Source: a bacterium (GTDB lineage Bacteria; Zhuqueibacterota; Zhuqueibacteria; Residuimicrobiales; Krinioviventaceae). From it: 64,000 bases of DNA. Of the stretch, positions 1 to 64,000 are shown piece by piece. A program made the position numbers and the translations under genes. Every line of letters begins with the position of its first letter. The first letter of the stretch is position 1. The stretch covers positions 32,001-96,000 of the forward strand of contig CAXXMD010000002.1 in NCBI GenBank assembly GCA_963675755.2, written 5' to 3'. The notes beneath the pieces were generated by a model. It made no database searches. It worked only from the letters and a program-made list of their open reading frames with translations, and was not told the DNA's origin.

Positions 1-24
1 AATACAAAAAGTATATTTGGGCAT

Positions 25-58
25 AAAAAAAGCTCCCAAATGATGGATTGGGAGCTTT
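25..58 (-). terminator. Intrinsic terminator-like hairpin
   Basis: AAAGCTCCCAA (29-39) / TTGGGAGCTTT (48-58) inverted repeat; A7 run at 25-31 is a U-tract on the minus strand. Confidence 0.7.
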
Positions 59-222
59 AGGAGGAGGATTGCAAGGAATAATAAACATCAATTGTTTTAT
101 ATTAATTGCTGCTTTAAAAATGTAACAGTAGGTTATGCTAATATCTTCCCGATTTTTTTAAATTTTATTTGGAATAAATTTACCTGAATACGAATTGTTT
201 AATAATAAAGTGGATAATTATT

Positions 223-1083
223 ATGATTATAATAAAATTTCCCCTTTGGGGTGTTTTTGGCTTTATATTGATGATAGCCGGTTGGGCATTTAACTGGTTT
301 TATCCGGGTATGCGTTCACATCTCTTTTTCTTTCCTCTCTGGCTTGGATATAGTTTGGTCATAGATGCATGGGTTTTTAGTCGCAAGGGAACATCACTCT
401 ACTTTAGATCCGTTTCGCGATATGTGGGATTATTTGTTCTATCAGCTCCGGTATGGTGGATCTTTGAATTAATAAACTGGAGAATGCAAAACTGGCTTTA
501 CCTGGGACGCGATTCATTTACACATTTTCAGTATTTTGTGTTTGCCAGTATCAATTTTTCTACTGTGATTCCTGCGGTTTTTGGAACAGCAGAGCTTGTG
601 GGCTCGTTTCTATGGGTTAACAGTTTAAGAAAAGGGCCTGTAATTCAACCCTCGTTACGTTTAACTGTTTCATTGTTTTTGTCTGGCATATCCGGTTTTC
701 TTTTGTTAATGCTGTGGCCTCGTTATTTCTACCCGTTTGCCTGGATCTCGTTGTATTTGGTTTTTGAATCTCTAAACGTTTGGTTAGGTAACCGCTCTCT
801 TTTGTTTTATTTGAAAAAAGGAGATTGGAGACCGGTAATTTCTTTGGCTCTGGGATGTTTAATTACCGGATTCTTTTGGGAATTTTGGAATTATTATTCT
901 TATCCCAAATGGATATACCATGTACCTTTTGTTGATTTTTTAAATGTTTTTGAGATGCCAATTCTTGGATTTTTGGGATACATTCCTTTTTCATTCGAAT
1001 TGTTTGTAATATATTATTTTGTAGAAAGCATTTTTAACCGTTCAACAAACAATTCTTATATATCTATTGTTAAAGATGATTAA
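223..1083 (+). CDS. Conserved-type multi-pass membrane protein, function unknown
   Basis: 286 aa ORF, many hydrophobic segments, repeated W-rich motifs (WWIFELINW, FFWEFWNY, FEMPILGFLG). Confidence 0.75.
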   Translation: MIIIKFPLWGVFGFILMIAGWAFNWFYPGMRSHLFFFPLWLGYSLVIDAWVFSRKGTSLYFRSVSRYVGLFVLSAPVWWIFELINWRMQNWLYLGRDSFTHFQYFVFASINFSTVIPAVFGTAELVGSFLWVNSLRKGPVIQPSLRLTVSLFLSGISGFLLLMLWPRYFYPFAWISLYLVFESLNVWLGNRSLLFYLKKGDWRPVISLALGCLITGFFWEFWNYYSYPKWIYHVPFVDFLNVFEMPILGFLGYIPFSFELFVIYYFVESIFNRSTNNSYISIVKDD

Positions 1084-1167
1084 TCTTTTTAAATTCTCTT
1101 GTCATCAACTCTTTCTTGCTTTCTGCCTGACACCCAAAAATTATAATTCTTTAGTCCAAGAGGTTTT

Positions 1168-1827
1168 ATGAGCAACATCAATGATATGACAAGTGATCCG
1201 ATCAAACAAGAGATTATGGAACAGCGTGTTTACGAAATGTTAATTAATATGCAGCAACGTCGTTCTGTTCGAAAATTTTCCCCCAAACCAGTGCCTGTAA
1301 ATATTATTAAAAATTGTATCAGGGTAGCTGCGTCAGCACCCAGTGGGGCCAATCAACAGCCGTGGCATTTTGTTATTGTTTCTGATCCATTAATCAAGAA
1401 ACAGATACGAACAGAAGCAGAAAAAATAGAATATGATTTTTATACACGGACGGCACCCCAATCCTGGTTAGATGCCCTGAAACCCTTTGGAACCAATTTT
1501 GAGAAACCTTTTCTTGAAGAAGCTCCTTTTTTAATTGTATTATTTATGAAAAAATATGATTTAAATCCTGATGGAACCATAATCAGACATTATTATCCAT
1601 TAGAATCTGCAAGTATATCTTTGGGTATGCTTTTAACAGCTATTCATACCGCCGGTCTTTCATCACTCGTATATACACCTGCCAAAATGGGATTTTTAAA
1701 ATCCCTTCTTAACCGTCCTGATAACGAAAAAGCATTATCTATTGTTGTTGCAGGATTTGCGAATCCTGATTCTGTTAAACCATCAATAACAAAAAAGCCG
1801 CTAAATGAATTTGTTACCTTGTTTTAA
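1168..1827 (+). CDS. Nitroreductase-superfamily flavoprotein, iodotyrosine deiodinase (IYD)-like
   Basis: RRSVRKFS, APSGANQQPWHF, E..FY lid, GTNFEKPFLEEAP, ES.....G.LLTAIH.AGL...YTP motifs; GAGG RBS. Confidence 0.85.
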   Translation: MSNINDMTSDPIKQEIMEQRVYEMLINMQQRRSVRKFSPKPVPVNIIKNCIRVAASAPSGANQQPWHFVIVSDPLIKKQIRTEAEKIEYDFYTRTAPQSWLDALKPFGTNFEKPFLEEAPFLIVLFMKKYDLNPDGTIIRHYYPLESASISLGMLLTAIHTAGLSSLVYTPAKMGFLKSLLNRPDNEKALSIVVAGFANPDSVKPSITKKPLNEFVTLF

Positions 1828-1981
1828 TATGTAATTCAATATTTTGGAATAGTTTATGCTTACTTTTTTTACTTGATGAGGAGATTATACTATTCTGGTA
1901 GAAAATAAAATAAATAATAATCTTGATCTGCCAATACTTTATACCAGAGCAGAAAATAAACGAAAGATTATACACAGTAAT

Positions 1982-4270
1982 TTGATGATGGGCAAGTTAT
2001 TGGGCCTGGATGTTATTCCAATAAATTTGTATTATCAAGACTGGATATTTAAAGATGATGTTAATAAAATTTCCAGTTGTATTAATAATCTTACCATCGA
2101 ACATAGTGATTTTGAAATTGATTATCGCATAATTGCCCATAACGGAAAAATATTTCATGTTGTAGAAAAAGGTAATTGTGTATTTACTCAGGAAAATGAA
2201 CCCGATTATATTCAATCCGTTATTATAGATATATCATTTGTTAATAACGAAAAATCAGATTCTACTAATCCTCTTGAATTAAATAGAAAATTATTATCAC
2301 AGGTGCTTGAAAGCACTACAATACCCAAATTCATTATAGATAACAATCATCGGGTTTTTTATTGGAATCAACCCTGTGAGAGGCTTACTGGTGTTTCTGC
2401 AAATGAAATGCTGGGTACCAAAGGGCATTGGAGCCTTTTTTATGGCAAACATAGACCTGTTTTAATTGATTTAATGTTAAAAAAAGATCCCAGTAAAGAT
2501 ATTAAAGAGTGGTATGGCAATAAAATTAAACCCTCTTCATTGATGCAGGGAGCTTATGAAGGAGAAGATTTTTTCCCAAGATTGGGGGAAAATGGATTAT
2601 GGCTTCATTTTGTTGCAATGCCTATAAAAGATGAATTGGGCAATATTATTGGAGCTTTTGAAACCATACAGGATATGACTGAACATTACAACACTTTGAA
2701 TCAAATCAAAGTGAGCGAAGAACGGTTTAGATATCTCTTTGAAAACGCGAATGATATAATATATACACATGATTTAAAAGGTGTACTCACTTCGGTTAAT
2801 CCGCTTGGAATTGAACTCTTTGGCTATAATTATGATGAAATTATTGGCATGTCTATATCTCAACTTGTAGATGCTTCTTATTTGACTGAAGCCAGACAAA
2901 TGCTGCAGCGAAAAGTTGATGGAGAGATAACAACAGGACCTTATGAGTTATTGACTATCAGCAAAAGAGGAGAAGCAATTTGGCTGGAAGTCAACTCTCG
3001 TTTGATCTTACAGGATGGTACACCAAAAGAAATACAAGGTATTGCAAGAAACATTACAGATAGAAAAAAAAGTGAAATGCTTTTGCATGTTTTAAACCGT
3101 GCTTCACATGCAATGATGAAACAATTAAGCAAAAAAGACATTTATGATCATCTTATAACATTGTTATTAGAAATGGGATATAGTACAATGTTGTTCAAGT
3201 GTGAAGATAAAGGTAAATATGCATTTCTGGATTATTATGGATTTGAAGATAATCGTTTAATGCTTGTAGAATCGTTATTGAAAATTGACGTCAAGAAATT
3301 TCAGCTGTCAATTGATAACGTTGATATGTTAAATAATGTATATCATAATCGGAAAAGCTTGTTTTGTAACAACATTTCGGCAATGCTGAAACAAATGTTG
3401 CCTAAAAAGATGCATTTTTTTATACCTCAAATTTTAAAATTAATGAAAGTAAAACAGTTTATTGCAGCTCCTGTTATTGTAAATAATAGGGTTGTTGGTG
3501 TGTTTTGTGTATTAAGCAATGAATTGTTTGCTGGTGATGTACCTGCAATATCTGCATTTGCGAATCAAATGGCAACAGCACTAAACAACGCAAGTTTATA
3601 TGAAAAGATACAAAAAGAATTGAGTGAAAAGATTAAAGCTGAAAAGATTATTGAAGATTCATTAAAGGAAAAAGAAGTATTATTAAAAGAAATCCATCAT
3701 CGGGTTAAAAATAATTTGCAAATTATCCTCAGTCTTTTAAATCTGCAATCCCGTAAATTAAAAGATAAACAGTCTCTCGAATCTTTTCAGGTTGCTAAAA
3801 ACAGAGTCCATTCCCTGGCACTCGTCCATGAACGTTTGTATCAAAGCCAGGACCTGGTGAATATAGATTTTAGAGAATATATTATTTCAGTTGTTCAGCA
3901 TTTATTTTATTCCTATGAGATTACAGGCAAGATAGAGCTGGATGTAAATGTCACGGACATACAACTCGATATTGATAATGCTATTCCTTGCGGCTTGCTC
4001 ATTAATGAACTGGTTACCAATTCATTGAAACATGCTTTTCCTGCCGGCAGGAAAGGGAAAATACAGATCGGTTTAAAGGCCGATTCATCTGGAAATAAAG
4101 AACTTGTTGTAGCAGATGATGGTATAGGATTTTCTACAGATTTGGATCATACGAAAACAGATACATTGGGAATGAATTTAATCAGAGTTTTAACCCGCCA
4201 ACTGAATGGTACCTTTGATATTGAAAATGAAAAAGGAACAAGATTTGTTTGTAAATTTACCGGGGTTTAA
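1982..4270 (+). CDS. PAS/PAS/GAF sensor histidine kinase (HisKA_2 type)
   Basis: Multiple PAS repeats, GAF, EIHHRVKNNLQ H-box, NELVTNSLKHAF N-box, DDGIG/TLG G-boxes; the frame is open upstream to 1880, so the start is uncertain. Confidence 0.9.
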   Translation: MMMGKLLGLDVIPINLYYQDWIFKDDVNKISSCINNLTIEHSDFEIDYRIIAHNGKIFHVVEKGNCVFTQENEPDYIQSVIIDISFVNNEKSDSTNPLELNRKLLSQVLESTTIPKFIIDNNHRVFYWNQPCERLTGVSANEMLGTKGHWSLFYGKHRPVLIDLMLKKDPSKDIKEWYGNKIKPSSLMQGAYEGEDFFPRLGENGLWLHFVAMPIKDELGNIIGAFETIQDMTEHYNTLNQIKVSEERFRYLFENANDIIYTHDLKGVLTSVNPLGIELFGYNYDEIIGMSISQLVDASYLTEARQMLQRKVDGEITTGPYELLTISKRGEAIWLEVNSRLILQDGTPKEIQGIARNITDRKKSEMLLHVLNRASHAMMKQLSKKDIYDHLITLLLEMGYSTMLFKCEDKGKYAFLDYYGFEDNRLMLVESLLKIDVKKFQLSIDNVDMLNNVYHNRKSLFCNNISAMLKQMLPKKMHFFIPQILKLMKVKQFIAAPVIVNNRVVGVFCVLSNELFAGDVPAISAFANQMATALNNASLYEKIQKELSEKIKAEKIIEDSLKEKEVLLKEIHHRVKNNLQIILSLLNLQSRKLKDKQSLESFQVAKNRVHSLALVHERLYQSQDLVNIDFREYIISVVQHLFYSYEITGKIELDVNVTDIQLDIDNAIPCGLLINELVTNSLKHAFPAGRKGKIQIGLKADSSGNKELVVADDGIGFSTDLDHTKTDTLGMNLIRVLTRQLNGTFDIENEKGTRFVCKFTGV

Positions 4271-4418
4271 GATTGATTGATAAACGGAACTTTTTGCTTT
4301 TTTTATTTGTTATAATTAATAATTACTAATTTAAGGGGATTGTAATAAAAAGCTTTTTTAGGTATTAGGGCTTTTTAAATAGTTTATAAAATAACGCAAA
4401 ACCAAAAGGGGAAAAACT

Positions 4419-5069
4419 GTGTTTAAAAAGATTATTTTATTTGTATTATTGATGTTTACAGGATTCCAATGTACAACCAACAAGGATCCTCTGAGCTCTA
4501 ATATTGCAGAACCGGATACTGTAATTGACCGTAAACCAAACATCTATATCTATCCTCCAAGTGCCTGTGATATGACATTGGCATTATCCTTTCCCAAAGG
4601 AGGACGCGTTACTGTTTCAGAACCACCTTATTTGAATGGCTGGTCATTTCATGTAGAGCCATCCGGATTGATTGATAATCAATATCGTTATCTTTATTAT
4701 GAATCTGCTATTCCTGCAATCACTCAACCTGACGGATGGATTGTCAAGCGTTCTTCTTTGACCGAATTTATTGTGCAAAACATGCAGGCTTGTGGTTTTA
4801 ATTCAACAGAGATAAAAGATTTTACAGATTATTGGATTCCTCTGCTAAATGATCACCCTTATTATAAAATATGCCCGGTTTATACCGATCAAATAGAGCA
4901 GTATGTCAAATTTGAATTATCAATCATCCCTGATAGTGTACTTCGCGTCATTTATTTGATACAAGGATTAAAGGATAATGAGCTTGTTCAGATTCAAGAA
5001 CCTTCAATCCCACTGTTTACAAGAAACGGTTTTACTATTGTGGAATGGGGTGTGATTTTGCTGGAATAA
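4419..5069 (+). CDS. Putative lipoprotein, hypothetical
   Basis: Signal peptide ending FQC; KPNIYIYP and C-terminal IVEWG motifs; GGGG RBS. Confidence 0.7.
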   Translation: MFKKIILFVLLMFTGFQCTTNKDPLSSNIAEPDTVIDRKPNIYIYPPSACDMTLALSFPKGGRVTVSEPPYLNGWSFHVEPSGLIDNQYRYLYYESAIPAITQPDGWIVKRSSLTEFIVQNMQACGFNSTEIKDFTDYWIPLLNDHPYYKICPVYTDQIEQYVKFELSIIPDSVLRVIYLIQGLKDNELVQIQEPSIPLFTRNGFTIVEWGVILLE

Positions 5070-5179
5070 TAATTCGACATATACCATTACCGCCTTGAAT
5101 TAATCCCCGAAAATGAAATATTTAAATATCATTTCTATGTTAATATTTGTAAATCACCTTAATTTAAGAGGAGGAAGAT

Positions 5180-5542
5180 ATGCGACCACATATCGATCAA
5201 ACTTCTTTTGGGTGGATTACTATAGAAGGGGAAGCCTTTAATCATGATATTACCATCAACCTGCATGGACATGTGCTGAAAAGGAAGAAGCGTCTTTCAA
5301 AAGAAATTTATGGCACTTCTCATAATATATCCAAACCCGAAGCAGAAGCAATGTATGAATATGGCGCCGAGTCAGTTATTATTGGCTGCGGACAATATGG
5401 ACTTGCAAAACTATCTGATGAAGCAGATCAGTTTTTTAAAGAACATCATTGTAATGTTAGTATTCTGCCTACACCTCAGGCCGTCAAAGTGTGGAATGAT
5501 ATGCATGGCAGAGTCATTGGTATGTTTCACGTTACATGTTGA
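5180..5542 (+). CDS. Mth938-like (DUF498) domain protein
   Basis: FGWITIEG, IIGCGQYG, PTPQAV..WN, FHVTC C-terminus; strong AGGAGG RBS. Confidence 0.85.
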   Translation: MRPHIDQTSFGWITIEGEAFNHDITINLHGHVLKRKKRLSKEIYGTSHNISKPEAEAMYEYGAESVIIGCGQYGLAKLSDEADQFFKEHHCNVSILPTPQAVKVWNDMHGRVIGMFHVTC

Positions 5543-5629
5543 GAGGTTGTAAAGCAGAGATTAATTTAAAAATATCTTGTACCTTTAATACGTTTTTGTA
5601 TTTTACAATATGTAAAATAAAGGTGCGTG

Positions 5630-5900
5630 ATGAAAAATTTTCCCCGTCTTTTTCTGTTCTTGTTGGTTTTGAACAAGCTCTTGATTGCTTTTCCTGGTAC
5701 CGTTCAGGATTCAATATCCCTTTCTTTTCGATTTGCTACGGGTTTGACTTTTGATGGAGCGGCTTTATGGTTGGCAGATCATAAAGCTGATGTATTGGCC
5801 TGCATTAATCCGGTAAATGGAGAGGTGATTCGTACCATCCCATCTCCCGGGTTCTGGCCTGCCGGTCTTGAGTGAGTAACAAGTATTTGTAGTCTGTTGA
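5630..5900 (+). pseudogene. Truncated remnant of a secreted beta-propeller (GLT/AWDG.LW repeat) protein
   Basis: Signal peptide and GLTFDGAALWLAD repeat; the next repeat reads GLE* then (shifted frame) NKYL*SVD, with stops where Trp is expected. Confidence 0.6.
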
Positions 5901-6158
5901 TACGTCACAGATTAAGTATTTTAACCTGTTTTTCCTATTAGACTCCTTTTAAAAGCATTAGAGTATGGGAACCACTAGAATAATAGAGATGCATTGGGAT
6001 ACTTGAAATTTAAAACAAATTTAGAATAAAAAAAAAGTATGGCTTTTTGTCATTAAACTCGTTATTTTTTAGCTGGTAACTGGTTAATATCCGGATGCTT
6101 GTTCCTTGGGTTCATATTACAACCATTATCCAATCCAATAAATCCTTTAGGAGGGAAA

Positions 6159-7889
6159 ATGTTAGAGTATACAGAGAGAATCGATCCGTTTACCGGAGAG
6201 ATGTATGTGCAGGTACCGTTCAAGGGCTTGTTTTTAACTGAACATCCTATTTATAACAAAGGTACCGCATTTCCGGAAAATGAGCGCTATTCTCTGGGAC
6301 TGTGTGGCTTGCTGCCGGATGGTGTGGCTTCATTAGAATTGCAAAAGCAGCGTACCTATGCTAATTTTTGCACCAAAACTGATGCCCTGGAAAAATATAT
6401 CTATATGATATCGCTTCAGGACAGAAACGAAACTTTGTTTTACAGTCTGTTATTGGACCATTTGGAAGAAATGCTGCCCATTGTATACACACCCACAGTT
6501 GGTCAGGCTTGTCAAAGATTCAGCCATTTGTACAGAAGACGTAGAGGCATTTATGTGTCTGTACATAATATTCACCATGTAGACGAGATCTTGAAAAATG
6601 CATCTTTTAGCAACATTTCTCTGATTGTTGCAACTGACGGAGAACGAATTCTTGGTTTGGGTGATCAGGGTGCCGGCGGTATGGGAATCCCAATAGGCAA
6701 GATCAGTCTTTATATTGCCGCTGCGGGTTTGCATCCTGCGTATACACTGCCCGTAATGCTGGATGTAGGTACCAATAACGAAGCACTTTTGGAAGATCCG
6801 CTTTATATCGGTGTAAGACAAAAACGATTGACCGGTGATGCTTATGACGCGTTTATTGAACAATTTGTTGCAGCAGTGCGCAGACGCTTTCCGCGTGCAC
6901 TTTTGCAATGGGAAGATATTGGTAAAAATAATGCTTTCCGCGTACTGGACCGCTACCAGGAGCGTATTACATCTTTTAATGATGATATTCAGGGAACCGG
7001 CTCTGTTGCATTGAGTGTTTTTCTATCAGCAATGAAAATTAAAAAGCAAAAATTGGGTGATCAAAAAATTGTTATATTTGGACAGGGACAAGCAGGTCTG
7101 GGAATAGCCCGACAACTTGTTGCCGGAATGATAGCTGAAGGCTTGAGTGAGCAGGAAGCCAGAGACAGGATATTTGGTATTGATAAAGACGGTCTTTTGG
7201 TTGAGGGAATGCAAGTTACAGCAGAACAGGAATTCCTGTTAAAATCCCGGGCAATGGTTGGAGAATGGAAACTTGAAAATCCCAATAAAATTACCTTGTT
7301 GGACACAATCAAGAATACAGGCGCCACTGCATTGATAGGAGTAACCGGACAAACCGGTGCTTTTGACGAAACGATCTTGAAGCAATTGTCTGAAAATTCT
7401 GATCTGCCTTTGATTATGCCCTTGTCTAATCCTACTGCCAAAACCGAATGTGTGCCCGAAACTGCCATTAAAGCCACGAATGGAAATTGTTTGATCGCAA
7501 CCGGCAGCCCGTTTGCTCCTGTAGAGTATAATGGTAAATCGCATATAGTTTCGCAGTGTAATAATCTGTATATCTTTCCGGGAGTAGGACTCGGTGCGCT
7601 GGTTTCCGGCACTCCCAAAGTCACGAACGAGATGTTTATTGCAGCATCCCGTGCGTTGAGTGATATGCTTACCCAGGATGAACTGGATTCCGGCAGACTA
7701 TTGCCGCAAATTGATCAGATACGTCAGGTATCGGAAAATGTGGCAGTCGCTGTTGCGGTTGAAGCGCGGGACAGTGAACTCGGCCTGCGCAAAGATGAAG
7801 ACGAACTCCGTAAAATGGTTAAACAGGCCATGTGGCAGCCGCAGTATTTGCCATACCGTTATAAAAGACAAGATGGGGAATTGTACTAG
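6159..7889 (+). CDS. maeA: NAD-dependent malic enzyme
   Basis: YNKGTAF, PIVYTPTVG, TDGERILGLGDQG, FNDDIQGTG, PLSNPT, QCNNLYIFPG; GGAGGG RBS before ATG 6159. Confidence 0.95.
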   Translation: MLEYTERIDPFTGEMYVQVPFKGLFLTEHPIYNKGTAFPENERYSLGLCGLLPDGVASLELQKQRTYANFCTKTDALEKYIYMISLQDRNETLFYSLLLDHLEEMLPIVYTPTVGQACQRFSHLYRRRRGIYVSVHNIHHVDEILKNASFSNISLIVATDGERILGLGDQGAGGMGIPIGKISLYIAAAGLHPAYTLPVMLDVGTNNEALLEDPLYIGVRQKRLTGDAYDAFIEQFVAAVRRRFPRALLQWEDIGKNNAFRVLDRYQERITSFNDDIQGTGSVALSVFLSAMKIKKQKLGDQKIVIFGQGQAGLGIARQLVAGMIAEGLSEQEARDRIFGIDKDGLLVEGMQVTAEQEFLLKSRAMVGEWKLENPNKITLLDTIKNTGATALIGVTGQTGAFDETILKQLSENSDLPLIMPLSNPTAKTECVPETAIKATNGNCLIATGSPFAPVEYNGKSHIVSQCNNLYIFPGVGLGALVSGTPKVTNEMFIAASRALSDMLTQDELDSGRLLPQIDQIRQVSENVAVAVAVEARDSELGLRKDEDELRKMVKQAMWQPQYLPYRYKRQDGELY

Positions 7890-7925
7890 CATTTGAAATC
7901 CATACGAAATGTAATTGGAATAAAA

Positions 7926-7955
7926 ATTAGCCTGGCATAAAAGTGCCAGGCTAAT
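7926..7955. terminator. Hairpin downstream of maeA
   Basis: ATTAGCCTGGCA-TAAAAG-TGCCAGGCTAAT perfect 12 bp stem. Confidence 0.65.
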
Positions 7956-8074
7956 ACTGAATCCGATGAGGGATTTTTATTATTAACAAGAATATTAAAA
8001 TCAGAGTCTGGGTTTTCATTACGTTTATTTGTATTGGACCATATTTATCCAGAAGAAGCCTTTACCTTACCAAT

Positions 8075-8413
8075 GTGCCTAATTATCGATTTTCGCAATC
8101 CACTGAAGAAATAATGTATCAAGCCTCTTTTCAACCAAACAGATTTATATATGTGTCTGCTGTAGAGATTAAGAATAGAACTTCTTTAAGTAATGATATA
8201 ATTGTCAGAGTTTTACCTCATAATTGGAATGGTAATATTAGCAAGATGGTCCCAATTTTTAGTACACATATTTCTCAGTATTTTTTTTATGCAGTACTTG
8301 AAAATGAGACGCTTGATGGAGAAGAAAGCGTTTGGTGGCAAGAACATTATATATGGACCCCCTGGAAATGGTATCATTTACGTTTCTTTTCAAAAATGAC
8401 AGGGTGTGCGTAG
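8075..8413 (+). CDS. Hypothetical protein (start uncertain)
   Basis: 112 aa ORF filling the intergenic gap; frame open back to 7970 with a hydrophobic segment; no recognisable motif. Confidence 0.35.
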   Translation: MPNYRFSQSTEEIMYQASFQPNRFIYVSAVEIKNRTSLSNDIIVRVLPHNWNGNISKMVPIFSTHISQYFFYAVLENETLDGEESVWWQEHYIWTPWKWYHLRFFSKMTGCA

Positions 8414-8463
8414 AGCAAATTCATAACTGGCAATATTCATAAATTAATAACCAGGGAAACAAA

Positions 8464-9885
8464 ATGGAACGCAGAGATTTTTTTTCATCGGGATTGTTGC
8501 TGGGAATTGGAACCTTGCCGGCAAGTTACGGGATTTCAGAAGAAGTAAATTCCTCTACAAATGAGCTGCTGGATGAAATACTTACCATGCCCAATTTTTG
8601 CAGTCACGAACATTGGGGCAGTGTTGCATCCATCGGTAATAACAAAAATGGATATCTTGCCGATCTCAAACCCGGTGCGTTACCTTCAAGAAAGACCAAC
8701 CTGGTTGATCTGATCATCGATCCCTATATGAATGAAAATTTACGCAACAATGGTATTACTCCGGATGAAATACTATTGGATAATGGAACCAAAGCAGATA
8801 TTTTTCAACTGGCGCAAAAGAATGGTGCCGGGTGTGTACCCTTGCTCCGAAAAATCCTTGCTCCACAACAGTTCACCGGTATTTATATGTGCTTGCGGGA
8901 GGGTATGCGGTTTGCTTATGATGTGGATATCCATGAAATGGATGCTGGTTTGTTTCGCCAAACCAGTCAAACTGTTGCCGCAAATTATGCCGATTTGTTC
9001 AGTTGGTACAAGAAACTGATGCAAAAAGCACATTTTACCCGGCTGATACGTCCTGTCCATCCCGAATTTTATTTTTCAACAAATACTATAAAGGCTGCTG
9101 CAGAAATGGCCTTTACCGATACGGTTCTGCGCATTGATCCGTTATTAGACATGTATAAAGATTCTGAAAGAAGGCAAAATCTTACCCGGTTAACCGGAGT
9201 CGAACCCGTGGATGCGGCATCATGGCGGCTGTTTCTCGAAAAGATATTCCAGGCTGTAAAAGATAAGGGAGCTGTGGGCATCAAGCAGCTGCAGGCGTAC
9301 CGTCGTGATCTCGACTTTAAGTTCCACGAGGACAGTGAAGTCCAATTCAATTCCAAGCTGACAAAGCCGGAAATAAATACATTCAAGAACTGGGTTGTTC
9401 ATGAATGCTGCAAGCTGGCAGATGATTTGAACTGGCCGCACCAGGTGCATGTGGGTACCGACAATATGCCCCATTCCAATCCGTTACCATTGGCTGGATT
9501 GGCCCGCAGATACAAAAATCAAAAAATTGTCATGCTCCATTGCTGGCCGTTTTTACAGGAATCCGCGTATCTTGCCAAGAAACACTCCAACATCTATATC
9601 GACACCTGCTGGCAGCCCATTCTGAATCCCGAGTTTTTGGTGCAATCGCTCGGACTCTGGTTGAATTATGTGCCCCTGAACAAGATCACTATGGGCAATG
9701 ACGCCACATCCATTGAGATGGCAGTGGGCTCGTCAATACTTGCAAAGCATATACTCGCCTTTGTGCTGGACCATTTTGGCGCAAACAGCAATATTGAGAA
9801 AAAACAGTTATTACAAACTGCAATTGATTTTCTGCACAACAATGCGGTGAATATTTATGGGATTGGTGAAAGCCAGTCTATTTAG
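8464..9885 (+). CDS. Tat-exported amidohydrolase-family (TIM-barrel) protein
   Basis: MERRDFF Tat motif; SHEH, GIKQLQAY.R.L, QVHVG, LHCWP, IYIDTCW, GND metal-site motifs. Confidence 0.85.
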   Translation: MERRDFFSSGLLLGIGTLPASYGISEEVNSSTNELLDEILTMPNFCSHEHWGSVASIGNNKNGYLADLKPGALPSRKTNLVDLIIDPYMNENLRNNGITPDEILLDNGTKADIFQLAQKNGAGCVPLLRKILAPQQFTGIYMCLREGMRFAYDVDIHEMDAGLFRQTSQTVAANYADLFSWYKKLMQKAHFTRLIRPVHPEFYFSTNTIKAAAEMAFTDTVLRIDPLLDMYKDSERRQNLTRLTGVEPVDAASWRLFLEKIFQAVKDKGAVGIKQLQAYRRDLDFKFHEDSEVQFNSKLTKPEINTFKNWVVHECCKLADDLNWPHQVHVGTDNMPHSNPLPLAGLARRYKNQKIVMLHCWPFLQESAYLAKKHSNIYIDTCWQPILNPEFLVQSLGLWLNYVPLNKITMGNDATSIEMAVGSSILAKHILAFVLDHFGANSNIEKKQLLQTAIDFLHNNAVNIYGIGESQSI

Positions 9886-9903
9886 ATAATTTTAACCGGG
9901 CTA

Positions 9904-10410
9904 GTGGTATTGATACGTACTAGAAAAATATTATTATTTCTTATAATTGTTCTCTCCTTTTTTAATTGTCTAAATAAGGAAAGGTTTGCAGTAAAAGATC
10001 CACATGATCCGTTTGGACTTGCCGGTAAAATAAGTGTAAGGATTGTATCTGCCAAAGATGGTACTCCGTTAAGTCATGTCAGATTAAAAATAAATGAAAA
10101 GGATATATGCACTGGCAATTATAAATTCAAACGTGTCGTTTTTGAATTCTGTGATCAAAAGAAAGAAGGAGAGTATGAGTGTCTGATTTTCTCTGAAGGA
10201 TTCGTACTTTTGAATGACAGCGCAGTTGTATCAAATCAATCCTTTACATTGGAATTACCCTTAAAATTCTATTACAAGCTGAAATCAAAGCCTGTTCTTG
10301 TACTAAATCCCGAGGTCAATTTTATAATCGCCAGTTATTCATATTATAACAACGAGGGTGGGGAGATACCAATTACCGATCTGGGTGTAATCGAACTGGA
10401 TGTTGAGTAA
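9904..10410 (+). CDS. Hypothetical putative lipoprotein
   Basis: Signal-like N-terminus ending FFNC; no known motif. Confidence 0.5.
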   Translation: MVLIRTRKILLFLIIVLSFFNCLNKERFAVKDPHDPFGLAGKISVRIVSAKDGTPLSHVRLKINEKDICTGNYKFKRVVFEFCDQKKEGEYECLIFSEGFVLLNDSAVVSNQSFTLELPLKFYYKLKSKPVLVLNPEVNFIIASYSYYNNEGGEIPITDLGVIELDVE

Positions 10411-10498
10411 CGTTCTCCTCGTCAATAATCCTTGTTTTTCATAAAAATTGTATTTACTTATAAAAACAATCCTTTCTGCTTTTCATAATTTAAAGGGC

Positions 10499-11815
10499 AT
10501 GTCCATGAAAAATAAATCTATCTTCTTTTTTCTATTCTTTGCAATACCACTCTTTGCCGGGGAAACTATGACTCCCATGTTTAACGGTGAAGACCTAACC
10601 GGATGGGTAAATGTCAACTGTGCACCTGAAACCTGGACTGTTGAAGACGGTATGATCAAATGTACCGGATTACCAATTGGAGTATTGCGAACTGAAAAGA
10701 TGTATGAAAATTTTATCATGGAGCTGGACTATAAACACATGCAGGAAAAAGGCAATGCCGGTGTGTTTATCCATTCTGCTCCGTTGCCGGTAACGGGCAA
10801 GCCTTTTACCAAATCTCACGAAATACAGATTCTTGATGGTCGCTATACGGAAAACTATACCAGTGACGGCGATATCTTTTCAATCCAGGGCGCGTTTATG
10901 GTGCCAAATCCCATCCATCCCAACGGTTGGATGCGCTCATTACCGCAGGAACGACGTGCGAATCCGGTAGGCGAGTGGAACCATTATCGTATTGAGAGTA
11001 GAGACGGTACAGTAACCCTGGCTGTTAATGGCAAGGTGGTAACCCGTGCATATGATTTGAATCCCCGAAAAGGATATATTTGCCTGGAAGCTGAGGGATC
11101 TTTGATTTATTTTCGTGATGTAAAGATCATGGAACTGCCGGGTACCAATCCCCCTCAGGATGTGATTGCAGAATCAGACAATGGATTTGTTTCACTGTTT
11201 ACAGGACTCGATCTTCGCGGTTGGAAACAGGTCCCAGGCAATAAAGACCACTGGATTGTCAAAGACGGAGTGATTGTCTATGATGGTAAAAGTAAAGCAG
11301 AGGGAGAAGATAAACATCTTTGGACAGAAAAATCCTATGGTAATTTTATATTAATGGTGGACTGGCGCCAGCCCATGGAACCATTTGTTGATAATGTACC
11401 GGTTATTTTACCTGATGGATCTACGCTGAAGGATGAAAAGGGCAAAGAAATCACCATTCCGGTCAAAGACGCTGGCGACAGTGGGATTTATATACGCGGA
11501 CATTCAAAGAACCAGATTAATATCTGGAATTGGCCGGTGGGTTCGGGTGAGATTTGGGGATATCGTACTGATCAGTCCATACCGCCACATATAAGACGAG
11601 ACGCTACTCCGATTGTGAATGCTGATAATCCCATTGGCAAGTGGAACCGGTTTGTAATAACCGTAATAGATGAAACAGTATCCGTTGAACTAAATGGCGT
11701 TACTGTTATCCGAAATGCACATCTTCCGGGTATGGCGAAAACAGGTCCTATTGCGTTACAGCACCATGGAGATCCAATTGAATTTACCAATATTTACATC
11801 AAGGAATTAAATTAA
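10499..11815 (+). CDS. Secreted tandem DUF1080 (3-keto-disaccharide hydrolase/lyase-like) protein
   Basis: Two copies of the LF.G.DL.GW ... GNAGV/DSGI ... GEWN/GKWN ... G.I.L pattern; signal peptide. Confidence 0.9.
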   Translation: MSMKNKSIFFFLFFAIPLFAGETMTPMFNGEDLTGWVNVNCAPETWTVEDGMIKCTGLPIGVLRTEKMYENFIMELDYKHMQEKGNAGVFIHSAPLPVTGKPFTKSHEIQILDGRYTENYTSDGDIFSIQGAFMVPNPIHPNGWMRSLPQERRANPVGEWNHYRIESRDGTVTLAVNGKVVTRAYDLNPRKGYICLEAEGSLIYFRDVKIMELPGTNPPQDVIAESDNGFVSLFTGLDLRGWKQVPGNKDHWIVKDGVIVYDGKSKAEGEDKHLWTEKSYGNFILMVDWRQPMEPFVDNVPVILPDGSTLKDEKGKEITIPVKDAGDSGIYIRGHSKNQINIWNWPVGSGEIWGYRTDQSIPPHIRRDATPIVNADNPIGKWNRFVITVIDETVSVELNGVTVIRNAHLPGMAKTGPIALQHHGDPIEFTNIYIKELN

Positions 11816-11837
11816 TACACATATACAGGAGGTTGTG

Positions 11838-13103
11838 ATGGAGTCCAAAATCACACGCAGAGAATTTATAGGAACAACCGCTGCGGCGGGTGCAGGACTG
11901 ACAATGGCTTGCAGTTCCAGCAGTGTAAGCAGTTATAAAAGGATTATTGGTGCAAATGACCGTATATCAATTGGCATTATTGGCTGCGGCAGCAGGGGGA
12001 CCGAGGCGCACATGCCGGGCATACAAAAACATGTAGAAGAAATGAATTTTGAAGTTACAGCTGTTTGCGATCCATATCGTGTAGCAAGAGAAAAGGCCAA
12101 TTCCCTGGCAAAAGAATGTTATGGCAGAGACACCCGTCAGTTTGTTTCTCATCTCGATTTGTTGGCATTAAAAGATGTTGACGCGGTTATGATTGCTTCC
12201 TGTGATCACCAACATGCCACACATTTGTTAAATGCTGCCAAAGCCGGCAAGGATATGTATACGGAAAAACCGCTTGGCATGGATTTTAAAACCGTTAAAA
12301 AAGCTGTCAAAGCAGTCAAGGAAGCTGGTTCCATTTGCCAGGTTGGAACACAACTGCGAAGTATGGCTTCGTTTACCGGGTGTAAAGAGTTGTACAAATC
12401 CGGGATATTGGGCAAAGTGAGCCGGGTAGAACAAAACCGCAATACCGGTCGGCCCTATTGGTATTCTTATATCAAGGATGTAAAAAAACAAGATCTGGAT
12501 TGGAAAGAGTTCTTGTTCAATCGTCCATTTCGTCCCTTTGATCCTGTTCAACACTCTGCATGGTACGGATATCGTGATTTTTCTGATGGCCCGGTTCCGC
12601 AGTGGGGTGTTCATTATCTCGATTTGGTGCATTACATTACCGGTACCAGTTTTCCGGAAAGTTGCGTGTGTTTAGGTACTACTTCCACCTGGAAAGATGA
12701 ACATCATTTTGATGTACCTGATAACATTGAAGCAACCTGGATTTACCCTGAAGGATTTATGGTACATTATTCTACCAACTGTGGAAACAGCTTTGGAAAC
12801 ACTTTCAAGATTTATGGTGACCAGGGTGTATTGAAAATGGACCATTGGAGCGAACCCGTACTTACCGCAGAGGGAGGAACTCAAAATAAAGGTGTTATCC
12901 GGGGAGAGCAGCCTGTAGAAGGTATAGAACGTCCTGATCATTTTCTGAACTGGTTACAATGTTTACGATCAAAAGAAACACCGCATGCATCCATTGATAC
13001 AGGATTGCAGCACATGGTAGCTGTTGAAATGGCGAGGATGTCATTTGATGAAGGCAGAAAAACAGTATTTGATAAAGATAAATTAAAAGTAAAAACTGTC
13101 TAA
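11838..13103 (+). CDS. Tat-exported Gfo/Idh/MocA oxidoreductase
   Basis: TRREFI Tat motif, GANDRISIGIIGCGSRG, EKP, QVGTQLRS, WGVHYLD. Confidence 0.92.
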   Translation: MESKITRREFIGTTAAAGAGLTMACSSSSVSSYKRIIGANDRISIGIIGCGSRGTEAHMPGIQKHVEEMNFEVTAVCDPYRVAREKANSLAKECYGRDTRQFVSHLDLLALKDVDAVMIASCDHQHATHLLNAAKAGKDMYTEKPLGMDFKTVKKAVKAVKEAGSICQVGTQLRSMASFTGCKELYKSGILGKVSRVEQNRNTGRPYWYSYIKDVKKQDLDWKEFLFNRPFRPFDPVQHSAWYGYRDFSDGPVPQWGVHYLDLVHYITGTSFPESCVCLGTTSTWKDEHHFDVPDNIEATWIYPEGFMVHYSTNCGNSFGNTFKIYGDQGVLKMDHWSEPVLTAEGGTQNKGVIRGEQPVEGIERPDHFLNWLQCLRSKETPHASIDTGLQHMVAVEMARMSFDEGRKTVFDKDKLKVKTV

Positions 13104-13121
13104 TTACAATCTTTTCTAAAA

Positions 13122-13159
13122 TAAAAAACCCGGTTATCTAAAGACAACCGGGTTTTTTT
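13122..13159. terminator. Bidirectional intrinsic terminator
   Basis: AAAAAACCCGGTT...AACCGGGTTTTTTT between convergent genes. Confidence 0.85.
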
Positions 13160-13175
13160 ATAATCAATATATAAT

Positions 13176-14210
13176 CTAGATCGAATCAAAATGTTCCTGA
13201 AAATTGGCTTCAGTTTTCAAATCTTCGATCATGGTTTCATATGTTTCCTGACGTTTGGTTTGTTTCAAACGAGCTTCCAGCTCAGTTTTAACTTCGTCAA
13301 GTGGTTTGGTTTCTTTTTTACGATCCATGATTTTGATAATATGATAACCGTATTGGGTTTCAACCAGATCACTGATTGAACCGATAGGAAGATTAAAAGA
13401 TGCATCTTCAAATGGTTTAACCATACGACCTTTGGTAAAATCTTCGTAAAGACCGCCATTGTCTTTTGAACCAGGATCTTCAGAATATTCTTTAGCAAGA
13501 GCGGCAAAATCTTCACCATCTTTGGCACGCTTTAGAATTTCTTCTGCTTTTGCTTTTACTTCTTGTTTTTCTTCATCGGTTTTACCCTGAGTCATAAAAA
13601 GGATATGACGAACTGAAGCTGATTTATCTTCATTGTATGCTTGTTCAAGTTCTTCATCAGAAACGGTGAGATTGGTTTCTACATTGTTTTTAATGAATTC
13701 TTGTATATGCATAGACATACGAACATCATTTTCTACATAGGGTAAATCAAAACCCTGTTGTTCAATAAATTCAACAAATTGTTCTTTGCCGCCTCTGCTC
13801 TGATAGAATCTTTCCAATTGTGCGTTAACAGTACTATCTGAAACAGTAATACCTTCTTTTTTGGCTTTGGCATAGAGTAATTTCTTTTCAGCTTCGCCAT
13901 TAGCACCCTGTTCCAGAACCGCTTTTAAACGATCTACCGGAAGACTGGTAATATTATCTTTGAATCTGCCAAATGCTGAATAAACGCCAGGCATAATATC
14001 ATACGACCAAATTGTAAAATCATTTGAAGTAACAAGTTTTACAGCTTTATCAGGATTCAAGGCTTTAATACCCAAAGAATCACTAACGGTTTTAAAGAAA
14101 CTGTACTGATCAGATTCTTTAGCAAAAGGGAGTTTGGGTCCTTTTTGTCCACAGCCGGCCAGCATGGCAATCAACAATATTATTCCAGTAAGAGTAAAAA
14201 GTTTTTTCAT
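13176..14210 (-). CDS. PrsA/SurA-like parvulin peptidyl-prolyl isomerase lipoprotein
   Basis: Lipobox LAGC; ASVRHIL, FAALAKEYSEDPGS, MVKPFE, ETQYGYHII. Confidence 0.92.
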   Translation of the reverse strand: MKKLFTLTGIILLIAMLAGCGQKGPKLPFAKESDQYSFFKTVSDSLGIKALNPDKAVKLVTSNDFTIWSYDIMPGVYSAFGRFKDNITSLPVDRLKAVLEQGANGEAEKKLLYAKAKKEGITVSDSTVNAQLERFYQSRGGKEQFVEFIEQQGFDLPYVENDVRMSMHIQEFIKNNVETNLTVSDEELEQAYNEDKSASVRHILFMTQGKTDEEKQEVKAKAEEILKRAKDGEDFAALAKEYSEDPGSKDNGGLYEDFTKGRMVKPFEDASFNLPIGSISDLVETQYGYHIIKIMDRKKETKPLDEVKTELEARLKQTKRQETYETMIEDLKTEANFQEHFDSI

Positions 14211-14403
14211 TACAATCTCCGGTTTATAATTATTAAAATTATCAACTATGAATATATGAAATTAATGGGGGAATCCCTATAATTTTTTGTTAATTTATCA
14301 AATATTCAATAAAAACCAAACTGATTTTGTTTGGAATCGTGTTTTATACGTGTGATGGATTAAAAAGTTCAAAGTTTTATGTGTTTTGTTTTAACATATT
14401 TTA

Positions 14404-14472
14404 TATTTCTAGAATTGTCGAAATAAATACATTCAACTTTAAATTAATTATATTTCTAGAAATATAGAAATG
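14404..14472. promoter_or_regulatory. Two palindromic operator-like sites TATTTC-N10-GAAAT(A/G) downstream of arsR
   Basis: TATTTCTAGAATTGTCGAAATA (14404-14425) and TATTTCTAGAAATATAGAAATG (14451-14472). Confidence 0.6.
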
Positions 14473-14487
14473 ATATATCAAAAAAAA

Positions 14488-14787
14488 CTAGTAATCAATT
14501 CCCTTGCAGCAATTTTCCTGTAAATACAGCAAGACATCATTAAGCGCACGATACTGAGCTATGCAATAGAGTGTACGGCTTTTGCGTGTTTGTTTAACAA
14601 GTCCAACATTTACCATGCGGGAGATATGGTGAGAGAGTGTAGAGTTGGGGATTTGTAAAGCCTTTTGCACTTCACCTACCGGTAATCCCTGGTCACCGGC
14701 TTGAATCAATGTTCGGTATATAGCAAGACGGTGTACATGCCCCAATTCCGCCAGACGATTTGCGATTGTTTCATCATAATTAAACAT
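14488..14787 (-). CDS. arsR: ArsR/SmtB-family repressor with C-terminal vicinal cysteines
   Basis: LGH..RLAIYR.L, IPNSTLSHHI HTH, ENCC C-terminus. Confidence 0.85.
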   Translation of the reverse strand: MFNYDETIANRLAELGHVHRLAIYRTLIQAGDQGLPVGEVQKALQIPNSTLSHHISRMVNVGLVKQTRKSRTLYCIAQYRALNDVLLYLQENCCKGIDY

Positions 14788-14824
14788 ATTAAAAGGTAAT
14801 GAATAGATTCATATTTGTCAACTA

Positions 14825-14846
14825 TATTTTTAGAATTATCGAAATA
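14825..14846. promoter_or_regulatory. Palindromic operator-like site upstream of arsR
   Basis: TATTTTTAGAATTATCGAAATA, matching the downstream copies; additional half site near 14901-14911. Confidence 0.6.
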
Positions 14847-14915
14847 ATATTAATTCTTGTAAATAGTTGTTAATAAATTCATCTTTTTATTGTTTTAATA
14901 ATATCGAAATATCTA

Positions 14916-15323
14916 TTATTTGTTTTCCTGAGGTTCCGGATCCATATACAACAATTCCCAGGTATGCCCGTCAAGATCCTGAAATCCGTGTCCATACATG
15001 AATCCATAGTCTTGCGGATCGTTGTAAACTGTACCGCCTGCTCTGATGGCATCCCGTACTAACTCGTCCACTTTGGCCCGTTCGTTTACTGTGAGACTTA
15101 ATAGAACTTCAGTATTTTGGGTAGCATCTGATATGGGTTTGGGTGAAAATGTTTTAAATTTATCTTCTGTGAGAAGCATAACAAATATATTTTCAGAAAC
15201 CGTCATGCAGGTACCGGTTTCGTCTGTAAATTGCGGATCAAAAGTAAACCCCATTTTGCTGAAAAATGCTATGGATGCATCGAGGTCTTTGACAGGCAGA
15301 TTGATATATATCTGATTTATCAT
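14916..15323 (-). CDS. VOC/glyoxalase-family protein
   Basis: IYINLPVKDL, FDPQFTD, QDYGFMYGHGFQDLDGHTWE. Confidence 0.9.
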   Translation of the reverse strand: MINQIYINLPVKDLDASIAFFSKMGFTFDPQFTDETGTCMTVSENIFVMLLTEDKFKTFSPKPISDATQNTEVLLSLTVNERAKVDELVRDAIRAGGTVYNDPQDYGFMYGHGFQDLDGHTWELLYMDPEPQENK

Positions 15324-15475
15324 GATTTACCTCTATTAATAGTAAATAGCGTGTATTATTGTTTTAATTTATTATTGATTAGAATTTTTAAACAATAATA
15401 TAGAGTTAAATCATCCAATAGCATGATCTATTTGGATTGATGCTTTATTCTGCTTATTATGTTGAAAAGTTAATG

Positions 15476-16021
15476 TTAACGAAAATATCCCAGGGCAATA
15501 TTAAAACATATATTACCATAAGAGGCATTAGGGTTATAATTGCCTGTTAGTTCTAAACCGGCACCTGGTCCCCAGGAATGATGAAGTAAAAGTTGTATTT
15601 TTACAATTGCTCCAGGTTTGTGATTTTTAGTAATTGTTCCATATTCAATTGTTTCTGTATTGTATGTTCTTTTTGTATATGATAATCCGGTATTTACAAT
15701 CAAGTCTATATATTTTGCTGATTCAGTATAACCAATTGTAGCCCATAGACTTTCAACTGAATGACAATCTGTTCCTAATGCATCAATACCAATAGCGCCT
15801 TTATATTTATAATGGATATAATGTAAGCCTGCATTAACATAAATTAAATCACTCAGTTTGTATTTATTTTGTAATTGAACATCACTTATTCCCGCTCCTG
15901 CCTGCAGCCAGATAGAATTGCGATTTTGTATTTGTTCATCCCAGTTGTTTTCCTGGGTTTCCTGTGCTGTTAATAATACAGGAGAGAAAAATAAAAGTAT
16001 CAGTAGAATCTTTTTTATCAT
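15476..16021 (-). CDS. Secreted hypothetical protein, possible small outer-membrane beta-barrel
   Basis: Signal peptide, alternating beta pattern, aromatic-rich C-terminus. Confidence 0.6.
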   Translation of the reverse strand: MIKKILLILLFFSPVLLTAQETQENNWDEQIQNRNSIWLQAGAGISDVQLQNKYKLSDLIYVNAGLHYIHYKYKGAIGIDALGTDCHSVESLWATIGYTESAKYIDLIVNTGLSYTKRTYNTETIEYGTITKNHKPGAIVKIQLLLHHSWGPGAGLELTGNYNPNASYGNICFNIALGYFR

Positions 16022-16033
16022 AATACCCCCAAG

Positions 16034-16930
16034 TTAAAAGAAATCATGCAGTTTGAATTCCATTACCAATCCGAATTTGATATATAAAAAGGTCTTGAAT
16101 ACATCATTGTCAAAGTCATGAAACGTTTCCGCGTCCCAGAATACGAGACCGGGGGAAATATACCCGCCAAGATTTACATCATAAAATTGTGCAATGTTAA
16201 CCCCGGTACCAATATATAGTTCATTGCCACTGAGAATGTCCCATGTGATTCTGTCCCGGTCAATATATCCGCCATTTATAGTTTCTTCAATGATTATTGG
16301 GTTTTTGTATTTCCAGTACATGAAATTTTTAAACGAAACGCCTAAAAACATATTCAGGCCCATAAATGTATGTGGCGGCGTGGTATACGCTTTTACTTCA
16401 ATACCCGCACTGATAATCTTGACACTGTTTTTGATTGAATACGCGTACTGGTTTGTGTGGGAAACCGGTGCCCAGGCATACTCGAGATAAATTTTCAGCA
16501 ATGTCTTTTTATTGATATGCCCTGCTATATACAAATTAACATTTTGTATACCTGTATAATCCCCGCTGTTTAACAACCCCGAGCCTATTTTTAAACCCAG
16601 ATACCCGGTATTGTATTCTTTGTCTTCCTCGGGATCAAAATGTTGAGGTGGTGAAAGAGGGTTGGGTGTATGCTTTATCTCATTTTTTCTTTCTTCATTG
16701 TTTGCAAAATTTCTGGTTTCCTGAAAGTCATTATACTCGTCTTCAAGGTATTGATCATAGACATCTGTCTCTGTTTCAATGGTTCTGTCGCCCTCGTGCC
16801 CGTCTGATGCTTTTTCCATTGCTTCAGAAAGAGAGCCCCGGCTTGTATTGCTTGCTGTACTACAGTGCAATATTGTAATAGAGGTTATTAACAATATCAA
16901 TAGTTTTAGATAGTTTATAAGAGATTTCAT
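16034..16930 (-). CDS. Hypothetical lipoprotein with acidic linker and beta-rich C-terminal domain
   Basis: Signal ending LHC, acidic low-complexity region, amphipathic beta strands, terminal Phe; GAGGGG RBS. Confidence 0.65.
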   Translation of the reverse strand: MKSLINYLKLLILLITSITILHCSTASNTSRGSLSEAMEKASDGHEGDRTIETETDVYDQYLEDEYNDFQETRNFANNEERKNEIKHTPNPLSPPQHFDPEEDKEYNTGYLGLKIGSGLLNSGDYTGIQNVNLYIAGHINKKTLLKIYLEYAWAPVSHTNQYAYSIKNSVKIISAGIEVKAYTTPPHTFMGLNMFLGVSFKNFMYWKYKNPIIIEETINGGYIDRDRITWDILSGNELYIGTGVNIAQFYDVNLGGYISPGLVFWDAETFHDFDNDVFKTFLYIKFGLVMEFKLHDFF

Positions 16931-16947
16931 TTACCCCTCAATGGTAT

Positions 16948-17694
16948 CTATTCTATTCTTTTGGTTCCTTGAATTATATTGCCTGTGTACAGCCGCATAA
17001 CGTACTCTAGTCCGGTTTGTTGTTTTATCATTTGGTTCAGGTCTTTGAATGAATTCAGGGCTTTTTGATCTTTGAATGATTCTCCGGGAATATATATATT
17101 CAGAAACAGGGTGTCAGATTCTATTGTCAGTTCAACATGCTTTTGATGGCTTTTATCAAAAAAGCCGGACTTTATAAATGTTTCCCCCAAATCCATAACA
17201 GTTTGGTCTTTTATCTGTTTTTTTGGATAAAGGATCTCATGTTGTATGGTTCCGAATGTCATAGTTTCCGTATTGGGATTGGGTATCAATACAAACAATA
17301 TAAAAAATACAACAAAAAGGGCTATCCCAATCAGGCTCCATAAAAATCCATCTTTAAAAGTAGATGGGAGAATACCCTGTTCAATACTGGCATCAATTGC
17401 TTCTCCCTGTAGCTTTTTAGCCAGTGCTCCGGTTAAAAATGCAATAATGAGTGGAATGATAGCAGAAGGTGTATTGGAAACCCAATTTCCCGGTAGCAAA
17501 ATCGCAATTCCCATCAATGCAATTGTAAATATAAAACCTATAACAAGAGAAAGTTTGGCTTTTAAGGGTTCGTTAAAGATTTTAAAATTCCTGTAAAACA
17601 GGATAGCTCCTGCCCAGGGACCTCCGATCAATGTTACAGCTCTGATAGTGTTGATTGTATAGATTTTCATTAAAACATCCCCATGTGAAACCAA
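16948..17694 (-). CDS. Hypothetical membrane protein (alternative start 17670)
   Basis: Four hydrophobic segments (GGP.AG...NF motif) followed by a soluble domain. Confidence 0.7.
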   Translation of the reverse strand: MVSHGDVLMKIYTINTIRAVTLIGGPWAGAILFYRNFKIFNEPLKAKLSLVIGFIFTIALMGIAILLPGNWVSNTPSAIIPLIIAFLTGALAKKLQGEAIDASIEQGILPSTFKDGFLWSLIGIALFVVFFILFVLIPNPNTETMTFGTIQHEILYPKKQIKDQTVMDLGETFIKSGFFDKSHQKHVELTIESDTLFLNIYIPGESFKDQKALNSFKDLNQMIKQQTGLEYVMRLYTGNIIQGTKRIE

Positions 17695-17919
17695 AGTAGT
17701 AAAAAACTCCCCATCCCTGTTGTTAATATTTTAAAATAGGAGAATAAATTAAAAAATGCAAGAAAATCAGAGTCGATCTAGCTCTTGTATGTTATTAAAA
17801 ATTTTCAAGAAATATATTGTAAAGAAGAAGGAATTTTATTATATAGATATTAAGCAAATTTTATTTGTTTGTACCTTTCAAAATAATAAACCAAAATTCA
17901 AATAATTATATAAAAACTT

Positions 17920-19092
17920 ATGCTTTTGTCACTTTCTATACTGGGTATAATTTTATCAATCATACTGGTTTCTTTCAATATCAGGAAATTCTCTTCATCT
18001 TTTTATCTGGGCGGTTTCTTTTTTCTGGTGAGTTTATATGCTTTTATCGAATATGTGGTATTGTATTCGAAATCGGTTTTTCTGGTTGGGCTTGTGTTTA
18101 TCAATTTTGGATTTCCTACATATCTTATCGGACCCATGGTGTACTGGTATGTCCGCAGTGTTTTGACTGACAAATCCCGGTTGTTTAAACGGGATTTATG
18201 GCATTTTGTACCCATGCTTTTAGTATTGTTTGGATCACTCCATTATATGACTACATCCTGGGCTTATAAAAAGGTGATTGCTACCAGTATTATTCAGAAT
18301 TTTGAACAGGTAAAATCCATTTCAAATCTGTTTGTGTTTAATATTTTTTCCAAAGCCTTTGCATACTGGTTTCGTCCGGTACAGATCATAGTGTATACTT
18401 TATTGTGCATAGTATTGTTGCTTCGGTACAAAAGACAGATGAAAAATGAACAGTTTGTTGCAGGACAGCATTTTATGCTTAACTGGCTAACATTGTTACT
18501 GGGATTTTTGTTCATATTAAATTCAAGTCATACCATACAGATTTTTGCAAGTTTTACCTTGAAAAATTTATTGTTATTTAACAGCATGAACAGCCTGTTA
18601 GTTATTTCCGCTTTAGGCTTGGCGGGTTTGTTAATTTCTCCATTTTTCTTTCCTTCAATCCTGTATGGAATGCCCCGCTGGTCACAGCCCCAATCTACTC
18701 CCCCAAATAACAACCCTGTCAAACCCGGCTTTGAATCCGATTACCTGAAACAGCTCGGTAAAAGTATTGAAACCTGTATGCGGGAAAAACAATTTTTTTT
18801 AAACAAAGATTGCAACCTTGCCAGTTTCTCCAAAGTGCTGAATATCCCCGCGCATCATCTTGCTTATTATTTTAAAGAAGTGAAAAAACAAACTTTCAAT
18901 GATTACCGGAATGAATTACGTATTAAACATGCAAAACAATTGTTACGCGAAGGCAAAGCAAAAGAATTAACTCTGGAAGGTATTGGGCAATTGTCTGGAT
19001 TCTCTTCCCGTATTACATTTTTCAATGCATTTAAAAAGTATGAAAGTGTATCTCCTGGTGCTTTTTTAGCTCAACTGGAAATCGAGTATTAA
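17920..19092 (+). CDS. Membrane-anchored AraC-family transcriptional regulator
   Basis: About seven TM segments; C-terminal FNDYRNELRI..AK.LL, TLEGIG..SGFSS..TFF.AFKK...SPG. Confidence 0.9.
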   Translation: MLLSLSILGIILSIILVSFNIRKFSSSFYLGGFFFLVSLYAFIEYVVLYSKSVFLVGLVFINFGFPTYLIGPMVYWYVRSVLTDKSRLFKRDLWHFVPMLLVLFGSLHYMTTSWAYKKVIATSIIQNFEQVKSISNLFVFNIFSKAFAYWFRPVQIIVYTLLCIVLLLRYKRQMKNEQFVAGQHFMLNWLTLLLGFLFILNSSHTIQIFASFTLKNLLLFNSMNSLLVISALGLAGLLISPFFFPSILYGMPRWSQPQSTPPNNNPVKPGFESDYLKQLGKSIETCMREKQFFLNKDCNLASFSKVLNIPAHHLAYYFKEVKKQTFNDYRNELRIKHAKQLLREGKAKELTLEGIGQLSGFSSRITFFNAFKKYESVSPGAFLAQLEIEY

Positions 19093-19299
19093 CCTCATCT
19101 TGCCTTTTTTATATCCTCTTTGTTTCATTTTTCAAAATCAAAACACCCGTAACTCATTTCTTAATTTTTAATTATTTATATTCCACTCTGATTTTAGATA
19201 TTTGCTCGTGTGGGATTATCGGGGCAAAATAATAATTTAAATTATTTGAATTGGGTTTGTAAATCTGAAAAAATCAAAACATTCAGGAGGTTTAGGATT

Positions 19300-20583
19300 A
19301 TGAAAAGGAAACTCACCTTGACGGTTGTTTGCGTTATGTTTGTAACAGGTTTGTATGCGCAATCCACTACATTGACATTACCTACATCAGATAATACCAG
19401 TAATTTCAATGTTGCAAATACCAGTGCAACTATTATGAATCTAAATGGGGATGCGGGATTTTATCTTGGTGGTACAGTGGGAACTGGTACAATTCCAATA
19501 GAAGGTGAAGGAGCCCGGTTAATGTGGTATCCCAAAAAATCCGCTTTCAGAGTAGGCTATGATTTGAATGACAACTGGAATGATACTGAAATTGGTGATT
19601 ATTCCGTTGCAATGGGGTATGATACTAAAGCCGGTGGCTTGGCTTCAACATCTTTGGGACTTGCTTCAAAAGCTGATGGAAATTATTCATGTGCAATTGG
19701 ATATAATGCAAATGCAACTGGTGATTATTCATTTTCTGTCGGTATAAGTTTAACCGCTAGCGGCTCTGTGGCTACTGCTTTTGGAGGAATGAATACTGCA
19801 AGTGGCAATGGTTCTTCTGTTTTTGGTGGATTTAATACTGCAAGCGGAGATTATTCTTTTGCTTTCGGGAATGCAAATACTGCAAGTGGCAATTATTCAA
19901 CAGTTACCGGATACACTTGTACTGCACAGGCATATGCTTCACTCGTTTTGGGACGTTATAATATTGTTGAAGGTACAACAGACAGTTGGGTCGATACGGA
20001 ACCCGTCCTGGTAGTTGGAAATGGAACCAGTACTTCTTCACGTTCAAATGCATTTACCTTGTTGAAAAACGGAAGTTTGACCATTGCCGGATCCTTGTCG
20101 CAGAATTCTGATCGCCGGTTAAAAACTGATATAGTACCGCTTTTCGATGCTTTATCCTCTATTGAACAGATCACACCGGTTTATTATAAATTCAAAGATA
20201 CAAAAAATCATCCGGCCAATCGCCAGATCGGTTTCATTGCACAGGAAATTGAGCCTTTTTATCCCGAACTGATTAGCAGAGATGCTAATGGTACACTCTC
20301 GGTGGACTATGGTAAAATGTCTGCGGTACTATTGCAGGCAATCAAGGAACAGCAGGTTTTGATAGCAGAAAAAAACAGTGAACTTGAATCAGCAAAGGCC
20401 AGAATTACGGAACTCGAGAAAACCCGGATAGAACAGAACAACCTTGCTTCGGCACAGCAAAATTCCATATCCGTTTTAACTGAAAAATTGGCTGCTATAG
20501 AAACGAAAATAAATGAAATTGAAAATTATTATTCTCAGATGAGTTATGCAGACATTTCATCGAAGGATGGAGCAGATAAATGA
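19300..20583 (+). CDS. Secreted fibre/adhesin with YadA-like head repeats, S74 intramolecular chaperone and coiled coil
   Basis: Signal peptide; 14-aa A.G.YS.A.G..NT repeats; SDRRLK.DI, IGFIAQEIE..YPEL, VDYGKM...L.QAIKEQQ; AGGAGG RBS. Confidence 0.88.
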   Translation: MKRKLTLTVVCVMFVTGLYAQSTTLTLPTSDNTSNFNVANTSATIMNLNGDAGFYLGGTVGTGTIPIEGEGARLMWYPKKSAFRVGYDLNDNWNDTEIGDYSVAMGYDTKAGGLASTSLGLASKADGNYSCAIGYNANATGDYSFSVGISLTASGSVATAFGGMNTASGNGSSVFGGFNTASGDYSFAFGNANTASGNYSTVTGYTCTAQAYASLVLGRYNIVEGTTDSWVDTEPVLVVGNGTSTSSRSNAFTLLKNGSLTIAGSLSQNSDRRLKTDIVPLFDALSSIEQITPVYYKFKDTKNHPANRQIGFIAQEIEPFYPELISRDANGTLSVDYGKMSAVLLQAIKEQQVLIAEKNSELESAKARITELEKTRIEQNNLASAQQNSISVLTEKLAAIETKINEIENYYSQMSYADISSKDGADK

Positions 20584-22034
20584 AAAAAACAGTATTAATT
20601 ATAATACTCTTGACCGTTCTGTTAATTGTTCCTTATGTTTCAAGTGCACATGGCCTGTCTGTTGGATCAGGTATGACCTTGTCTCTGGGCTCATCTGTAT
20701 TAAGTCTTGGTGGAGACTGGAACAATTCCGGAACTTTTACAGCGGGCTCTGGGACTGTAGTTTTTAGCGGTGCAAGCGGCAATCAAAGTATAGCAAATAG
20801 TTCCGGCGAGAATTTTTACAATATTACGGTTAACAAAGCAGCAGATGATGTGCAGCTTTTGAATGATATAACTGTTACAGGTACATTGACTGTCACCAGT
20901 GGTGATATGGACCTGAATAGTCATGTGCTTACATTGAGCGGTGCCGGTACACTGAGCGAATCAAGCGGTAATACTGTAAAGGGAACATCCGGATATATTA
21001 CCTGTTCTAGAGATCTTGACGGCCCGTCAGGAATAAATCCTCATGGCATTGGTGTATCTATAACCAGTGCGTCAAATTTGGGCGCCACAACTCTGGTCCG
21101 TGGTCATACTGCACAGACCGGAAAAGGGAATGAAAGTATTTTTAGGTATTTTATCATAACTCCTGCTGATAATTCATCCATTAACGCTACGCTTGTTTTC
21201 AATTATGATGAGAGCGAATTGAACAATATCACAGAATCAAAGTTGATTCCTTTTGAATCTGATGATGGCGGAAGCACATGGCTGCCAACAGTTGAAAGCT
21301 TATTGGACAGTGATGCAAATACCGTAACCATTAGCGGTCTGTCTTCGCTGTATCGTTACAGTCTTGCCTCATCCAATAATCCATTAGGGCAGAACACTGT
21401 CCGTGTACAGGCCAAAATTTTTCTTGAGGGTGATTATAATCCCGGCACACATGAAATGGATGCGACAATCAATGCAAATGTTCCTTTGATTTCTCCTTAT
21501 AGTGAGGATTCCCGTTTGGCAAGCGGAATTCCGGAAGCTATTGCTGACTGGGTTTTAGTACAATTGCGTTCAACCGCCGATGGTGAAGCTATTGCTTCAA
21601 AAAGTGCTTTGCTCCGCAAGGATGGCTGCATTGTAGCGGATGACGGGATTACCGAATATATCAATTTAACTGCCAATGCCGGTAGTTATTTTCTGATTGT
21701 GAAGCACCGTAACCATCTCGCTGTTATGAGTGATGAGGTACATGCATTAAGTGAAAGCAGTTCTACGCTTTACAATTTCACAGTTGATGAATCAGTCCCT
21801 TTTGATAAATATTTTGGTGGTGAAGCGGCCCAATTGGAAACCGGTATTTATGGTATGTTCTTAGGTGACACAAATAGCAGCGGCGGGGTGAATGCAACTG
21901 ATTATTTGACCATCAAGAACCAAAGTGGTGCATCGGGATATTATAAAGAAGATAGTAATATGAATGGTGTAGTCAATGCTACCGATTATCTGACCGTAAA
22001 AACTAACAGTGGGAAAACAACCCAGATCGAATAA
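20580..22034 (+). CDS. Secreted protein with C-terminal dockerin-like Ca-binding repeats
   Basis: Signal peptide; beta-helix-like N-part; KIFLEG...DWVLVQLR...VKHRNHL domain; GDTNSSGGVNATDY / DSNMNGVVNATDY pair; overlaps the upstream stop. Confidence 0.75.
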   Translation: MKKTVLIIILLTVLLIVPYVSSAHGLSVGSGMTLSLGSSVLSLGGDWNNSGTFTAGSGTVVFSGASGNQSIANSSGENFYNITVNKAADDVQLLNDITVTGTLTVTSGDMDLNSHVLTLSGAGTLSESSGNTVKGTSGYITCSRDLDGPSGINPHGIGVSITSASNLGATTLVRGHTAQTGKGNESIFRYFIITPADNSSINATLVFNYDESELNNITESKLIPFESDDGGSTWLPTVESLLDSDANTVTISGLSSLYRYSLASSNNPLGQNTVRVQAKIFLEGDYNPGTHEMDATINANVPLISPYSEDSRLASGIPEAIADWVLVQLRSTADGEAIASKSALLRKDGCIVADDGITEYINLTANAGSYFLIVKHRNHLAVMSDEVHALSESSSTLYNFTVDESVPFDKYFGGEAAQLETGIYGMFLGDTNSSGGVNATDYLTIKNQSGASGYYKEDSNMNGVVNATDYLTVKTNSGKTTQIE

Positions 22035-22053
22035 ATTGAAAAGGGAGATACTC

Positions 22054-23163
22054 ATGAAATTATTAAAACAATATTGTCTTTTATTTATATTTATGTGCAC
22101 CGCAATAGCCGCAGCAGGTGATGTTACCGTTTCTTTGAATGGAATTAATCCTTTGACAATTAATATCAAGGGCACGAGTACTAATCAAGAAGCTGGCAGT
22201 ATCAGTATTTATCTCTATTTTCGGGATGATGAAACCACCGATCTATTGATTGGAGATGTAAATGCAGGCCAGTTGGAATCAACCTGGGGATGGGGTACTA
22301 GCTTTCGTTCACAATCTATTCAATCCGGTGGTTGGTCAAAAGGAGGATATACATTTACAAGACGTTTGTATTATGATAATGTTGATCTTGGCGATCAGAA
22401 TGATTACTGGACTACTGAAGGGATTAACGCGATTGTTTGTACATTTACAACCGTTGGAAGTGGTCATGTATTTATTGAAGTCAATGGTTCAGACGGGCTT
22501 GCTGACTGGTCTGGTACTGCTCATAATGTATTGTATGCAAATCAGGATAAAACCTTACCGGTTGAACTGACTAGTTTTACTGCTGTTCCGGTCACTGAAG
22601 GGATTCAAGTAAACTGGGCTACTGAATCTGAAGATAATAATCTGGGTTTTGTTCTCGAACGTAAAACGAAATTGGAATCTGATTTCAGTATAATTGCGTC
22701 GTATAAAACAAATCCCGGGTTGGCTGGTAAAGGTACAGTTGCAACACACAATGATTATTTTTTTATTGATAATTCAATTTTTTCAGGAGATATATGTATT
22801 TATAGATTGTCTGATGTGAACAGTTGTGGAGTAAAATCTTGTCTGGGAACAATTCAGGCTATCGCTATCAGTGAAAAGTTACCGGATAAAACAGATTTGT
22901 TACCGGCCTGGCCAAATCCTTTTAATCCGGTCACAAATATTAAATACTCTTTAGCAACGGATGGAAATGTGAATCTTGTAGTGTATGACATCATGGGACG
23001 TGTTGTAACAACACTATTGCAGGAGAAACAACAAGCGGGTCAATATACATGCATCTGGAGTGGTACAACTGATGGGGGAGGTGCTGCTCCCAGTGGTGTA
23101 TATTTTATTCTATTAAGGACTGAAAATTTATCAAGATCACAAAAAGTGGTTCTGGTTAAATAA
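22054..23163 (+). CDS. Secreted protein with PVEL-Ig linker and FlgD-Ig/T9SS-type CTD
   Basis: Signal peptide; LPVELTSF, W.TESE.NNLGF, PNPFNP.T.IKY, V.L.VYDIMGR.V..L, SGVYF, KVVLVK. Confidence 0.85.
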   Translation: MKLLKQYCLLFIFMCTAIAAAGDVTVSLNGINPLTINIKGTSTNQEAGSISIYLYFRDDETTDLLIGDVNAGQLESTWGWGTSFRSQSIQSGGWSKGGYTFTRRLYYDNVDLGDQNDYWTTEGINAIVCTFTTVGSGHVFIEVNGSDGLADWSGTAHNVLYANQDKTLPVELTSFTAVPVTEGIQVNWATESEDNNLGFVLERKTKLESDFSIIASYKTNPGLAGKGTVATHNDYFFIDNSIFSGDICIYRLSDVNSCGVKSCLGTIQAIAISEKLPDKTDLLPAWPNPFNPVTNIKYSLATDGNVNLVVYDIMGRVVTTLLQEKQQAGQYTCIWSGTTDGGGAAPSGVYFILLRTENLSRSQKVVLVK

Positions 23164-23205
23164 CGTTTTTGCTATTATCTGTAATTGTTTCCTGAAACAT
23201 CTTGA

Positions 23206-23249
23206 TTATACAACGGGATGAATAGAATTTGGTTCACCCCGTTGTATAA
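23206..23249. terminator. Long hairpin between convergent genes
   Basis: TTATACAACGGGATGAA / TTCACCCCGTTGTATAA near-perfect inverted repeat. Confidence 0.6.
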
Positions 23250-23281
23250 AAGATTTATTTAAAGGTTAAAACTCGGGTATA

Positions 23282-23944
23282 CTAGGCTGAAATTACTGCC
23301 GATGGGCACAATTCTTTGATAGGGCAAATATCGCATTTGGGCTTACGTGCGTAACAAACATTACGTCCCAAATGGAGGAAATTCATGTGCAGGGAGTAGG
23401 ATTTACCCTTGGGAACCAATGGCTGCATCATGTGATGTGTTTTTTCGGCGGTGGCGTTTTCAGGTACAAGTCCCAACCGTTTGCATATACGATGGACATG
23501 TGTATCCACCGGAAAAATATCTACACCGCAAGTGAACATGAGCACAACGCTGACCGTTTTAATGCCTACGCCCTTGAGCTGAATGAATGTATCGATCACT
23601 TCTTGCGGGTTCATATCGCATAAAAAATCCAGGTCAAAGGTTCCATAGGTATCATATACCCAGCGTAACACATCTTTGATACGCACACTCTTTTGATTGC
23701 CGAGACCGGCAGGTCGTATGGCATCTGCAATTTCTGTTGCAGGTGCGTTCATGACAGCTTCCCAATCGTCAAAACGGTTTTTTAAGCGTTCATATGCCGT
23801 ATCACGGTTTTTATCGTTGGTACTTTGCGATAAAATGGTTAATATTAGGCTGCCCAAGGGTTTACCTCGACCCTCAAATTCAGGTATGCCAAAGGCATTT
23901 TCTAATCGTTCTGTAATCTGTTGTGTTTTTGTAATGGAGTCCAT
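23282..23944 (-). CDS. nth: Endonuclease III (HhH-GPD glycosylase with 4Fe-4S cluster)
   Basis: LSQSTND, LKGVGIKT, FPVDTHVHRI, C-x6-C-x2-C-x5-C. Confidence 0.9.
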   Translation of the reverse strand: MDSITKTQQITERLENAFGIPEFEGRGKPLGSLILTILSQSTNDKNRDTAYERLKNRFDDWEAVMNAPATEIADAIRPAGLGNQKSVRIKDVLRWVYDTYGTFDLDFLCDMNPQEVIDTFIQLKGVGIKTVSVVLMFTCGVDIFPVDTHVHRICKRLGLVPENATAEKTHHMMQPLVPKGKSYSLHMNFLHLGRNVCYARKPKCDICPIKELCPSAVISA

Positions 23945-23947
23945 TTT

Positions 23948-24418
23948 ATGAAGTTTCCTACAAAGTATATTACTACTGCAGCAATAATAGGCGCGCTTTA
24001 CGCGGCCCTGACTATAGTACTGGCACCCATTAGTTATGGTCCAATTCAGGTTCGTATATCAGAAGCGTTAACCGTATTACCGTTTCTGTTTCCACAGGCA
24101 ATCCCCGGATTGTTTCTGGGCTGCATGGTGGCCAATATCTTTGGCGGTTTTGGCCCTATTGATATTTTTGCGGGCAGTTTTTTAACGTTGGTTGCCGCCA
24201 TGTTAACCTGGTGGCTGCGACGTACCAACAAGCCATGGTTGGCTCCCTTGCCACCGGTGCTGGTTAATGCTTTTGGTGTTAGTGTATATGTTTCAATTTT
24301 GGCAGGTGTCCCATATTGGGTGTTGGTATTTCAAATCGGTTTGGGACAACTCGCAGCCTGTTACGGGCTGGGTCTGCCGTTGTTATACGCGCTTAAAAAG
24401 CGATTTAAACAAAATTGA
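23948..24418 (+). CDS. queT: QueT-family transporter (queuosine precursor ECF S-component-like)
   Basis: AAIIGALYAALT...PISYGPIQVRISEAL..LP...AIPGL.LGC..AN. Confidence 0.88.
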   Translation: MKFPTKYITTAAIIGALYAALTIVLAPISYGPIQVRISEALTVLPFLFPQAIPGLFLGCMVANIFGGFGPIDIFAGSFLTLVAAMLTWWLRRTNKPWLAPLPPVLVNAFGVSVYVSILAGVPYWVLVFQIGLGQLAACYGLGLPLLYALKKRFKQN

Positions 24419-24716
24419 TTCTAGCTTCCGGGGGAAGCAGCTTCTTTATAGAAGACGCAAATTGTTGGTCTGTAATGCCTATCACAGCAACTTCTCTGTC
24501 AAATAATACTCTAAATTGTTGTTTATCTGCATATTCATATGCAGAGATTTTGACCGGTTTTCCAAACAGTTTGCTGATTTTGTCTGATGCATCTGTTGCA
24601 ATCAATAAAAGATAAACCTGGTTACGGTCTAATGCTTTTTGGACTGCCGATCTTCCGATAACAATTCTACCAGCTTTTTTGGCAAAACCAACCAAAGTAA
24701 AAATTTGATCATTCAT
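24405..24716 (-). CDS. L7Ae/L30e-like RNA-binding protein (YlxQ-like)
   Basis: LVGFAKKAGRIVIG, LLLIATDAS, VAVIGITD..FA. Confidence 0.8.
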   Translation of the reverse strand: MNDQIFTLVGFAKKAGRIVIGRSAVQKALDRNQVYLLLIATDASDKISKLFGKPVKISAYEYADKQQFRVLFDREVAVIGITDQQFASSIKKLLPPEARINFV

Positions 24717-24990
24717 TTTTTAATCCATTCAAAAGTTGAGATCCTGCATCCGTATTCAGATGTCTTCGCAGAGACCTCTCGAATGCCCTGGTTTTTACGG
24801 CTTTTTCCAGGCATGCCATATTATTACATATATACGCACCGCGTCCATTCATTTTCTGTGCAGTATCAGCGGTTAAATTTCCAGTATTATCGCTTACTAT
24901 TCTTAAAAGATTGTGTTTTTCCGTTTTACGTCGACATGCAATGCATGTTCGTTGCGGGATATGTTTCATTTCTGTTGACATCATATTCAC
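24709..24990 (-). CDS. ylxR: YlxR/RnpM-family RNA-binding protein
   Basis: HIPQRTCIACR...K..LLRIV, GRGAYIC...CLEKA.K.RAFERSL. Confidence 0.9.
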   Translation of the reverse strand: MNMMSTEMKHIPQRTCIACRRKTEKHNLLRIVSDNTGNLTADTAQKMNGRGAYICNNMACLEKAVKTRAFERSLRRHLNTDAGSQLLNGLKNE

Positions 24991-25538
24991 CAGGGTTTTA
25001 CCAGTATTTCACGTACGCGAATATCAAAAAAACGGTTTGATGATTCTGCCGCTACTATCATTGCGGTATCTGCTCCTTTGGCGGTACCTGCTACTGTAAT
25101 AATATCACTGGGGGGGACCAGTCCGGCGTCACAGACCATTGCGGCCATTTCAATTCCCACTTTGACACCTTGACCTACCATGCGAAGAGATTTGTTAACA
25201 AGCTCTTCCTGAGAATAGCCAAATGATTTACGAATGGCTGAACCCTGGTTACGTAACACCATGGTACCGGTATGTACTGTGATCCCGGTTTTTATTAGTG
25301 TTTTCCGAATTTCATCATCAAATTGCTGTTCACCGCTTTTGGCAAAACCAGTATTGTGCGTAACAATGATTACTTTAACATCATCAGGCGAATGAAAATC
25401 CAATACTGCTTTTGCAGTATCACCTGTTGTAGATGCTATAACAATATATTCAATACCTTTTGATTTTGCTTCTTTGAAAGCAATTTCAATGGTTTGAGTT
25501 GTGTTCTCTGGTCCGCTTTTTTGAAAAGTAATGCTCAT
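24987..25538 (-). CDS. Pyruvate-kinase C-terminal alpha/beta-like protein (MTH1675/DUF1867-like)
   Basis: F.K.G.ENT..T, VIASTTGDTA, VTH..GF, LR..GQGVKV..E...M.CDAG, AGT..GADTA. Confidence 0.8.
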   Translation of the reverse strand: MSITFQKSGPENTTQTIEIAFKEAKSKGIEYIVIASTTGDTAKAVLDFHSPDDVKVIIVTHNTGFAKSGEQQFDDEIRKTLIKTGITVHTGTMVLRNQGSAIRKSFGYSQEELVNKSLRMVGQGVKVGIEMAAMVCDAGLVPPSDIITVAGTAKGADTAMIVAAESSNRFFDIRVREILVKPW

Positions 25539-25758
25539 TATTCAATCTTGAAAATTAGTAAACATCAATGTAGTGTTTGTTGTTAATATTATCAAGTAAA
25601 ATACTATTTTGTCGACATTATGGGACACGTTTTAAATAATGTGTGGAGTAGAATATAGAATCCTAAAAAAAGTGTTGCTTTTAATGGACATTGTTTTTAC
25701 ATTCATAAAATTCAATAGGTTATATGCTATAATACGGTGTATATGACAGGATGCAAAC

Positions 25759-26892
25759 ATGTCCGATAACAAAATACCAGAGAATGGTCCTGTTTCAGAA
25801 CAGCAATTGCAAAATTCAGAATTACAGGCCCTTTTAAATTTTCAAACCGAAATTTTTAATTCATTGCCTGCCCACCTTGTTGTCATTGATGATGAGTATA
25901 ATATTTTAAATTATAATCAAGCTGTTGCTGAAATGGCAGGCAACAAGAGTGTTGTTGGCAAAAATCTTTTTGTTTCATTAGAGTTTTATCAGTCTGAAGC
26001 TTTGAACAAAGTTTTGACTGATTTTATTAATAGCAATAAAACAGTTATTCATATAACATTAGATCATCCACACAAGATGGGTGAAAAATATGTCCATTCT
26101 ATATCCAGATTAAAAGACATTGCTGGTCTGAAAGCTTTTCTGTTGCATTCGACATTGTATGATGGCCAAGACAACAATCAGCTAAATGATTTTATTCAGG
26201 ATAAATTTATAAGCCTTGGCGCTTTTGCCGGTAAAGTAGCGCATGATATAAATAATCCGCTATCAGTAATTCTTACACGAATCGATTTTTTACAATCTAT
26301 GGACCTGGAAAATGCCATTGAAGAGGGTGATGTTGAAATCGTTGAAGAGATAGGTATTATTCAACGCCAGGCTCAGAGGATTTTTGATATATTAGATAAA
26401 ATTGGTGCATTGCAGATGCATGCAAAAGAAGTACCGGCAGAATGTGATGTAACTGAAATTGTGACCCGTGCTGTTACCATTTCTGAATTTCAGCGTCCCC
26501 ATAAAACAGTGCATGCTGTTAAAGAGCTAACAGAAGGATTGCCCCGAATGGTTTGTAATGAAATAAAACTTGAACGGGCTATTAATGAATTGTTAAAAAA
26601 TGCATTTGAAGCGGTTAGTGAAAAGGGGGATGTATCTATTAAATTAACCTTTGAAGAACCTGAATACCGTCTTGAAATTAAAGACAGTGGTCCTGGAATA
26701 CCACCCGAAGATATCGGCAAGGTTTTTGATCCGTTTTTTACTACCAAACAAGGTGTAAAAGGAGCAGGTTTGGGATTAACAATAGCATATGCTGCCGCAC
26801 TTGCTCATAATGGTCGTATTGAAATAAATAGTGTTCCCGAATCAGGTACAACCATGACCCTGGTTTTGAAACGTAATTCAGTAAATGAATAA
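25759..26892 (+). CDS. Cytoplasmic PAS sensor histidine kinase (NtrB-like)
   Basis: VAHDINNPL, NELLKNA, DSGPGI, FDPFFTTK, GAGLGL; no TM segment. Confidence 0.92.
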   Translation: MSDNKIPENGPVSEQQLQNSELQALLNFQTEIFNSLPAHLVVIDDEYNILNYNQAVAEMAGNKSVVGKNLFVSLEFYQSEALNKVLTDFINSNKTVIHITLDHPHKMGEKYVHSISRLKDIAGLKAFLLHSTLYDGQDNNQLNDFIQDKFISLGAFAGKVAHDINNPLSVILTRIDFLQSMDLENAIEEGDVEIVEEIGIIQRQAQRIFDILDKIGALQMHAKEVPAECDVTEIVTRAVTISEFQRPHKTVHAVKELTEGLPRMVCNEIKLERAINELLKNAFEAVSEKGDVSIKLTFEEPEYRLEIKDSGPGIPPEDIGKVFDPFFTTKQGVKGAGLGLTIAYAAALAHNGRIEINSVPESGTTMTLVLKRNSVNE

Positions 26893-26929
26893 CCAACAGG
26901 TTTTATATAAACATAAAGGTTGATTGTAG

Positions 26930-27985
26930 ATGTCAACAGTAATAGCCAATGATAAGCATGTTTCGGGTTTAATTCTTGAATTAGATCCAAAGCAGGCTGT
27001 TGAATCATTCTCTGGATCTCTTGAAAATTGTGATTCACTTTTGAGTGATATAAAGCCCGGTATGTCTTTGTCTGAAGCGTTAAAACGTCTTTGGAATGTT
27101 GATATTGAAGACATGTGTAACGATGCTTATCTGCATGGTAGAACTGCCAGTTATGAAATTCCTGTTCAGTGCAATACAGTTCAACATTGGTATTTAATTA
27201 CTGCATCACCCCGTGTAAGCAATCAAATAATAAATGGCGTATCCCTGAATGTTAGAGATAATACGCTTGTCAAACGAAATGAACGTCAGTTATTACTGCA
27301 CGATAAAATGGGGAATATTGCGCTGCTTGCGTCTCAGGTTGCACACAAGCTCAACAATCCTTTGGCAGCGGTATTGAACCATGTTGGTAGTTTGCTGGTA
27401 ACTGATTTGAGCGATGAGAATCTATTCAGAGTCAAGAGTAAACTGGAATTGATGCAGGAACAGATATATTCCATGTCTGTGATTACCAATGCACTCGTGG
27501 CATTCAGTAAAGAATCCGGAGTAAATTTTAGGTCTCTGGATGTAAATGAGATTGTTCAAAAATCAGTTGAACTGTCTCATTTACTTCAAATAAAGAGTAA
27601 CATCACATACCACGTAACGTTGTTACCCAATTTACCCCAAGTTTTGGGAAATGAAATTACGCTTGAACAAAGTTTTATTAATATCATTCGAAATGCCCTG
27701 GAAGCAATGCCGGATGGAGGTGAATTTACAATTACCACCAATTTGGATCCGCTTTCGAATGATTATATTTGTGTCTCTTTTCAAGATACAGGTTATGGTA
27801 TTGAAAAACAGTATCAGGATCAGGTTTTTGATCCATTTTTCAAGACCAAAGATGAAAATCATTCTGGTTTGGGTTTATCAATAAGCTATGGTATTATTGC
27901 AAATCACAACGGAAGTATTGAATTTAACAGTGAACCGGATAAAGGTACAAAAGTAACTGTACTCTTGCCGGTAAACCGTAAATAA
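26930..27985 (+). CDS. Second cytoplasmic sensor histidine kinase (NtrB-like)
   Basis: VAHKLNNPL, NIIRNALEAM, DTGYGI, FDPFFKTK, SGLGL. Confidence 0.92.
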   Translation: MSTVIANDKHVSGLILELDPKQAVESFSGSLENCDSLLSDIKPGMSLSEALKRLWNVDIEDMCNDAYLHGRTASYEIPVQCNTVQHWYLITASPRVSNQIINGVSLNVRDNTLVKRNERQLLLHDKMGNIALLASQVAHKLNNPLAAVLNHVGSLLVTDLSDENLFRVKSKLELMQEQIYSMSVITNALVAFSKESGVNFRSLDVNEIVQKSVELSHLLQIKSNITYHVTLLPNLPQVLGNEITLEQSFINIIRNALEAMPDGGEFTITTNLDPLSNDYICVSFQDTGYGIEKQYQDQVFDPFFKTKDENHSGLGLSISYGIIANHNGSIEFNSEPDKGTKVTVLLPVNRK

Positions 27986-28005
27986 AATGTTAAAGGAATA
28001 AACAC

Positions 28006-29436
28006 ATGAGTGATATAAACAACTCGGATTCTAACAAGTTGTTAATAATTGATGATGACAAGAGCGTACTGGATTCCATTGTATCTTTATTAAAAAATTC
28101 AAACTATCAATGTTTAACTGCACCTTCAACCGCTGCCGGTGTGAATCTTATAAAAACAGAACAGCCCCTGGTTGTTTTAACCGATCTGAAAATGGAACGA
28201 GATTCATCTGGTATTGAGGTGCTTGAAGAAGCCAAAAAAATTGATCCTGAGCTGGTGGTTATTCTTTATACAGCGTATGGCAATGTTCCTGCTGCTGTAG
28301 ATGCGTTTAAAAAGGGTGCTTTTGATTTTATACAAAAAGTTCAAACCCACCATGATATTCTGGTACCCATAGATCGTGCTTTTAAATTTGCCCGTATTCA
28401 GCGGGAAAATGCGTTTTTGCGCAGCAGGGTAGATCTTACTGATGACGGCAGTTTTTATGGCGCAGTGGGTACAAGTCCTACAATCCGTGAGGTTTTTGAA
28501 ACAGTCAAACGCGTTGCTCGTACCAATGCAACCGTTATGATTACCGGTGAAACCGGTACGGGAAAAGAAGTAATTGCCCGTGGATTGCATTATCACAGTC
28601 CACGTCAGAGCGAATCTTTTGTACCCGTAGCTGTTGGCACATTACCAGACAATCTGCTTGAAGGTGAATTGTTTGGACATGTTAAGGGTGCTTATACCGG
28701 TGCAACTACTGATAAACCCGGTCTGTTTGAAGCAGCAGACAAGGGAACAATCATGCTTGATGAGATTGGCGAAGTCAGTATCGAAATGCAGCACAAATTA
28801 CTGCGCGTCATTCAGGAACGTACTGTTAGAAGACTGGGAAGTGTAAAAGAACGTGATATTGATGTTAGAATTATCAGTGCAACCAACCGTGATCCTGAAG
28901 AATTGGTAAAAGCGGGTAAATTACGCGAAGATCTTTTTTATCGATTAAATGTGATCCACATCCACATTCCGCCATTGCGCGAGCGCAAAGAAGATATACC
29001 CATTCTAGCTTATCATTTCCTTAAAAAATATCGGGATATTGGTGTAGTAGAAGTTGAAAAGATTTCAAATGAAACTTTACTCTTGTTGCAGGAATATGAG
29101 TGGCCGGGTAATGTAAGACAGTTACAGGGAACAATGGAGAGAATGGTAGCATTGGCCGGCAGGCCTGAACTTCGTCCTGAAGATTTACCAGATAAAATAC
29201 GTCCTACAACCAAACGTGTTTATGTAGATACAAATGAAGAACTGGATTTTAAAACTGCCAAAGCTCGTATTACTGAAGCGTTTGAAAAACAATATATTGA
29301 AAATTTACTGGACAAGTATAACAACAACATCACCAAGGTTGCGGATGCTGCCGGTTTAAATAGAAAAACTATATATCGATTAATTGACTCCCGGAATATT
29401 AAATTCAGAGGAGTTCGAGAAGATGATGACGATTAA
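28006..29436 (+). CDS. Sigma-54-dependent response regulator (NtrC/PrsR-like: REC-AAA+-Fis HTH)
   Basis: IIDDD/TDLKM receiver, GETGTGKE, ELFGHVKGAYTGA, LDEIGE, WPGNVRQL, NITKVA..AGLNRKTIYR. Confidence 0.95.
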   Translation: MSDINNSDSNKLLIIDDDKSVLDSIVSLLKNSNYQCLTAPSTAAGVNLIKTEQPLVVLTDLKMERDSSGIEVLEEAKKIDPELVVILYTAYGNVPAAVDAFKKGAFDFIQKVQTHHDILVPIDRAFKFARIQRENAFLRSRVDLTDDGSFYGAVGTSPTIREVFETVKRVARTNATVMITGETGTGKEVIARGLHYHSPRQSESFVPVAVGTLPDNLLEGELFGHVKGAYTGATTDKPGLFEAADKGTIMLDEIGEVSIEMQHKLLRVIQERTVRRLGSVKERDIDVRIISATNRDPEELVKAGKLREDLFYRLNVIHIHIPPLRERKEDIPILAYHFLKKYRDIGVVEVEKISNETLLLLQEYEWPGNVRQLQGTMERMVALAGRPELRPEDLPDKIRPTTKRVYVDTNEELDFKTAKARITEAFEKQYIENLLDKYNNNITKVADAAGLNRKTIYRLIDSRNIKFRGVREDDDD

Positions 29437-29631
29437 TTGATATTGCAAAGAGGGTTTTCATTACATACCCAGGGGGATATGTACTTTACACCACAGTTAT
29501 TTTTATTTAGTGGCCTGCGGGCAACACATCTCGGCTAGAAAAAATGATAATTTTAAACTTTTCTACTTTTTGCCCCCTGTAAGTGTTTGTTTTTAATTAA
29601 AATAGAAAAATGGTAATTTGTGGCGATTTAC

Positions 29632-29647
29632 TGGCATGAAACTTGTA
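29632..29647 (+). promoter_or_regulatory. Putative sigma-54 promoter (-24/-12 variant)
   Basis: TGGCATGAAACTTGTA: GG-N10-GT, about 55 bp upstream of ATG 29701. Confidence 0.5.
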
Positions 29648-29700
29648 CTGGCAGTAATAGAAAAATTAAAGACCATTCACTAAACAGGGTGTATGACGGG

Positions 29701-30123
29701 ATGATGAAAGAAAATATTAAATTAAAAAAAGCCAAATTGATCCTTGTTGGAACGATCGATTTTGGTGTTGTTGAAGGTCTTAAAGAACGTATGAAAGGTG
29801 CCAATTATGAGGTACATTTCGTTCAAAAAGGTATCAGCGTTTTATCAGAAATTCTGGATAATGATGTTGATTTACTTATTCTTGATCTTGAACTTGCAGG
29901 AATTATGGGTGTTGAAATTCTTCCTGTAATACGACGTTTGCGTCCACGTTTACCTGTGATTTTAATTACAGATGATTTTACAAACAGAGTTCGCAAAGTT
30001 GCCGCTGAACTTGGCATTACTTATCAGGCAAGTAAACCTATGTCTCCAAATGAAACTGAAGCTATTATTTCTGCAACTGAAAGTATTGTTGAAAAAAGCG
30101 CACTCAACACATTAGCTATATAA
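29701..30123 (+). CDS. Stand-alone response-regulator receiver protein
   Basis: DLLILDLEL..IMGVEIL, PVILIT, KP; N-terminal acidic pocket atypical. Confidence 0.85.
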   Translation: MMKENIKLKKAKLILVGTIDFGVVEGLKERMKGANYEVHFVQKGISVLSEILDNDVDLLILDLELAGIMGVEILPVIRRLRPRLPVILITDDFTNRVRKVAAELGITYQASKPMSPNETEAIISATESIVEKSALNTLAI

Positions 30124-30135
30124 TTATATAGAATT

Positions 30136-30187
30136 AAAAAGCCACCGGTAAAATTTTGAATTCTTGATTTTGCCGGTGGCTTTTTTT
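30136..30187 (+). terminator. Intrinsic terminator
   Basis: AAAAAGCCACCGGTAAAAT...ATTTTGCCGGTGGC followed by T7. Confidence 0.85.
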
Positions 30188-30432
30188 GTTTACCCCCATT
30201 TATTATTTCATCCCCATGTTCAATTTTCAAGTGATGTGACATACAGTCAACAGTATTTCATATATGTCCATTGTAATAACCAATTAGTAAACGAAAATGT
30301 AGTTATTTTGATGTTCATATGGCTCCGGACAAGTAGTAATGATTTTTTTGCAGTATATTAAGTTATTAAAAAACAATTAGTTAAAAATTTAATTTTCGTG
30401 TGTATTTGAATTGGTAAATATTTTAGATTTTT

Positions 30433-30448
30433 TGGCATAAACTCTGCT
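30433..30448 (+). promoter_or_regulatory. Sigma-54 promoter of the surface-protein/EPS operon
   Basis: TGGCATAAACTCTGCT: exact GG-N10-GC spacing, about 60 bp upstream of ATG 30509. Confidence 0.75.
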
Positions 30449-30508
30449 TTAGCAAGGGTAGAAAATAAAAAATGATTCAAGAAATAAAGATTTTTGAGGA
30501 GAGAAGTA

Positions 30509-31798
30509 ATGAAATATAATCTGCGCAAATTTAACCGAATGAAACAGAATAGACGCGTTTTCAGTCTGTTTGGTCAGGCTCATTCTACGGTTCTCTCTTT
30601 TTTGTTTGTGTTATTCTTTTTTACTCAGGTTTATGCAGCAGGTTCTCTGGTAGCATCATGGAGCCCAAATGCTGAATCAGATCTCGCTGGATACAAAATC
30701 TATTATGGTACAACATCCGGTGATCAGACGAATTGGCAGATGAAAGATGTTGGTGATGTCAATCGTCATGTATTTCATGATCTGGTAGCAGGAGAAACTT
30801 ATTATATGGTTGTTACTGCATATGACTGGGCAGGAAATGAGAGTGATCCTTCAACTGAAGCCAGCGCTGTTGCAACAAATCGAGATGTTACAATTGCATA
30901 TACCGAAGAAAACGGATTGGTAATTACCTGGGATGCTGTAAGTGGTGCAACTGCATATGATATTTATAAAAGCTCAAGTGCATACTTTACACCAACAACA
31001 CCTTTAATTTCTGTAACGGGAACACAGTATACAGATAGTAATTTTTCACGTGAAGCTGATACTGGATCATATTATATAGTTACAGCTAAAGCTGATGCCA
31101 ATGAATTATTTACTTTTTCAACAATTGGTGCTTTAAATGTAAAGCTGAATGGTGCCAAAAATCTGGTATCTGTTCCTTTTATTACATCTGATTCAACTTT
31201 ATCAACTGTATTAGGTTCTCAACTTACGGGCAGCAGTTTTTCAAGTCAGGCTGACCGTGTAAGAGTTTGGAATGGAAGTGAATATGAAATGGCATGGTTG
31301 GTTGAAGGTACAGGTACAGCTTATGATGGTAAATGGCTGCGTAAAGCCGGTGATATGGAATCACCAATCAGACTTGTTCCTCAGCAGGCTTTTTGGATTG
31401 AACTGGTAAACCCGGTTCCAACCGATTCTGTAGTAACAGTTGCTGGTAGAGTTGCTGAAGATGCCAGTTATACATATCAATTAAATAGTGGTCCTAACTT
31501 TGTTGGTTCGTACTATCCTTCAGAAATAACATTGACTAACACCAATTTGGGATCAAGTGGAGCAGTAACCGGCGGTTTGAATGGTGCTGTATCTGATAAA
31601 ATTATGCATTGGCGTAATGTAAACGACTTTGACGTGGCCTGGCTTGTAGCTGGTTCTGGAACGAGCTGGGACGGGGAGTGGGTGAATGAGCGAGGTGATG
31701 CTCTTTCTAATATGACTTTCAAGGCAGGCCACGGCTATATTATTATGATTAAAAATGACAATACAACCCGTAACTGGCAGTTACCAAAACCCAATTAA
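30509..31798 (+). CDS. Secreted fibronectin type III protein with a duplicated beta-rich C-terminal domain (no CTD)
   Basis: W.PN.ESDLAGYKIYYG...YYMVVTAYDWAGNESD.S FN3; second FN3-like unit; two repeats G.NLVSVP/GPNFVG..P ... D....W...AWLV.G.GT..DG.W. Confidence 0.85.
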   Translation: MKYNLRKFNRMKQNRRVFSLFGQAHSTVLSFLFVLFFFTQVYAAGSLVASWSPNAESDLAGYKIYYGTTSGDQTNWQMKDVGDVNRHVFHDLVAGETYYMVVTAYDWAGNESDPSTEASAVATNRDVTIAYTEENGLVITWDAVSGATAYDIYKSSSAYFTPTTPLISVTGTQYTDSNFSREADTGSYYIVTAKADANELFTFSTIGALNVKLNGAKNLVSVPFITSDSTLSTVLGSQLTGSSFSSQADRVRVWNGSEYEMAWLVEGTGTAYDGKWLRKAGDMESPIRLVPQQAFWIELVNPVPTDSVVTVAGRVAEDASYTYQLNSGPNFVGSYYPSEITLTNTNLGSSGAVTGGLNGAVSDKIMHWRNVNDFDVAWLVAGSGTSWDGEWVNERGDALSNMTFKAGHGYIIMIKNDNTTRNWQLPKPN

Positions 31799-31831
31799 TA
31801 TTGGGACGAGATGTTAAAAGGAGTAATTGTG

Positions 31832-32893
31832 ATGAACAAAGCTTATACGATTATATTAGTAATATTTTTAACCATGCTGGTTGTGTCGGTACAGGCCGGA
31901 ACTTTGGAAGCTTTTTCCGATGAAGGTTGTGTTGATGTTAATGGTTCTACCTACCTTGTTGGAAGCAACAGTAGTGGTGATCTTGTACAATTGATCTGGA
32001 CCGGCCCGGATGGCAAAATTAACGAAGCAGACGATTTGGGCAATGCAACTGGTGATGATGTAATTATCGATTCAACTTATATCGGTTTTGGAACTTTACC
32101 AGGTGTAACAGCAAATGGTCGTTTTGGAAAAACGTTTACCCATGATCTTTTGGCTCAATCCTATACGGTTTATATACGTACATGGAACGCTCCAACAATT
32201 ACAGGCTTGACAGATGCTTATGGTAATTCTCCAATTCGCACTATGCAAAGTGATATTGACCATTTCAATTGCGGTGCTGTTAGATGTATTGAACGTACCA
32301 GTACACCTGTAGAATTGACCAGCTTTACTGTAAATTCCGAACCCGGAAAAATGGTTTTAAATTGGGTAACCCAGTCTGAAACTGAAAACCTTGGATTTTA
32401 CATCTATAGAAGTGAATCAATTGATGGTGAACGTGTGAATGTGACTGAATCCATGATTGATGGCGCCATTAACGCACAATCCAGAAATGATTACAGCTGG
32501 ATTGATAACAGTATTGAAGATGGTGTTGTATACTATTACTGGCTGGTGGATGTGGCTACAACGGGTGAAACAAATTTTTCAGATTCTCAAAAAGCAATTG
32601 GTATTGCCAAACCTGATCATTATGAATTAAGCCAGAATTATCCGAATCCATTTAACCCCAGAACCACAATTAAATATACTCTCAAAGATGACGGTCATGT
32701 AGAACTCGCTATCTTTAATATTCGTGGTCAACTGGTACGCAGTCTGGTTAACAGTGAACAATCCGCAGGTGTTTATTCAAAGATTTGGGATGCCAAAGAT
32801 GACAATGGTGTTTCATTGCCAAGCGGAATCTATTTTTACAGAATACGTTCTAACGAGTTTGAATCTATCAAAAAGATGTCCTTGACCAAGTAA
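31832..32893 (+). CDS. Secreted protein with PVEL-Ig linker and FlgD-Ig/T9SS-type CTD
   Basis: Signal peptide; PVELTSF, W.TQSETENLGF, QNYPNPFNP.TTIKY, IFNIRGQLVRSL, SGIYFYRI, KKMSLTK. Confidence 0.9.
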   Translation: MNKAYTIILVIFLTMLVVSVQAGTLEAFSDEGCVDVNGSTYLVGSNSSGDLVQLIWTGPDGKINEADDLGNATGDDVIIDSTYIGFGTLPGVTANGRFGKTFTHDLLAQSYTVYIRTWNAPTITGLTDAYGNSPIRTMQSDIDHFNCGAVRCIERTSTPVELTSFTVNSEPGKMVLNWVTQSETENLGFYIYRSESIDGERVNVTESMIDGAINAQSRNDYSWIDNSIEDGVVYYYWLVDVATTGETNFSDSQKAIGIAKPDHYELSQNYPNPFNPRTTIKYTLKDDGHVELAIFNIRGQLVRSLVNSEQSAGVYSKIWDAKDDNGVSLPSGIYFYRIRSNEFESIKKMSLTK

Positions 32894-32905
32894 CAGGTCT
32901 TGGGC

Positions 32906-32944
32906 ATTTTTACTAAAAATTTTTACTAAATATTTTTACTAAAT
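32906..32944. repeat. Three tandem 13-bp direct repeats ATTTTTACTAAA(A/T)
   Basis: Units at 32906-32918, 32919-32931 and 32932-32944. Confidence 0.85.
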
Positions 32945-32969
32945 AATTTATTATTAAGCGGAACCGAAA

Positions 32970-33728
32970 ATGAAAACAGTACGAAATACAATCTCTCTGA
33001 TCTTGACCCTGGTGCTCTTGAGCGTGTTGACAGCTTGTTCGGTAAATCCTCCGGCAGATCCTCAGCAGCAAAAGGTACAGGGAAAGCATCGTACAGTTTT
33101 TAAAATGAAAGCACCGCAGAATAATATCACAGAATCCACATCATATCGTTTAGGATATGGTGACAGTATTGAAATAAAGTTTTTTAACAATCCGGAATAC
33201 AACGAAACCATTACAGTACGCCCTGATGGCCGAATCAGTTTGCAGCGGGTTGGTGATATATTTGTTATCCAGATGACACCAGCGGAATTGGATGACATCA
33301 TCACACAAACCTATAGCGAAATTCTGATTAATCCCGATGTTACCGTTTTTGTACGGGAATTTGGCGGCCAGGATGTATATGTTATGGGTGAAGTTGAAAA
33401 TCCGGGAGTATTCAAAGTAACAAAAGGTATGACCATGTTAAGGGCTATCGCCGCGGCAGGCGGGCCCAAGGGCGGTGCGGAGTTGGGTAGTGTCTTACTT
33501 ATCCGCAATGACGGACATAGTCGTGGTGAGGCTGTACGGGTGGATTTAGCATTGTCAACATTGCGTAAAAATCTTAATTATGATTTACCTGTTCAATCCT
33601 ATGATGTCGTTTTTGTACCACGAACGTTTATTGCGGATGTCAATTCTTTCGTAACACAGTTATATGATATTGCACTACCGCCATTCGACATTTGGTCCAG
33701 ATACAATTACTGGTATGGCTCAAAGTAA
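32970..33728 (+). CDS. Polysaccharide export lipoprotein (Wza/OPX, Poly_export + SLBB)
   Basis: Lipobox LTAC; YRLGYGD.I.I, VRPDGRISL, VYVMGEVENPG, AIAAAGG, DVVFVP. Confidence 0.92.
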   Translation: MKTVRNTISLILTLVLLSVLTACSVNPPADPQQQKVQGKHRTVFKMKAPQNNITESTSYRLGYGDSIEIKFFNNPEYNETITVRPDGRISLQRVGDIFVIQMTPAELDDIITQTYSEILINPDVTVFVREFGGQDVYVMGEVENPGVFKVTKGMTMLRAIAAAGGPKGGAELGSVLLIRNDGHSRGEAVRVDLALSTLRKNLNYDLPVQSYDVVFVPRTFIADVNSFVTQLYDIALPPFDIWSRYNYWYGSK

Positions 33729-33760
33729 CAGTTATTTGATCACTAAAAAGGATTGACAAC

Positions 33761-35287
33761 ATGATTGAGTACAGTCGATATGACAGTCCAATATCTCCAA
33801 CAAGTTTTATGAGTATATTGAACAAGCGGAAAAAGTTGATTATAACATTATTTGTTTTGGTTTTCACAAGTATTATTGCAGCATCCTTTGTTTTACCACC
33901 GGTTTATCGTTCAACTGCTAAATTGATGGTTAATTACCAGGGTGAAGATGAAAAGAGTTATATGTTGGGTATGGTTTCTTCAGGCAATCGGGCCCAATAT
34001 GATCGCATCGGTTCCGAGCTAGCAATTGTTAAAATGCACAGTATTCTTGAACCGGTTGTTAAGGAACTGGAAATGGATAAACCTGAAGAAAAAGATTTTT
34101 CATTATTAAGCACTCTGGGACTTGGGAACGAAGCAATTGCAGACGAGAATCCGGAAATGCTCCACAATCAGGCTGTTGTTCAACTTTCCAAAGATTTAAA
34201 TGTGGAACGAGAAAAAGACACCAATGTACTGGTTTTAACCTATGATGCAGATGACCCACAATATGCAGCAAATGTAGTAAAGCAAGTTGTGAGTGAATAT
34301 ATTGATCAACGTCCATTACTTGACAGAGATGACAGAGATTATGAATTTTATAATAAACAGATTACAGATATTGAAGAACGTATAGCTCAACTTGAACAGC
34401 AGGGAATGCAATACCGTAGTTATGAACGGTTATTACAACCAGATGAACAGACCAAGATTCTGGTTACATCAGCTGCTGATTTTGATAAAGAACTGACCAA
34501 AACCAGATCTGAACGAATTTCCAAAGAAGCAAGACTTGAAGTTATACGCGAACAATTAGCAAGTGGTACCCAGGCTATTACGTTTCCTAATATGGAATCG
34601 AGTGAAAAAGTTGGACGAATGGATTATCTGAATGAATTAAAGAAAACCAAACTTGAACTTGAACTTGAAAAAAGCGCCATGGCAAAAAAATACACAGATA
34701 AACATCCTGAAATGGTGCGAGTAACACAGGCAATAGAATCAACAAATATAAAAATACAGGCAGAGATCAATGAGTTTATTCGAGCTGAAGAAACAAGTGT
34801 GCGTGCTTTACGTGCAACAGAACAAGCTTTGGCTGGAAAAATGAACCAGGTTGTTAATTCTGTAGTGGATCTTTCCCGTCAGGAATATGAACTTGGTAAA
34901 TTGACCATTGGTATCGAAGATTTACGAGAAGTGCATTCTATGCTTATCCGTAAACGTGAAGAAGCAAGAATTGCAGCCAGCAAGCAGGAATATAATGTCA
35001 AAGTACGCGTGCTGGAACCTGCAATGACAGCTCCTCATCCTGTAAAACCGAACAAGGCTTTGTTTGCCGGACTGGCGGTGGTGTTAGGGATTATGATTTC
35101 CTTGGGCGGTGCGTTTTTTATCGAGATGTTTGACCACTCGGTAAATACAGTGGAAGATGCCCAACATTGTTTGGGGTTGCCTATTTTGGCTGCAATACCG
35201 GATTTTGATTCAAGACGTCTTGGAGACACAATGCAGTGTCTGCAAGCTCCCCGGTATTCAATGAATGAAATGGCAACGGTGGATTAA
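33761..35287 (+). CDS. Polysaccharide co-polymerase / chain-length determinant (Wzc N-part, GumC-like)
   Basis: N-terminal TM + PVYRSTAKL, long coiled coil, YTDKHPE, P..PVKPNK + TM, LGLPILAAIP. Confidence 0.92.
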   Translation: MIEYSRYDSPISPTSFMSILNKRKKLIITLFVLVFTSIIAASFVLPPVYRSTAKLMVNYQGEDEKSYMLGMVSSGNRAQYDRIGSELAIVKMHSILEPVVKELEMDKPEEKDFSLLSTLGLGNEAIADENPEMLHNQAVVQLSKDLNVEREKDTNVLVLTYDADDPQYAANVVKQVVSEYIDQRPLLDRDDRDYEFYNKQITDIEERIAQLEQQGMQYRSYERLLQPDEQTKILVTSAADFDKELTKTRSERISKEARLEVIREQLASGTQAITFPNMESSEKVGRMDYLNELKKTKLELELEKSAMAKKYTDKHPEMVRVTQAIESTNIKIQAEINEFIRAEETSVRALRATEQALAGKMNQVVNSVVDLSRQEYELGKLTIGIEDLREVHSMLIRKREEARIAASKQEYNVKVRVLEPAMTAPHPVKPNKALFAGLAVVLGIMISLGGAFFIEMFDHSVNTVEDAQHCLGLPILAAIPDFDSRRLGDTMQCLQAPRYSMNEMATVD

Positions 35288-35310
35288 TTAAAACCTTTTT
35301 GGAGGAAAAA

Positions 35311-35523
35311 ATGAGAAATCAATTGAAAATTAAAAGATGGGAAGCCGGATTAAAACAATATGAACTGGCATTTCTGCTGGGTTGCAGCTCTACATATCTT
35401 TCAATGGTAGAGAATAATCGAATTGAAGCAACTGTCGAATTTAAACGCAAAGTTTCAGAGATTTTCAATGTCAGTATTGGCGAGATTTTCCATGAAAATA
35501 TCAATACAGCGGCAATGGCTTAA
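35311..35523 (+). CDS. Small XRE/Cro-type HTH protein
   Basis: LK..R..AGLKQYELA.LLG.S..YLS.VENNR...SE.FNVSIGEIF; GGAGG RBS. Confidence 0.85.
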   Translation: MRNQLKIKRWEAGLKQYELAFLLGCSSTYLSMVENNRIEATVEFKRKVSEIFNVSIGEIFHENINTAAMA

Positions 35524-35554
35524 TTGGATATAATAATTGAATAACGGAATGGCC

Positions 35555-36541
35555 ATGTATACTAAATATTTTAAATTAAAAGAAGAACCTTTTACAACGA
35601 CTCCGGATCCCCGCTTTTTATATGAAAGCGAAATGCACCAGGAAGCTCTTGATCGCCTGATGATGGGTATTACCAGCAGACGCGGTATTAATGCTATTGT
35701 AGCTGAACCCGGTTTAGGGAAAAGCACAATAATCAGAACGCTTTTAAACGGTTTAAATAAAAAAGTCCATTTTGCATGGGTATTCAATACCACGATGGAT
35801 ATTAAAAATCTGATCAAATACATTTGCCAGGATTTTGGTTTTAAACCCAAGAGTGATGATTTGAGTGAAATTCTTTTAGAGTTTTATACCTTTTTGGTCA
35901 AAGATTATCAAAAAGGGAATATACCCCTGTTAATAATTGATGAAGCACAAAATCTGAAAGCAGATGTGCTTGAAGAGATTCGTCAACTTTCGAACCTGGA
36001 AACCATGCAGAATAAATTATTACAGATCATTCTGTCTGGCCAACCTCAGCTCGATGTTACATTGGATTCTCCGGAATTGCAGCAATTAAAACAGCGGATA
36101 TCCTTAAAAGCCATTCTTCGTCGTTTGGATTATAATGATACTGTTCAATATATACAGCATCGCTTAAAAGTTGCCGGCGCAAAACGAGATGATATTTTTA
36201 CCGAAGCGTCTATGAAAATGATCAAAAAGATTTCCGATGGTGTTCCCAGACTGATTAACCAGGTGTGTGATAACGCACTCATGCTTGCGGCCCGTCGTGA
36301 TATGCATAAAGTTGATTCCATTTTGATAGCAGAATTGTTTGAAAAAGGAATGGTTATGGCCGCTGGCCCGGAACCAGTAACTTCTCGTTCAAACCTTACT
36401 GCTCTCAAGCAACGCAAACATGCAGAGACTGAAAATACACATCCACATCCCCAAACTATTGTTAAACCGCTTCCAAATATAATGGAATCGATTTCAGATG
36501 AATTTGGCGGATTGGACCTGAACCGATTAACAATAAACTGA
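35555..36541 (+). CDS. ExeA/GspA-like AAA ATPase (type found in EPS/PEP-CTERM loci)
   Basis: MY..YF.LKEEPF..TPDPRFLY, EPGLGKST, LLIIDEAQNL, LQIILSGQPQL, QLKQRI, GVPRLINQVCDNAL. Confidence 0.92.
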   Translation: MYTKYFKLKEEPFTTTPDPRFLYESEMHQEALDRLMMGITSRRGINAIVAEPGLGKSTIIRTLLNGLNKKVHFAWVFNTTMDIKNLIKYICQDFGFKPKSDDLSEILLEFYTFLVKDYQKGNIPLLIIDEAQNLKADVLEEIRQLSNLETMQNKLLQIILSGQPQLDVTLDSPELQQLKQRISLKAILRRLDYNDTVQYIQHRLKVAGAKRDDIFTEASMKMIKKISDGVPRLINQVCDNALMLAARRDMHKVDSILIAELFEKGMVMAAGPEPVTSRSNLTALKQRKHAETENTHPHPQTIVKPLPNIMESISDEFGGLDLNRLTIN

Positions 36542-36558
36542 TTTTTTGAGGTGCCAGA

Positions 36559-37452
36559 ATGAGCGTTGTCCATGAATTGTTGTGTCAGATCGAAGAAAAG
36601 GAAAATTTACAATATTTCCGTCAACCTGCACCTGTAGAGACCACTACAGATAATGGTTTGTTTGTATTTGATCTGCCCAAAGAGATCATTAATGATTTTT
36701 ACGGTCTCAAGGAATATGTCCGTATCGCCAATCGTGGTGGCAACGTTAGGGTATTGTCTATTACAAGTTCTACATATGGTGAAGGTGCCTCAACCATAGC
36801 AACATATCTAAGTTTTTTAATGGCCGGTGGTCTGGTTAAACAACCAGCGGTTCCTGCTACACAACAGGAAAACAATTCACTGTTTAATGACAGCTTGCGC
36901 GCACTTGTAAATCACAACCGCAAATCTAATGTTGTACCCATGGACAGTGAACCTACAAACTCGAGATTTTCAAGCAGAGATGATATATTACTCATCGATG
37001 CAAATCTTGAACAGCCCGGTCTGCACCGATATTTCGGATTACCTGATGAGATGGGCCTGGGCGAAATTATTGAACAAAATCAGGACTGGAAAGAATATGT
37101 CCGGTCTGTTGATAATAGTAATTTAAAGATCATCACTGCGGGCAGTGCTGAATCTAAATCCATCGAATTGTTAAGCTCTGACCGGTTCCGTGCTCTGGTA
37201 CGTCAGTGGCGTAATACTTTTAAATATGTAATTATTGATACACCCCCTGTACTGAACTCTATTGAATCTCTTAGTATTGCTTCAGTATCTGATGGTGTAA
37301 TTCTGATCGTTTGTGCCGGTCAAACCCGTTGGGAAAACGCACAAACTGCAAAAATGAAATTAATGTCTGCAAAAGCAAATGTACTGGGAGTTGCCCTCAA
37401 TCGCCGCAAGATGGATATTCCTGATGGACTCTATAAACGACTGGTTTCATAG
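36559..37452 (+). CDS. CpsD/CapB-like BY-kinase domain (Wzc C-part) with degenerate Walker A
   Basis: ITSS..GEGAST (K to A), LLIDAN, YVIIDTPPV, DGVILIV, VLGVALNR; no Tyr cluster. Confidence 0.85.
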   Translation: MSVVHELLCQIEEKENLQYFRQPAPVETTTDNGLFVFDLPKEIINDFYGLKEYVRIANRGGNVRVLSITSSTYGEGASTIATYLSFLMAGGLVKQPAVPATQQENNSLFNDSLRALVNHNRKSNVVPMDSEPTNSRFSSRDDILLIDANLEQPGLHRYFGLPDEMGLGEIIEQNQDWKEYVRSVDNSNLKIITAGSAESKSIELLSSDRFRALVRQWRNTFKYVIIDTPPVLNSIESLSIASVSDGVILIVCAGQTRWENAQTAKMKLMSAKANVLGVALNRRKMDIPDGLYKRLVS

Positions 37453-37458
37453 GGGGGA

Positions 37459-38949
37459 ATGGTGGTATCGGCTTCTCAAAATGTCTATTCTTCTCGGAGT
37501 AATCCGGTTCCAATAATCATAACAGTTGCGTTACTGGGTGTAATCCTTTCTGTATGGGCTGTTTGGGCCCTTGATTTCAAATGGGCAGTATTTACAGTTA
37601 TGGGTGTTTTGTTCCCGTTTGCAATGGCAATTGTGGGCAAAGCGAGACGTTTTGTGCTGGCATTATTGGTTTTTACAATTCCCCTGAATATCGATTATAA
37701 TATCCTGTTTCATCCCAGTCCCGGTGGTGCGAATGCGTTCACCATTGGTTTGACTGATATTTTTCTGTTTGTCTTGATTTGTATTACCCTTGTAAATCTG
37801 TTAAAATATAAACATGAATTATATTTTTCTTTTTTCCCCGCAATATCATTACCCGTTTTAGGGTTGTTTGTATTTTATCTGATTTCCATGATCAATTCGC
37901 GCGACCTGTTGTGGAGCGCTTTTGATATGTTTAGCCTGTTCAAAGTCTGGTTGTTTTTTCTTTTTGTTGCCAATAATCTTGAGAATAAAAGCGATGTAAA
38001 GCTGGTTATTGCGGCATTGTCATTCGGATTATTGTTGCAGGCCTTTTTTGTAACTCTCCAGTTTTTTAACGGACAAAGTATGCTCAATATGCTGGGTCTG
38101 GGAGCATCATCTAAAATGCTGGCTTTTGAGATGCAGTCCTCTATGGTAAACCGACCAGGTGGTACCGTTGGGCATTGTAATCACCTTGCCCGCTATATTG
38201 GCTTGTTATTGCCTTTAACACTTGTGCTTGCTTTGGTTAGTTATCGCCGCTCATGGCGGTGGTTCATGTCTATTGTTACACTAGCGGGTGTAATTGCCAT
38301 GATCTTTACACTGACACGTAGTTCATGGATCGGCTTGTTGGGATCTGTGATGGTTATGGTGCCGGTTCTGTTTGTTTGGCGACTTGTTAATTTTAGAACC
38401 ATAACAGCCATGTTTGCTGTTTCTATTTTGTTCCTGTTGGTCATTTTTGCTTTCAAGGATGTGATATGGGGACGTATAACTTCTGATGATCTGGGTTCAG
38501 CAAAAACCCGTTTAACCACTGCCAAAGTTGCGTTCAATATAATCAAAGATCATCCTTTTATTGGTGTTGGAATTAATAACTATGGCTCTGTTCTAGAGCA
38601 ATATTGGGATGCTGAAGATACATTTACCCGTAGAGCAGCCGTACATAATACCTATTTATTGTATATGGCTGAAATTGGACTTTTGGGATTTGCAGTTTAT
38701 TTGTGGCTGCTAGTTGCTTTTTTTGCAAGAATTAAGACTGCAATAAAAAGTAGAATTAAATATTTTTCTGCTGTGGCAATTGGAATTTTGGGAAGCTTTA
38801 TTGGATTTTTAATTATGGCATTTCCTGACAAAAGTTACAAGGAAAACATAACGCTTTTACTTGTATTTTTTGCCCTGGCTGCTATAATTGAAGGTATGAA
38901 CCGAATTTCATCGCAAAATGAAATGACTCATGTGTTAGCAGAGAGATAA
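37459..38949 (+). CDS. O-antigen ligase/Wzy-like polymerase
   Basis: More than 10 TM segments; R..GT.GH.N.LA, T.TRSSW.G, HPF.GVG.NNY, VHN.YL...AE.G..G. Confidence 0.88.
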   Translation: MVVSASQNVYSSRSNPVPIIITVALLGVILSVWAVWALDFKWAVFTVMGVLFPFAMAIVGKARRFVLALLVFTIPLNIDYNILFHPSPGGANAFTIGLTDIFLFVLICITLVNLLKYKHELYFSFFPAISLPVLGLFVFYLISMINSRDLLWSAFDMFSLFKVWLFFLFVANNLENKSDVKLVIAALSFGLLLQAFFVTLQFFNGQSMLNMLGLGASSKMLAFEMQSSMVNRPGGTVGHCNHLARYIGLLLPLTLVLALVSYRRSWRWFMSIVTLAGVIAMIFTLTRSSWIGLLGSVMVMVPVLFVWRLVNFRTITAMFAVSILFLLVIFAFKDVIWGRITSDDLGSAKTRLTTAKVAFNIIKDHPFIGVGINNYGSVLEQYWDAEDTFTRRAAVHNTYLLYMAEIGLLGFAVYLWLLVAFFARIKTAIKSRIKYFSAVAIGILGSFIGFLIMAFPDKSYKENITLLLVFFALAAIIEGMNRISSQNEMTHVLAER

Positions 38950-38953
38950 TTGA

Positions 38954-39754
38954 ATGAATTCTCAAGACATTGCAGGCTTTATCGGAAATAACAGTCTATT
39001 AAGACGTTTGGCTTTTATTGCAGTGCATTTGACAACTTTGCGTGAATGGTATTTACGCAAAAAATTGAAACAAACTTTGACAAATTCATTTACTTTTCTG
39101 GATGCCGGAAGTGGAATGGGACAACATGCAGTTTGGATTGCTGAAAATTATCCAAAATCACAGGTTTTGGGAATTGATACTGATAGCAGACAAATTGAAG
39201 ATTGCCGACGTTTTGCAACAAGAAACAATATCCCTAATCTGGCTTTTGAGTCCGGTAGTCTTGATGAGGTAAAACTGGATACAGAATTTGACCATGTTCT
39301 TTGTGCAAGTGTTTTAGAACATATCGAGAACGATGATAAAGTTTTAAAATCCTTTTACAAAATTTTAAAACCCAATGGTACCCTGATTGTTTATGTACCT
39401 GTTTCTGAAAAGCGGGTTTTAAAAAGTTTGGAAAGAAAAATAAACAAAATAACAGAACAGGCAAATGCAAAATACCCGCATGAGCATGTGCGTTATTACA
39501 AACCCAATGAATTGTTGGATAAATTAATGAATAACGGCTTTAAAATTAAAACAAATCAACATACATATGGCACATTTGGCAGATGGTCTTATGATATTGT
39601 TACAACTGTACAATACAGTCGTTTTTTTAAATTGATTTTTCCTTTTTACTTTATACTGGTGCATCCATTTGTGATGCTCCTCATGTGGCTGGATATGCGT
39701 TCCGAAAACCTGGATGGGAATGGGTTGTTGGTAGTGGCGGAAAAGGTGATATGA
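38954..39754 (+). CDS. Class I SAM-dependent methyltransferase
   Basis: FLDAGSGMG, FD.V....VLEHIE.D, LKPNG, HVR.Y. Confidence 0.88.
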   Translation: MNSQDIAGFIGNNSLLRRLAFIAVHLTTLREWYLRKKLKQTLTNSFTFLDAGSGMGQHAVWIAENYPKSQVLGIDTDSRQIEDCRRFATRNNIPNLAFESGSLDEVKLDTEFDHVLCASVLEHIENDDKVLKSFYKILKPNGTLIVYVPVSEKRVLKSLERKINKITEQANAKYPHEHVRYYKPNELLDKLMNNGFKIKTNQHTYGTFGRWSYDIVTTVQYSRFFKLIFPFYFILVHPFVMLLMWLDMRSENLDGNGLLVVAEKVI

Positions 39755-41178
39755 ATTATTTAAACTCGATAATTTCAAATACTGTTGCGCGTGGGTTAAC
39801 CGAATTGGTGAACCGTGCAGGCGGTGCTGTGTTTTGGGTGATGGTGGCACGCTATCTCGGTATTTCAGGTTTAGGAACGCTGGCCTATGCTTTATCCTTA
39901 TTTTCTTTATTCTCAACCTTGTCATCTATGGGACTGGGCAACGTAGCTGTTCGTGACATTGCCAAAGATAAAACCAAAGCGGGTGTTTATTTTGGTCAGG
40001 GCCTTTTGCTGGGTTTGGGACTCTCTTTGTTATTTGCAGGTTTAATGATTACCACCAGTCTTGTTCTGAAACCTGGAGAATATTCTATTTTTGCTTCTAT
40101 AGCTATGGCTATTGCTATTTTCCCTGCTTCAGGATTCTACTGGAGTAAAACCATGCTTAGCGCTGCTGAAAAGATGGGTTACATTGCCATTGCACGCGCG
40201 CTTGAAAACAGTTTCAAAGTAATTGTGGGTTTGATTATGATCCTTGCTGGCGCCGGAATTAAAGAACTGGTGCTGGTAATTGTTTTCAGCAAAGTTATTT
40301 CTTTTGCTGTTTGTTTTGCATTTGCAAGTGACAAAGTTGCCCGTCCAGTTTGGCGTTCAGACAAAGAGGTATTGGGCCATTTGATCAAGCATGCTCCGTC
40401 ATTTTCTCTTATCAATTTGTTCAACAGTTTATTCTGGTCAATATCTGTTTTACTGCTTACATCTCTTCGTGGTGAAGCTGAGGCAGGTATTTTTAGTGCG
40501 GCTTTTAAATTGGTAGAGATATGTATTGCATTGGCCCTTGCGTATGGACAGGCATTCTTTCCGGTTATATCTCGAATTTCCCGTTCGGAAAGAGAACTGT
40601 TTCAACAGCTATTCCAAAAGTCTATTAAATTTATTACCATTGCCACTCTGGCGGTTGCAGGAATTATGCAGGTGATTGCACCTCAGTTGATTACACTTTT
40701 CTATGGCCCGGGTATGGACAGGGCGGTACCTGTATTACAGGTTTTAATCTGGTTGATTGTTCCTTTTGGTATTATTCCGGTTATGGCTTTTACGCTCATT
40801 AGTATTAATCAGCAAAAATTTGACCTGGTTGCCAATATTTCCGGTACTATGATATTATTTGTTACAAGCATGATCATTGTTCCGGTTTCGGGAGCTTTGG
40901 GCGCTGCTATTTCCATAGTTATTGCAGGATTTGTATTTTTGGCCGCTGAACTGTTTGGTCTTTCCAGTAAATTCTATCGCTTACAAAATGCTGTTGAATG
41001 GCTCAAACCTCTGCCAGGTTTATTGTTGATGTGGAGTATTGCTTTTATATTAAAAGATTATCAGGTTTGGCTTGCCATGTTTAGTGGCGCGGTTATGTAT
41101 GTAATTTATTTGTGGTTGAGTAAAACAGTTACGCAACCTGAAATTTTATACTTAAAAAAATGGGTTTCTGTCCGATAA
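39751..41178 (+). CDS. Wzx-type flippase
   Basis: ARYLG..G.G, multiple TM segments, AGIFSAAFKL, FFP.ISR; ATGA overlap with the upstream gene. Confidence 0.9.
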   Translation: MNYLNSIISNTVARGLTELVNRAGGAVFWVMVARYLGISGLGTLAYALSLFSLFSTLSSMGLGNVAVRDIAKDKTKAGVYFGQGLLLGLGLSLLFAGLMITTSLVLKPGEYSIFASIAMAIAIFPASGFYWSKTMLSAAEKMGYIAIARALENSFKVIVGLIMILAGAGIKELVLVIVFSKVISFAVCFAFASDKVARPVWRSDKEVLGHLIKHAPSFSLINLFNSLFWSISVLLLTSLRGEAEAGIFSAAFKLVEICIALALAYGQAFFPVISRISRSERELFQQLFQKSIKFITIATLAVAGIMQVIAPQLITLFYGPGMDRAVPVLQVLIWLIVPFGIIPVMAFTLISINQQKFDLVANISGTMILFVTSMIIVPVSGALGAAISIVIAGFVFLAAELFGLSSKFYRLQNAVEWLKPLPGLLLMWSIAFILKDYQVWLAMFSGAVMYVIYLWLSKTVTQPEILYLKKWVSVR

Positions 41179-41188
41179 TAATAATGAA

Positions 41189-42181
41189 ATGATGAACGAT
41201 AATGCTAAAATATTGCCCAGGATCTCTGTTATCATTCCGGTACGTAACCGGGATGATGTCATTCTAAGGACTCTGAATGCACTTGAAAATCAGGATTATG
41301 ATCAATCGCTTTATCAGGTGATTGTTGTGGATGATGCTTCAACAGATGAAACACTGGACCAGTTGATTGCTTTTTCGGCAGATACCCGAATTGATTTTAA
41401 AATCATTCAGGGACCCGGTAAAGGTGCGGGATACGCTCGCAATCTTGCCATGGAACATGCACAAGGTGAAATATTATTGTTTCTGGATGGTGATACAATA
41501 CCGGAATTGGATCTGGTGAGAAAACATGTTGAGCTGCATGAACAGCATTATCATCCGGTATGCATTATGGGACGTGTTGATATGTCTCTCGAACTTGACA
41601 ATCATCGTCAGTACCGATTATTCGATACAGAAATGCCTTTTCATTCTGATAAAATGCAGCGGGTAGATTGGCAAATGTACCGGGCTGCAAATACATCTAT
41701 AACCTGGTCTGCCATTCACAGTATTGGTGGTTTTGATCTGGAATTAAAAGCTGCCGAAGATACTGAATTGGCCTGGCGTTTGAACGATAAAGGGATTCCA
41801 ATATATTATTATAATTCACTGGTTTGTATGCATCACCATCCCATTGATGTTGAAGGATATATGGAAAAAGGTGCCATGTATGGCCTTGCGGTAGGTGTCT
41901 GGTATAAAAAAGCCCCTGAAATACGCCGTGAATTGGTATCCCGATATGGTGTTACCGCACCGGAATTGACAGTATTTAGAAAGTTGAAACATACCTTTAG
42001 AAGTGTATTTATTAATCGATATACATTCCCTTTGATTGTTAAATCAGGAAAGATAATGCGAAAAATCTGGTTAAAGGGATCAGAAATTTTATTAAAGAGT
42101 GCTTTTCGGTTCAATACCCGAAAAGCTTTTGCAAATTATGTTTTTTCGAATACGGGTAATATAGCGGCGGGGAGGTCGTGA
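41189..42181 (+). CDS. Glycosyltransferase family 2
   Basis: ISVIIPVRNR, VIVVDDASTD, ARN, LFLDGD, GGFD, ED.EL..RL. Confidence 0.92.
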   Translation: MMNDNAKILPRISVIIPVRNRDDVILRTLNALENQDYDQSLYQVIVVDDASTDETLDQLIAFSADTRIDFKIIQGPGKGAGYARNLAMEHAQGEILLFLDGDTIPELDLVRKHVELHEQHYHPVCIMGRVDMSLELDNHRQYRLFDTEMPFHSDKMQRVDWQMYRAANTSITWSAIHSIGGFDLELKAAEDTELAWRLNDKGIPIYYYNSLVCMHHHPIDVEGYMEKGAMYGLAVGVWYKKAPEIRRELVSRYGVTAPELTVFRKLKHTFRSVFINRYTFPLIVKSGKIMRKIWLKGSEILLKSAFRFNTRKAFANYVFSNTGNIAAGRS

Positions 42182-43437
42182 TGAGAGTATTAATGACCCA
42201 TTGGAACTATGCACCGGAATTTTCAGGAGCTGCTTTACAAGGACATCGGTTGTCACTTGAGCTCATGAAACTTGGAATAGAAGTAAATGTGTTGACCGGA
42301 ACGGATAATCCGGATATGGTTGGAACAGACTATGTTGATGGCATCAAAGTCGTCAGGGTGTTGCGTGATAAATCATCACGTTTAAAACATTTACACTATG
42401 GCTGGGAAATGTTCAAACATGTATTGCGGTTTCGCCATGATGTGGATGTAGTGCATTCACATGGATTTATTGCACCTGTAAATATAGCAGCCAAACTTGC
42501 CAAATTACCGGTAATCCAGAAAATTACCAACCTGAATGTTGATGATCCCATTACTGTGAGGAGACGTAAACTGGGACATATTCTGATTAAAATATTCAAC
42601 TATTCACGTATTCTTGTGCCAACATCGCGTTTGCTGGAAAGAACCTGCAGACGTACTGATAACTCTCAACCTTTTTTCGCCAAAGTGTCTAATGGTGTTG
42701 ACCCCAATCTATTCAGACCGGTTTCTGCTGATGAGAAAAAACAAATTAAACACCAGTTGGGTTTGCCACGCAACCGTACAATTTTCCTGACGGTGGGCTC
42801 TGTGACCCATACAAAAGGACTGGATCTTTTAATCAATGCACTATATGAATTAAAACTCACAACATACGATGATTTTTTATTGCTGGTAATTGGCCCTAAT
42901 CATTTGAGTAAAAGTTTTGGCTTGGGTGACGAACCTACTGACACCTTTACCCGAAACCTTTTGCGTTCGATCAATGATAAGGGACTGTTCAAACATGTGA
43001 AATTTTTGGGAGTACAAGCCAACATCCATGAATATATGCAGGCAGCTGATGTATATATTCACTCAAGTCGCCAGGAAGGCCAACCCAATGCTATATTGGA
43101 GGCCATGGCAAGCGGTATTCCCGTAGTTGCTAACCGTTTACCTGGTATAACCGATGAATTGCTGCAAAATGGTCGTTACGGTTTTGTAGTTGACAGTGAA
43201 AATGATGTCGAGTTTGCATCTGCCATCCGTGTATTGATGAAACATGAAAAAATTCGTGGACGTATGGGAGCCTATTCCCGTATAGAGGTTTTACAAAATT
43301 ATAACCTTTGGAAAATCGCAGAAAAATATCGCTCATTATATTATAGCGTAGTAGATGAAGAAACAGTGGCAGAAGCGGGTATGCCGCAAGAAAATCAGTC
43401 ATTATTATCAATATTGAACCATATTAAACACAAGTAA
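42178..43437 (+). CDS. Glycosyltransferase family 4 (GT-B)
   Basis: NGVD...F.P, KGLDLLI.A, FLG, S..EGQPNAILEAMASG.PVV. Confidence 0.92.
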   Translation: MMRVLMTHWNYAPEFSGAALQGHRLSLELMKLGIEVNVLTGTDNPDMVGTDYVDGIKVVRVLRDKSSRLKHLHYGWEMFKHVLRFRHDVDVVHSHGFIAPVNIAAKLAKLPVIQKITNLNVDDPITVRRRKLGHILIKIFNYSRILVPTSRLLERTCRRTDNSQPFFAKVSNGVDPNLFRPVSADEKKQIKHQLGLPRNRTIFLTVGSVTHTKGLDLLINALYELKLTTYDDFLLLVIGPNHLSKSFGLGDEPTDTFTRNLLRSINDKGLFKHVKFLGVQANIHEYMQAADVYIHSSRQEGQPNAILEAMASGIPVVANRLPGITDELLQNGRYGFVVDSENDVEFASAIRVLMKHEKIRGRMGAYSRIEVLQNYNLWKIAEKYRSLYYSVVDEETVAEAGMPQENQSLLSILNHIKHK

Positions 43438-43438
43438 T

Positions 43439-44119
43439 ATGGATCTGCAAGATCGTTTAGATAAACGTTTTTCACCGCAGGCTGTTGCATTCAAAAGAAT
43501 CATCAGCAAAGTTGTACAGCCGTTTAAGATTGAAAAAATTCTTGTGGTTGGCTGTGGTCGTGGATACGAGGCAATCAAATTACAAGAACTGTTTGGTGCA
43601 AAAATTCATGGGGTTGATGTTGAACAGGAATTTGATGTCAGGGCTGAACAATATGCACAGTTGAGCAACTATGATGGGGAAACCCTGCCGTTTACCGATA
43701 ATCATTTTGATATTGTCTATTCATTTCATGTTCTTGAACATGTAGAGGATGTAGATAAAATGTTGTTTGAAATGAAGCGGGTAATAAATCAGGGCGGATG
43801 GGTTTATATTGGTGTTCCGAACCGTTCACGATTGTTTGGCTATTTTGGAATGAAAGATAAATCGTTTTCTCAAAAATTAAAGCAAAATCTGCATGATTGG
43901 CAGGCCCGTATTCAAGGCCGTTTTGAAAACCGTTACGGTGCACATGCCGGGTTTTCAGCATCAGAATTAGGAAAGCTTTTATCAAATCATTTCACCCATG
44001 TAGAAAATGTTACCGGATTGTATTATCTAAACAAACGTAGTTATTTCAAGCTGTTGCTGCATTTACCCGGTTTTTCTAAATTTATTTTACCTTCTGTTTA
44101 TTTTCTTGCCTCAAAGTAA
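43439..44119 (+). CDS. Class I SAM-dependent methyltransferase
   Basis: LVVGCGRG, LPF.DN.FD.V...HVLEHV, VPNR. Confidence 0.88.
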   Translation: MDLQDRLDKRFSPQAVAFKRIISKVVQPFKIEKILVVGCGRGYEAIKLQELFGAKIHGVDVEQEFDVRAEQYAQLSNYDGETLPFTDNHFDIVYSFHVLEHVEDVDKMLFEMKRVINQGGWVYIGVPNRSRLFGYFGMKDKSFSQKLKQNLHDWQARIQGRFENRYGAHAGFSASELGKLLSNHFTHVENVTGLYYLNKRSYFKLLLHLPGFSKFILPSVYFLASK

Positions 44120-44228
44120 AGAGCATTACCTGTTTATACTGCAAAATTTTTCAATTTTGTTTTTAAATCTTGATTTATTGACGGTAGAATGTTAATTTTA
44201 TTTCGAATTGAAAAATTAAAGGTGAATT

Positions 44229-44642
44229 ATGAAACCGAAAATAATCATAGGCTTTGTTGTTATTCTGTTTGCGTTGGCATTTGTTATTATAGGTGGTCTC
44301 CAGGAAACAGCCGTTTATTATATGACCGTACCGGAATTGCATGCTAAATCTTTACCCGAAGGTGAAGGTGTACGGATCAGTGGATATGTAGATCCTGAAT
44401 CGGTACAATGGAACGCTAAAGATATTGAACTGCGTTTTAGTATGTATGAAGAGAGTGATACATTGAGTGTCTTTTACAAGGGAGTTATTCCTGATCAAAT
44501 TTATGATGCACAAATTGTCGTAGCAGAGGGAACCCTTGCACATGATGGTTCTTTGGTTGCCAGTAAAATTTTACTCAAATGTCCTTCAAAGTATGAAACA
44601 GGGGACCCTGAAGAGCATCTTGAAACCAAAACACAGATATAA
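44229..44642 (+). CDS. ccmE: Cytochrome c maturation heme chaperone CcmE (CxxxY variant)
   Basis: N-terminal TM, YY.T..E, VR..G.V, V.Y.G..PD, A..ILLKCPSKY. Confidence 0.9.
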   Translation: MKPKIIIGFVVILFALAFVIIGGLQETAVYYMTVPELHAKSLPEGEGVRISGYVDPESVQWNAKDIELRFSMYEESDTLSVFYKGVIPDQIYDAQIVVAEGTLAHDGSLVASKILLKCPSKYETGDPEEHLETKTQI

Positions 44643-44663
44643 TGAATTTTATATATAATTTTC

Positions 44664-44699
44664 AAGCCCTGGTCATGATTATGGTCAGGGCTTTTTTTT
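44664..44699 (+). terminator. Intrinsic terminator
   Basis: AAGCCCTGGTCAT-GATT-ATGGTCAGGGC followed by T8. Confidence 0.8.
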
Positions 44700-44813
44700 G
44701 TCTATAATATTTCATACTTTATATTTTAGTAATAGGTTATTTTTATACTCAAAATGGAACATTGATTGGGATGGGTTGTTTATTAATAAACAATTTAATA
44801 TAGGCGGGTAGGT

Positions 44814-45986
44814 TTGAGATATATTTTCCCAATTATCAGTAGTCTTTTGATTATTATCGGTGTATCGTTTATTGCATCTATGATGTTGAGGTTTTTTAAT
44901 AAACGTATCTGGCAATCAATTTATTTACAAAAATTTGCCAAATGGCTTCCCCGTGCAACTGCTTTATCCCAGTTGATCTGGTTAGTTGGAATTGTTTTAG
45001 GTGCAGGTGTTTTCTATTTAATAGGAGGGTCTCTTACTACGGTACTGATATTTTTTATACTTGCACTGGTTTTAGCTCTGCCAATTTCATGGTTGTTTTA
45101 TCAAATTGGCTCCAAAGTAACAAATACCAGTCATAATGAGCAACGGCGCAAATTTTTAAAAAGCATAGCTGGTGTTTTCCCTGTAGCCGCACTTTCTTTT
45201 GCCGCAACCGGAGTCGTTAAATCATATAGCAAAGTCAAAGTACCTATCATAGAGGTGCCTGTTCCTGATTTACCTCTGGCTTTAAACGGATTACGGATTG
45301 CGCATCTTTCGGATCTGCATTTGGGTTATTACTTTCAACTGGATGAATTACAACTCGCGTTATATGATATTAAAGCCCAGAATCCCGATATCTTTTTTGT
45401 AACCGGAGATGTAGCTGATGAACTGCATCAGCTTGATAAAGCTTTGAATATGATTAATGGTTTGGATACACCCCATAAAGGATTTGCGAGTGTGGGGAAT
45501 CACGAGTATTATCGTGGTATTGATAAAGTTATTTCAGTTTATGGAGACAATCCAGTTCCATTGTTACTTGATCATGGAGTTACTATACAAATAAATGGAC
45601 AGCCGGTTTATATTGGCGGTGCAGACGACCCTGTATCTCATCGGCTTGATATGCAATCTTTTTTGCGCAACACCATTGAAAAAAGTATGCAGGATGCCCC
45701 AGAGAATGCCTTTAAAATCTTGCTCAGCCATCGTCCTGCAGCTTTTGATATTGCTCAGAATATGGGCGTTCATTTAACTCTTGCTGGTCATACACATGGT
45801 GCACAATTTGGTTTTAATGGGCGCAGTTTTTTTGAAGGTAATCCTGTTGAACGTTATTTGTGGGGTTTGTATAGTAATAAAGGTAAATCGCTTTACACAT
45901 CCTGTGGAATGGGACACTGGTTTCCTTTCAGATTCGGTTGTCCTGCTGAAGCACCTATACTGGTGTTAAAACGGGCAAAAGCATAA
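44814..45986 (+). CDS. Membrane-anchored metallophosphoesterase (YkuE/YaeI-like)
   Basis: N-terminal TMs; SDLHLG, TGD.AD, GNHEYY, LSH.P, LAGHTHG.Q. Confidence 0.9.
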   Translation: MRYIFPIISSLLIIIGVSFIASMMLRFFNKRIWQSIYLQKFAKWLPRATALSQLIWLVGIVLGAGVFYLIGGSLTTVLIFFILALVLALPISWLFYQIGSKVTNTSHNEQRRKFLKSIAGVFPVAALSFAATGVVKSYSKVKVPIIEVPVPDLPLALNGLRIAHLSDLHLGYYFQLDELQLALYDIKAQNPDIFFVTGDVADELHQLDKALNMINGLDTPHKGFASVGNHEYYRGIDKVISVYGDNPVPLLLDHGVTIQINGQPVYIGGADDPVSHRLDMQSFLRNTIEKSMQDAPENAFKILLSHRPAAFDIAQNMGVHLTLAGHTHGAQFGFNGRSFFEGNPVERYLWGLYSNKGKSLYTSCGMGHWFPFRFGCPAEAPILVLKRAKA

Positions 45987-45999
45987 TTGTGGAATAAAT

Positions 46000-46803
46000 A
46001 TGAATCTAAATGAAAAATACGGGCAATACGCATTGGTAACCGGTGCTTCTTCCGGTTTAGGACTTGCTTTTGCTGAATATCTGGCAGCACACAAAATGGA
46101 TTTGGTTCTGGTAGCACGCAGAGAAGCAGAGCTGAAACTGATTACCAATCGCTTACAGAGCGATTATTCTGTTACTATAATACCGATAACTCAGGATTTA
46201 TCTGATCCTGGTTTTATGGATAATATTGAATCTAAAATCAAAGATCTGGATATCGGGCTTTTGATCAATAACGCGGGTATTGGTGCATCGGGTGAATTTA
46301 CCACAATCGATTTGAAACGCCATATGGAACTTGTCCGTTTGAATTGTCAGGCGCCTGTTCAATTGAGTCATTATATACTCTCTGGTATGAAAAAAAGAAA
46401 ACGGGGCGCTGTAATTTTTTTAGGATCAATTGTAGGGCATGGAGGCACCCCATTTTATTCTACATATGCAGCATCAAAGGCTTTTAATATTTCACTGGCA
46501 AAATCTATTTGGTTTGATGTTAGATCCTATAATATTGATGTATTGGCTATTTCTCCCGGTACCATAAAAACGGATTTTCATCGTAATGCAGGAATGAGCC
46601 AACCTCGTATGGCCATGCTGCCTGCCCAAGTAGTTATGGGTGCGATGCAAAAATTAGGGAAAAGTATTGAATATGTACCGGGTACCCTGAATCGTTTCTT
46701 GTCTTTTTTTAATGATTTGTTTAATGGTGCATGGTATTACCAAAAGAAATATAATTATATAAAAAAGAACATGTTTGAAAAAAATGGGGAACCTGAAGCG
46801 TAA
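46000..46803 (+). CDS. Short-chain dehydrogenase/reductase
   Basis: ALVTGASSGLG, LINNAG, YAASK. Confidence 0.92.
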   Translation: MNLNEKYGQYALVTGASSGLGLAFAEYLAAHKMDLVLVARREAELKLITNRLQSDYSVTIIPITQDLSDPGFMDNIESKIKDLDIGLLINNAGIGASGEFTTIDLKRHMELVRLNCQAPVQLSHYILSGMKKRKRGAVIFLGSIVGHGGTPFYSTYAASKAFNISLAKSIWFDVRSYNIDVLAISPGTIKTDFHRNAGMSQPRMAMLPAQVVMGAMQKLGKSIEYVPGTLNRFLSFFNDLFNGAWYYQKKYNYIKKNMFEKNGEPEA

Positions 46804-46897
46804 CTTGTTCGTTACATTTCTAAACGACAAATAAAGGGAGATGCATTCGCGTAATTTGATACAAAACTGATTTTTCACAATTACAGGATTTAGGTTT

Positions 46898-49246
46898 ATG
46901 TATCGTTATGTGTCAATGCTTTTGCTTTTCATATCTATACCGCTTTACTCACAATCACATAACCGTAAAATAGAATATACGGGCATTATTCAGGATGCCA
47001 AATCAAAAAGTCCGCTTGCAGGAGCAAATGTACTTTTGCCTGAACTGGATACCGGAACAACAACAAATGAACTGGGTGTTTTTACCTTTATGCTGCCGGC
47101 CGGTTCTTTTCAAATTAATGTTTCTTTTATGGGATACAAAACCCAATCATTTACTATTCATCCGGATAACAGTAATCGTGAAAAAGATGTTTATGAACTT
47201 GAACCCACTGTGTTATCTGCAAAAGAATTGTCCGTATCTGCTCAGGCTGATGATCCGGTGATCAACCGTTTTGAAATACAAGCCCGTGAAATACTAAAGG
47301 CACCGGCACCGCTTCCCGATGCATTGTTGACATTAAAGACACTTCCCGGAGTTTCTTCCAGAAATGATCTGAGCGCCTTGTATAGTGTACGAGGAGGGAA
47401 TTTTGATGAAAATCTTATATATGTTAATGGTTTCGAGATCCATCAACCTCAGGTTGTGCGTAAAGGAATAATGGAGAATCCCTCACTGGTAAACTCGGAA
47501 ATGCTGCAAGATATCAATCTACGAACAGGTGCTTTCTCTGTCAAATATGGAGACAAGCTTAGTTCCGTGCTGGATGTTAGTTATAAAGCTCCAACGGATA
47601 AAAGATTTGCCGGAACTGTTGATCTCAGTACCATCGGTGCAACCTCGGCGACGCAAATAAGATTATCTCCTGCATGGTCCATGTCGTTAGGATTACGCAA
47701 GTTGAATTACGGTTATCTAGTTGGAAATATTCAAAATCAGGAAACCCATTTTACACCGGATTATCAGGATGTTCAAGCAGTTTTGACGTGGCAGCCCGAT
47801 TCTTCTACCAGTCTGCAGATTCTGGGATTAAACGCTGAAAGCCGGTTTCATTCAGCTCCTGAATCATTTGCGTATTGGCGGGAAAATGAGGGCTATTACA
47901 AATTTGTCTATGATGGCTATGAAAACTTTGATTATAATACAGCATTACTAGCAGCAAGATTCCAAAAAGAATTTCAATCCATTCAGTGGAATGTGGGAGG
48001 TGCATGGTATAGACAGCGAGAAACTGAGAATACTCAGCTGGATGAAAACATGTTGTACAATTATTCATTCCGGGATGAACCTACCATGCAAGCCTATGAT
48101 GATTACCGGTATCGTTATCATTTTGTAAACAATCAATTTAAAAGTTACTATTATACCATAAATTCGGATGTTGAATGGTCTGTTTCACCTATTTGGACAA
48201 TCAAAACAGGTATTGATGTTAAACGATTTCGCATTTATGATGACTTGCAGGAAGAGCAAAAAGAGTTTAATGATGCTGGAACCAGTTTCCTGATCCCCAT
48301 GCACAATTACAATACCAGTGAATCTCATAACGGATACCTGCTTTCTCAATATACGCAAGCTGTATGGAGGCCCGCGTCTGATTGGCGTATTATTCCAGGA
48401 ATGCGCTGGACTGTTAGCACATTGAATCATGAACAACTATTCCTGCCACGAATCCAGGGTATTTGGCAAAAAAATGATACCTATGAGTATTTTGCCTCTG
48501 TGGGTAGATATGCACAACCGCCTTTGAACCGGGAATTCCAATTCCGAGACGGTCCTGATGAAGAACTACTTTCTCAGAAATCCTGGAATTTGACAGCCGG
48601 ACTCAGTCGTACTCCTCAACAAGGTCTTACATTACGTTTAGAGGCATATTATAAATCTCTCCAGGATATAATATCTTATGAGATTGAAGATGTGCAGATA
48701 CGATATTCAGGTACAAATGACGCCAGGGGTTATGTATATGGACTTGATGCATTTTTGCATGGTGAAATTGTAGAGGGAACAGAAAATTGGTTTAGTTATA
48801 GTTATATGGTCGCCAAAGAAGATATAATGGGTGATGATGAGGGATATGTTCCACGTCCTTCAGATCGCAGACACCAGTTGTCGTATTACATGGAAGACCG
48901 CATGAAAAAGTTTCCCAATTCTAAAATGCATATTCGTTTGGTTTATGGAACGGGTTTTCCATTTACATGGAAACGCTATGTTCTTAATTATGCTTCCGGT
49001 GAGTATGAATATTCACAAGGGAAGAGAAACAGTGACCGGTTATCCGCTTATCGTCGTTTCGATGCGGGATTCACTCAGGAATTCCGCATTGGTAAACGTT
49101 ATACAATAATTTTACGTGAAGAAGTATTGAACGTATTTAATAATATAAACATTCTTGGATATGATATTTCTTTTAATCGTAAAGTTGACCGCTATTTAAG
49201 CGGTCGTATTTACAATGTCGGGTGCCGGTTGGTTTTACATGAATGA
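46898..49246 (+). CDS. TonB-dependent receptor with N-terminal carboxypeptidase-regulatory-like domain
   Basis: Signal peptide; PLAGANV...GT.TN..G.F; plug LPGV...VRGG..DEN..Y.NG; GAF...YGDKLSSVLD; beta-barrel ending LNVFN..N. Confidence 0.9.
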   Translation: MYRYVSMLLLFISIPLYSQSHNRKIEYTGIIQDAKSKSPLAGANVLLPELDTGTTTNELGVFTFMLPAGSFQINVSFMGYKTQSFTIHPDNSNREKDVYELEPTVLSAKELSVSAQADDPVINRFEIQAREILKAPAPLPDALLTLKTLPGVSSRNDLSALYSVRGGNFDENLIYVNGFEIHQPQVVRKGIMENPSLVNSEMLQDINLRTGAFSVKYGDKLSSVLDVSYKAPTDKRFAGTVDLSTIGATSATQIRLSPAWSMSLGLRKLNYGYLVGNIQNQETHFTPDYQDVQAVLTWQPDSSTSLQILGLNAESRFHSAPESFAYWRENEGYYKFVYDGYENFDYNTALLAARFQKEFQSIQWNVGGAWYRQRETENTQLDENMLYNYSFRDEPTMQAYDDYRYRYHFVNNQFKSYYYTINSDVEWSVSPIWTIKTGIDVKRFRIYDDLQEEQKEFNDAGTSFLIPMHNYNTSESHNGYLLSQYTQAVWRPASDWRIIPGMRWTVSTLNHEQLFLPRIQGIWQKNDTYEYFASVGRYAQPPLNREFQFRDGPDEELLSQKSWNLTAGLSRTPQQGLTLRLEAYYKSLQDIISYEIEDVQIRYSGTNDARGYVYGLDAFLHGEIVEGTENWFSYSYMVAKEDIMGDDEGYVPRPSDRRHQLSYYMEDRMKKFPNSKMHIRLVYGTGFPFTWKRYVLNYASGEYEYSQGKRNSDRLSAYRRFDAGFTQEFRIGKRYTIILREEVLNVFNNINILGYDISFNRKVDRYLSGRIYNVGCRLVLHE

Positions 49247-49267
49247 AACAGATCAAGGGGGCTGTTT

Positions 49268-49867
49268 TTACAATGTAGCCCAAAATGCTTGTTTTAATTC
49301 TTGATACGTCGTTGTCACAGGGAACTGGGGGAACTCGTCAATGACATTTTGAGGGGGACGGAACAGGATGCCGGCATCCGCTTCTTTTAACATGGTTGTA
49401 TCGTTATATGAATCTCCGGCAGCAACAACTTTGAAATAAAGTTGTTTCAATGCCAAAACAGATTGTCTTTTTTGGTCTTTTTGACGTAATTGGTAGTCGA
49501 TAACCATACCCTTATCGTCAATAACCAGGCTGTTACAAAAAAGAGTAGGATAGTCCAGTTGTTTCATCAAAGGAGAGGCAAATTCATAAAAAGTATCTGA
49601 AAGGATGATAACCTGGAATTTTTCTTTCAACTCGTACAAAAAGTCTTTGGCACCATCAAGAGGCTCAAGCTGTGAAATGACATGTTGAATGTCAGATAAT
49701 CCAAGATTATGTGCTTTTAAAATATCCAGTCTTTGCTTCATGAGTACATCATAATCAGGGATATCTCGTGTAGTTGCGCGTAATTCATCAATGCCGGTAT
49801 GTTCAGCAAAATTTATCCAAATTTCCGGAACGAGTACACCTTCCAGGTCAAGACATGCTATGCTCAA
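49268..49867 (-). CDS. thrH: Phosphoserine phosphatase / homoserine phosphotransferase
   Basis: CLDLEGVLVPEIW, TTRDIPDYD.LM, ILSDTFYEF, AAGDSYNDT.ML; GGAG RBS, TTG start. Confidence 0.93.
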   Translation of the reverse strand: MSIACLDLEGVLVPEIWINFAEHTGIDELRATTRDIPDYDVLMKQRLDILKAHNLGLSDIQHVISQLEPLDGAKDFLYELKEKFQVIILSDTFYEFASPLMKQLDYPTLFCNSLVIDDKGMVIDYQLRQKDQKRQSVLALKQLYFKVVAAGDSYNDTTMLKEADAGILFRPPQNVIDEFPQFPVTTTYQELKQAFWATL

Positions 49868-50120
49868 AATTCTGTTCTCCTGTTATTGGTATTGTTTAAA
49901 TAAAGTAGTGAAAATTTAAAAAAAATAAAAGTATGAAATTGTTGAATCTATCGGGAAATCTCTATATCTTTAATGTGTTATACTCTATATATAAAAAATA
50001 ATGCAAAAATTTTTCTGCAATTGTATATTATTTTTATTAAATTAATACGATCAGATTTATATCTGGGGAAACAAGTTGTTTTATAAATTTCACAAATATG
50101 ATATTATCGAGGGAGATATC

Positions 50121-51098
50121 ATGTTAAAAGCATTCATGATTTGGATGCTCATATTACTACCGGCATTCACCTTAATGGCTGGCTCTGGCATTGGTGAGTC
50201 CGGATCTGTATTTATGACATCACTACCGCCCAATGCGCCCGAATTAAGCGCTCCAACCAATGGGCTGGCGTCTGTTCCTGATTCCGTTTTATTGACCTGG
50301 AGGTCACTCATCCACACCTCTGGTTTTAACGTTCAGGTTTCTACTGAGGATGATTTTAATACGCTGCTTTTAGATGAAACGGGGGTTGCTGATACCCTGT
50401 ATTTAATGAAAAATCTGGATTTTAGTACGCTTCATTATTGGCGTGTAAATGCGGTAAATGCTGCAGGTACAAGCCCATATTCTACCGTTTGGTCTTTTTC
50501 TACGTTGCAGCCATTGTCTGGTCCGCAATTAATGCGCCCTGAAGATGGAGCTTTTGTAGATAATGAGGGATTGGTATTAGAGTGGAATCCAATAGATGGA
50601 GCTATTGAATACCATTTGCAAGTCTCAGATAGCCCTGATTTTTCTAATTTAATAATTGAAGTGAGTGATATCCAGGAAACAAATTATGCATTGAATTTGG
50701 AGACGGGTAACGTTTGGTACTGGAGAGTAAGTGCAATAAATGAAGCCGGTGAAGGTGATTTCTCCGGTATTTGGTCGTTTTCTAATTTGGCAACTGACAT
50801 TGATAAAGAATCTATACCCAAAAATTTTGACTTGTTGCCAGCATACCCAAATCCTTTTAATCCTACAACGTTTATAACATACCATTTACCTAAAACTGCG
50901 GATGTATCATTGGTCATTTACAATAGTATGGGACAAGTGATCCGTAACCTTGAACGGGGTCAGCGCCAGGCTGGCCGCTATTCAATACAATGGGATACCC
51001 GAGATAATCACGGTATGCCTGTTACCAGTGGTATGTATTTATGCAGGTTCGAGTCAGATGGTCATGTTTTTATTCGTAAAATGATGCTGCTGCGCTAG
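50121..51098 (+). CDS. Secreted protein with two FN3-like domains and FlgD-Ig/T9SS-type CTD
   Basis: Signal peptide; two P.L..P.NG...W...Y..QVS...YWRV.A.N.AG...S..WSF units; AYPNPFNPTT, IYN.MGQ.IR.L, SGMYL, RKMMLLR. Confidence 0.9.
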   Translation: MLKAFMIWMLILLPAFTLMAGSGIGESGSVFMTSLPPNAPELSAPTNGLASVPDSVLLTWRSLIHTSGFNVQVSTEDDFNTLLLDETGVADTLYLMKNLDFSTLHYWRVNAVNAAGTSPYSTVWSFSTLQPLSGPQLMRPEDGAFVDNEGLVLEWNPIDGAIEYHLQVSDSPDFSNLIIEVSDIQETNYALNLETGNVWYWRVSAINEAGEGDFSGIWSFSNLATDIDKESIPKNFDLLPAYPNPFNPTTFITYHLPKTADVSLVIYNSMGQVIRNLERGQRQAGRYSIQWDTRDNHGMPVTSGMYLCRFESDGHVFIRKMMLLR

Positions 51099-51124
51099 AC
51101 CTGTTCTTTATATTTGAGGCGGAA

Positions 51125-54100
51125 ATGAAAAAAATAAAAATATTAATACTATTATTGTTTATAACCGGTCTGCTATATGCAGAAGATCCGGTTGTGCAGA
51201 ATGTTAGATTTGTTCAAAGAACTGACGGTTCTTTAAAAGCAGATATATATTATGATGTAATTGATTCTGATAATGATACACTGACCGTTACATTGGAAGC
51301 TTCGGATGATGATGGATTGACCTGGGAGTTACCTTGTAGTCATGTAAGTGGTGATGTTGGTGGCAGCATTTTGTCCGGGACTGATAAACATATTGTTTGG
51401 GATTTTTTAGCTGACAATCCGGGAGTTAGGGGAAGCAACTATCGTGTGCGTGTTATTGCTAATGATCAAAAAGAGCCCGGTATGGTATACATTAATGGTG
51501 GTTCATTTCAAATGGGAAGTGAATATGGCGAAGATGATGAATTGCCAATCCATTCTGTTACCGTAAATGGCTTTTATATTGACTTGTATGAAGTAACCAA
51601 TGATCTTTATGCTGCATTTTTAAATGATGCTATAGTAAATGATATGATTTCAGTTGTTGGCACAGTTGTCAAACAAGATACCACAACATTATTGGATTTT
51701 GATGATCCGGAATGCTATATAACTTTTTCTGAAAACACTTTTCAGGTAGAACAGGATAAAAAAGAATTACCGGTTACATTTGTGACCTGGTTTGGTGCAA
51801 ACGCCTATGCGGAATATTATAATAAACGTTTACCAACTGAAGCAGAATGGGAGTACGCTTCACGTGGGGGCAGCCTGAGCCAAAATTATTCATATAGTGG
51901 CAGTAATAATGTTGATGCAGTTGCATGGTATCAAAGAAATTCGAATGAAAGTCCGCAACCTGTTGGTCAGTTAGAGCCTAATGAATTGGGTCTCTATGAT
52001 ATGAGTGGTAATGTATGGGAATGGTGTGCTGATAAATATGATGCCGATTACTATAATTTCACTCCTTTAACAAATCCTAATGGTTCTTTTGATGATTTAA
52101 ATGCCCGGGTTTTAAGAGGCGGCGCATGGGATGATGCCAAGGTTAAAACCAAACCGGCAAACCGGAATCGTGATTATGCCTGGCAGGGTTCGAATAATCG
52201 TGGATTCCGTTGTGTCAAAGCAAATACTGAATTAACGCAGTTGAACAGTATTACAATATCACCTTTGGATACAACTGTGATAAATAGCGGGACTTTTCAA
52301 TTTGAATGTTTAGCTGAATATAGTGATGGTAGTAATGTGGATGTTACTAATTTTACCGAATGGTCTGTTGTATTTGGTATTAGTGGCTCTATTGAAAGCA
52401 ATGGTTTGTTTACTGCGAGTGAACTGGAAACCGGTACAGTACAAGTACAGGCTGCTTTTGATGGAATGGATCTGCAAACAACGGTCAACGTCAGATTTGA
52501 AATTATTCAGGGGGCTGGTACCGTTACGGATATTGATGGTAATTCTTATCAAACTGTTAAAATAGGTACACAATGGTGGATGGTAGAAAACCTTAGGGTA
52601 ACCCATTACCGCAATGGCGATCCAATTCCAAATATCCCCGGAGCAGATGATTGGATGACATTACAATCCGGAGCACTTTGTTATTATGATAATGATCAAG
52701 ATACATCTGCCGTTTATGGTGCTTTGTACAACTGGTATGCGTTAATAGACAATAGAAGTATAGCACCCAGGGGTTGGCATGTGCCAACTGAAGAAGAGTG
52801 GAACACCCTGGTTAACTTGTTGGGTGATGAAACCAATGCTGGCGGAAGTCTGAAAGAGTCCGGCACTGTGCATTGGCAAAGCCCTAATACAGGGGCTAGC
52901 AATGAAAGTGGTTTCACCGGTTTGCCTGGTGGTATTCGTGATTTTGACTCGGGATTCTTTCATATAGGAAAAATGGGATATTTCTGGTTCAAAGAAAGCA
53001 ATTCAAATAATCCCGTTGCAAAAATTTTGTCATACGATAATAATGGTGTAACCCAGGAAGGCGGAGAACCCAAATGTGGATTTTCGGTCCGTCTTATTCG
53101 TGATCAGAATGTAAATAATAATCCACCCACAGCATCGCTTGTTGTAACGCCTGAGACAGGTACAACCGAAACCGTCTTTACTTTTGATGCAACGGGAAGC
53201 ACAGATGACCATGATCAGCTAACTCAATTACAGGTTCGATGGGATTGGCAAGATGATGGGATTTGGGATACCGGATATTCCAGCACCAAAATAGTAACAC
53301 ATAAATTCGCCACCGCTATTTCAAGAACTGTAAAAATGCAGATTCGGGATATGGATGGCGTGAGCTCTGTAATTACAAAAGAGATTCGTGTCTATCAGGA
53401 TGATTTGCAGGTGACATTTCCCAATGGTGGAGAAACATTCAATACCGGTGATACGGAAATTATTCAATGGTTTATAAATGAACTTGATGAACGGGTATAT
53501 GTTGATCTGTTCCTGGGCGATGAATTTGTAACGCGTTTAAAAGATACGGGTACTGCTAATGATGGTGATTATACCTGGGATATTTCTTCAGATATTCCAT
53601 CCGGTAACCATTATCGGATTAGGATTTATGGTCTTTGGTCGAACACCACTGATTTCAGTGATGGATATTTTACTATCATGAATCAGGGTGAAGAACAACC
53701 GACGGGTACGGTATTGGATAATGATGGTAATCTCTATAAAACGATCAAAATTGGTGAGCAATGGTGGATGGCTGAAAATCTCCAGGTTACACATTACAGG
53801 AACGGAGATATTATTCCTAATGTAACTGATAATTCTGAATGGACAAATCTTGATTCCGGAGCTCTTTGTTATTATGATAATAATAAAACCAATAAAAATG
53901 ATTATGGCGCTTTATACAATTGGTATGCAATGAATGATACACGTAATATTGCACCTGCCGGATGGCATGTACCGACTGATACCGAATGGAAGCAACTCGA
54001 GATGTATTTAGGCATGAGCCAAACTGATGCTGATAATGAAAACTGGCGTGGAACGGATCAGGGTGGAAAATTAAAAGAGACCGGTACCAGCCACTGGAAC

Positions 54101-54340
54101 AATCCCAATACCGGAGCAACAAATGAAAGCGGCTTTACAGCCCGAGGTGGTGGATACCGTAGCTATTCATTTAATGGTGCTTTTGATGGTAAAGGACAAT
54201 ACGCTACCTTTGGAACGGCGACAGAATCTGATGCGCAAAATACCTGGCACCATTATCTCTATTTCAGTACTGATGAAGTAGGACGCGGAACTGCCAATAA
54301 AGCAGATGGGTTTACAGTCCGGTTGGTTAAGGATAATTGA
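51125..54340 (+). CDS. Large secreted multidomain protein: Ig-like, FGE-sulfatase (SUMF1-like), Big, FISUMP, PKD, Ig, FISUMP
   Basis: RLPTEAEWEYA.RGG/GLYDMSGNVWEW/GFRC; two D.DGN.Y.T.KIG.QWWM.ENL...YGALYNWYA...P.GWHVPT..EW...GFSVRL units; FDATGSTD..D...RWDW.DDG PKD. Confidence 0.9.
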   Translation: MKKIKILILLLFITGLLYAEDPVVQNVRFVQRTDGSLKADIYYDVIDSDNDTLTVTLEASDDDGLTWELPCSHVSGDVGGSILSGTDKHIVWDFLADNPGVRGSNYRVRVIANDQKEPGMVYINGGSFQMGSEYGEDDELPIHSVTVNGFYIDLYEVTNDLYAAFLNDAIVNDMISVVGTVVKQDTTTLLDFDDPECYITFSENTFQVEQDKKELPVTFVTWFGANAYAEYYNKRLPTEAEWEYASRGGSLSQNYSYSGSNNVDAVAWYQRNSNESPQPVGQLEPNELGLYDMSGNVWEWCADKYDADYYNFTPLTNPNGSFDDLNARVLRGGAWDDAKVKTKPANRNRDYAWQGSNNRGFRCVKANTELTQLNSITISPLDTTVINSGTFQFECLAEYSDGSNVDVTNFTEWSVVFGISGSIESNGLFTASELETGTVQVQAAFDGMDLQTTVNVRFEIIQGAGTVTDIDGNSYQTVKIGTQWWMVENLRVTHYRNGDPIPNIPGADDWMTLQSGALCYYDNDQDTSAVYGALYNWYALIDNRSIAPRGWHVPTEEEWNTLVNLLGDETNAGGSLKESGTVHWQSPNTGASNESGFTGLPGGIRDFDSGFFHIGKMGYFWFKESNSNNPVAKILSYDNNGVTQEGGEPKCGFSVRLIRDQNVNNNPPTASLVVTPETGTTETVFTFDATGSTDDHDQLTQLQVRWDWQDDGIWDTGYSSTKIVTHKFATAISRTVKMQIRDMDGVSSVITKEIRVYQDDLQVTFPNGGETFNTGDTEIIQWFINELDERVYVDLFLGDEFVTRLKDTGTANDGDYTWDISSDIPSGNHYRIRIYGLWSNTTDFSDGYFTIMNQGEEQPTGTVLDNDGNLYKTIKIGEQWWMAENLQVTHYRNGDIIPNVTDNSEWTNLDSGALCYYDNNKTNKNDYGALYNWYAMNDTRNIAPAGWHVPTDTEWKQLEMYLGMSQTDADNENWRGTDQGGKLKETGTSHWNNPNTGATNESGFTARGGGYRSYSFNGAFDGKGQYATFGTATESDAQNTWHHYLYFSTDEVGRGTANKADGFTVRLVKDN

Positions 54341-54368
54341 TAATGAGTGGAAAAAATTATTTAGAGAT

Positions 54369-54403
54369 AAAAAAAGACCGGTTTATTATCGGTCTTTTTT
54401 TTT
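54369..54403. terminator. Bidirectional intrinsic terminator
   Basis: AAAAAAAGACCGG...TCGGTCTTTTTTTTT between convergent genes. Confidence 0.85.
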
Positions 54404-54411
54404 GTGTTATA

Positions 54412-55269
54412 TTATTTTTGAAGCAATTTTTGTCTATTCTTTAAATAATGTTCAAGCAGGTCAAGCTTGTCTGTATTGAGGAAATCAACCTGTGCCAGTA
54501 TCAACTCGTTCCAGAACATGCGCTGATCAAGGATAGGATCTACATCTGTGCCCCAAAAGCGTACCCATTGCCCTTTTGCGTGTGCGGTTTTGGCAATAAT
54601 TGCCAATTTTTCTTTTTCTTTTGCGGGAATGGCTCCATTACCGTACCATTCAAATAAATCCTGCCAATTATTACTGATCATTGATACAAGTGATGCGGGA
54701 TAATCTGATTTTAAATCTGCAATACGTCCATCATAGCTTGTATAGCGAAGTGACTCTTTTGCCATGAGATCCAGAGACGGGCGATTACCGGACAGAATAA
54801 CTGCAACCGGACCTTTGATTGTTTTATTGTTTTTATAAATTGTCAACATGTCTTTATATTCTGCCAATACACGATTCAATGCTTGATAGGTTGCAAAAGA
54901 ATCGGATTTGATGTCTATGAGCAGTATTAATGGAAAATCTTTATTGAACCGGCAATCCGGAGATTTGACGAGTTCCTGTATCGGATCCAGATACATATGC
55001 TGTAATGTCATTCCCGGTTTTACATCCTCAATGTCATGAGCTACCAACAACTCATTGTTCACCAGGTGTATGTCTGCTTCAACACTGCTAAAATTGTGAT
55101 CTAAAGCATCGTAAAAAGGCCTACCATGGTTATAGTCATTGTGTGCATGTGCACGAGGCTGATAAAGAGGGTCTGATACTTTTTGATTGTTCGATTGACA
55201 AGAAAGTCCAAAGAGTATTATAATAAAAATCGTTGTATATCTGATAAAAAAGCGCATTTTCGTCTCCAT
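54412..55269 (-). CDS. PI-PLC/GDPD-superfamily phosphodiesterase lipoprotein
   Basis: Lipobox LSC; AHAHNDY, SVEADI, LVAHD, LLIDIK, VRFW, NTD. Confidence 0.85.
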   Translation of the reverse strand: METKMRFFIRYTTIFIIILFGLSCQSNNQKVSDPLYQPRAHAHNDYNHGRPFYDALDHNFSSVEADIHLVNNELLVAHDIEDVKPGMTLQHMYLDPIQELVKSPDCRFNKDFPLILLIDIKSDSFATYQALNRVLAEYKDMLTIYKNNKTIKGPVAVILSGNRPSLDLMAKESLRYTSYDGRIADLKSDYPASLVSMISNNWQDLFEWYGNGAIPAKEKEKLAIIAKTAHAKGQWVRFWGTDVDPILDQRMFWNELILAQVDFLNTDKLDLLEHYLKNRQKLLQK

Positions 55270-55332
55270 GGATTATTGAGGTTAAAATGTAAATGTAACA
55301 AGAAGAAAAGGGGAAATCAATTTAATTATGTA

Positions 55333-57087
55333 TTAATCCTGAAAAATAGGGCTCATTGTTATCATTTCCCCGAACTCGATAAAATCTTTCAGTTTTATTA
55401 TTTCTTCTGAAAATGGCCGGTCTTCTATAACCGGAGGAAACAATGTTGACACATGGGTCAATATTTGTTCGCATACGGGATTTATCAATCGGTCTTCCGG
55501 TTTAATGGGATAATGCTCTCTAACAGCGATTTCCATTTCAAATGGATTTTTAAGGATTTCCAGTTCTTTTTGCATCTTGTGCAGTTTCTGGTTGGTCTTT
55601 TCAGAAACCGGCACTTTGGAGGGGATGTGTGGCAGTTTTTTACGGATAGCTGCCGCCTGGTTTATAAAAGCAAGCTCAATAGCCAGTAACTGCGCCAGTT
55701 TAGGCAGAGTTTTACGGGCCCGTACCGCTACATCCGTGCCCATGCTGACATGGTCTTCCTGTCCTGTATTGGTAGGGATATTGTAAAGATGGTTCGGCAT
55801 GGCTTCTCCCCAGATAGAGTTTGCAAGTGCTGCCGAAGTATATTCCAGCATCATCATACCGCTTGAAATCGCTTTTTGGCTTTCTGAAAGATCAGGCCAT
55901 TTCAAGTCCCTGCCCAAACCCTTGTTCAGATTGGCATCCACATAACGCGCACATCTGCGATTCACAAGAGACGCCATTATGCCCATGGCTTGAATTAGAT
56001 TATATACCCTTACAGCTACCGGCATACCATGAAAATGCCCACCGGATACAATATCCACATATTTACCATAATACGGATCATCCGTCTTCCAGCCGTATTC
56101 TTTATCTGCGGGGAGAATAAGTGGATTGTCGGTCACGCTGTTTGCTTCCCTGAGGAGTGCGGCCTGGCTTTCGTCAATCAATTCAGCGCATGTTCCTAAA
56201 ATCTGAGCAGAGCAGCGTATATTATATGGGTCCTGGATCTCTCCGTCAATACGATAATCCCGGTGTGCTTCACGTAAAGGTGAATCTTTCATCAGGGCAT
56301 ATATCCATTTCGCAACTTTGACAGCCCCGGGATGAGGACGGAGTTGGTGCAGGTCTTCACAGAATGGTGTTTCAGGGGCCAGCATTACCTGAGCGGTCAT
56401 GGCTGACTGAATTGCTGCGGTTTTAATATAGGTTTGCATTTTACCGCAAACATCTAGCCCAATTGCAGTCATATACTGAACGCCATTGTTGAGCGCCAAT
56501 CCTTCTTTCATCTGCAGGCGTATGGGTACCAGTCCTGATTTACGATAAGCATCAGTTGCATCCATGAGCATACCTTGGTAACGCACCTGACCTTTTCCCA
56601 GCATTCCTAGTGCGATATGAGAGAGGGGGGCAAGATCACCGCTGGCTCCAACTGAACCCAATTCCGGGACGATTGGCAGCATGTCATGATTGAGCATGCT
56701 TAAAATGTGTTCAACCAGACATGAACGTATGCCACTGTTGCCGCGGGATAGGGATTGGGCCCGTAATAACATGGTAATACGGATAATCTCATCCGGTGCA
56801 GGGTCACCAACACCCACACAATGCGAGATGATCAGGTTTTCCTGTAATGCGGAAAGGTGTGCATCGTCAACTGCCAGATCAACATTGTGCCCAAAACCCC
56901 GGTTAAACCCATATGCCGGGTATTTTTGAGATGTCACAAACTCTACAATGTCTTTACGACGACTGTCAAGCAGTGCGCGGGTATCATCTGCCAGTTTAAA
57001 TTTTAACTGGTTTTGAGCGCAAGCAGTAATCTCTGAAAGAGAGATGTCTTTATTGTGATGAATGATGAGTACGTTTTTATCGGCCAT
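55333..57087 (-). CDS. hutH: Histidine ammonia-lyase
   Basis: MIO-forming GASGDLAPL, LQENLIISH, KEGLALNNG, QDPY..RC, TDNP, SGGHFHG, QEDHVSMG; hut context. Confidence 0.88.
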   Translation of the reverse strand: MADKNVLIIHHNKDISLSEITACAQNQLKFKLADDTRALLDSRRKDIVEFVTSQKYPAYGFNRGFGHNVDLAVDDAHLSALQENLIISHCVGVGDPAPDEIIRITMLLRAQSLSRGNSGIRSCLVEHILSMLNHDMLPIVPELGSVGASGDLAPLSHIALGMLGKGQVRYQGMLMDATDAYRKSGLVPIRLQMKEGLALNNGVQYMTAIGLDVCGKMQTYIKTAAIQSAMTAQVMLAPETPFCEDLHQLRPHPGAVKVAKWIYALMKDSPLREAHRDYRIDGEIQDPYNIRCSAQILGTCAELIDESQAALLREANSVTDNPLILPADKEYGWKTDDPYYGKYVDIVSGGHFHGMPVAVRVYNLIQAMGIMASLVNRRCARYVDANLNKGLGRDLKWPDLSESQKAISSGMMMLEYTSAALANSIWGEAMPNHLYNIPTNTGQEDHVSMGTDVAVRARKTLPKLAQLLAIELAFINQAAAIRKKLPHIPSKVPVSEKTNQKLHKMQKELEILKNPFEMEIAVREHYPIKPEDRLINPVCEQILTHVSTLFPPVIEDRPFSEEIIKLKDFIEFGEMITMSPIFQD

Positions 57088-57090
57088 ATG

Positions 57091-58344
57091 TCACTCCAAT
57101 CCAGGTACCTTCCAGCTCAAATTGCGGTCAAAAATTATGTTACCCTTTTTAATGACTTTTTCTATCTGAGGTTCTCCATAAAAATAGATCAGATTCTGAT
57201 AATTATCCGAGTCGAGTATCATCAAATCTGCCTGCCATCCCGGGGCAATGCACCCAACATTTTCTTTGCCCAATGCATAAGCTCCATTTTGGGTAGCGGC
57301 GGATACAGCTTCGGGCATGGAAAAGCCCATTTGGGTGCAGGCAAGATTCAGTATCAATGGCATATTGAGAGTCATGCAACTACCGGTATTAAAATCTGTT
57401 GCCAGAACCGGAATGCACCCGGCATCCAGAATTTTTCGTCCCGGTGCATAAGGAATTTTCAAAAACAATGATACGCCGGGAAGCATTGTTGTACAGATAT
57501 CTGTGCCTGCCAGCATGGCAATGTCTGTATCATCCAACGTTTCCAAATGTTCAACTGCTACTGCACCTATTTCAATCGCTCCCTGAATGCCGCCAATATT
57601 GTTAAACTGGTTCGTATGCATTCGGGGGATCAATCCGAATTTCTTTGCTTCGCAAAGAATATCCAGAGATTCCTGAACGGAGAAATATCCCAGTTCACAA
57701 AAGACATCACAGAAATCTGCCAACACTGTGGCTTCAGGCAGCATATCTTTGATTTCTTGAATATAATCAGATTTTGATTTGTTTGGGGGAATTGCATGAG
57801 CGCCTAAAAAAGTCGAGGTGATTTCGACTGGCTGGATCTCTTTGAGCTTGTCTATCACTCGAAGGATTTTTAACTCTGTATCTCTGTCCAGCCCATAACC
57901 ACTTTTGATCTCTATACTGGTGGTTCCATGCCTGACTGCTTTTTGTAGATACAATAATCCTCGTTCTATCAGTTCTTCTTGTGACATACTACGGGTTGCA
58001 TTAACCGTGCTTAAAATACCGCCACCTTGTTTGGCAATTTCTTCATAAGTAATACCGGCACAGCGTTGTGCAAATTCATTTTCTCGGTGTCCGCCAAAAA
58101 CCAGATGGGTGTGGGAATCTACAAAACCCGGTAAAACAGCTTTTCCGGATGCATCAATGATTTGACAATCACCTGGTATCCGTGATAATAGTTCATCGAC
58201 AGGGGCAATTGCCTGTATAATATCATCCTGAATGAAAATAGAAGTATAAGTGTGTTCGGTCAGTTGTTTGATGGCCTGACCACGTAACTCACCCGGTTTG
58301 GGAGTAATAATTTGTGATGCGCTTTTTATCAGCAGAGATGACAT
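57091..58344 (-). CDS. hutI: Imidazolonepropionase
   Basis: PGFVDSHTHLVFGG.R.NEF, EIKSGYGL, FLGAHA, DVFCE, EHLE, ATDFN. Confidence 0.95.
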   Translation of the reverse strand: MSSLLIKSASQIITPKPGELRGQAIKQLTEHTYTSIFIQDDIIQAIAPVDELLSRIPGDCQIIDASGKAVLPGFVDSHTHLVFGGHRENEFAQRCAGITYEEIAKQGGGILSTVNATRSMSQEELIERGLLYLQKAVRHGTTSIEIKSGYGLDRDTELKILRVIDKLKEIQPVEITSTFLGAHAIPPNKSKSDYIQEIKDMLPEATVLADFCDVFCELGYFSVQESLDILCEAKKFGLIPRMHTNQFNNIGGIQGAIEIGAVAVEHLETLDDTDIAMLAGTDICTTMLPGVSLFLKIPYAPGRKILDAGCIPVLATDFNTGSCMTLNMPLILNLACTQMGFSMPEAVSAATQNGAYALGKENVGCIAPGWQADLMILDSDNYQNLIYFYGEPQIEKVIKKGNIIFDRNLSWKVPGLE

Positions 58345-58356
58345 TGTATTTCCATT

Positions 58357-60041
58357 TTATTGGATTTTTGAATTTACAATACTCAGAATTTCCCGTTCCA
58401 TTACATTGGTTTGGGTTTCCAGTTCATCGCAGTTTTGTAATAAATCGTCTACAAATGCTTTGTCTTTGCACCCGGCTGCATTGATTTTTACATTAAGGTG
58501 TGCTCCCATGACCGCTGAACGGGCGGCAAGTGCAGCAACACCGGCATCAGAAACTGAATTGGGATTCCCTATCTCTGCCATGGCTTTTATACTCGTCATG
58601 GATTCGAATGCTTTTCTCATTACCCGATAAGGGATCTCTATTGCAAATTTTGTTGCATCCTGAATAGCCTGACTTCGATCTTTTTTTTCTTCATCCGTTT
58701 TCTTTGGCATAGCAAAAGCTTTCATCATGTCATTAAACGCTCTTGTATCTTCATCTACAAGAAATAACAACTCAGCATAGCAGGCTTTGGCTTTTTCAGC
58801 CCAGTCTGAGAATTCCTGCCAACGATCGTCCCAGCCGCGTTTATGGGATGACAGGTTGGCAACCATTGCAGCAAGTGCGGCTCCAAAAGCACCCATTGCT
58901 GCTGAAATAGATCCACCGCCTGGTGCAGGCGCTTCCGAAGCTGTTAAATCTGTAAAATCCTCAAGAGTAAGATCTTTCAGGCCTTTATCTTTATCCTTGT
59001 CCATTGCATATTCAATAATCTTTTCTTCCGGAACAAAGGGACCCAACTCATCCAATCCCATAGATTTGATTGCAATCTTTATGAGCTCCTTGTCGGATAC
59101 ACCGGTTGAACGCTGCTGTTTTTGGAGGAAATATTTTCCGGCTTCCAGCATGGATTGCAAAGGGATGAGCCCTACCAGTTCTGAACCGGTCACCCGAATG
59201 CCTCGTGTATCTGCTTTTTTGCAGACCTCGTCAAAAGCCATATGAACAGGAGTAACTTTGAGATTGGTCAGGTTCATAGAAATTTGGGCGATACCATATT
59301 CCTCAATATACCAGCCGATGCCTTTAACGCATTTCAATGAACCTGGTATCATAACCGGGTTACCTTTTTCGTCTTTAATAACAGGACCGGTGAGTGGATT
59401 GCCTTCTCTTTTAATGCGGCCTTTTTCACGTACGTCAAATGCAATGGCATTTGCTCTGCGGGTAGAGGTTGTATTGAGATTGACATTATAAGCCACCAGA
59501 AAATCCCTTGCGCCAACAGCGGTTGCTCCAGACCTGGCATTAAATTCAGTTGGCCCGAAATCGGGTTTTCCTTCATGAGTTTTGATTTTATCTTTCAATC
59601 CTTCATACTCTCCTGATCGGCAATAGGCCAGGTTTCTACGCTTTTCATCGAGTGCGGCATATTCATAACAATATATGTGTATACCCAGTTCTTTACCCAG
59701 TCGCTCGGCAAGTTTATGTGCATATTCTACAGTTTCTTCCATGCTTATATTGGCAATGGGATGAGAGGACAAACATCCATTGCACCAAAGCGTGGATGTT
59801 CACCTTTATGCTTTGTCATATCAATCATTTCTGCAGCTTTTTTTGCCGCTCTGAATGCCGCTTCACATACCGCATCAGGGGACCCTACAAAGGTCACAAC
59901 AGTTCGATTGGTAGATGATCCGGGGTCTACATCTAGGAGTTTTACTCCATCAACGGATTCAACCTGGTCAGTGATCTGTTTCATAACCGCCATGTCGCGG
60001 CCTTCACTAAAATTTGGAACACATTCTATTAATTGTTGCAC
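58357..60041 (-). CDS. ftcd: Bifunctional glutamate formimidoyltransferase-cyclodeaminase, split by a 1-bp frameshift at ~59759
   Basis: GTG start 60041 with AGGAG RBS; ECVPNFSEGR...HPRFGAMDVCP in one frame, IANISMEE...GARDFLVAYN...APGGGS...DED..AF in the next. Confidence 0.88.
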
Positions 60042-60062
60042 AAGATCTCCTGTTTTTTTTGT

Positions 60063-60113
60063 GGACCATTCGATACACCCGACCGCTAACTGGCGGTCGG
60101 GCACTCGTGGTCC
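60063..60113 (-). other. GC-rich intercistronic RNA hairpin just 5' of the ftcd RBS
   Basis: GGACCA/TGGTCC outer stem and CCCGACCGC/GCGGTCGGG inner stem; no 3' U-tract on either strand. Confidence 0.65.
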
Positions 60114-60252
60114 GGAATCCTTAAATTCTACTTGTTCAATAAAATCAAGTTCATACAATTTTCTGACTTTTTCTCGTGCTCAAGCTCTGCCTTGGTGCGT
60201 TATATTGTTAAAGGGTTTTAAGACAGAGACTTTTAACCAGGAATATCACATA

Positions 60253-62284
60253 CTATGTATTTGCATTCTTGATTGCTTTGTTGATCAATGTATCGTCAGC
60301 AATATGGGGCAGGGTGATATGGTCCTGTCCCTTTCTCAATTCGTTATATTGTTTTACGGTTTCTATTGAATTCGGATTTCTGGCCCAGGCACGTCTGGCT
60401 ACACCACCCATAACATCCCAGGGGATGGCCTGCCTGATGATTTCGTCGATACGTTCACTGCCATCCATTACCAGTCCGAATCCACCATTAATGGCTTTAC
60501 CTATGCCCACTCCACCGCCATTGTGCAGCGCAATGAGGCTCATGCCTCGCGCGGCATTACCTGCGAAACACTGAGTAGCCATATCTGCCATAATGTTACT
60601 GCCATCTTTGATGTTGGAGGTTTCACGATAGGGGGAATCTGTTCCACCTGTGTCGTGATGATCACGTCCAATCATTACCGGACCAATCTCATGGTTTCGT
60701 ACCATTTCATTGAATTTCAGAGCAATGTTCATGCGGCCCAGTGCATCCTGATAGAGAATACGGGCCTGGGTACCTACCACCAGTTTGTTTTTCATGGCAT
60801 CACGGATCCAGATATAGTTGTCCCTGTCCTGGAATCTGCGATTGGGGTCAATGCACTCCATAGCAGCATGATCGGTTTTTAAAAGATCGGATTCCTCACC
60901 GCTCAGGCATACCCAGCGAAAAGGGCCATATCCGTAATCGAACAACATGGGTCCCATAATGTCTTCAACATAAGAGGGAAAGATGAATCCATCCAGGGTG
61001 TCTCGACCGTTTTTGCAGACAGCCGTTGCCCCCGGTATCAAAAACGGCCTTTAAAAAGCTGTTGCCGTAGTCAAAGAAATAAGTGCCTTGTTCAGCCAGT
61101 TCTTGTACGAGTTGGAAATGAACTTGCAGACTTTTATCAACCAGCATATTGAAATGTTTACGGTCTGTCTTTAAAAGTTCAGTACGGTCCTGAAATGATA
61201 AACCTTGTGGACAATAACCGCCTTCATAAACAGCATGACAGGAGGTTTGGTCAGATAACAGGTCGATTGGTACTTTGTTATCCACTGCATATTTTAACAG
61301 ATCCACAACATTTCCATAAAAGGCAATGGCGTGTCCCTGTTTTTTAGATTTATATTCCTGGGCTAGTTCAAATGCTTTTGCGGGATCATCAATGACCTTG
61401 CTTACCCATCCTTGTTCATGACGGGTTTGAATGCGGGAGGGATCTACTTCGGCTATGATACAAACTCCATTGGCAATTTCAACCGCTTTGCCCTGGGCCC
61501 CGCTCATGCCACCAAGCCCGGACGAGACAAACAGCACACCGCTCAAATCAGCATCATTCGCTAATCCCAGTTTGAGACGTGCTGCATTTAGAACGGTATT
61601 GTATGTACCATGTACAATTCCCTGCGGGCCTATGTACATCCAGCCGCCTGCCGTCATTTGTCCGTAATTGGCAACACCAATAGCCGCAGCACGGTTCCAG
61701 TTTTCCTGATCGTCAAACATGCCTACCATCAAGGCATTAGTAATGATCACTCGTGGTGCATGCGGTGAGGATTTGAATAATCCCAACGGATGTCCGGACT
61801 CTACAACCAGTGTCTGTTCCGGTGTAAAAACTTGCAGGTATCTTTTAATAAGCTGATACTGCATCCAGTTCTGGCATACTTGTCCGGTTTCGCCATAGGT
61901 CACCAGTTCGTAGGGATAAAGCGCAACAGCAAAATCGAGATTATTATCCATCATAACCTGGAATGCTCTGCCTTCAATGCATTCACCAGTGTATTCAGTT
62001 ATAGGTTTACCATACAGATTTCCCACAGGACGGAAACGATAACCGTAAATACGACCAGTGTTCTGCAATTCGTTCATGAATTCCGGTGCCAGTTGTTCAT
62101 GCCATTTTTCAGGGATGTAACGTAATGCATTTCGCAGAGCCAGTTCTTTGTCCTGTTCGGAAAGATTGGCGAAACGTTTGGGCGCACGCCGAATACCGGG
62201 TTCAAACTCTGGTAGTGGTGGCAGATCGCTATAAATATTTTCAAGGGAAATAGAATTAGAAAAATTTGAATTGTTGGTCTTCAT
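60253..62284 (-). CDS. hutU: Urocanate hydratase (long type), split by a 1-bp frameshift at ~61031
   Basis: GRIYGYRFRP, NNLD..VA.YPYELVTYG, GQMTAGGWMYIGPQGIVHGT, GLGGMSGAQ, SDQTSCH; next frame FPSYVEDIMG, GRDHHD.GG.DSPYRET, HNGGGVG. Confidence 0.9.
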
Positions 62285-62547
62285 CGCTCTCCCCATAGCT
62301 TGATTAACAGGGAATATTGAAGGATTGGTGTTTTTAAAAATCCCGTGATTATCATGAAATATAACCGGTCCCGTATTTTTGACAGATCAAAACGATAATC
62401 AATTGACATTGAGAATATAACGGGTGCGGATGCAAAAGTCAATGATTTTTCGGTATAAATCACACGAGTCAAATGATAAAAAAATGGCAGATTTGACGAA
62501 TTTGTATTATATTGAGCATGATCAATTTAAAAAATTAAGAGCCTGAA

Positions 62548-63444
62548 ATGAAAAAAAATATTTTAATAGCATTCCTTTTTCTGTCTGTTTGTTTATCTCA
62601 ATTCCTCACTGGATGTAATAATATGCAAGCTGATGTGAATATGGATTTCTACTGGCAGGCACATCGTGGTGGAGGTCTCCATGATGCGCCGGATAACAGT
62701 ATAGCTGCGTTGTTATATACCTGGAAACTGGGAGGTATCCCGGAAGCAGATATTCGCACAACATCTGATAGTGTAATAATTTGTTTACATGATGGTACTT
62801 TGGCCCGGACTTCAAATGCCCCTGATGATATCAAAGATGTTCCTGTTTCAGAATTGTCATTTGATCAGGTACAAAAATATGATATAGGCGTGACGTTCAG
62901 TCAGGATTATAAAGGAGAATTTGTACCTTCTCTGGAACAGGTTTTCAAGCTAATGCAAAACCATTCTGACCGTCAATTGTATTTGGATATCAAAGATGTT
63001 GATTTACAACAATTGGGTGACATGATGAATCAGTACAAAGTCTGTTCGCAGATTCTGGTTTGCAGTCCCCGACAGGATGATTGTAAAACGCTCAAAGCTG
63101 TTGCTGACGGTGTTCGCTCCATGTTGTGGATGGGAGGGAGTGCAGAAGAGATTAAAAGTAAATTCTATGCTGTCCAAAAATCAGGATTTGAAGGACTGAA
63201 TCAGGTACAGCTCCATCTCAATGACATTGAAGAACCTGGAGCATGGCGCTATCAGTTGGATGCCGAATTTGTGAAAAAGGCACTGGAAATTACTCGTGCT
63301 GCAGAAATAGATCTGGAAGTATTTCCTTTTCATTTTGAGGAAAAGGATGTGTATACGTTATTTGATATAGGTATTCGTTGGTATGCTACTGATGAGCCCG
63401 GACGATTCAGCCAGGCTATTGAAAACTGGAAAAATTCGTTATGA
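62548..63444 (+). CDS. Glycerophosphodiester phosphodiesterase lipoprotein
   Basis: Lipobox LTGC; AHRGG...PDNS, EADIR.T.D....LHD, VPSLE, YLDIK, ATD.P. Confidence 0.9.
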   Translation: MKKNILIAFLFLSVCLSQFLTGCNNMQADVNMDFYWQAHRGGGLHDAPDNSIAALLYTWKLGGIPEADIRTTSDSVIICLHDGTLARTSNAPDDIKDVPVSELSFDQVQKYDIGVTFSQDYKGEFVPSLEQVFKLMQNHSDRQLYLDIKDVDLQQLGDMMNQYKVCSQILVCSPRQDDCKTLKAVADGVRSMLWMGGSAEEIKSKFYAVQKSGFEGLNQVQLHLNDIEEPGAWRYQLDAEFVKKALEITRAAEIDLEVFPFHFEEKDVYTLFDIGIRWYATDEPGRFSQAIENWKNSL

Positions 63445-63488
63445 TAAATGTTTAGAATTATTTATTTCAAATTAAATAAAGGTATACC

Positions 63489-64000
63489 ATGAAATGTGAA
63501 TTAAAATGTTTTAACAACCTGATTGCTATTGCTGCTACTCTGACAATGTTATCAATTGTACAGGTATTTGCTCAAACAAATTTTCCCACAAAATTCCCGG
63601 ACAGAATTGTTTTAAACTTGACAGAAAACCCATCTACTTCCATGGCTGTAACCTGGCGTACTGACACTACTATTGTAGCGGGTTATTGTGAATTGCAGCC
63701 AACGTCAGATACCCGGATCAACCCAAAAGAGAGTAAATCTTTTAAAGCACAAACAACCAGATTCGAATATTCACCAGAAAACGAATTACCTGTAAATGCA
63801 AACCAACATTCACAAATAATAACAGGACTGGAACCAGATTCCAAATATATATATCGTGTTGGTAATGGTCAGTTTTGGAGTGAATGGTTTCAATTTCAAA
63901 CTCCTTCAAGTACAGGAAACCCATTCTCATTTATTTATTTTGGTGATCCTCAAACAAGTTTAAGATCGGAATGTTCAAGAGTAATCCGTAAAGCATTCCA
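63489..64000 (+). CDS. Purple-acid-phosphatase-like metallophosphoesterase, 5' part (runs off the window end)
   Basis: My translation: signal peptide, PDRIVLN...SMAVTWRT, GLEPDSKYIYRVG...WSEWFQF, FSFIYFGDPQ. Confidence 0.85.
   Translation, partial: MKCELKCFNNLIAIAATLTMLSIVQVFAQTNFPTKFPDRIVLNLTENPSTSMAVTWRTDTTIVAGYCELQPTSDTRINPKESKSFKAQTTRFEYSPENELPVNANQHSQIITGLEPDSKYIYRVGNGQFWSEWFQFQTPSSTGNPFSFIYFGDPQTSLRSECSRVIRKAF

Follow-up and report, generated by a model that had tools for sequence, protein, structure and literature searches.

The window analysed here, a 64,000-nt stretch from a genome of the uncultured candidate division KSB1 (98% complete), holds three consecutive blocks of genes: for regulators, for a pair of secreted proteins and for a Wzx/Wzy-type exopolysaccharide (EPS). 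We see about an even chance that the three blocks form a cell-surface matrix module specific to a KSB1 clade, which would resemble the XrtA-associated systems in its working without being one of them. Synteny of all three extends across one order, and that of the protein pair with the EPS core also to one further family. Gene calls were checked by Pfam and NCBIfam scans, and all genes listed below are on the + strand.

A conserved pair of secreted proteins

The first protein of the pair (30509..31798) has a signal peptide, recognised by eye, two FN3 domains and a C-terminal module that we call domain X (residues about 205-429), terminating in WQLPKPN. The second (31832..32893) is a T9SS cargo protein consisting of a signal peptide (again by eye), a beta-sandwich "N-domain" (residues about 22-160), an FN3-like domain and a type-A CTD, which scores 39.8 bits against TIGR04183 (cut-off 23). 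The first-pass annotation had assigned a T9SS-type CTD to the lead protein; the CTD itself is sound, but it is carried by the second gene, and the FN3 protein has none. Both proteins are built solely of beta-sandwich modules. Domain X and the N-domain are uncatalogued, with no Pfam or NCBIfam match on either, and the same scans recognise no sugar-binding or catalytic domain in the two proteins. Each domain occurs once in the genome (six-frame scan). Domain X, with 1449 relatives, is a module of ~220 residues made of two beta-rich repeats and is mostly C-terminal; elsewhere it ends proteins that reach 5541 aa and have varied adhesin-like passenger domains. The N-domain is present as one copy or as an array of 2-5, nearly always with a T9SS CTD downstream. 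A search for homologues of it ending in PEP-CTERM had been proposed, and it gave none: a VPEP tail is present in 0 of 64.

The two domains may bind each other. The model of a complex between domain X and the N-domain scored 0.75, against 0.02 for the best of three controls; 58 of 80 solved complexes had cleared the pass mark of this procedure, as had 2 of 110 mismatched pairs, counts that apply here only approximately, as our own alignments were used. The runs share at least 96% of contacts, and partner pLDDT is at least 91. The predicted interface is without conservation excess (by hand count, 4 of 31 residues conserved on each chain, compared with 38 of 225 and 24 of 139 over the full set of positions). 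Two metagenomic fusion proteins join both domains in one chain, P0061 (X then N) and P0152 (N ... X). Overall, the modelling supports a predicted binding of the FN3 protein, through domain X, to the CTD protein.

Synteny was analysed in 20 loci, taken from 20 of the 36 further genomes in which the ATPase was matched; 18 of these loci extend upstream of wza. In all 18, full-length homologues of the FN3 and CTD proteins (34-96% identity) are positioned directly 5′ of the Wza-Wzz-ATPase core and in the same order, so that the association of CTD/FN3 genes with homologous EPS loci, on which the earlier proposal hinged, is upheld. Two further loci (family f7) keep the same gene order, and a separate scan located a domain X ORF directly followed by an N-domain ORF in three loci (L064 being on the same contig as L053). 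On the other hand, 25 of the 62 ATPase-positive KSB1 genomes have the EPS core without an N-domain protein, which indicates that the core does not need the pair; upstream of the core, some of these pair-less loci carry genes of quite another kind (FHA/TPR/Ser-Thr kinase).

The sorting equipment of the host was searched genome-wide. The lack of an exosortase, previously noted for the window, extends to the whole genome (0 matches with PF09721 and TIGR04178), and searches of the host genome and of the homologues found no PEP-CTERM tail. Within a sample of 151 KSB1 genomes, 38 encode the N-domain/CTD protein, 15 an exosortase above the cut-off and none both; exosortases above the cut-off are found in 0 of the 36 sampled genomes of families f1-f4 and in 0 of the 4 of f7. 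As for the T9SS core genes, whose presence the first-pass annotation had proposed to verify, the genome has two copies of PorU (884 and 877 bits) and SprA (518 bits), all above the cut-off, while the PorV-like gene (240 bits, cut-off 250) falls 10 bits short; PF12081 gave no match for GldM. The type-A CTD motif N[YF]PNPF[NS] is found in the tail of ~178 ORFs of the genome, and the window alone codes for three CTD proteins (profile scan). Since such proteins are common in this host, a CTD gene adjoining an EPS locus means little by itself.

Regulator genes, promoter and palindromes

The regulator block starts with two histidine kinases (25759..26892, with PAS, HisKA and HATPase_c, the latter at 88.6 bits; 26930..27985, with HisKA and HATPase_c in the Pfam/NCBIfam scans), followed by an NtrC-type sigma-54 enhancer-binding response regulator with REC, Sigma54_activat (225 bits) and a Fis-type HTH (28006..29436). 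These three genes are as first described; what had been overlooked is a single-domain response-regulator receiver (ORF 29620..30123, probable start ATG 29701; Response_reg 52.3 bits) and a terminator ahead of the promoter. The activator gene is syntenic in 14 and the receiver gene in 16 of 18 related loci. A likeness of the kinases to PrsK is not borne out: they are short PAS kinases, and the match of the first to the PrsK model TIGR02916 (78.8 bits, cut-off 300) is confined to the catalytic part. The activator scores 368.7 bits against PrsR (TIGR02915, cut-off 502.6), with the AtoC and NtrC models above PrsR. Upstream of the receiver gene is a sigma-54-like element, TGGCATGAAACTTGTA (29632..29647, +), with TTGT at -12; the same type of element precedes this gene in 12 of 16 related loci. 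The strong intrinsic terminator after the receiver gene (30130..30195, +) is a hairpin with a U-run (-30.1 kcal/mol, z -8.62), and 0 of 200 shuffles fold as well.

The GG-N10-GC promoter reported ahead of the same-strand run, TGGCATAAACTCTGCT (30433..30448, +), is indeed present as a sigma-54 -24/-12 element preceding the FN3 gene, and its position is conserved: 19 of 19 loci have one intergenic TGGCAY-N5-NTGCN site upstream of this gene, where the background of a looser sigma-54 pattern is 0.075 per 480 nt per strand. Within the window, the GG-N10-GC pattern itself is in no excess over chance (33 matches with at most two mismatches, 34.4 expected). The whole genome, which encodes RpoN, has 23 strict sites, and only the one at the FN3 gene has the palindrome upstream. 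A nifH-like ORF of this genome also has a classical sigma-54 site upstream. In the two f7 loci, the stretches searched contain neither the sigma-54 element nor the palindrome, and no regulator genes either.

The palindrome, TTTA(C/G)TAAA, occurs as a strict 9-mer in 36 copies in 20 loci; 33 are intergenic, of which 16 lie before the FN3 gene, 9 before wza, 5 before the BY-kinase-like gene and 3 before the receiver gene. In 15 of 19 loci, TTA(C/G)TAA lies 112-149 nt 5′ of the FN3-gene promoter. In the window, the candidate activator site ATTAGTAAA (30283..30291) lies 149 nt 5′ of the -24 element, and a scan placed the same near-palindrome, a variant of the cluster motif, ~200 nt 5′ of the first kinase gene (25554..25562). 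Three tandem copies of TTTTTACTAAA(A/T)A with a 13-bp period, each containing the palindrome TTTACTAAA, are located 25-60 nt 5′ of wza (32905..32946). No strand is assigned to these sites.

The FN3 gene and everything downstream had been described as one same-strand run, also across positions 32893-32970. A predicted hairpin (32868..32915, +; -19.0 kcal/mol, z -5.17) spans the stop codon of the CTD gene and is followed by UUUUUAC, as in a possible terminator or attenuator; together with the three operator-like repeats between the CTD gene and wza, it argues against unbroken transcription across this stretch and makes a single transcript doubtful. In the relatives L047, L060 and L061, a GC-rich hairpin and T-run likewise follow the CTD gene, and the gap to wza measures 200-520 nt in seven loci and contains a gene for a 1213-aa glycosidase-like protein in four. 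Given such hairpins with U-runs and a gap that is variable or holds a gene, co-transcription of the CTD gene with wza appears unlikely as a general rule.

The polysaccharide genes and the possible role of the pair

The scans bear out the gene order from the FN3 protein through the second methyltransferase. The EPS block opens with a short Wza-type OPX protein of 252 aa (32970..33728; Poly_export, 72 bits, plus SLBB; best NCBIfam match TIGR03027, 105.7 bits, cut-off 180), a PCP/chain-length protein with Wzz and GNVR and without kinase domain (33761..35287; best NCBIfam match TIGR03007, 131.9 bits, cut-off 278.85), a 70-aa XRE-type HTH protein (35311..35523; HTH_3 37.3 bits) and an ExeA-like AAA ATPase with intact Walker A, GLGKST (35555..36541; AAA_22 84.4 bits; TIGR03015 249.4 bits, cut-off 324.5). 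What had been called a BY-kinase domain proves to be a degenerate BY-kinase-like P-loop protein (36559..37452): GEGAST replaces GEGKST, with loss of the Walker-A lysine, and the tyrosine cluster is absent, one Tyr being left in the tail. GEG[AS]ST is present in 13 of 20 loci; the regular expression gave no match in the other seven. Then come a Wzy_C family membrane protein, polymerase or ligase (37459..38949; Wzy_C 65.9 bits; TIGR03097 46 bits, cut-off 188.1), a SAM-dependent methyltransferase (38954..39754; profile scan), a Wzx-type flippase (39685..41178; Polysacc_synt 80.5 bits), a GT2 glycosyltransferase (41189..42181; profile scan), a GT4 glycosyltransferase (42178..43437; best NCBIfam match TIGR03088, 109.6 bits, cut-off 409) and a second SAM-dependent methyltransferase (43439..44119; profile scan). 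As the locus encodes Wzx and offers no second candidate for the polymerase, the Wzy_C protein is more simply read as a Wzy polymerase; nothing here supports the proposal that this enzyme attaches protein to the glycan. No priming transferase is found within the locus, and four full Bac_transf genes are present elsewhere in the genome. The Pfam and NCBIfam scans also find no other outer-membrane partner for Wza encoded in the locus.

The same data can be read otherwise. The FN3/CTD pair could be an independent surface structure under sigma-54 control (for instance an adhesin, or an anchored coat subunit together with the anchor), sharing regulator and neighbourhood with the EPS genes but never touching the polymer. 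We consider this rather unlikely. In its favour, the pair is transcribed from a promoter of its own and is flanked by a terminator on the 5′ side and a hairpin on the 3′ side, its distance from wza is variable and may include another gene, other KSB1 families have the EPS core without the pair, and neither protein has a carbohydrate-binding domain known to Pfam or NCBIfam. Yet the pair is single-copy per genome and always at the EPS locus, it adjoins wza in the 18 loci and the two of f7 at identities down to 34%, and in family f1 one palindrome stands before both units. The place immediately 5′ of wza, the shortness of Wza, which has no further outer-membrane partner in the locus, and the composition of both proteins from beta-sandwich modules only would also suit accessory parts of the export and assembly machine, e.g., an outer-membrane or periplasmic scaffold around Wza that takes the place of the accessory proteins (outer-membrane and TPR) of XrtA loci and is no matrix component. 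This possibility seems slim to us, since a T9SS CTD marks cargo ending outside the cell or on its surface, domain X elsewhere ends very large proteins with adhesin-like passengers, and a strong, dedicated sigma-54 promoter fits an abundant structural product.

Finally, the adjacency might be an inherited accident without function, a CTD-type gene of a common kind having landed by the EPS locus in the ancestor of the order. In favour of this are the abundance of CTD-motif ORFs in the genome and of CTD proteins in the window, and the fact that related genomes are non-independent samples. Nevertheless, we regard it as very improbable: the gene order is kept at 34-41% protein identity, where intergenic DNA is past alignment, promoter and palindrome are conserved, and the two domains, which two proteins carry as a fusion, are predicted to bind.

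In the matrix-module reading that we prefer, the locus would be an EPS cluster of XrtA-like type that has a heterodimer sorted by the T9SS as its protein partner, and the pair would act on the polymer. A signal would be passed by the two PAS kinases to the NtrC-type activator, which, once phosphorylated, would bind TTTA(C/G)TAAA and switch on the FN3 and CTD genes with the help of RpoN; through the shared operator, wza and the downstream genes would respond to this signal too, probably with a promoter of their own. The Sec pathway would take both pair proteins across the inner membrane. The T9SS would then export the CTD protein, PorU would fix it on the surface, and the CTD-less FN3 protein may dock via domain X onto its N-domain, as modelled. 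In parallel, a chain started by a priming transferase coded elsewhere in the genome would be made into a methylated polymer and exported by GT2, GT4, the two methyltransferases, Wzx, the Wzy_C protein, the PCP with its degenerate P-loop partner, the ExeA-like ATPase and the short Wza. By analogy with what is thought of PEP-CTERM proteins in XrtA systems, the surface-bound heterodimer might hold or organise this polymer.

Comparison with known systems

With Group 1 capsule (Wza-Wzc-Wzx-Wzy) clusters, the locus shares Wzx, Wzy_C, a Wzz+GNVR PCP, a Poly_export+SLBB OPX protein and glycosyltransferases. It differs in its short Wza, in a separate kinase-like protein without Walker-A lysine and tyrosine tail, in the ExeA-like ATPase and HTH genes between PCP and kinase-like gene, and in lacking a priming transferase. 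The T9SS attachment pathway described for Porphyromonas gingivalis and Tannerella (PMC7468200), with the PorU sortase and the A-LPS linking sugar, has type-A CTD, PorU, SprA and a PorV-like protein in common with the host. However, the locus is a Wzx/Wzy/Wza EPS cluster and not an LPS O-antigen cluster, the host belongs to KSB1 with GldM undetected by PF12081, and there is no sign here that the locus product anchors cargo as A-LPS does. The same source links the vim/wbp anchor-glycan genes to PEP-CTERM-associated families (PMC7468200).

The predicted pairing of domain X with the N-domain recalls cohesin and dockerin in cellulosome scaffoldins: domain X is likewise mostly C-terminal on varied passengers, and the N-domain, single or arrayed, likewise stands ahead of a surface anchor, here the T9SS CTD. 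No relation is detected by sequence, neither domain having a Pfam or NCBIfam match. Moreover, domain X, with its beta-rich repeats, differs from the 60-residue, calcium-binding helical dockerin, and the host genome has a single copy of each partner domain.

The closest likeness of layout is with the XrtA/PEP-CTERM loci. In the accounts given for these loci (Haft et al. 2006, PMC1569441) and for Zoogloea and Aquincola, which form flocs (PMC9850573), EPS genes have a two-component system beside them that includes an NtrC-type sigma-54 activator, and an activator motif and a -24/-12 motif precede the genes of sorted proteins, both as here. PEP-CTERM genes are described with PrsK/PrsR nearby (PMC1569441), and Aquincola pepA, with TGGCAC/CTGCTT motifs, as RpoN-dependent and able to restore flocs (PMC9850573). 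Also shared are the short Wza, the chain-length protein without kinase domain, the BY-kinase-like protein as a separate gene product, the ExeA-like ATPase, the Wzy_C/ligase-like protein and GT4. For each of these six an XrtA-associated NCBIfam model is the best or second-best match, so the resemblance seen in the first-pass annotation stands; outright membership does not, as every score is below its curated cut-off and the kinases are not PrsK-like, PrsK being transmembrane. The locus proteins have no match to models of PrsT, EpsI, FemAB-like, deacetylase or AsnB-like proteins, and the host has no exosortase and no detected PEP-CTERM tail. Instead, the sorted protein of this locus has a T9SS type-A CTD and is accompanied by a second, CTD-less partner.

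Gene content of the locus and its conservation in KSB1

The locus lies in a 6.48 Mb genome (G000; 3 contigs, 98% complete) of KSB1, a phylum known mainly from metagenomes; the window covers G000:C2:32001-96000. Pfam and NCBIfam scans of the ORFs bear out the gene list of the first-pass annotation. On the + strand, two PAS/HisKA kinases and an NtrC-type sigma-54 activator are followed by an FN3 protein (30509-31798), a type-A T9SS CTD protein (31832-32893), a short Wza (starting at 32970), a Wzz/GNVR chain-length protein, a 70-aa HTH_3 protein, an ExeA-like AAA ATPase, a BY-kinase-like protein (36559-37452), a Wzy_C protein, a methyltransferase, Wzx, GT2, GT4 and a second methyltransferase. Wzx, Wzy, PCP, OPX and glycosyltransferases all occur in this one locus, each above its Pfam gathering score, and the gene cluster is confirmed far above chance. 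The regulator block stands as regards the kinases and the activator; overlooked in it were a single-domain receiver gene (29620-30123) and a strong terminator between the activator and the promoter (30130-30195; -30.1 kcal/mol, z -8.6). The lead protein had been said to end in a CTD, but the first gene of the run has none, the CTD being carried by the second. At the other end, a CcmE gene follows the last methyltransferase, and the strongest intrinsic terminator of the region (13-bp stem) is found only after it, at 44664-44693.

A possible protein-glycan linking activity had been considered for the Wzy_C protein. The simpler reading is a Wzy polymerase, since Wzx is present and the locus contains no other polymerase candidate. 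No Bac_transf domain, as expected of a priming phosphoglycosyl transferase, is found within the window; elsewhere in the genome there are five matches, four of them full length. The kinase-like protein carries GEGAST at the position of the Walker-A lysine, where an active BY-kinase would need GK[ST], and its last 25 residues include a single Tyr, with no C-terminal Tyr cluster. GEG[AS]ST, with Ala or Ser replacing the lysine, recurs in the orthologues of 13 of the 20 related loci. By these motifs the protein and its orthologues look like a conserved pseudokinase, and this apparent degeneracy is new relative to the first reading. Elsewhere in the window, within a histidine-utilisation set (HAL, imidazolonepropionase-like, FTCD), urocanase is split into two overlapping ORFs at 60253-62296 (-), one with the N-terminal and Rossmann part (60965-62296) and one with the C-terminal domain (60253-61041), which may reflect a frameshift or an assembly error.

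A homologue of the ATPase is present in 37 of the 41 genomes of the order, G000 counted. We compared 20-kb stretches from 20 of the 36 other ATPase-positive genomes, picked for room on the contig; two of these loci stop at wza or inside it. In each of the 18 loci that reach far enough, full-length FN3 and CTD homologues (34-96% identity) stand in the same order directly upstream of wza, so that the proposed conservation of these genes beside homologous EPS cores (the Wza-Wzz-ATPase genes) is upheld. The activator is syntenic in 14 of the 18 and the receiver in 16. Within one genus, the CTD gene and wza are separated in four loci by an inserted 1213-aa gene with Apiosidase-like (PF13204), Big_5, DUF5060 and FN3 domains (among L049-L053, for example L050:4539-8180). 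A locus search by FN3-protein alignment was set aside: the FN3 motif acted as a pattern and returned mostly unrelated FN3 proteins, with the pair in only 3 of 80 loci.

Beyond the order, we used a sample of 151 genomes of the phylum, whose tallies include one unpublished genome (G115). The N-terminal beta-sandwich of the CTD protein (N-domain) occurs in 38 genomes, namely 33 of 36 in families f1-f4 plus G000, and 4 of 4 in f7; none was found in the remaining 20 families of the sample. The ATPase is present at E <= 1e-30 in 62 genomes. An exosortase exceeds the cut-off in 15, none belonging to f1-f4 or f7, and the N-domain protein and an exosortase occur together in 0 of the 151 genomes. This non-co-occurrence of the pair and exosortases across the sampled genomes is also new relative to the first reading. 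Three genomes (G115, G138, G150) have both ATPase and exosortase, on different contigs.

Two f7 loci have the pair and then the EPS core in the same order. Other genes precede the core elsewhere: two or three other T9SS-CTD proteins in L148 and L149 (f9 and f11), FHA/TPR/Ser-Thr-kinase genes in L147 and L150, and Bac_transf genes in L149 and L156. The CTD proteins of L148 and L149 differ in their N-terminal parts and match the query over the FN3-like domain and CTD (residues ~144-360), not over the N-domain. No PEP-CTERM-like tail was seen by eye among the genes preceding the EPS core in other families.

Promoter, putative operator and probable transcript boundaries

Upstream of the FN3 gene lies a sigma-54 -24/-12 element, TGGCATAAACTCTGCT, at 30433-30448. 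Its pattern is unremarkable by frequency, with 33 matches in the window against 34 expected. Its position, on the other hand, is kept: all 19 loci have TGGCAY-N5-NTGCN in the intergenic DNA ahead of the FN3 gene (in two of them 630-770 nt away from where the tblastn match starts), in agreement with the promoter proposed there. RpoN is present in the genome, and the strict form of the element occurs at only 23 sites genome-wide. One of them, the classical sigma-54 promoter TGGCACAACCGTTGCCT (G000:C3 near 697555, -), sits 61 nt ahead of a nifH-like ORF and serves as a natural positive control that this consensus is in use in the organism. The receiver gene, too, has a sigma-54-like element ahead of it (TGGCAY-N5-TTGTW), both in the window and in 12 of 16 loci.

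In 15 of 19 loci the 7-mer TTA(C/G)TAA lies at -112 to -149 relative to the -24 element; across 30 shuffles of the upstream regions it reached at most 10. Its extended palindrome, TTTA(C/G)TAAA, has 36 copies in 20 loci, 33 of them intergenic: 16 before the FN3 gene, 9 before wza, 5 before the kinase-like gene and 3 before the receiver. Three tandem copies with a 13-bp period stand directly before wza in the window (32905-32946), and a variant is found before the first kinase gene (25554). By this distribution the palindrome is a putative cluster-specific operator, which the first reading did not contain. In the f7 loci, the sigma-54 element, the palindrome and the regulator genes were not found in the stretches searched.

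A single transcript across the CTD gene into wza, as first supposed, is weakened by a hairpin over the CTD stop codon (32868-32915; -19.0 kcal/mol, z -5.2) and by GC-rich hairpins with T-runs 3' of the CTD gene in three relatives (L047, L060, L061). Because of these structures, we read the FN3 and CTD genes as a probable separate sigma-54 unit, with the EPS genes co-regulated through the shared putative operator and not by read-through alone.

Domain X, the N-domain and their predicted interaction

The whole CTD and FN3 proteins were modelled with AlphaFold2, using alignments of 16 and 18 orthologues. Both models are confident (CTD protein, pLDDT 86.4 and pTM 0.48; FN3 protein, pLDDT 85.7 and pTM 0.70). 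The CTD protein consists of a signal peptide (by eye), the beta-sandwich N-domain (~22-160), an FN3-like domain and the CTD. In the FN3 protein, a signal peptide (by eye) and two FN3 domains precede a C-terminal module of about 220 residues (domain X), which is made of two related repeats and ends in W-x-[YFL]-P-[NK]-P. Neither domain X nor the N-domain has a family in the Pfam-A copy used or in NCBIfam 20.0, and their profiles gave 0 matches in a PDB sequence search at E up to 1. Foldseek and VIA-align searches with the whole-protein models returned lists filled by FN3 and CTD matches only. In G000 each domain has one copy, both at this locus.

Against 1.84 billion representative proteins, the domain X profile gave 1449 matches at E <= 1e-3 and 531 at E <= 1e-10. 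The distant relatives were recovered solely by the full HMMER scan; a word-based search among proteins of 123-394 aa gave 0 matches, and the profile among longer proteins gave 19, all KSB1-type. The domain X proteins (P0067-P0215) range from 200 to 5541 aa, often with the tail W-x-Y-P-K-P-Y, and domain X ends at most 12 residues from the C-terminus in 108 of the 144 matches listed with most of the profile covered. Pfam passenger domains were found on 23 of 46 scanned proteins and include PKD, beta-helix, Big_1, cohesin, CBM11 and peptidase M23. Given this C-terminal position and the variety of passengers, domain X can be regarded as a general module at the C-terminus of surface proteins. Cluster look-ups for 20 of them named only KSB1, Saganbacteria and WOR-1 as sources; as leads only, a protein atlas adds unnamed clusters that carry the labels Verrucomicrobiota and Kiritimatiellota (scores 0.92 and 0.82).

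The N-domain profile recovered 64 longer proteins, of which 59 have NYPNPFN in the tail and 0 a [VI]PEP tail. Tandem N-domains (2-5 copies) occur in 13 proteins, all with a CTD-like tail except P0041, whose two copies are followed by a transmembrane helix and RSRKRT, apparently a different C-terminal anchor on the N-domain. Three to five tandem N-domains followed by a T9SS CTD, a layout like that of a scaffoldin, are found in P0003, P0013, P0019, P0021, P0026, P0027, P0031, P0038, P0043 and P0053.

Both domains are joined in two metagenomic proteins: P0061 has X then N, matching the order of the gene pair, and P0152 has N at its start and X at its end. Modelled as a complex, domain X and the N-domain scored 0.75, compared with 0.02 for the best of three controls. 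At least 96% of the contacts agree between runs, and the partner pLDDT is at least 91. The pass mark is reached by 58 of 80 solved complexes and by 2 of 110 mismatched pairs, a calibration that holds only roughly here because our own alignments were used. In a hand count the predicted interface shows no enrichment in conserved columns. Overall, the modelling supports binding of domain X and the N-domain to each other. The first reading did not include this predicted heterodimer, whose two domains are uncatalogued and of which domain X is widespread.

Sorting machinery and relation to known systems

T9SS-type sorting in place of an exosortase had been proposed for this locus, and the gene content of the genome speaks in its favour. 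Neither PF09721 nor TIGR04178 matches any exosortase (EpsH/XrtA) in the whole 98%-complete genome. The exosortase models gave matches in archaeal control genomes, and PF09721 picks up exosortases in 15 other KSB1 genomes; therefore the model is effective within this phylum. TIGR02595, the model for PEP-CTERM, also gave 0 matches, but was silent in every control genome. A crude regular expression for PEP-CTERM tails returned three ORFs, two tiny ones and an OPT transporter, whose PEP-TM-KRK tail (G000:C3:1296601-1298514) is the last helix of the transporter and was rejected as a sorting tail. The search for T9SS machinery covered PorU, SprA, PorV and GldM. Two PorU genes (884 and 877 bits) and SprA (518 bits, read in four pieces) exceed the cut-offs, a full-length PorV-like gene scores 240.2 bits, under the cut-off of 250, and PF12081 (GldM_1st) has 0 matches in the genome.

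The C-terminus of the CTD protein (residues 277-356 of 360) matches TIGR04183 with 39.8 bits (cut-off 23) and PF18962 with 36 bits (cut-off 27), and the final domain of its model aligns with the PorU CTD region. By its Por_Secre_tail domain it qualifies as probable type-A T9SS cargo. N[YF]PNPF[NS] stands near the end of 178 six-frame ORFs of the genome and the window has three CTD proteins, so a CTD gene beside any locus is unremarkable by itself. At 50076-54340 the window has an FN3 and T9SS-CTD protein followed by a 1071-aa FGE-sulfatase/Fib_succ_major protein, and at 17920-23163 an AraC-type regulator followed by YadA-head/Peptidase_S74, dockerin-domain and further T9SS-CTD proteins.

Taken together, these observations allow a joint reading, which we offer tentatively and regard as rather unlikely to hold as a whole. 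Domain X and the N-domain would form an undescribed docking pair, following a cohesin-dockerin-like logic. T9SS-anchored N-domain proteins, with a single module or 2-5 of them ahead of the CTD, would act as surface scaffolds, on which proteins ending in domain X could be displayed with no CTD of their own. A one-to-one version would have been captured in a KSB1 clade by an XrtA-like, sigma-54-controlled EPS cluster, where the pair would take the place held by PEP-CTERM/exosortase sorting in other KSB1 families. If true, the protein-sorting arm of a protein-plus-polysaccharide matrix system would have been swapped in evolution. From the analysis come two domain families not yet catalogued (more than 1400 representative relatives for one of them), a specific interface predicted between the two proteins and a specific putative operator sequence. 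It also makes it possible to ask by what route a CTD-less protein would reach the surface in a T9SS organism.

Full-text searches found no literature joining KSB1 and T9SS and none on TIGR03015, and literature on KSB1 and exopolysaccharide, judged by title or abstract, contained nothing on topic. As far as its main text goes, the KSB1 phylum paper (PMC11683472) has no mention of 'secretion' or 'T9SS'; its supplementary gene tables may list such genes.

The likeness to cohesin-dockerin is in architecture only, and neither cohesin (PF00963) nor dockerin (PF00404) matches the FN3 or CTD protein. The closer comparison is with PEP-CTERM/exosortase systems, which are the usual model for a link between protein sorting and exopolysaccharide and underlie floc formation in activated sludge. 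A PEP-CTERM-like layout had been proposed, and its gene set and regulatory logic hold; family membership does not. An XrtA-associated NCBIfam model is the best match for five of six proteins and the second-best for the kinase-like one, all below cut-off: 249.4 bits against 324.5 for the ATPase (TIGR03015), 105.7 against 180 for the export protein (TIGR03027), 131.9 against 278.85 for the chain-length protein (TIGR03007), 97.7 against 230.65 for the kinase-like protein (Tyr kinase TIGR03018), 46 against 188.1 for the Wzy_C protein (ligase TIGR03097) and 109.6 against 409 for a glycosyltransferase (TIGR03088). Nor do the kinases and the activator belong to PrsK and PrsR, as had been suggested. 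PrsK (TIGR02916) reaches 78.8 bits against 300, over the catalytic core only (model positions 515-678), and PrsR (TIGR02915) 368.7 against 502.6, with AtoC (386) and NtrC (376) scoring higher.

In the XrtA/PEP-CTERM system, an activator motif and a -24/-12 motif lie upstream of the sorted-protein genes, a feature that this locus shares; its palindrome and sigma-54 motif probably differ in sequence from the proteobacterial PEP-CTERM box. According to Haft et al., PEP-CTERM genes have large upstream regions in which an activator motif is followed by a spacer and a sigma-54 motif, and PrsK/PrsR lie near EPS genes (PMC1569441). In Aquincola, the -24/-12 motifs of pepA are TGGCAC and CTGCTT, and pepA overexpression in an rpoN1 mutant restored floc formation (PMC9850573). 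As far as these accounts go, the arrangement upstream of the FN3 and CTD genes resembles both. Given the scores below cut-off, the failure of PrsK/PrsR and the absence of exosortase, the locus would work, as regards its genes and its regulatory logic, in the manner of an XrtA/PEP-CTERM EPS system while not being a member of it. We infer that the FN3 and CTD proteins may act on the polymer. Overall, the first interpretation is supported in part. The same regulatory logic and unusual EPS accessory genes, in a lineage that has T9SS components and lacks exosortase, and with a T9SS-cargo partner, suggest that the coupling of a sorted protein to EPS is a conserved principle and that the sorting machine is exchangeable.
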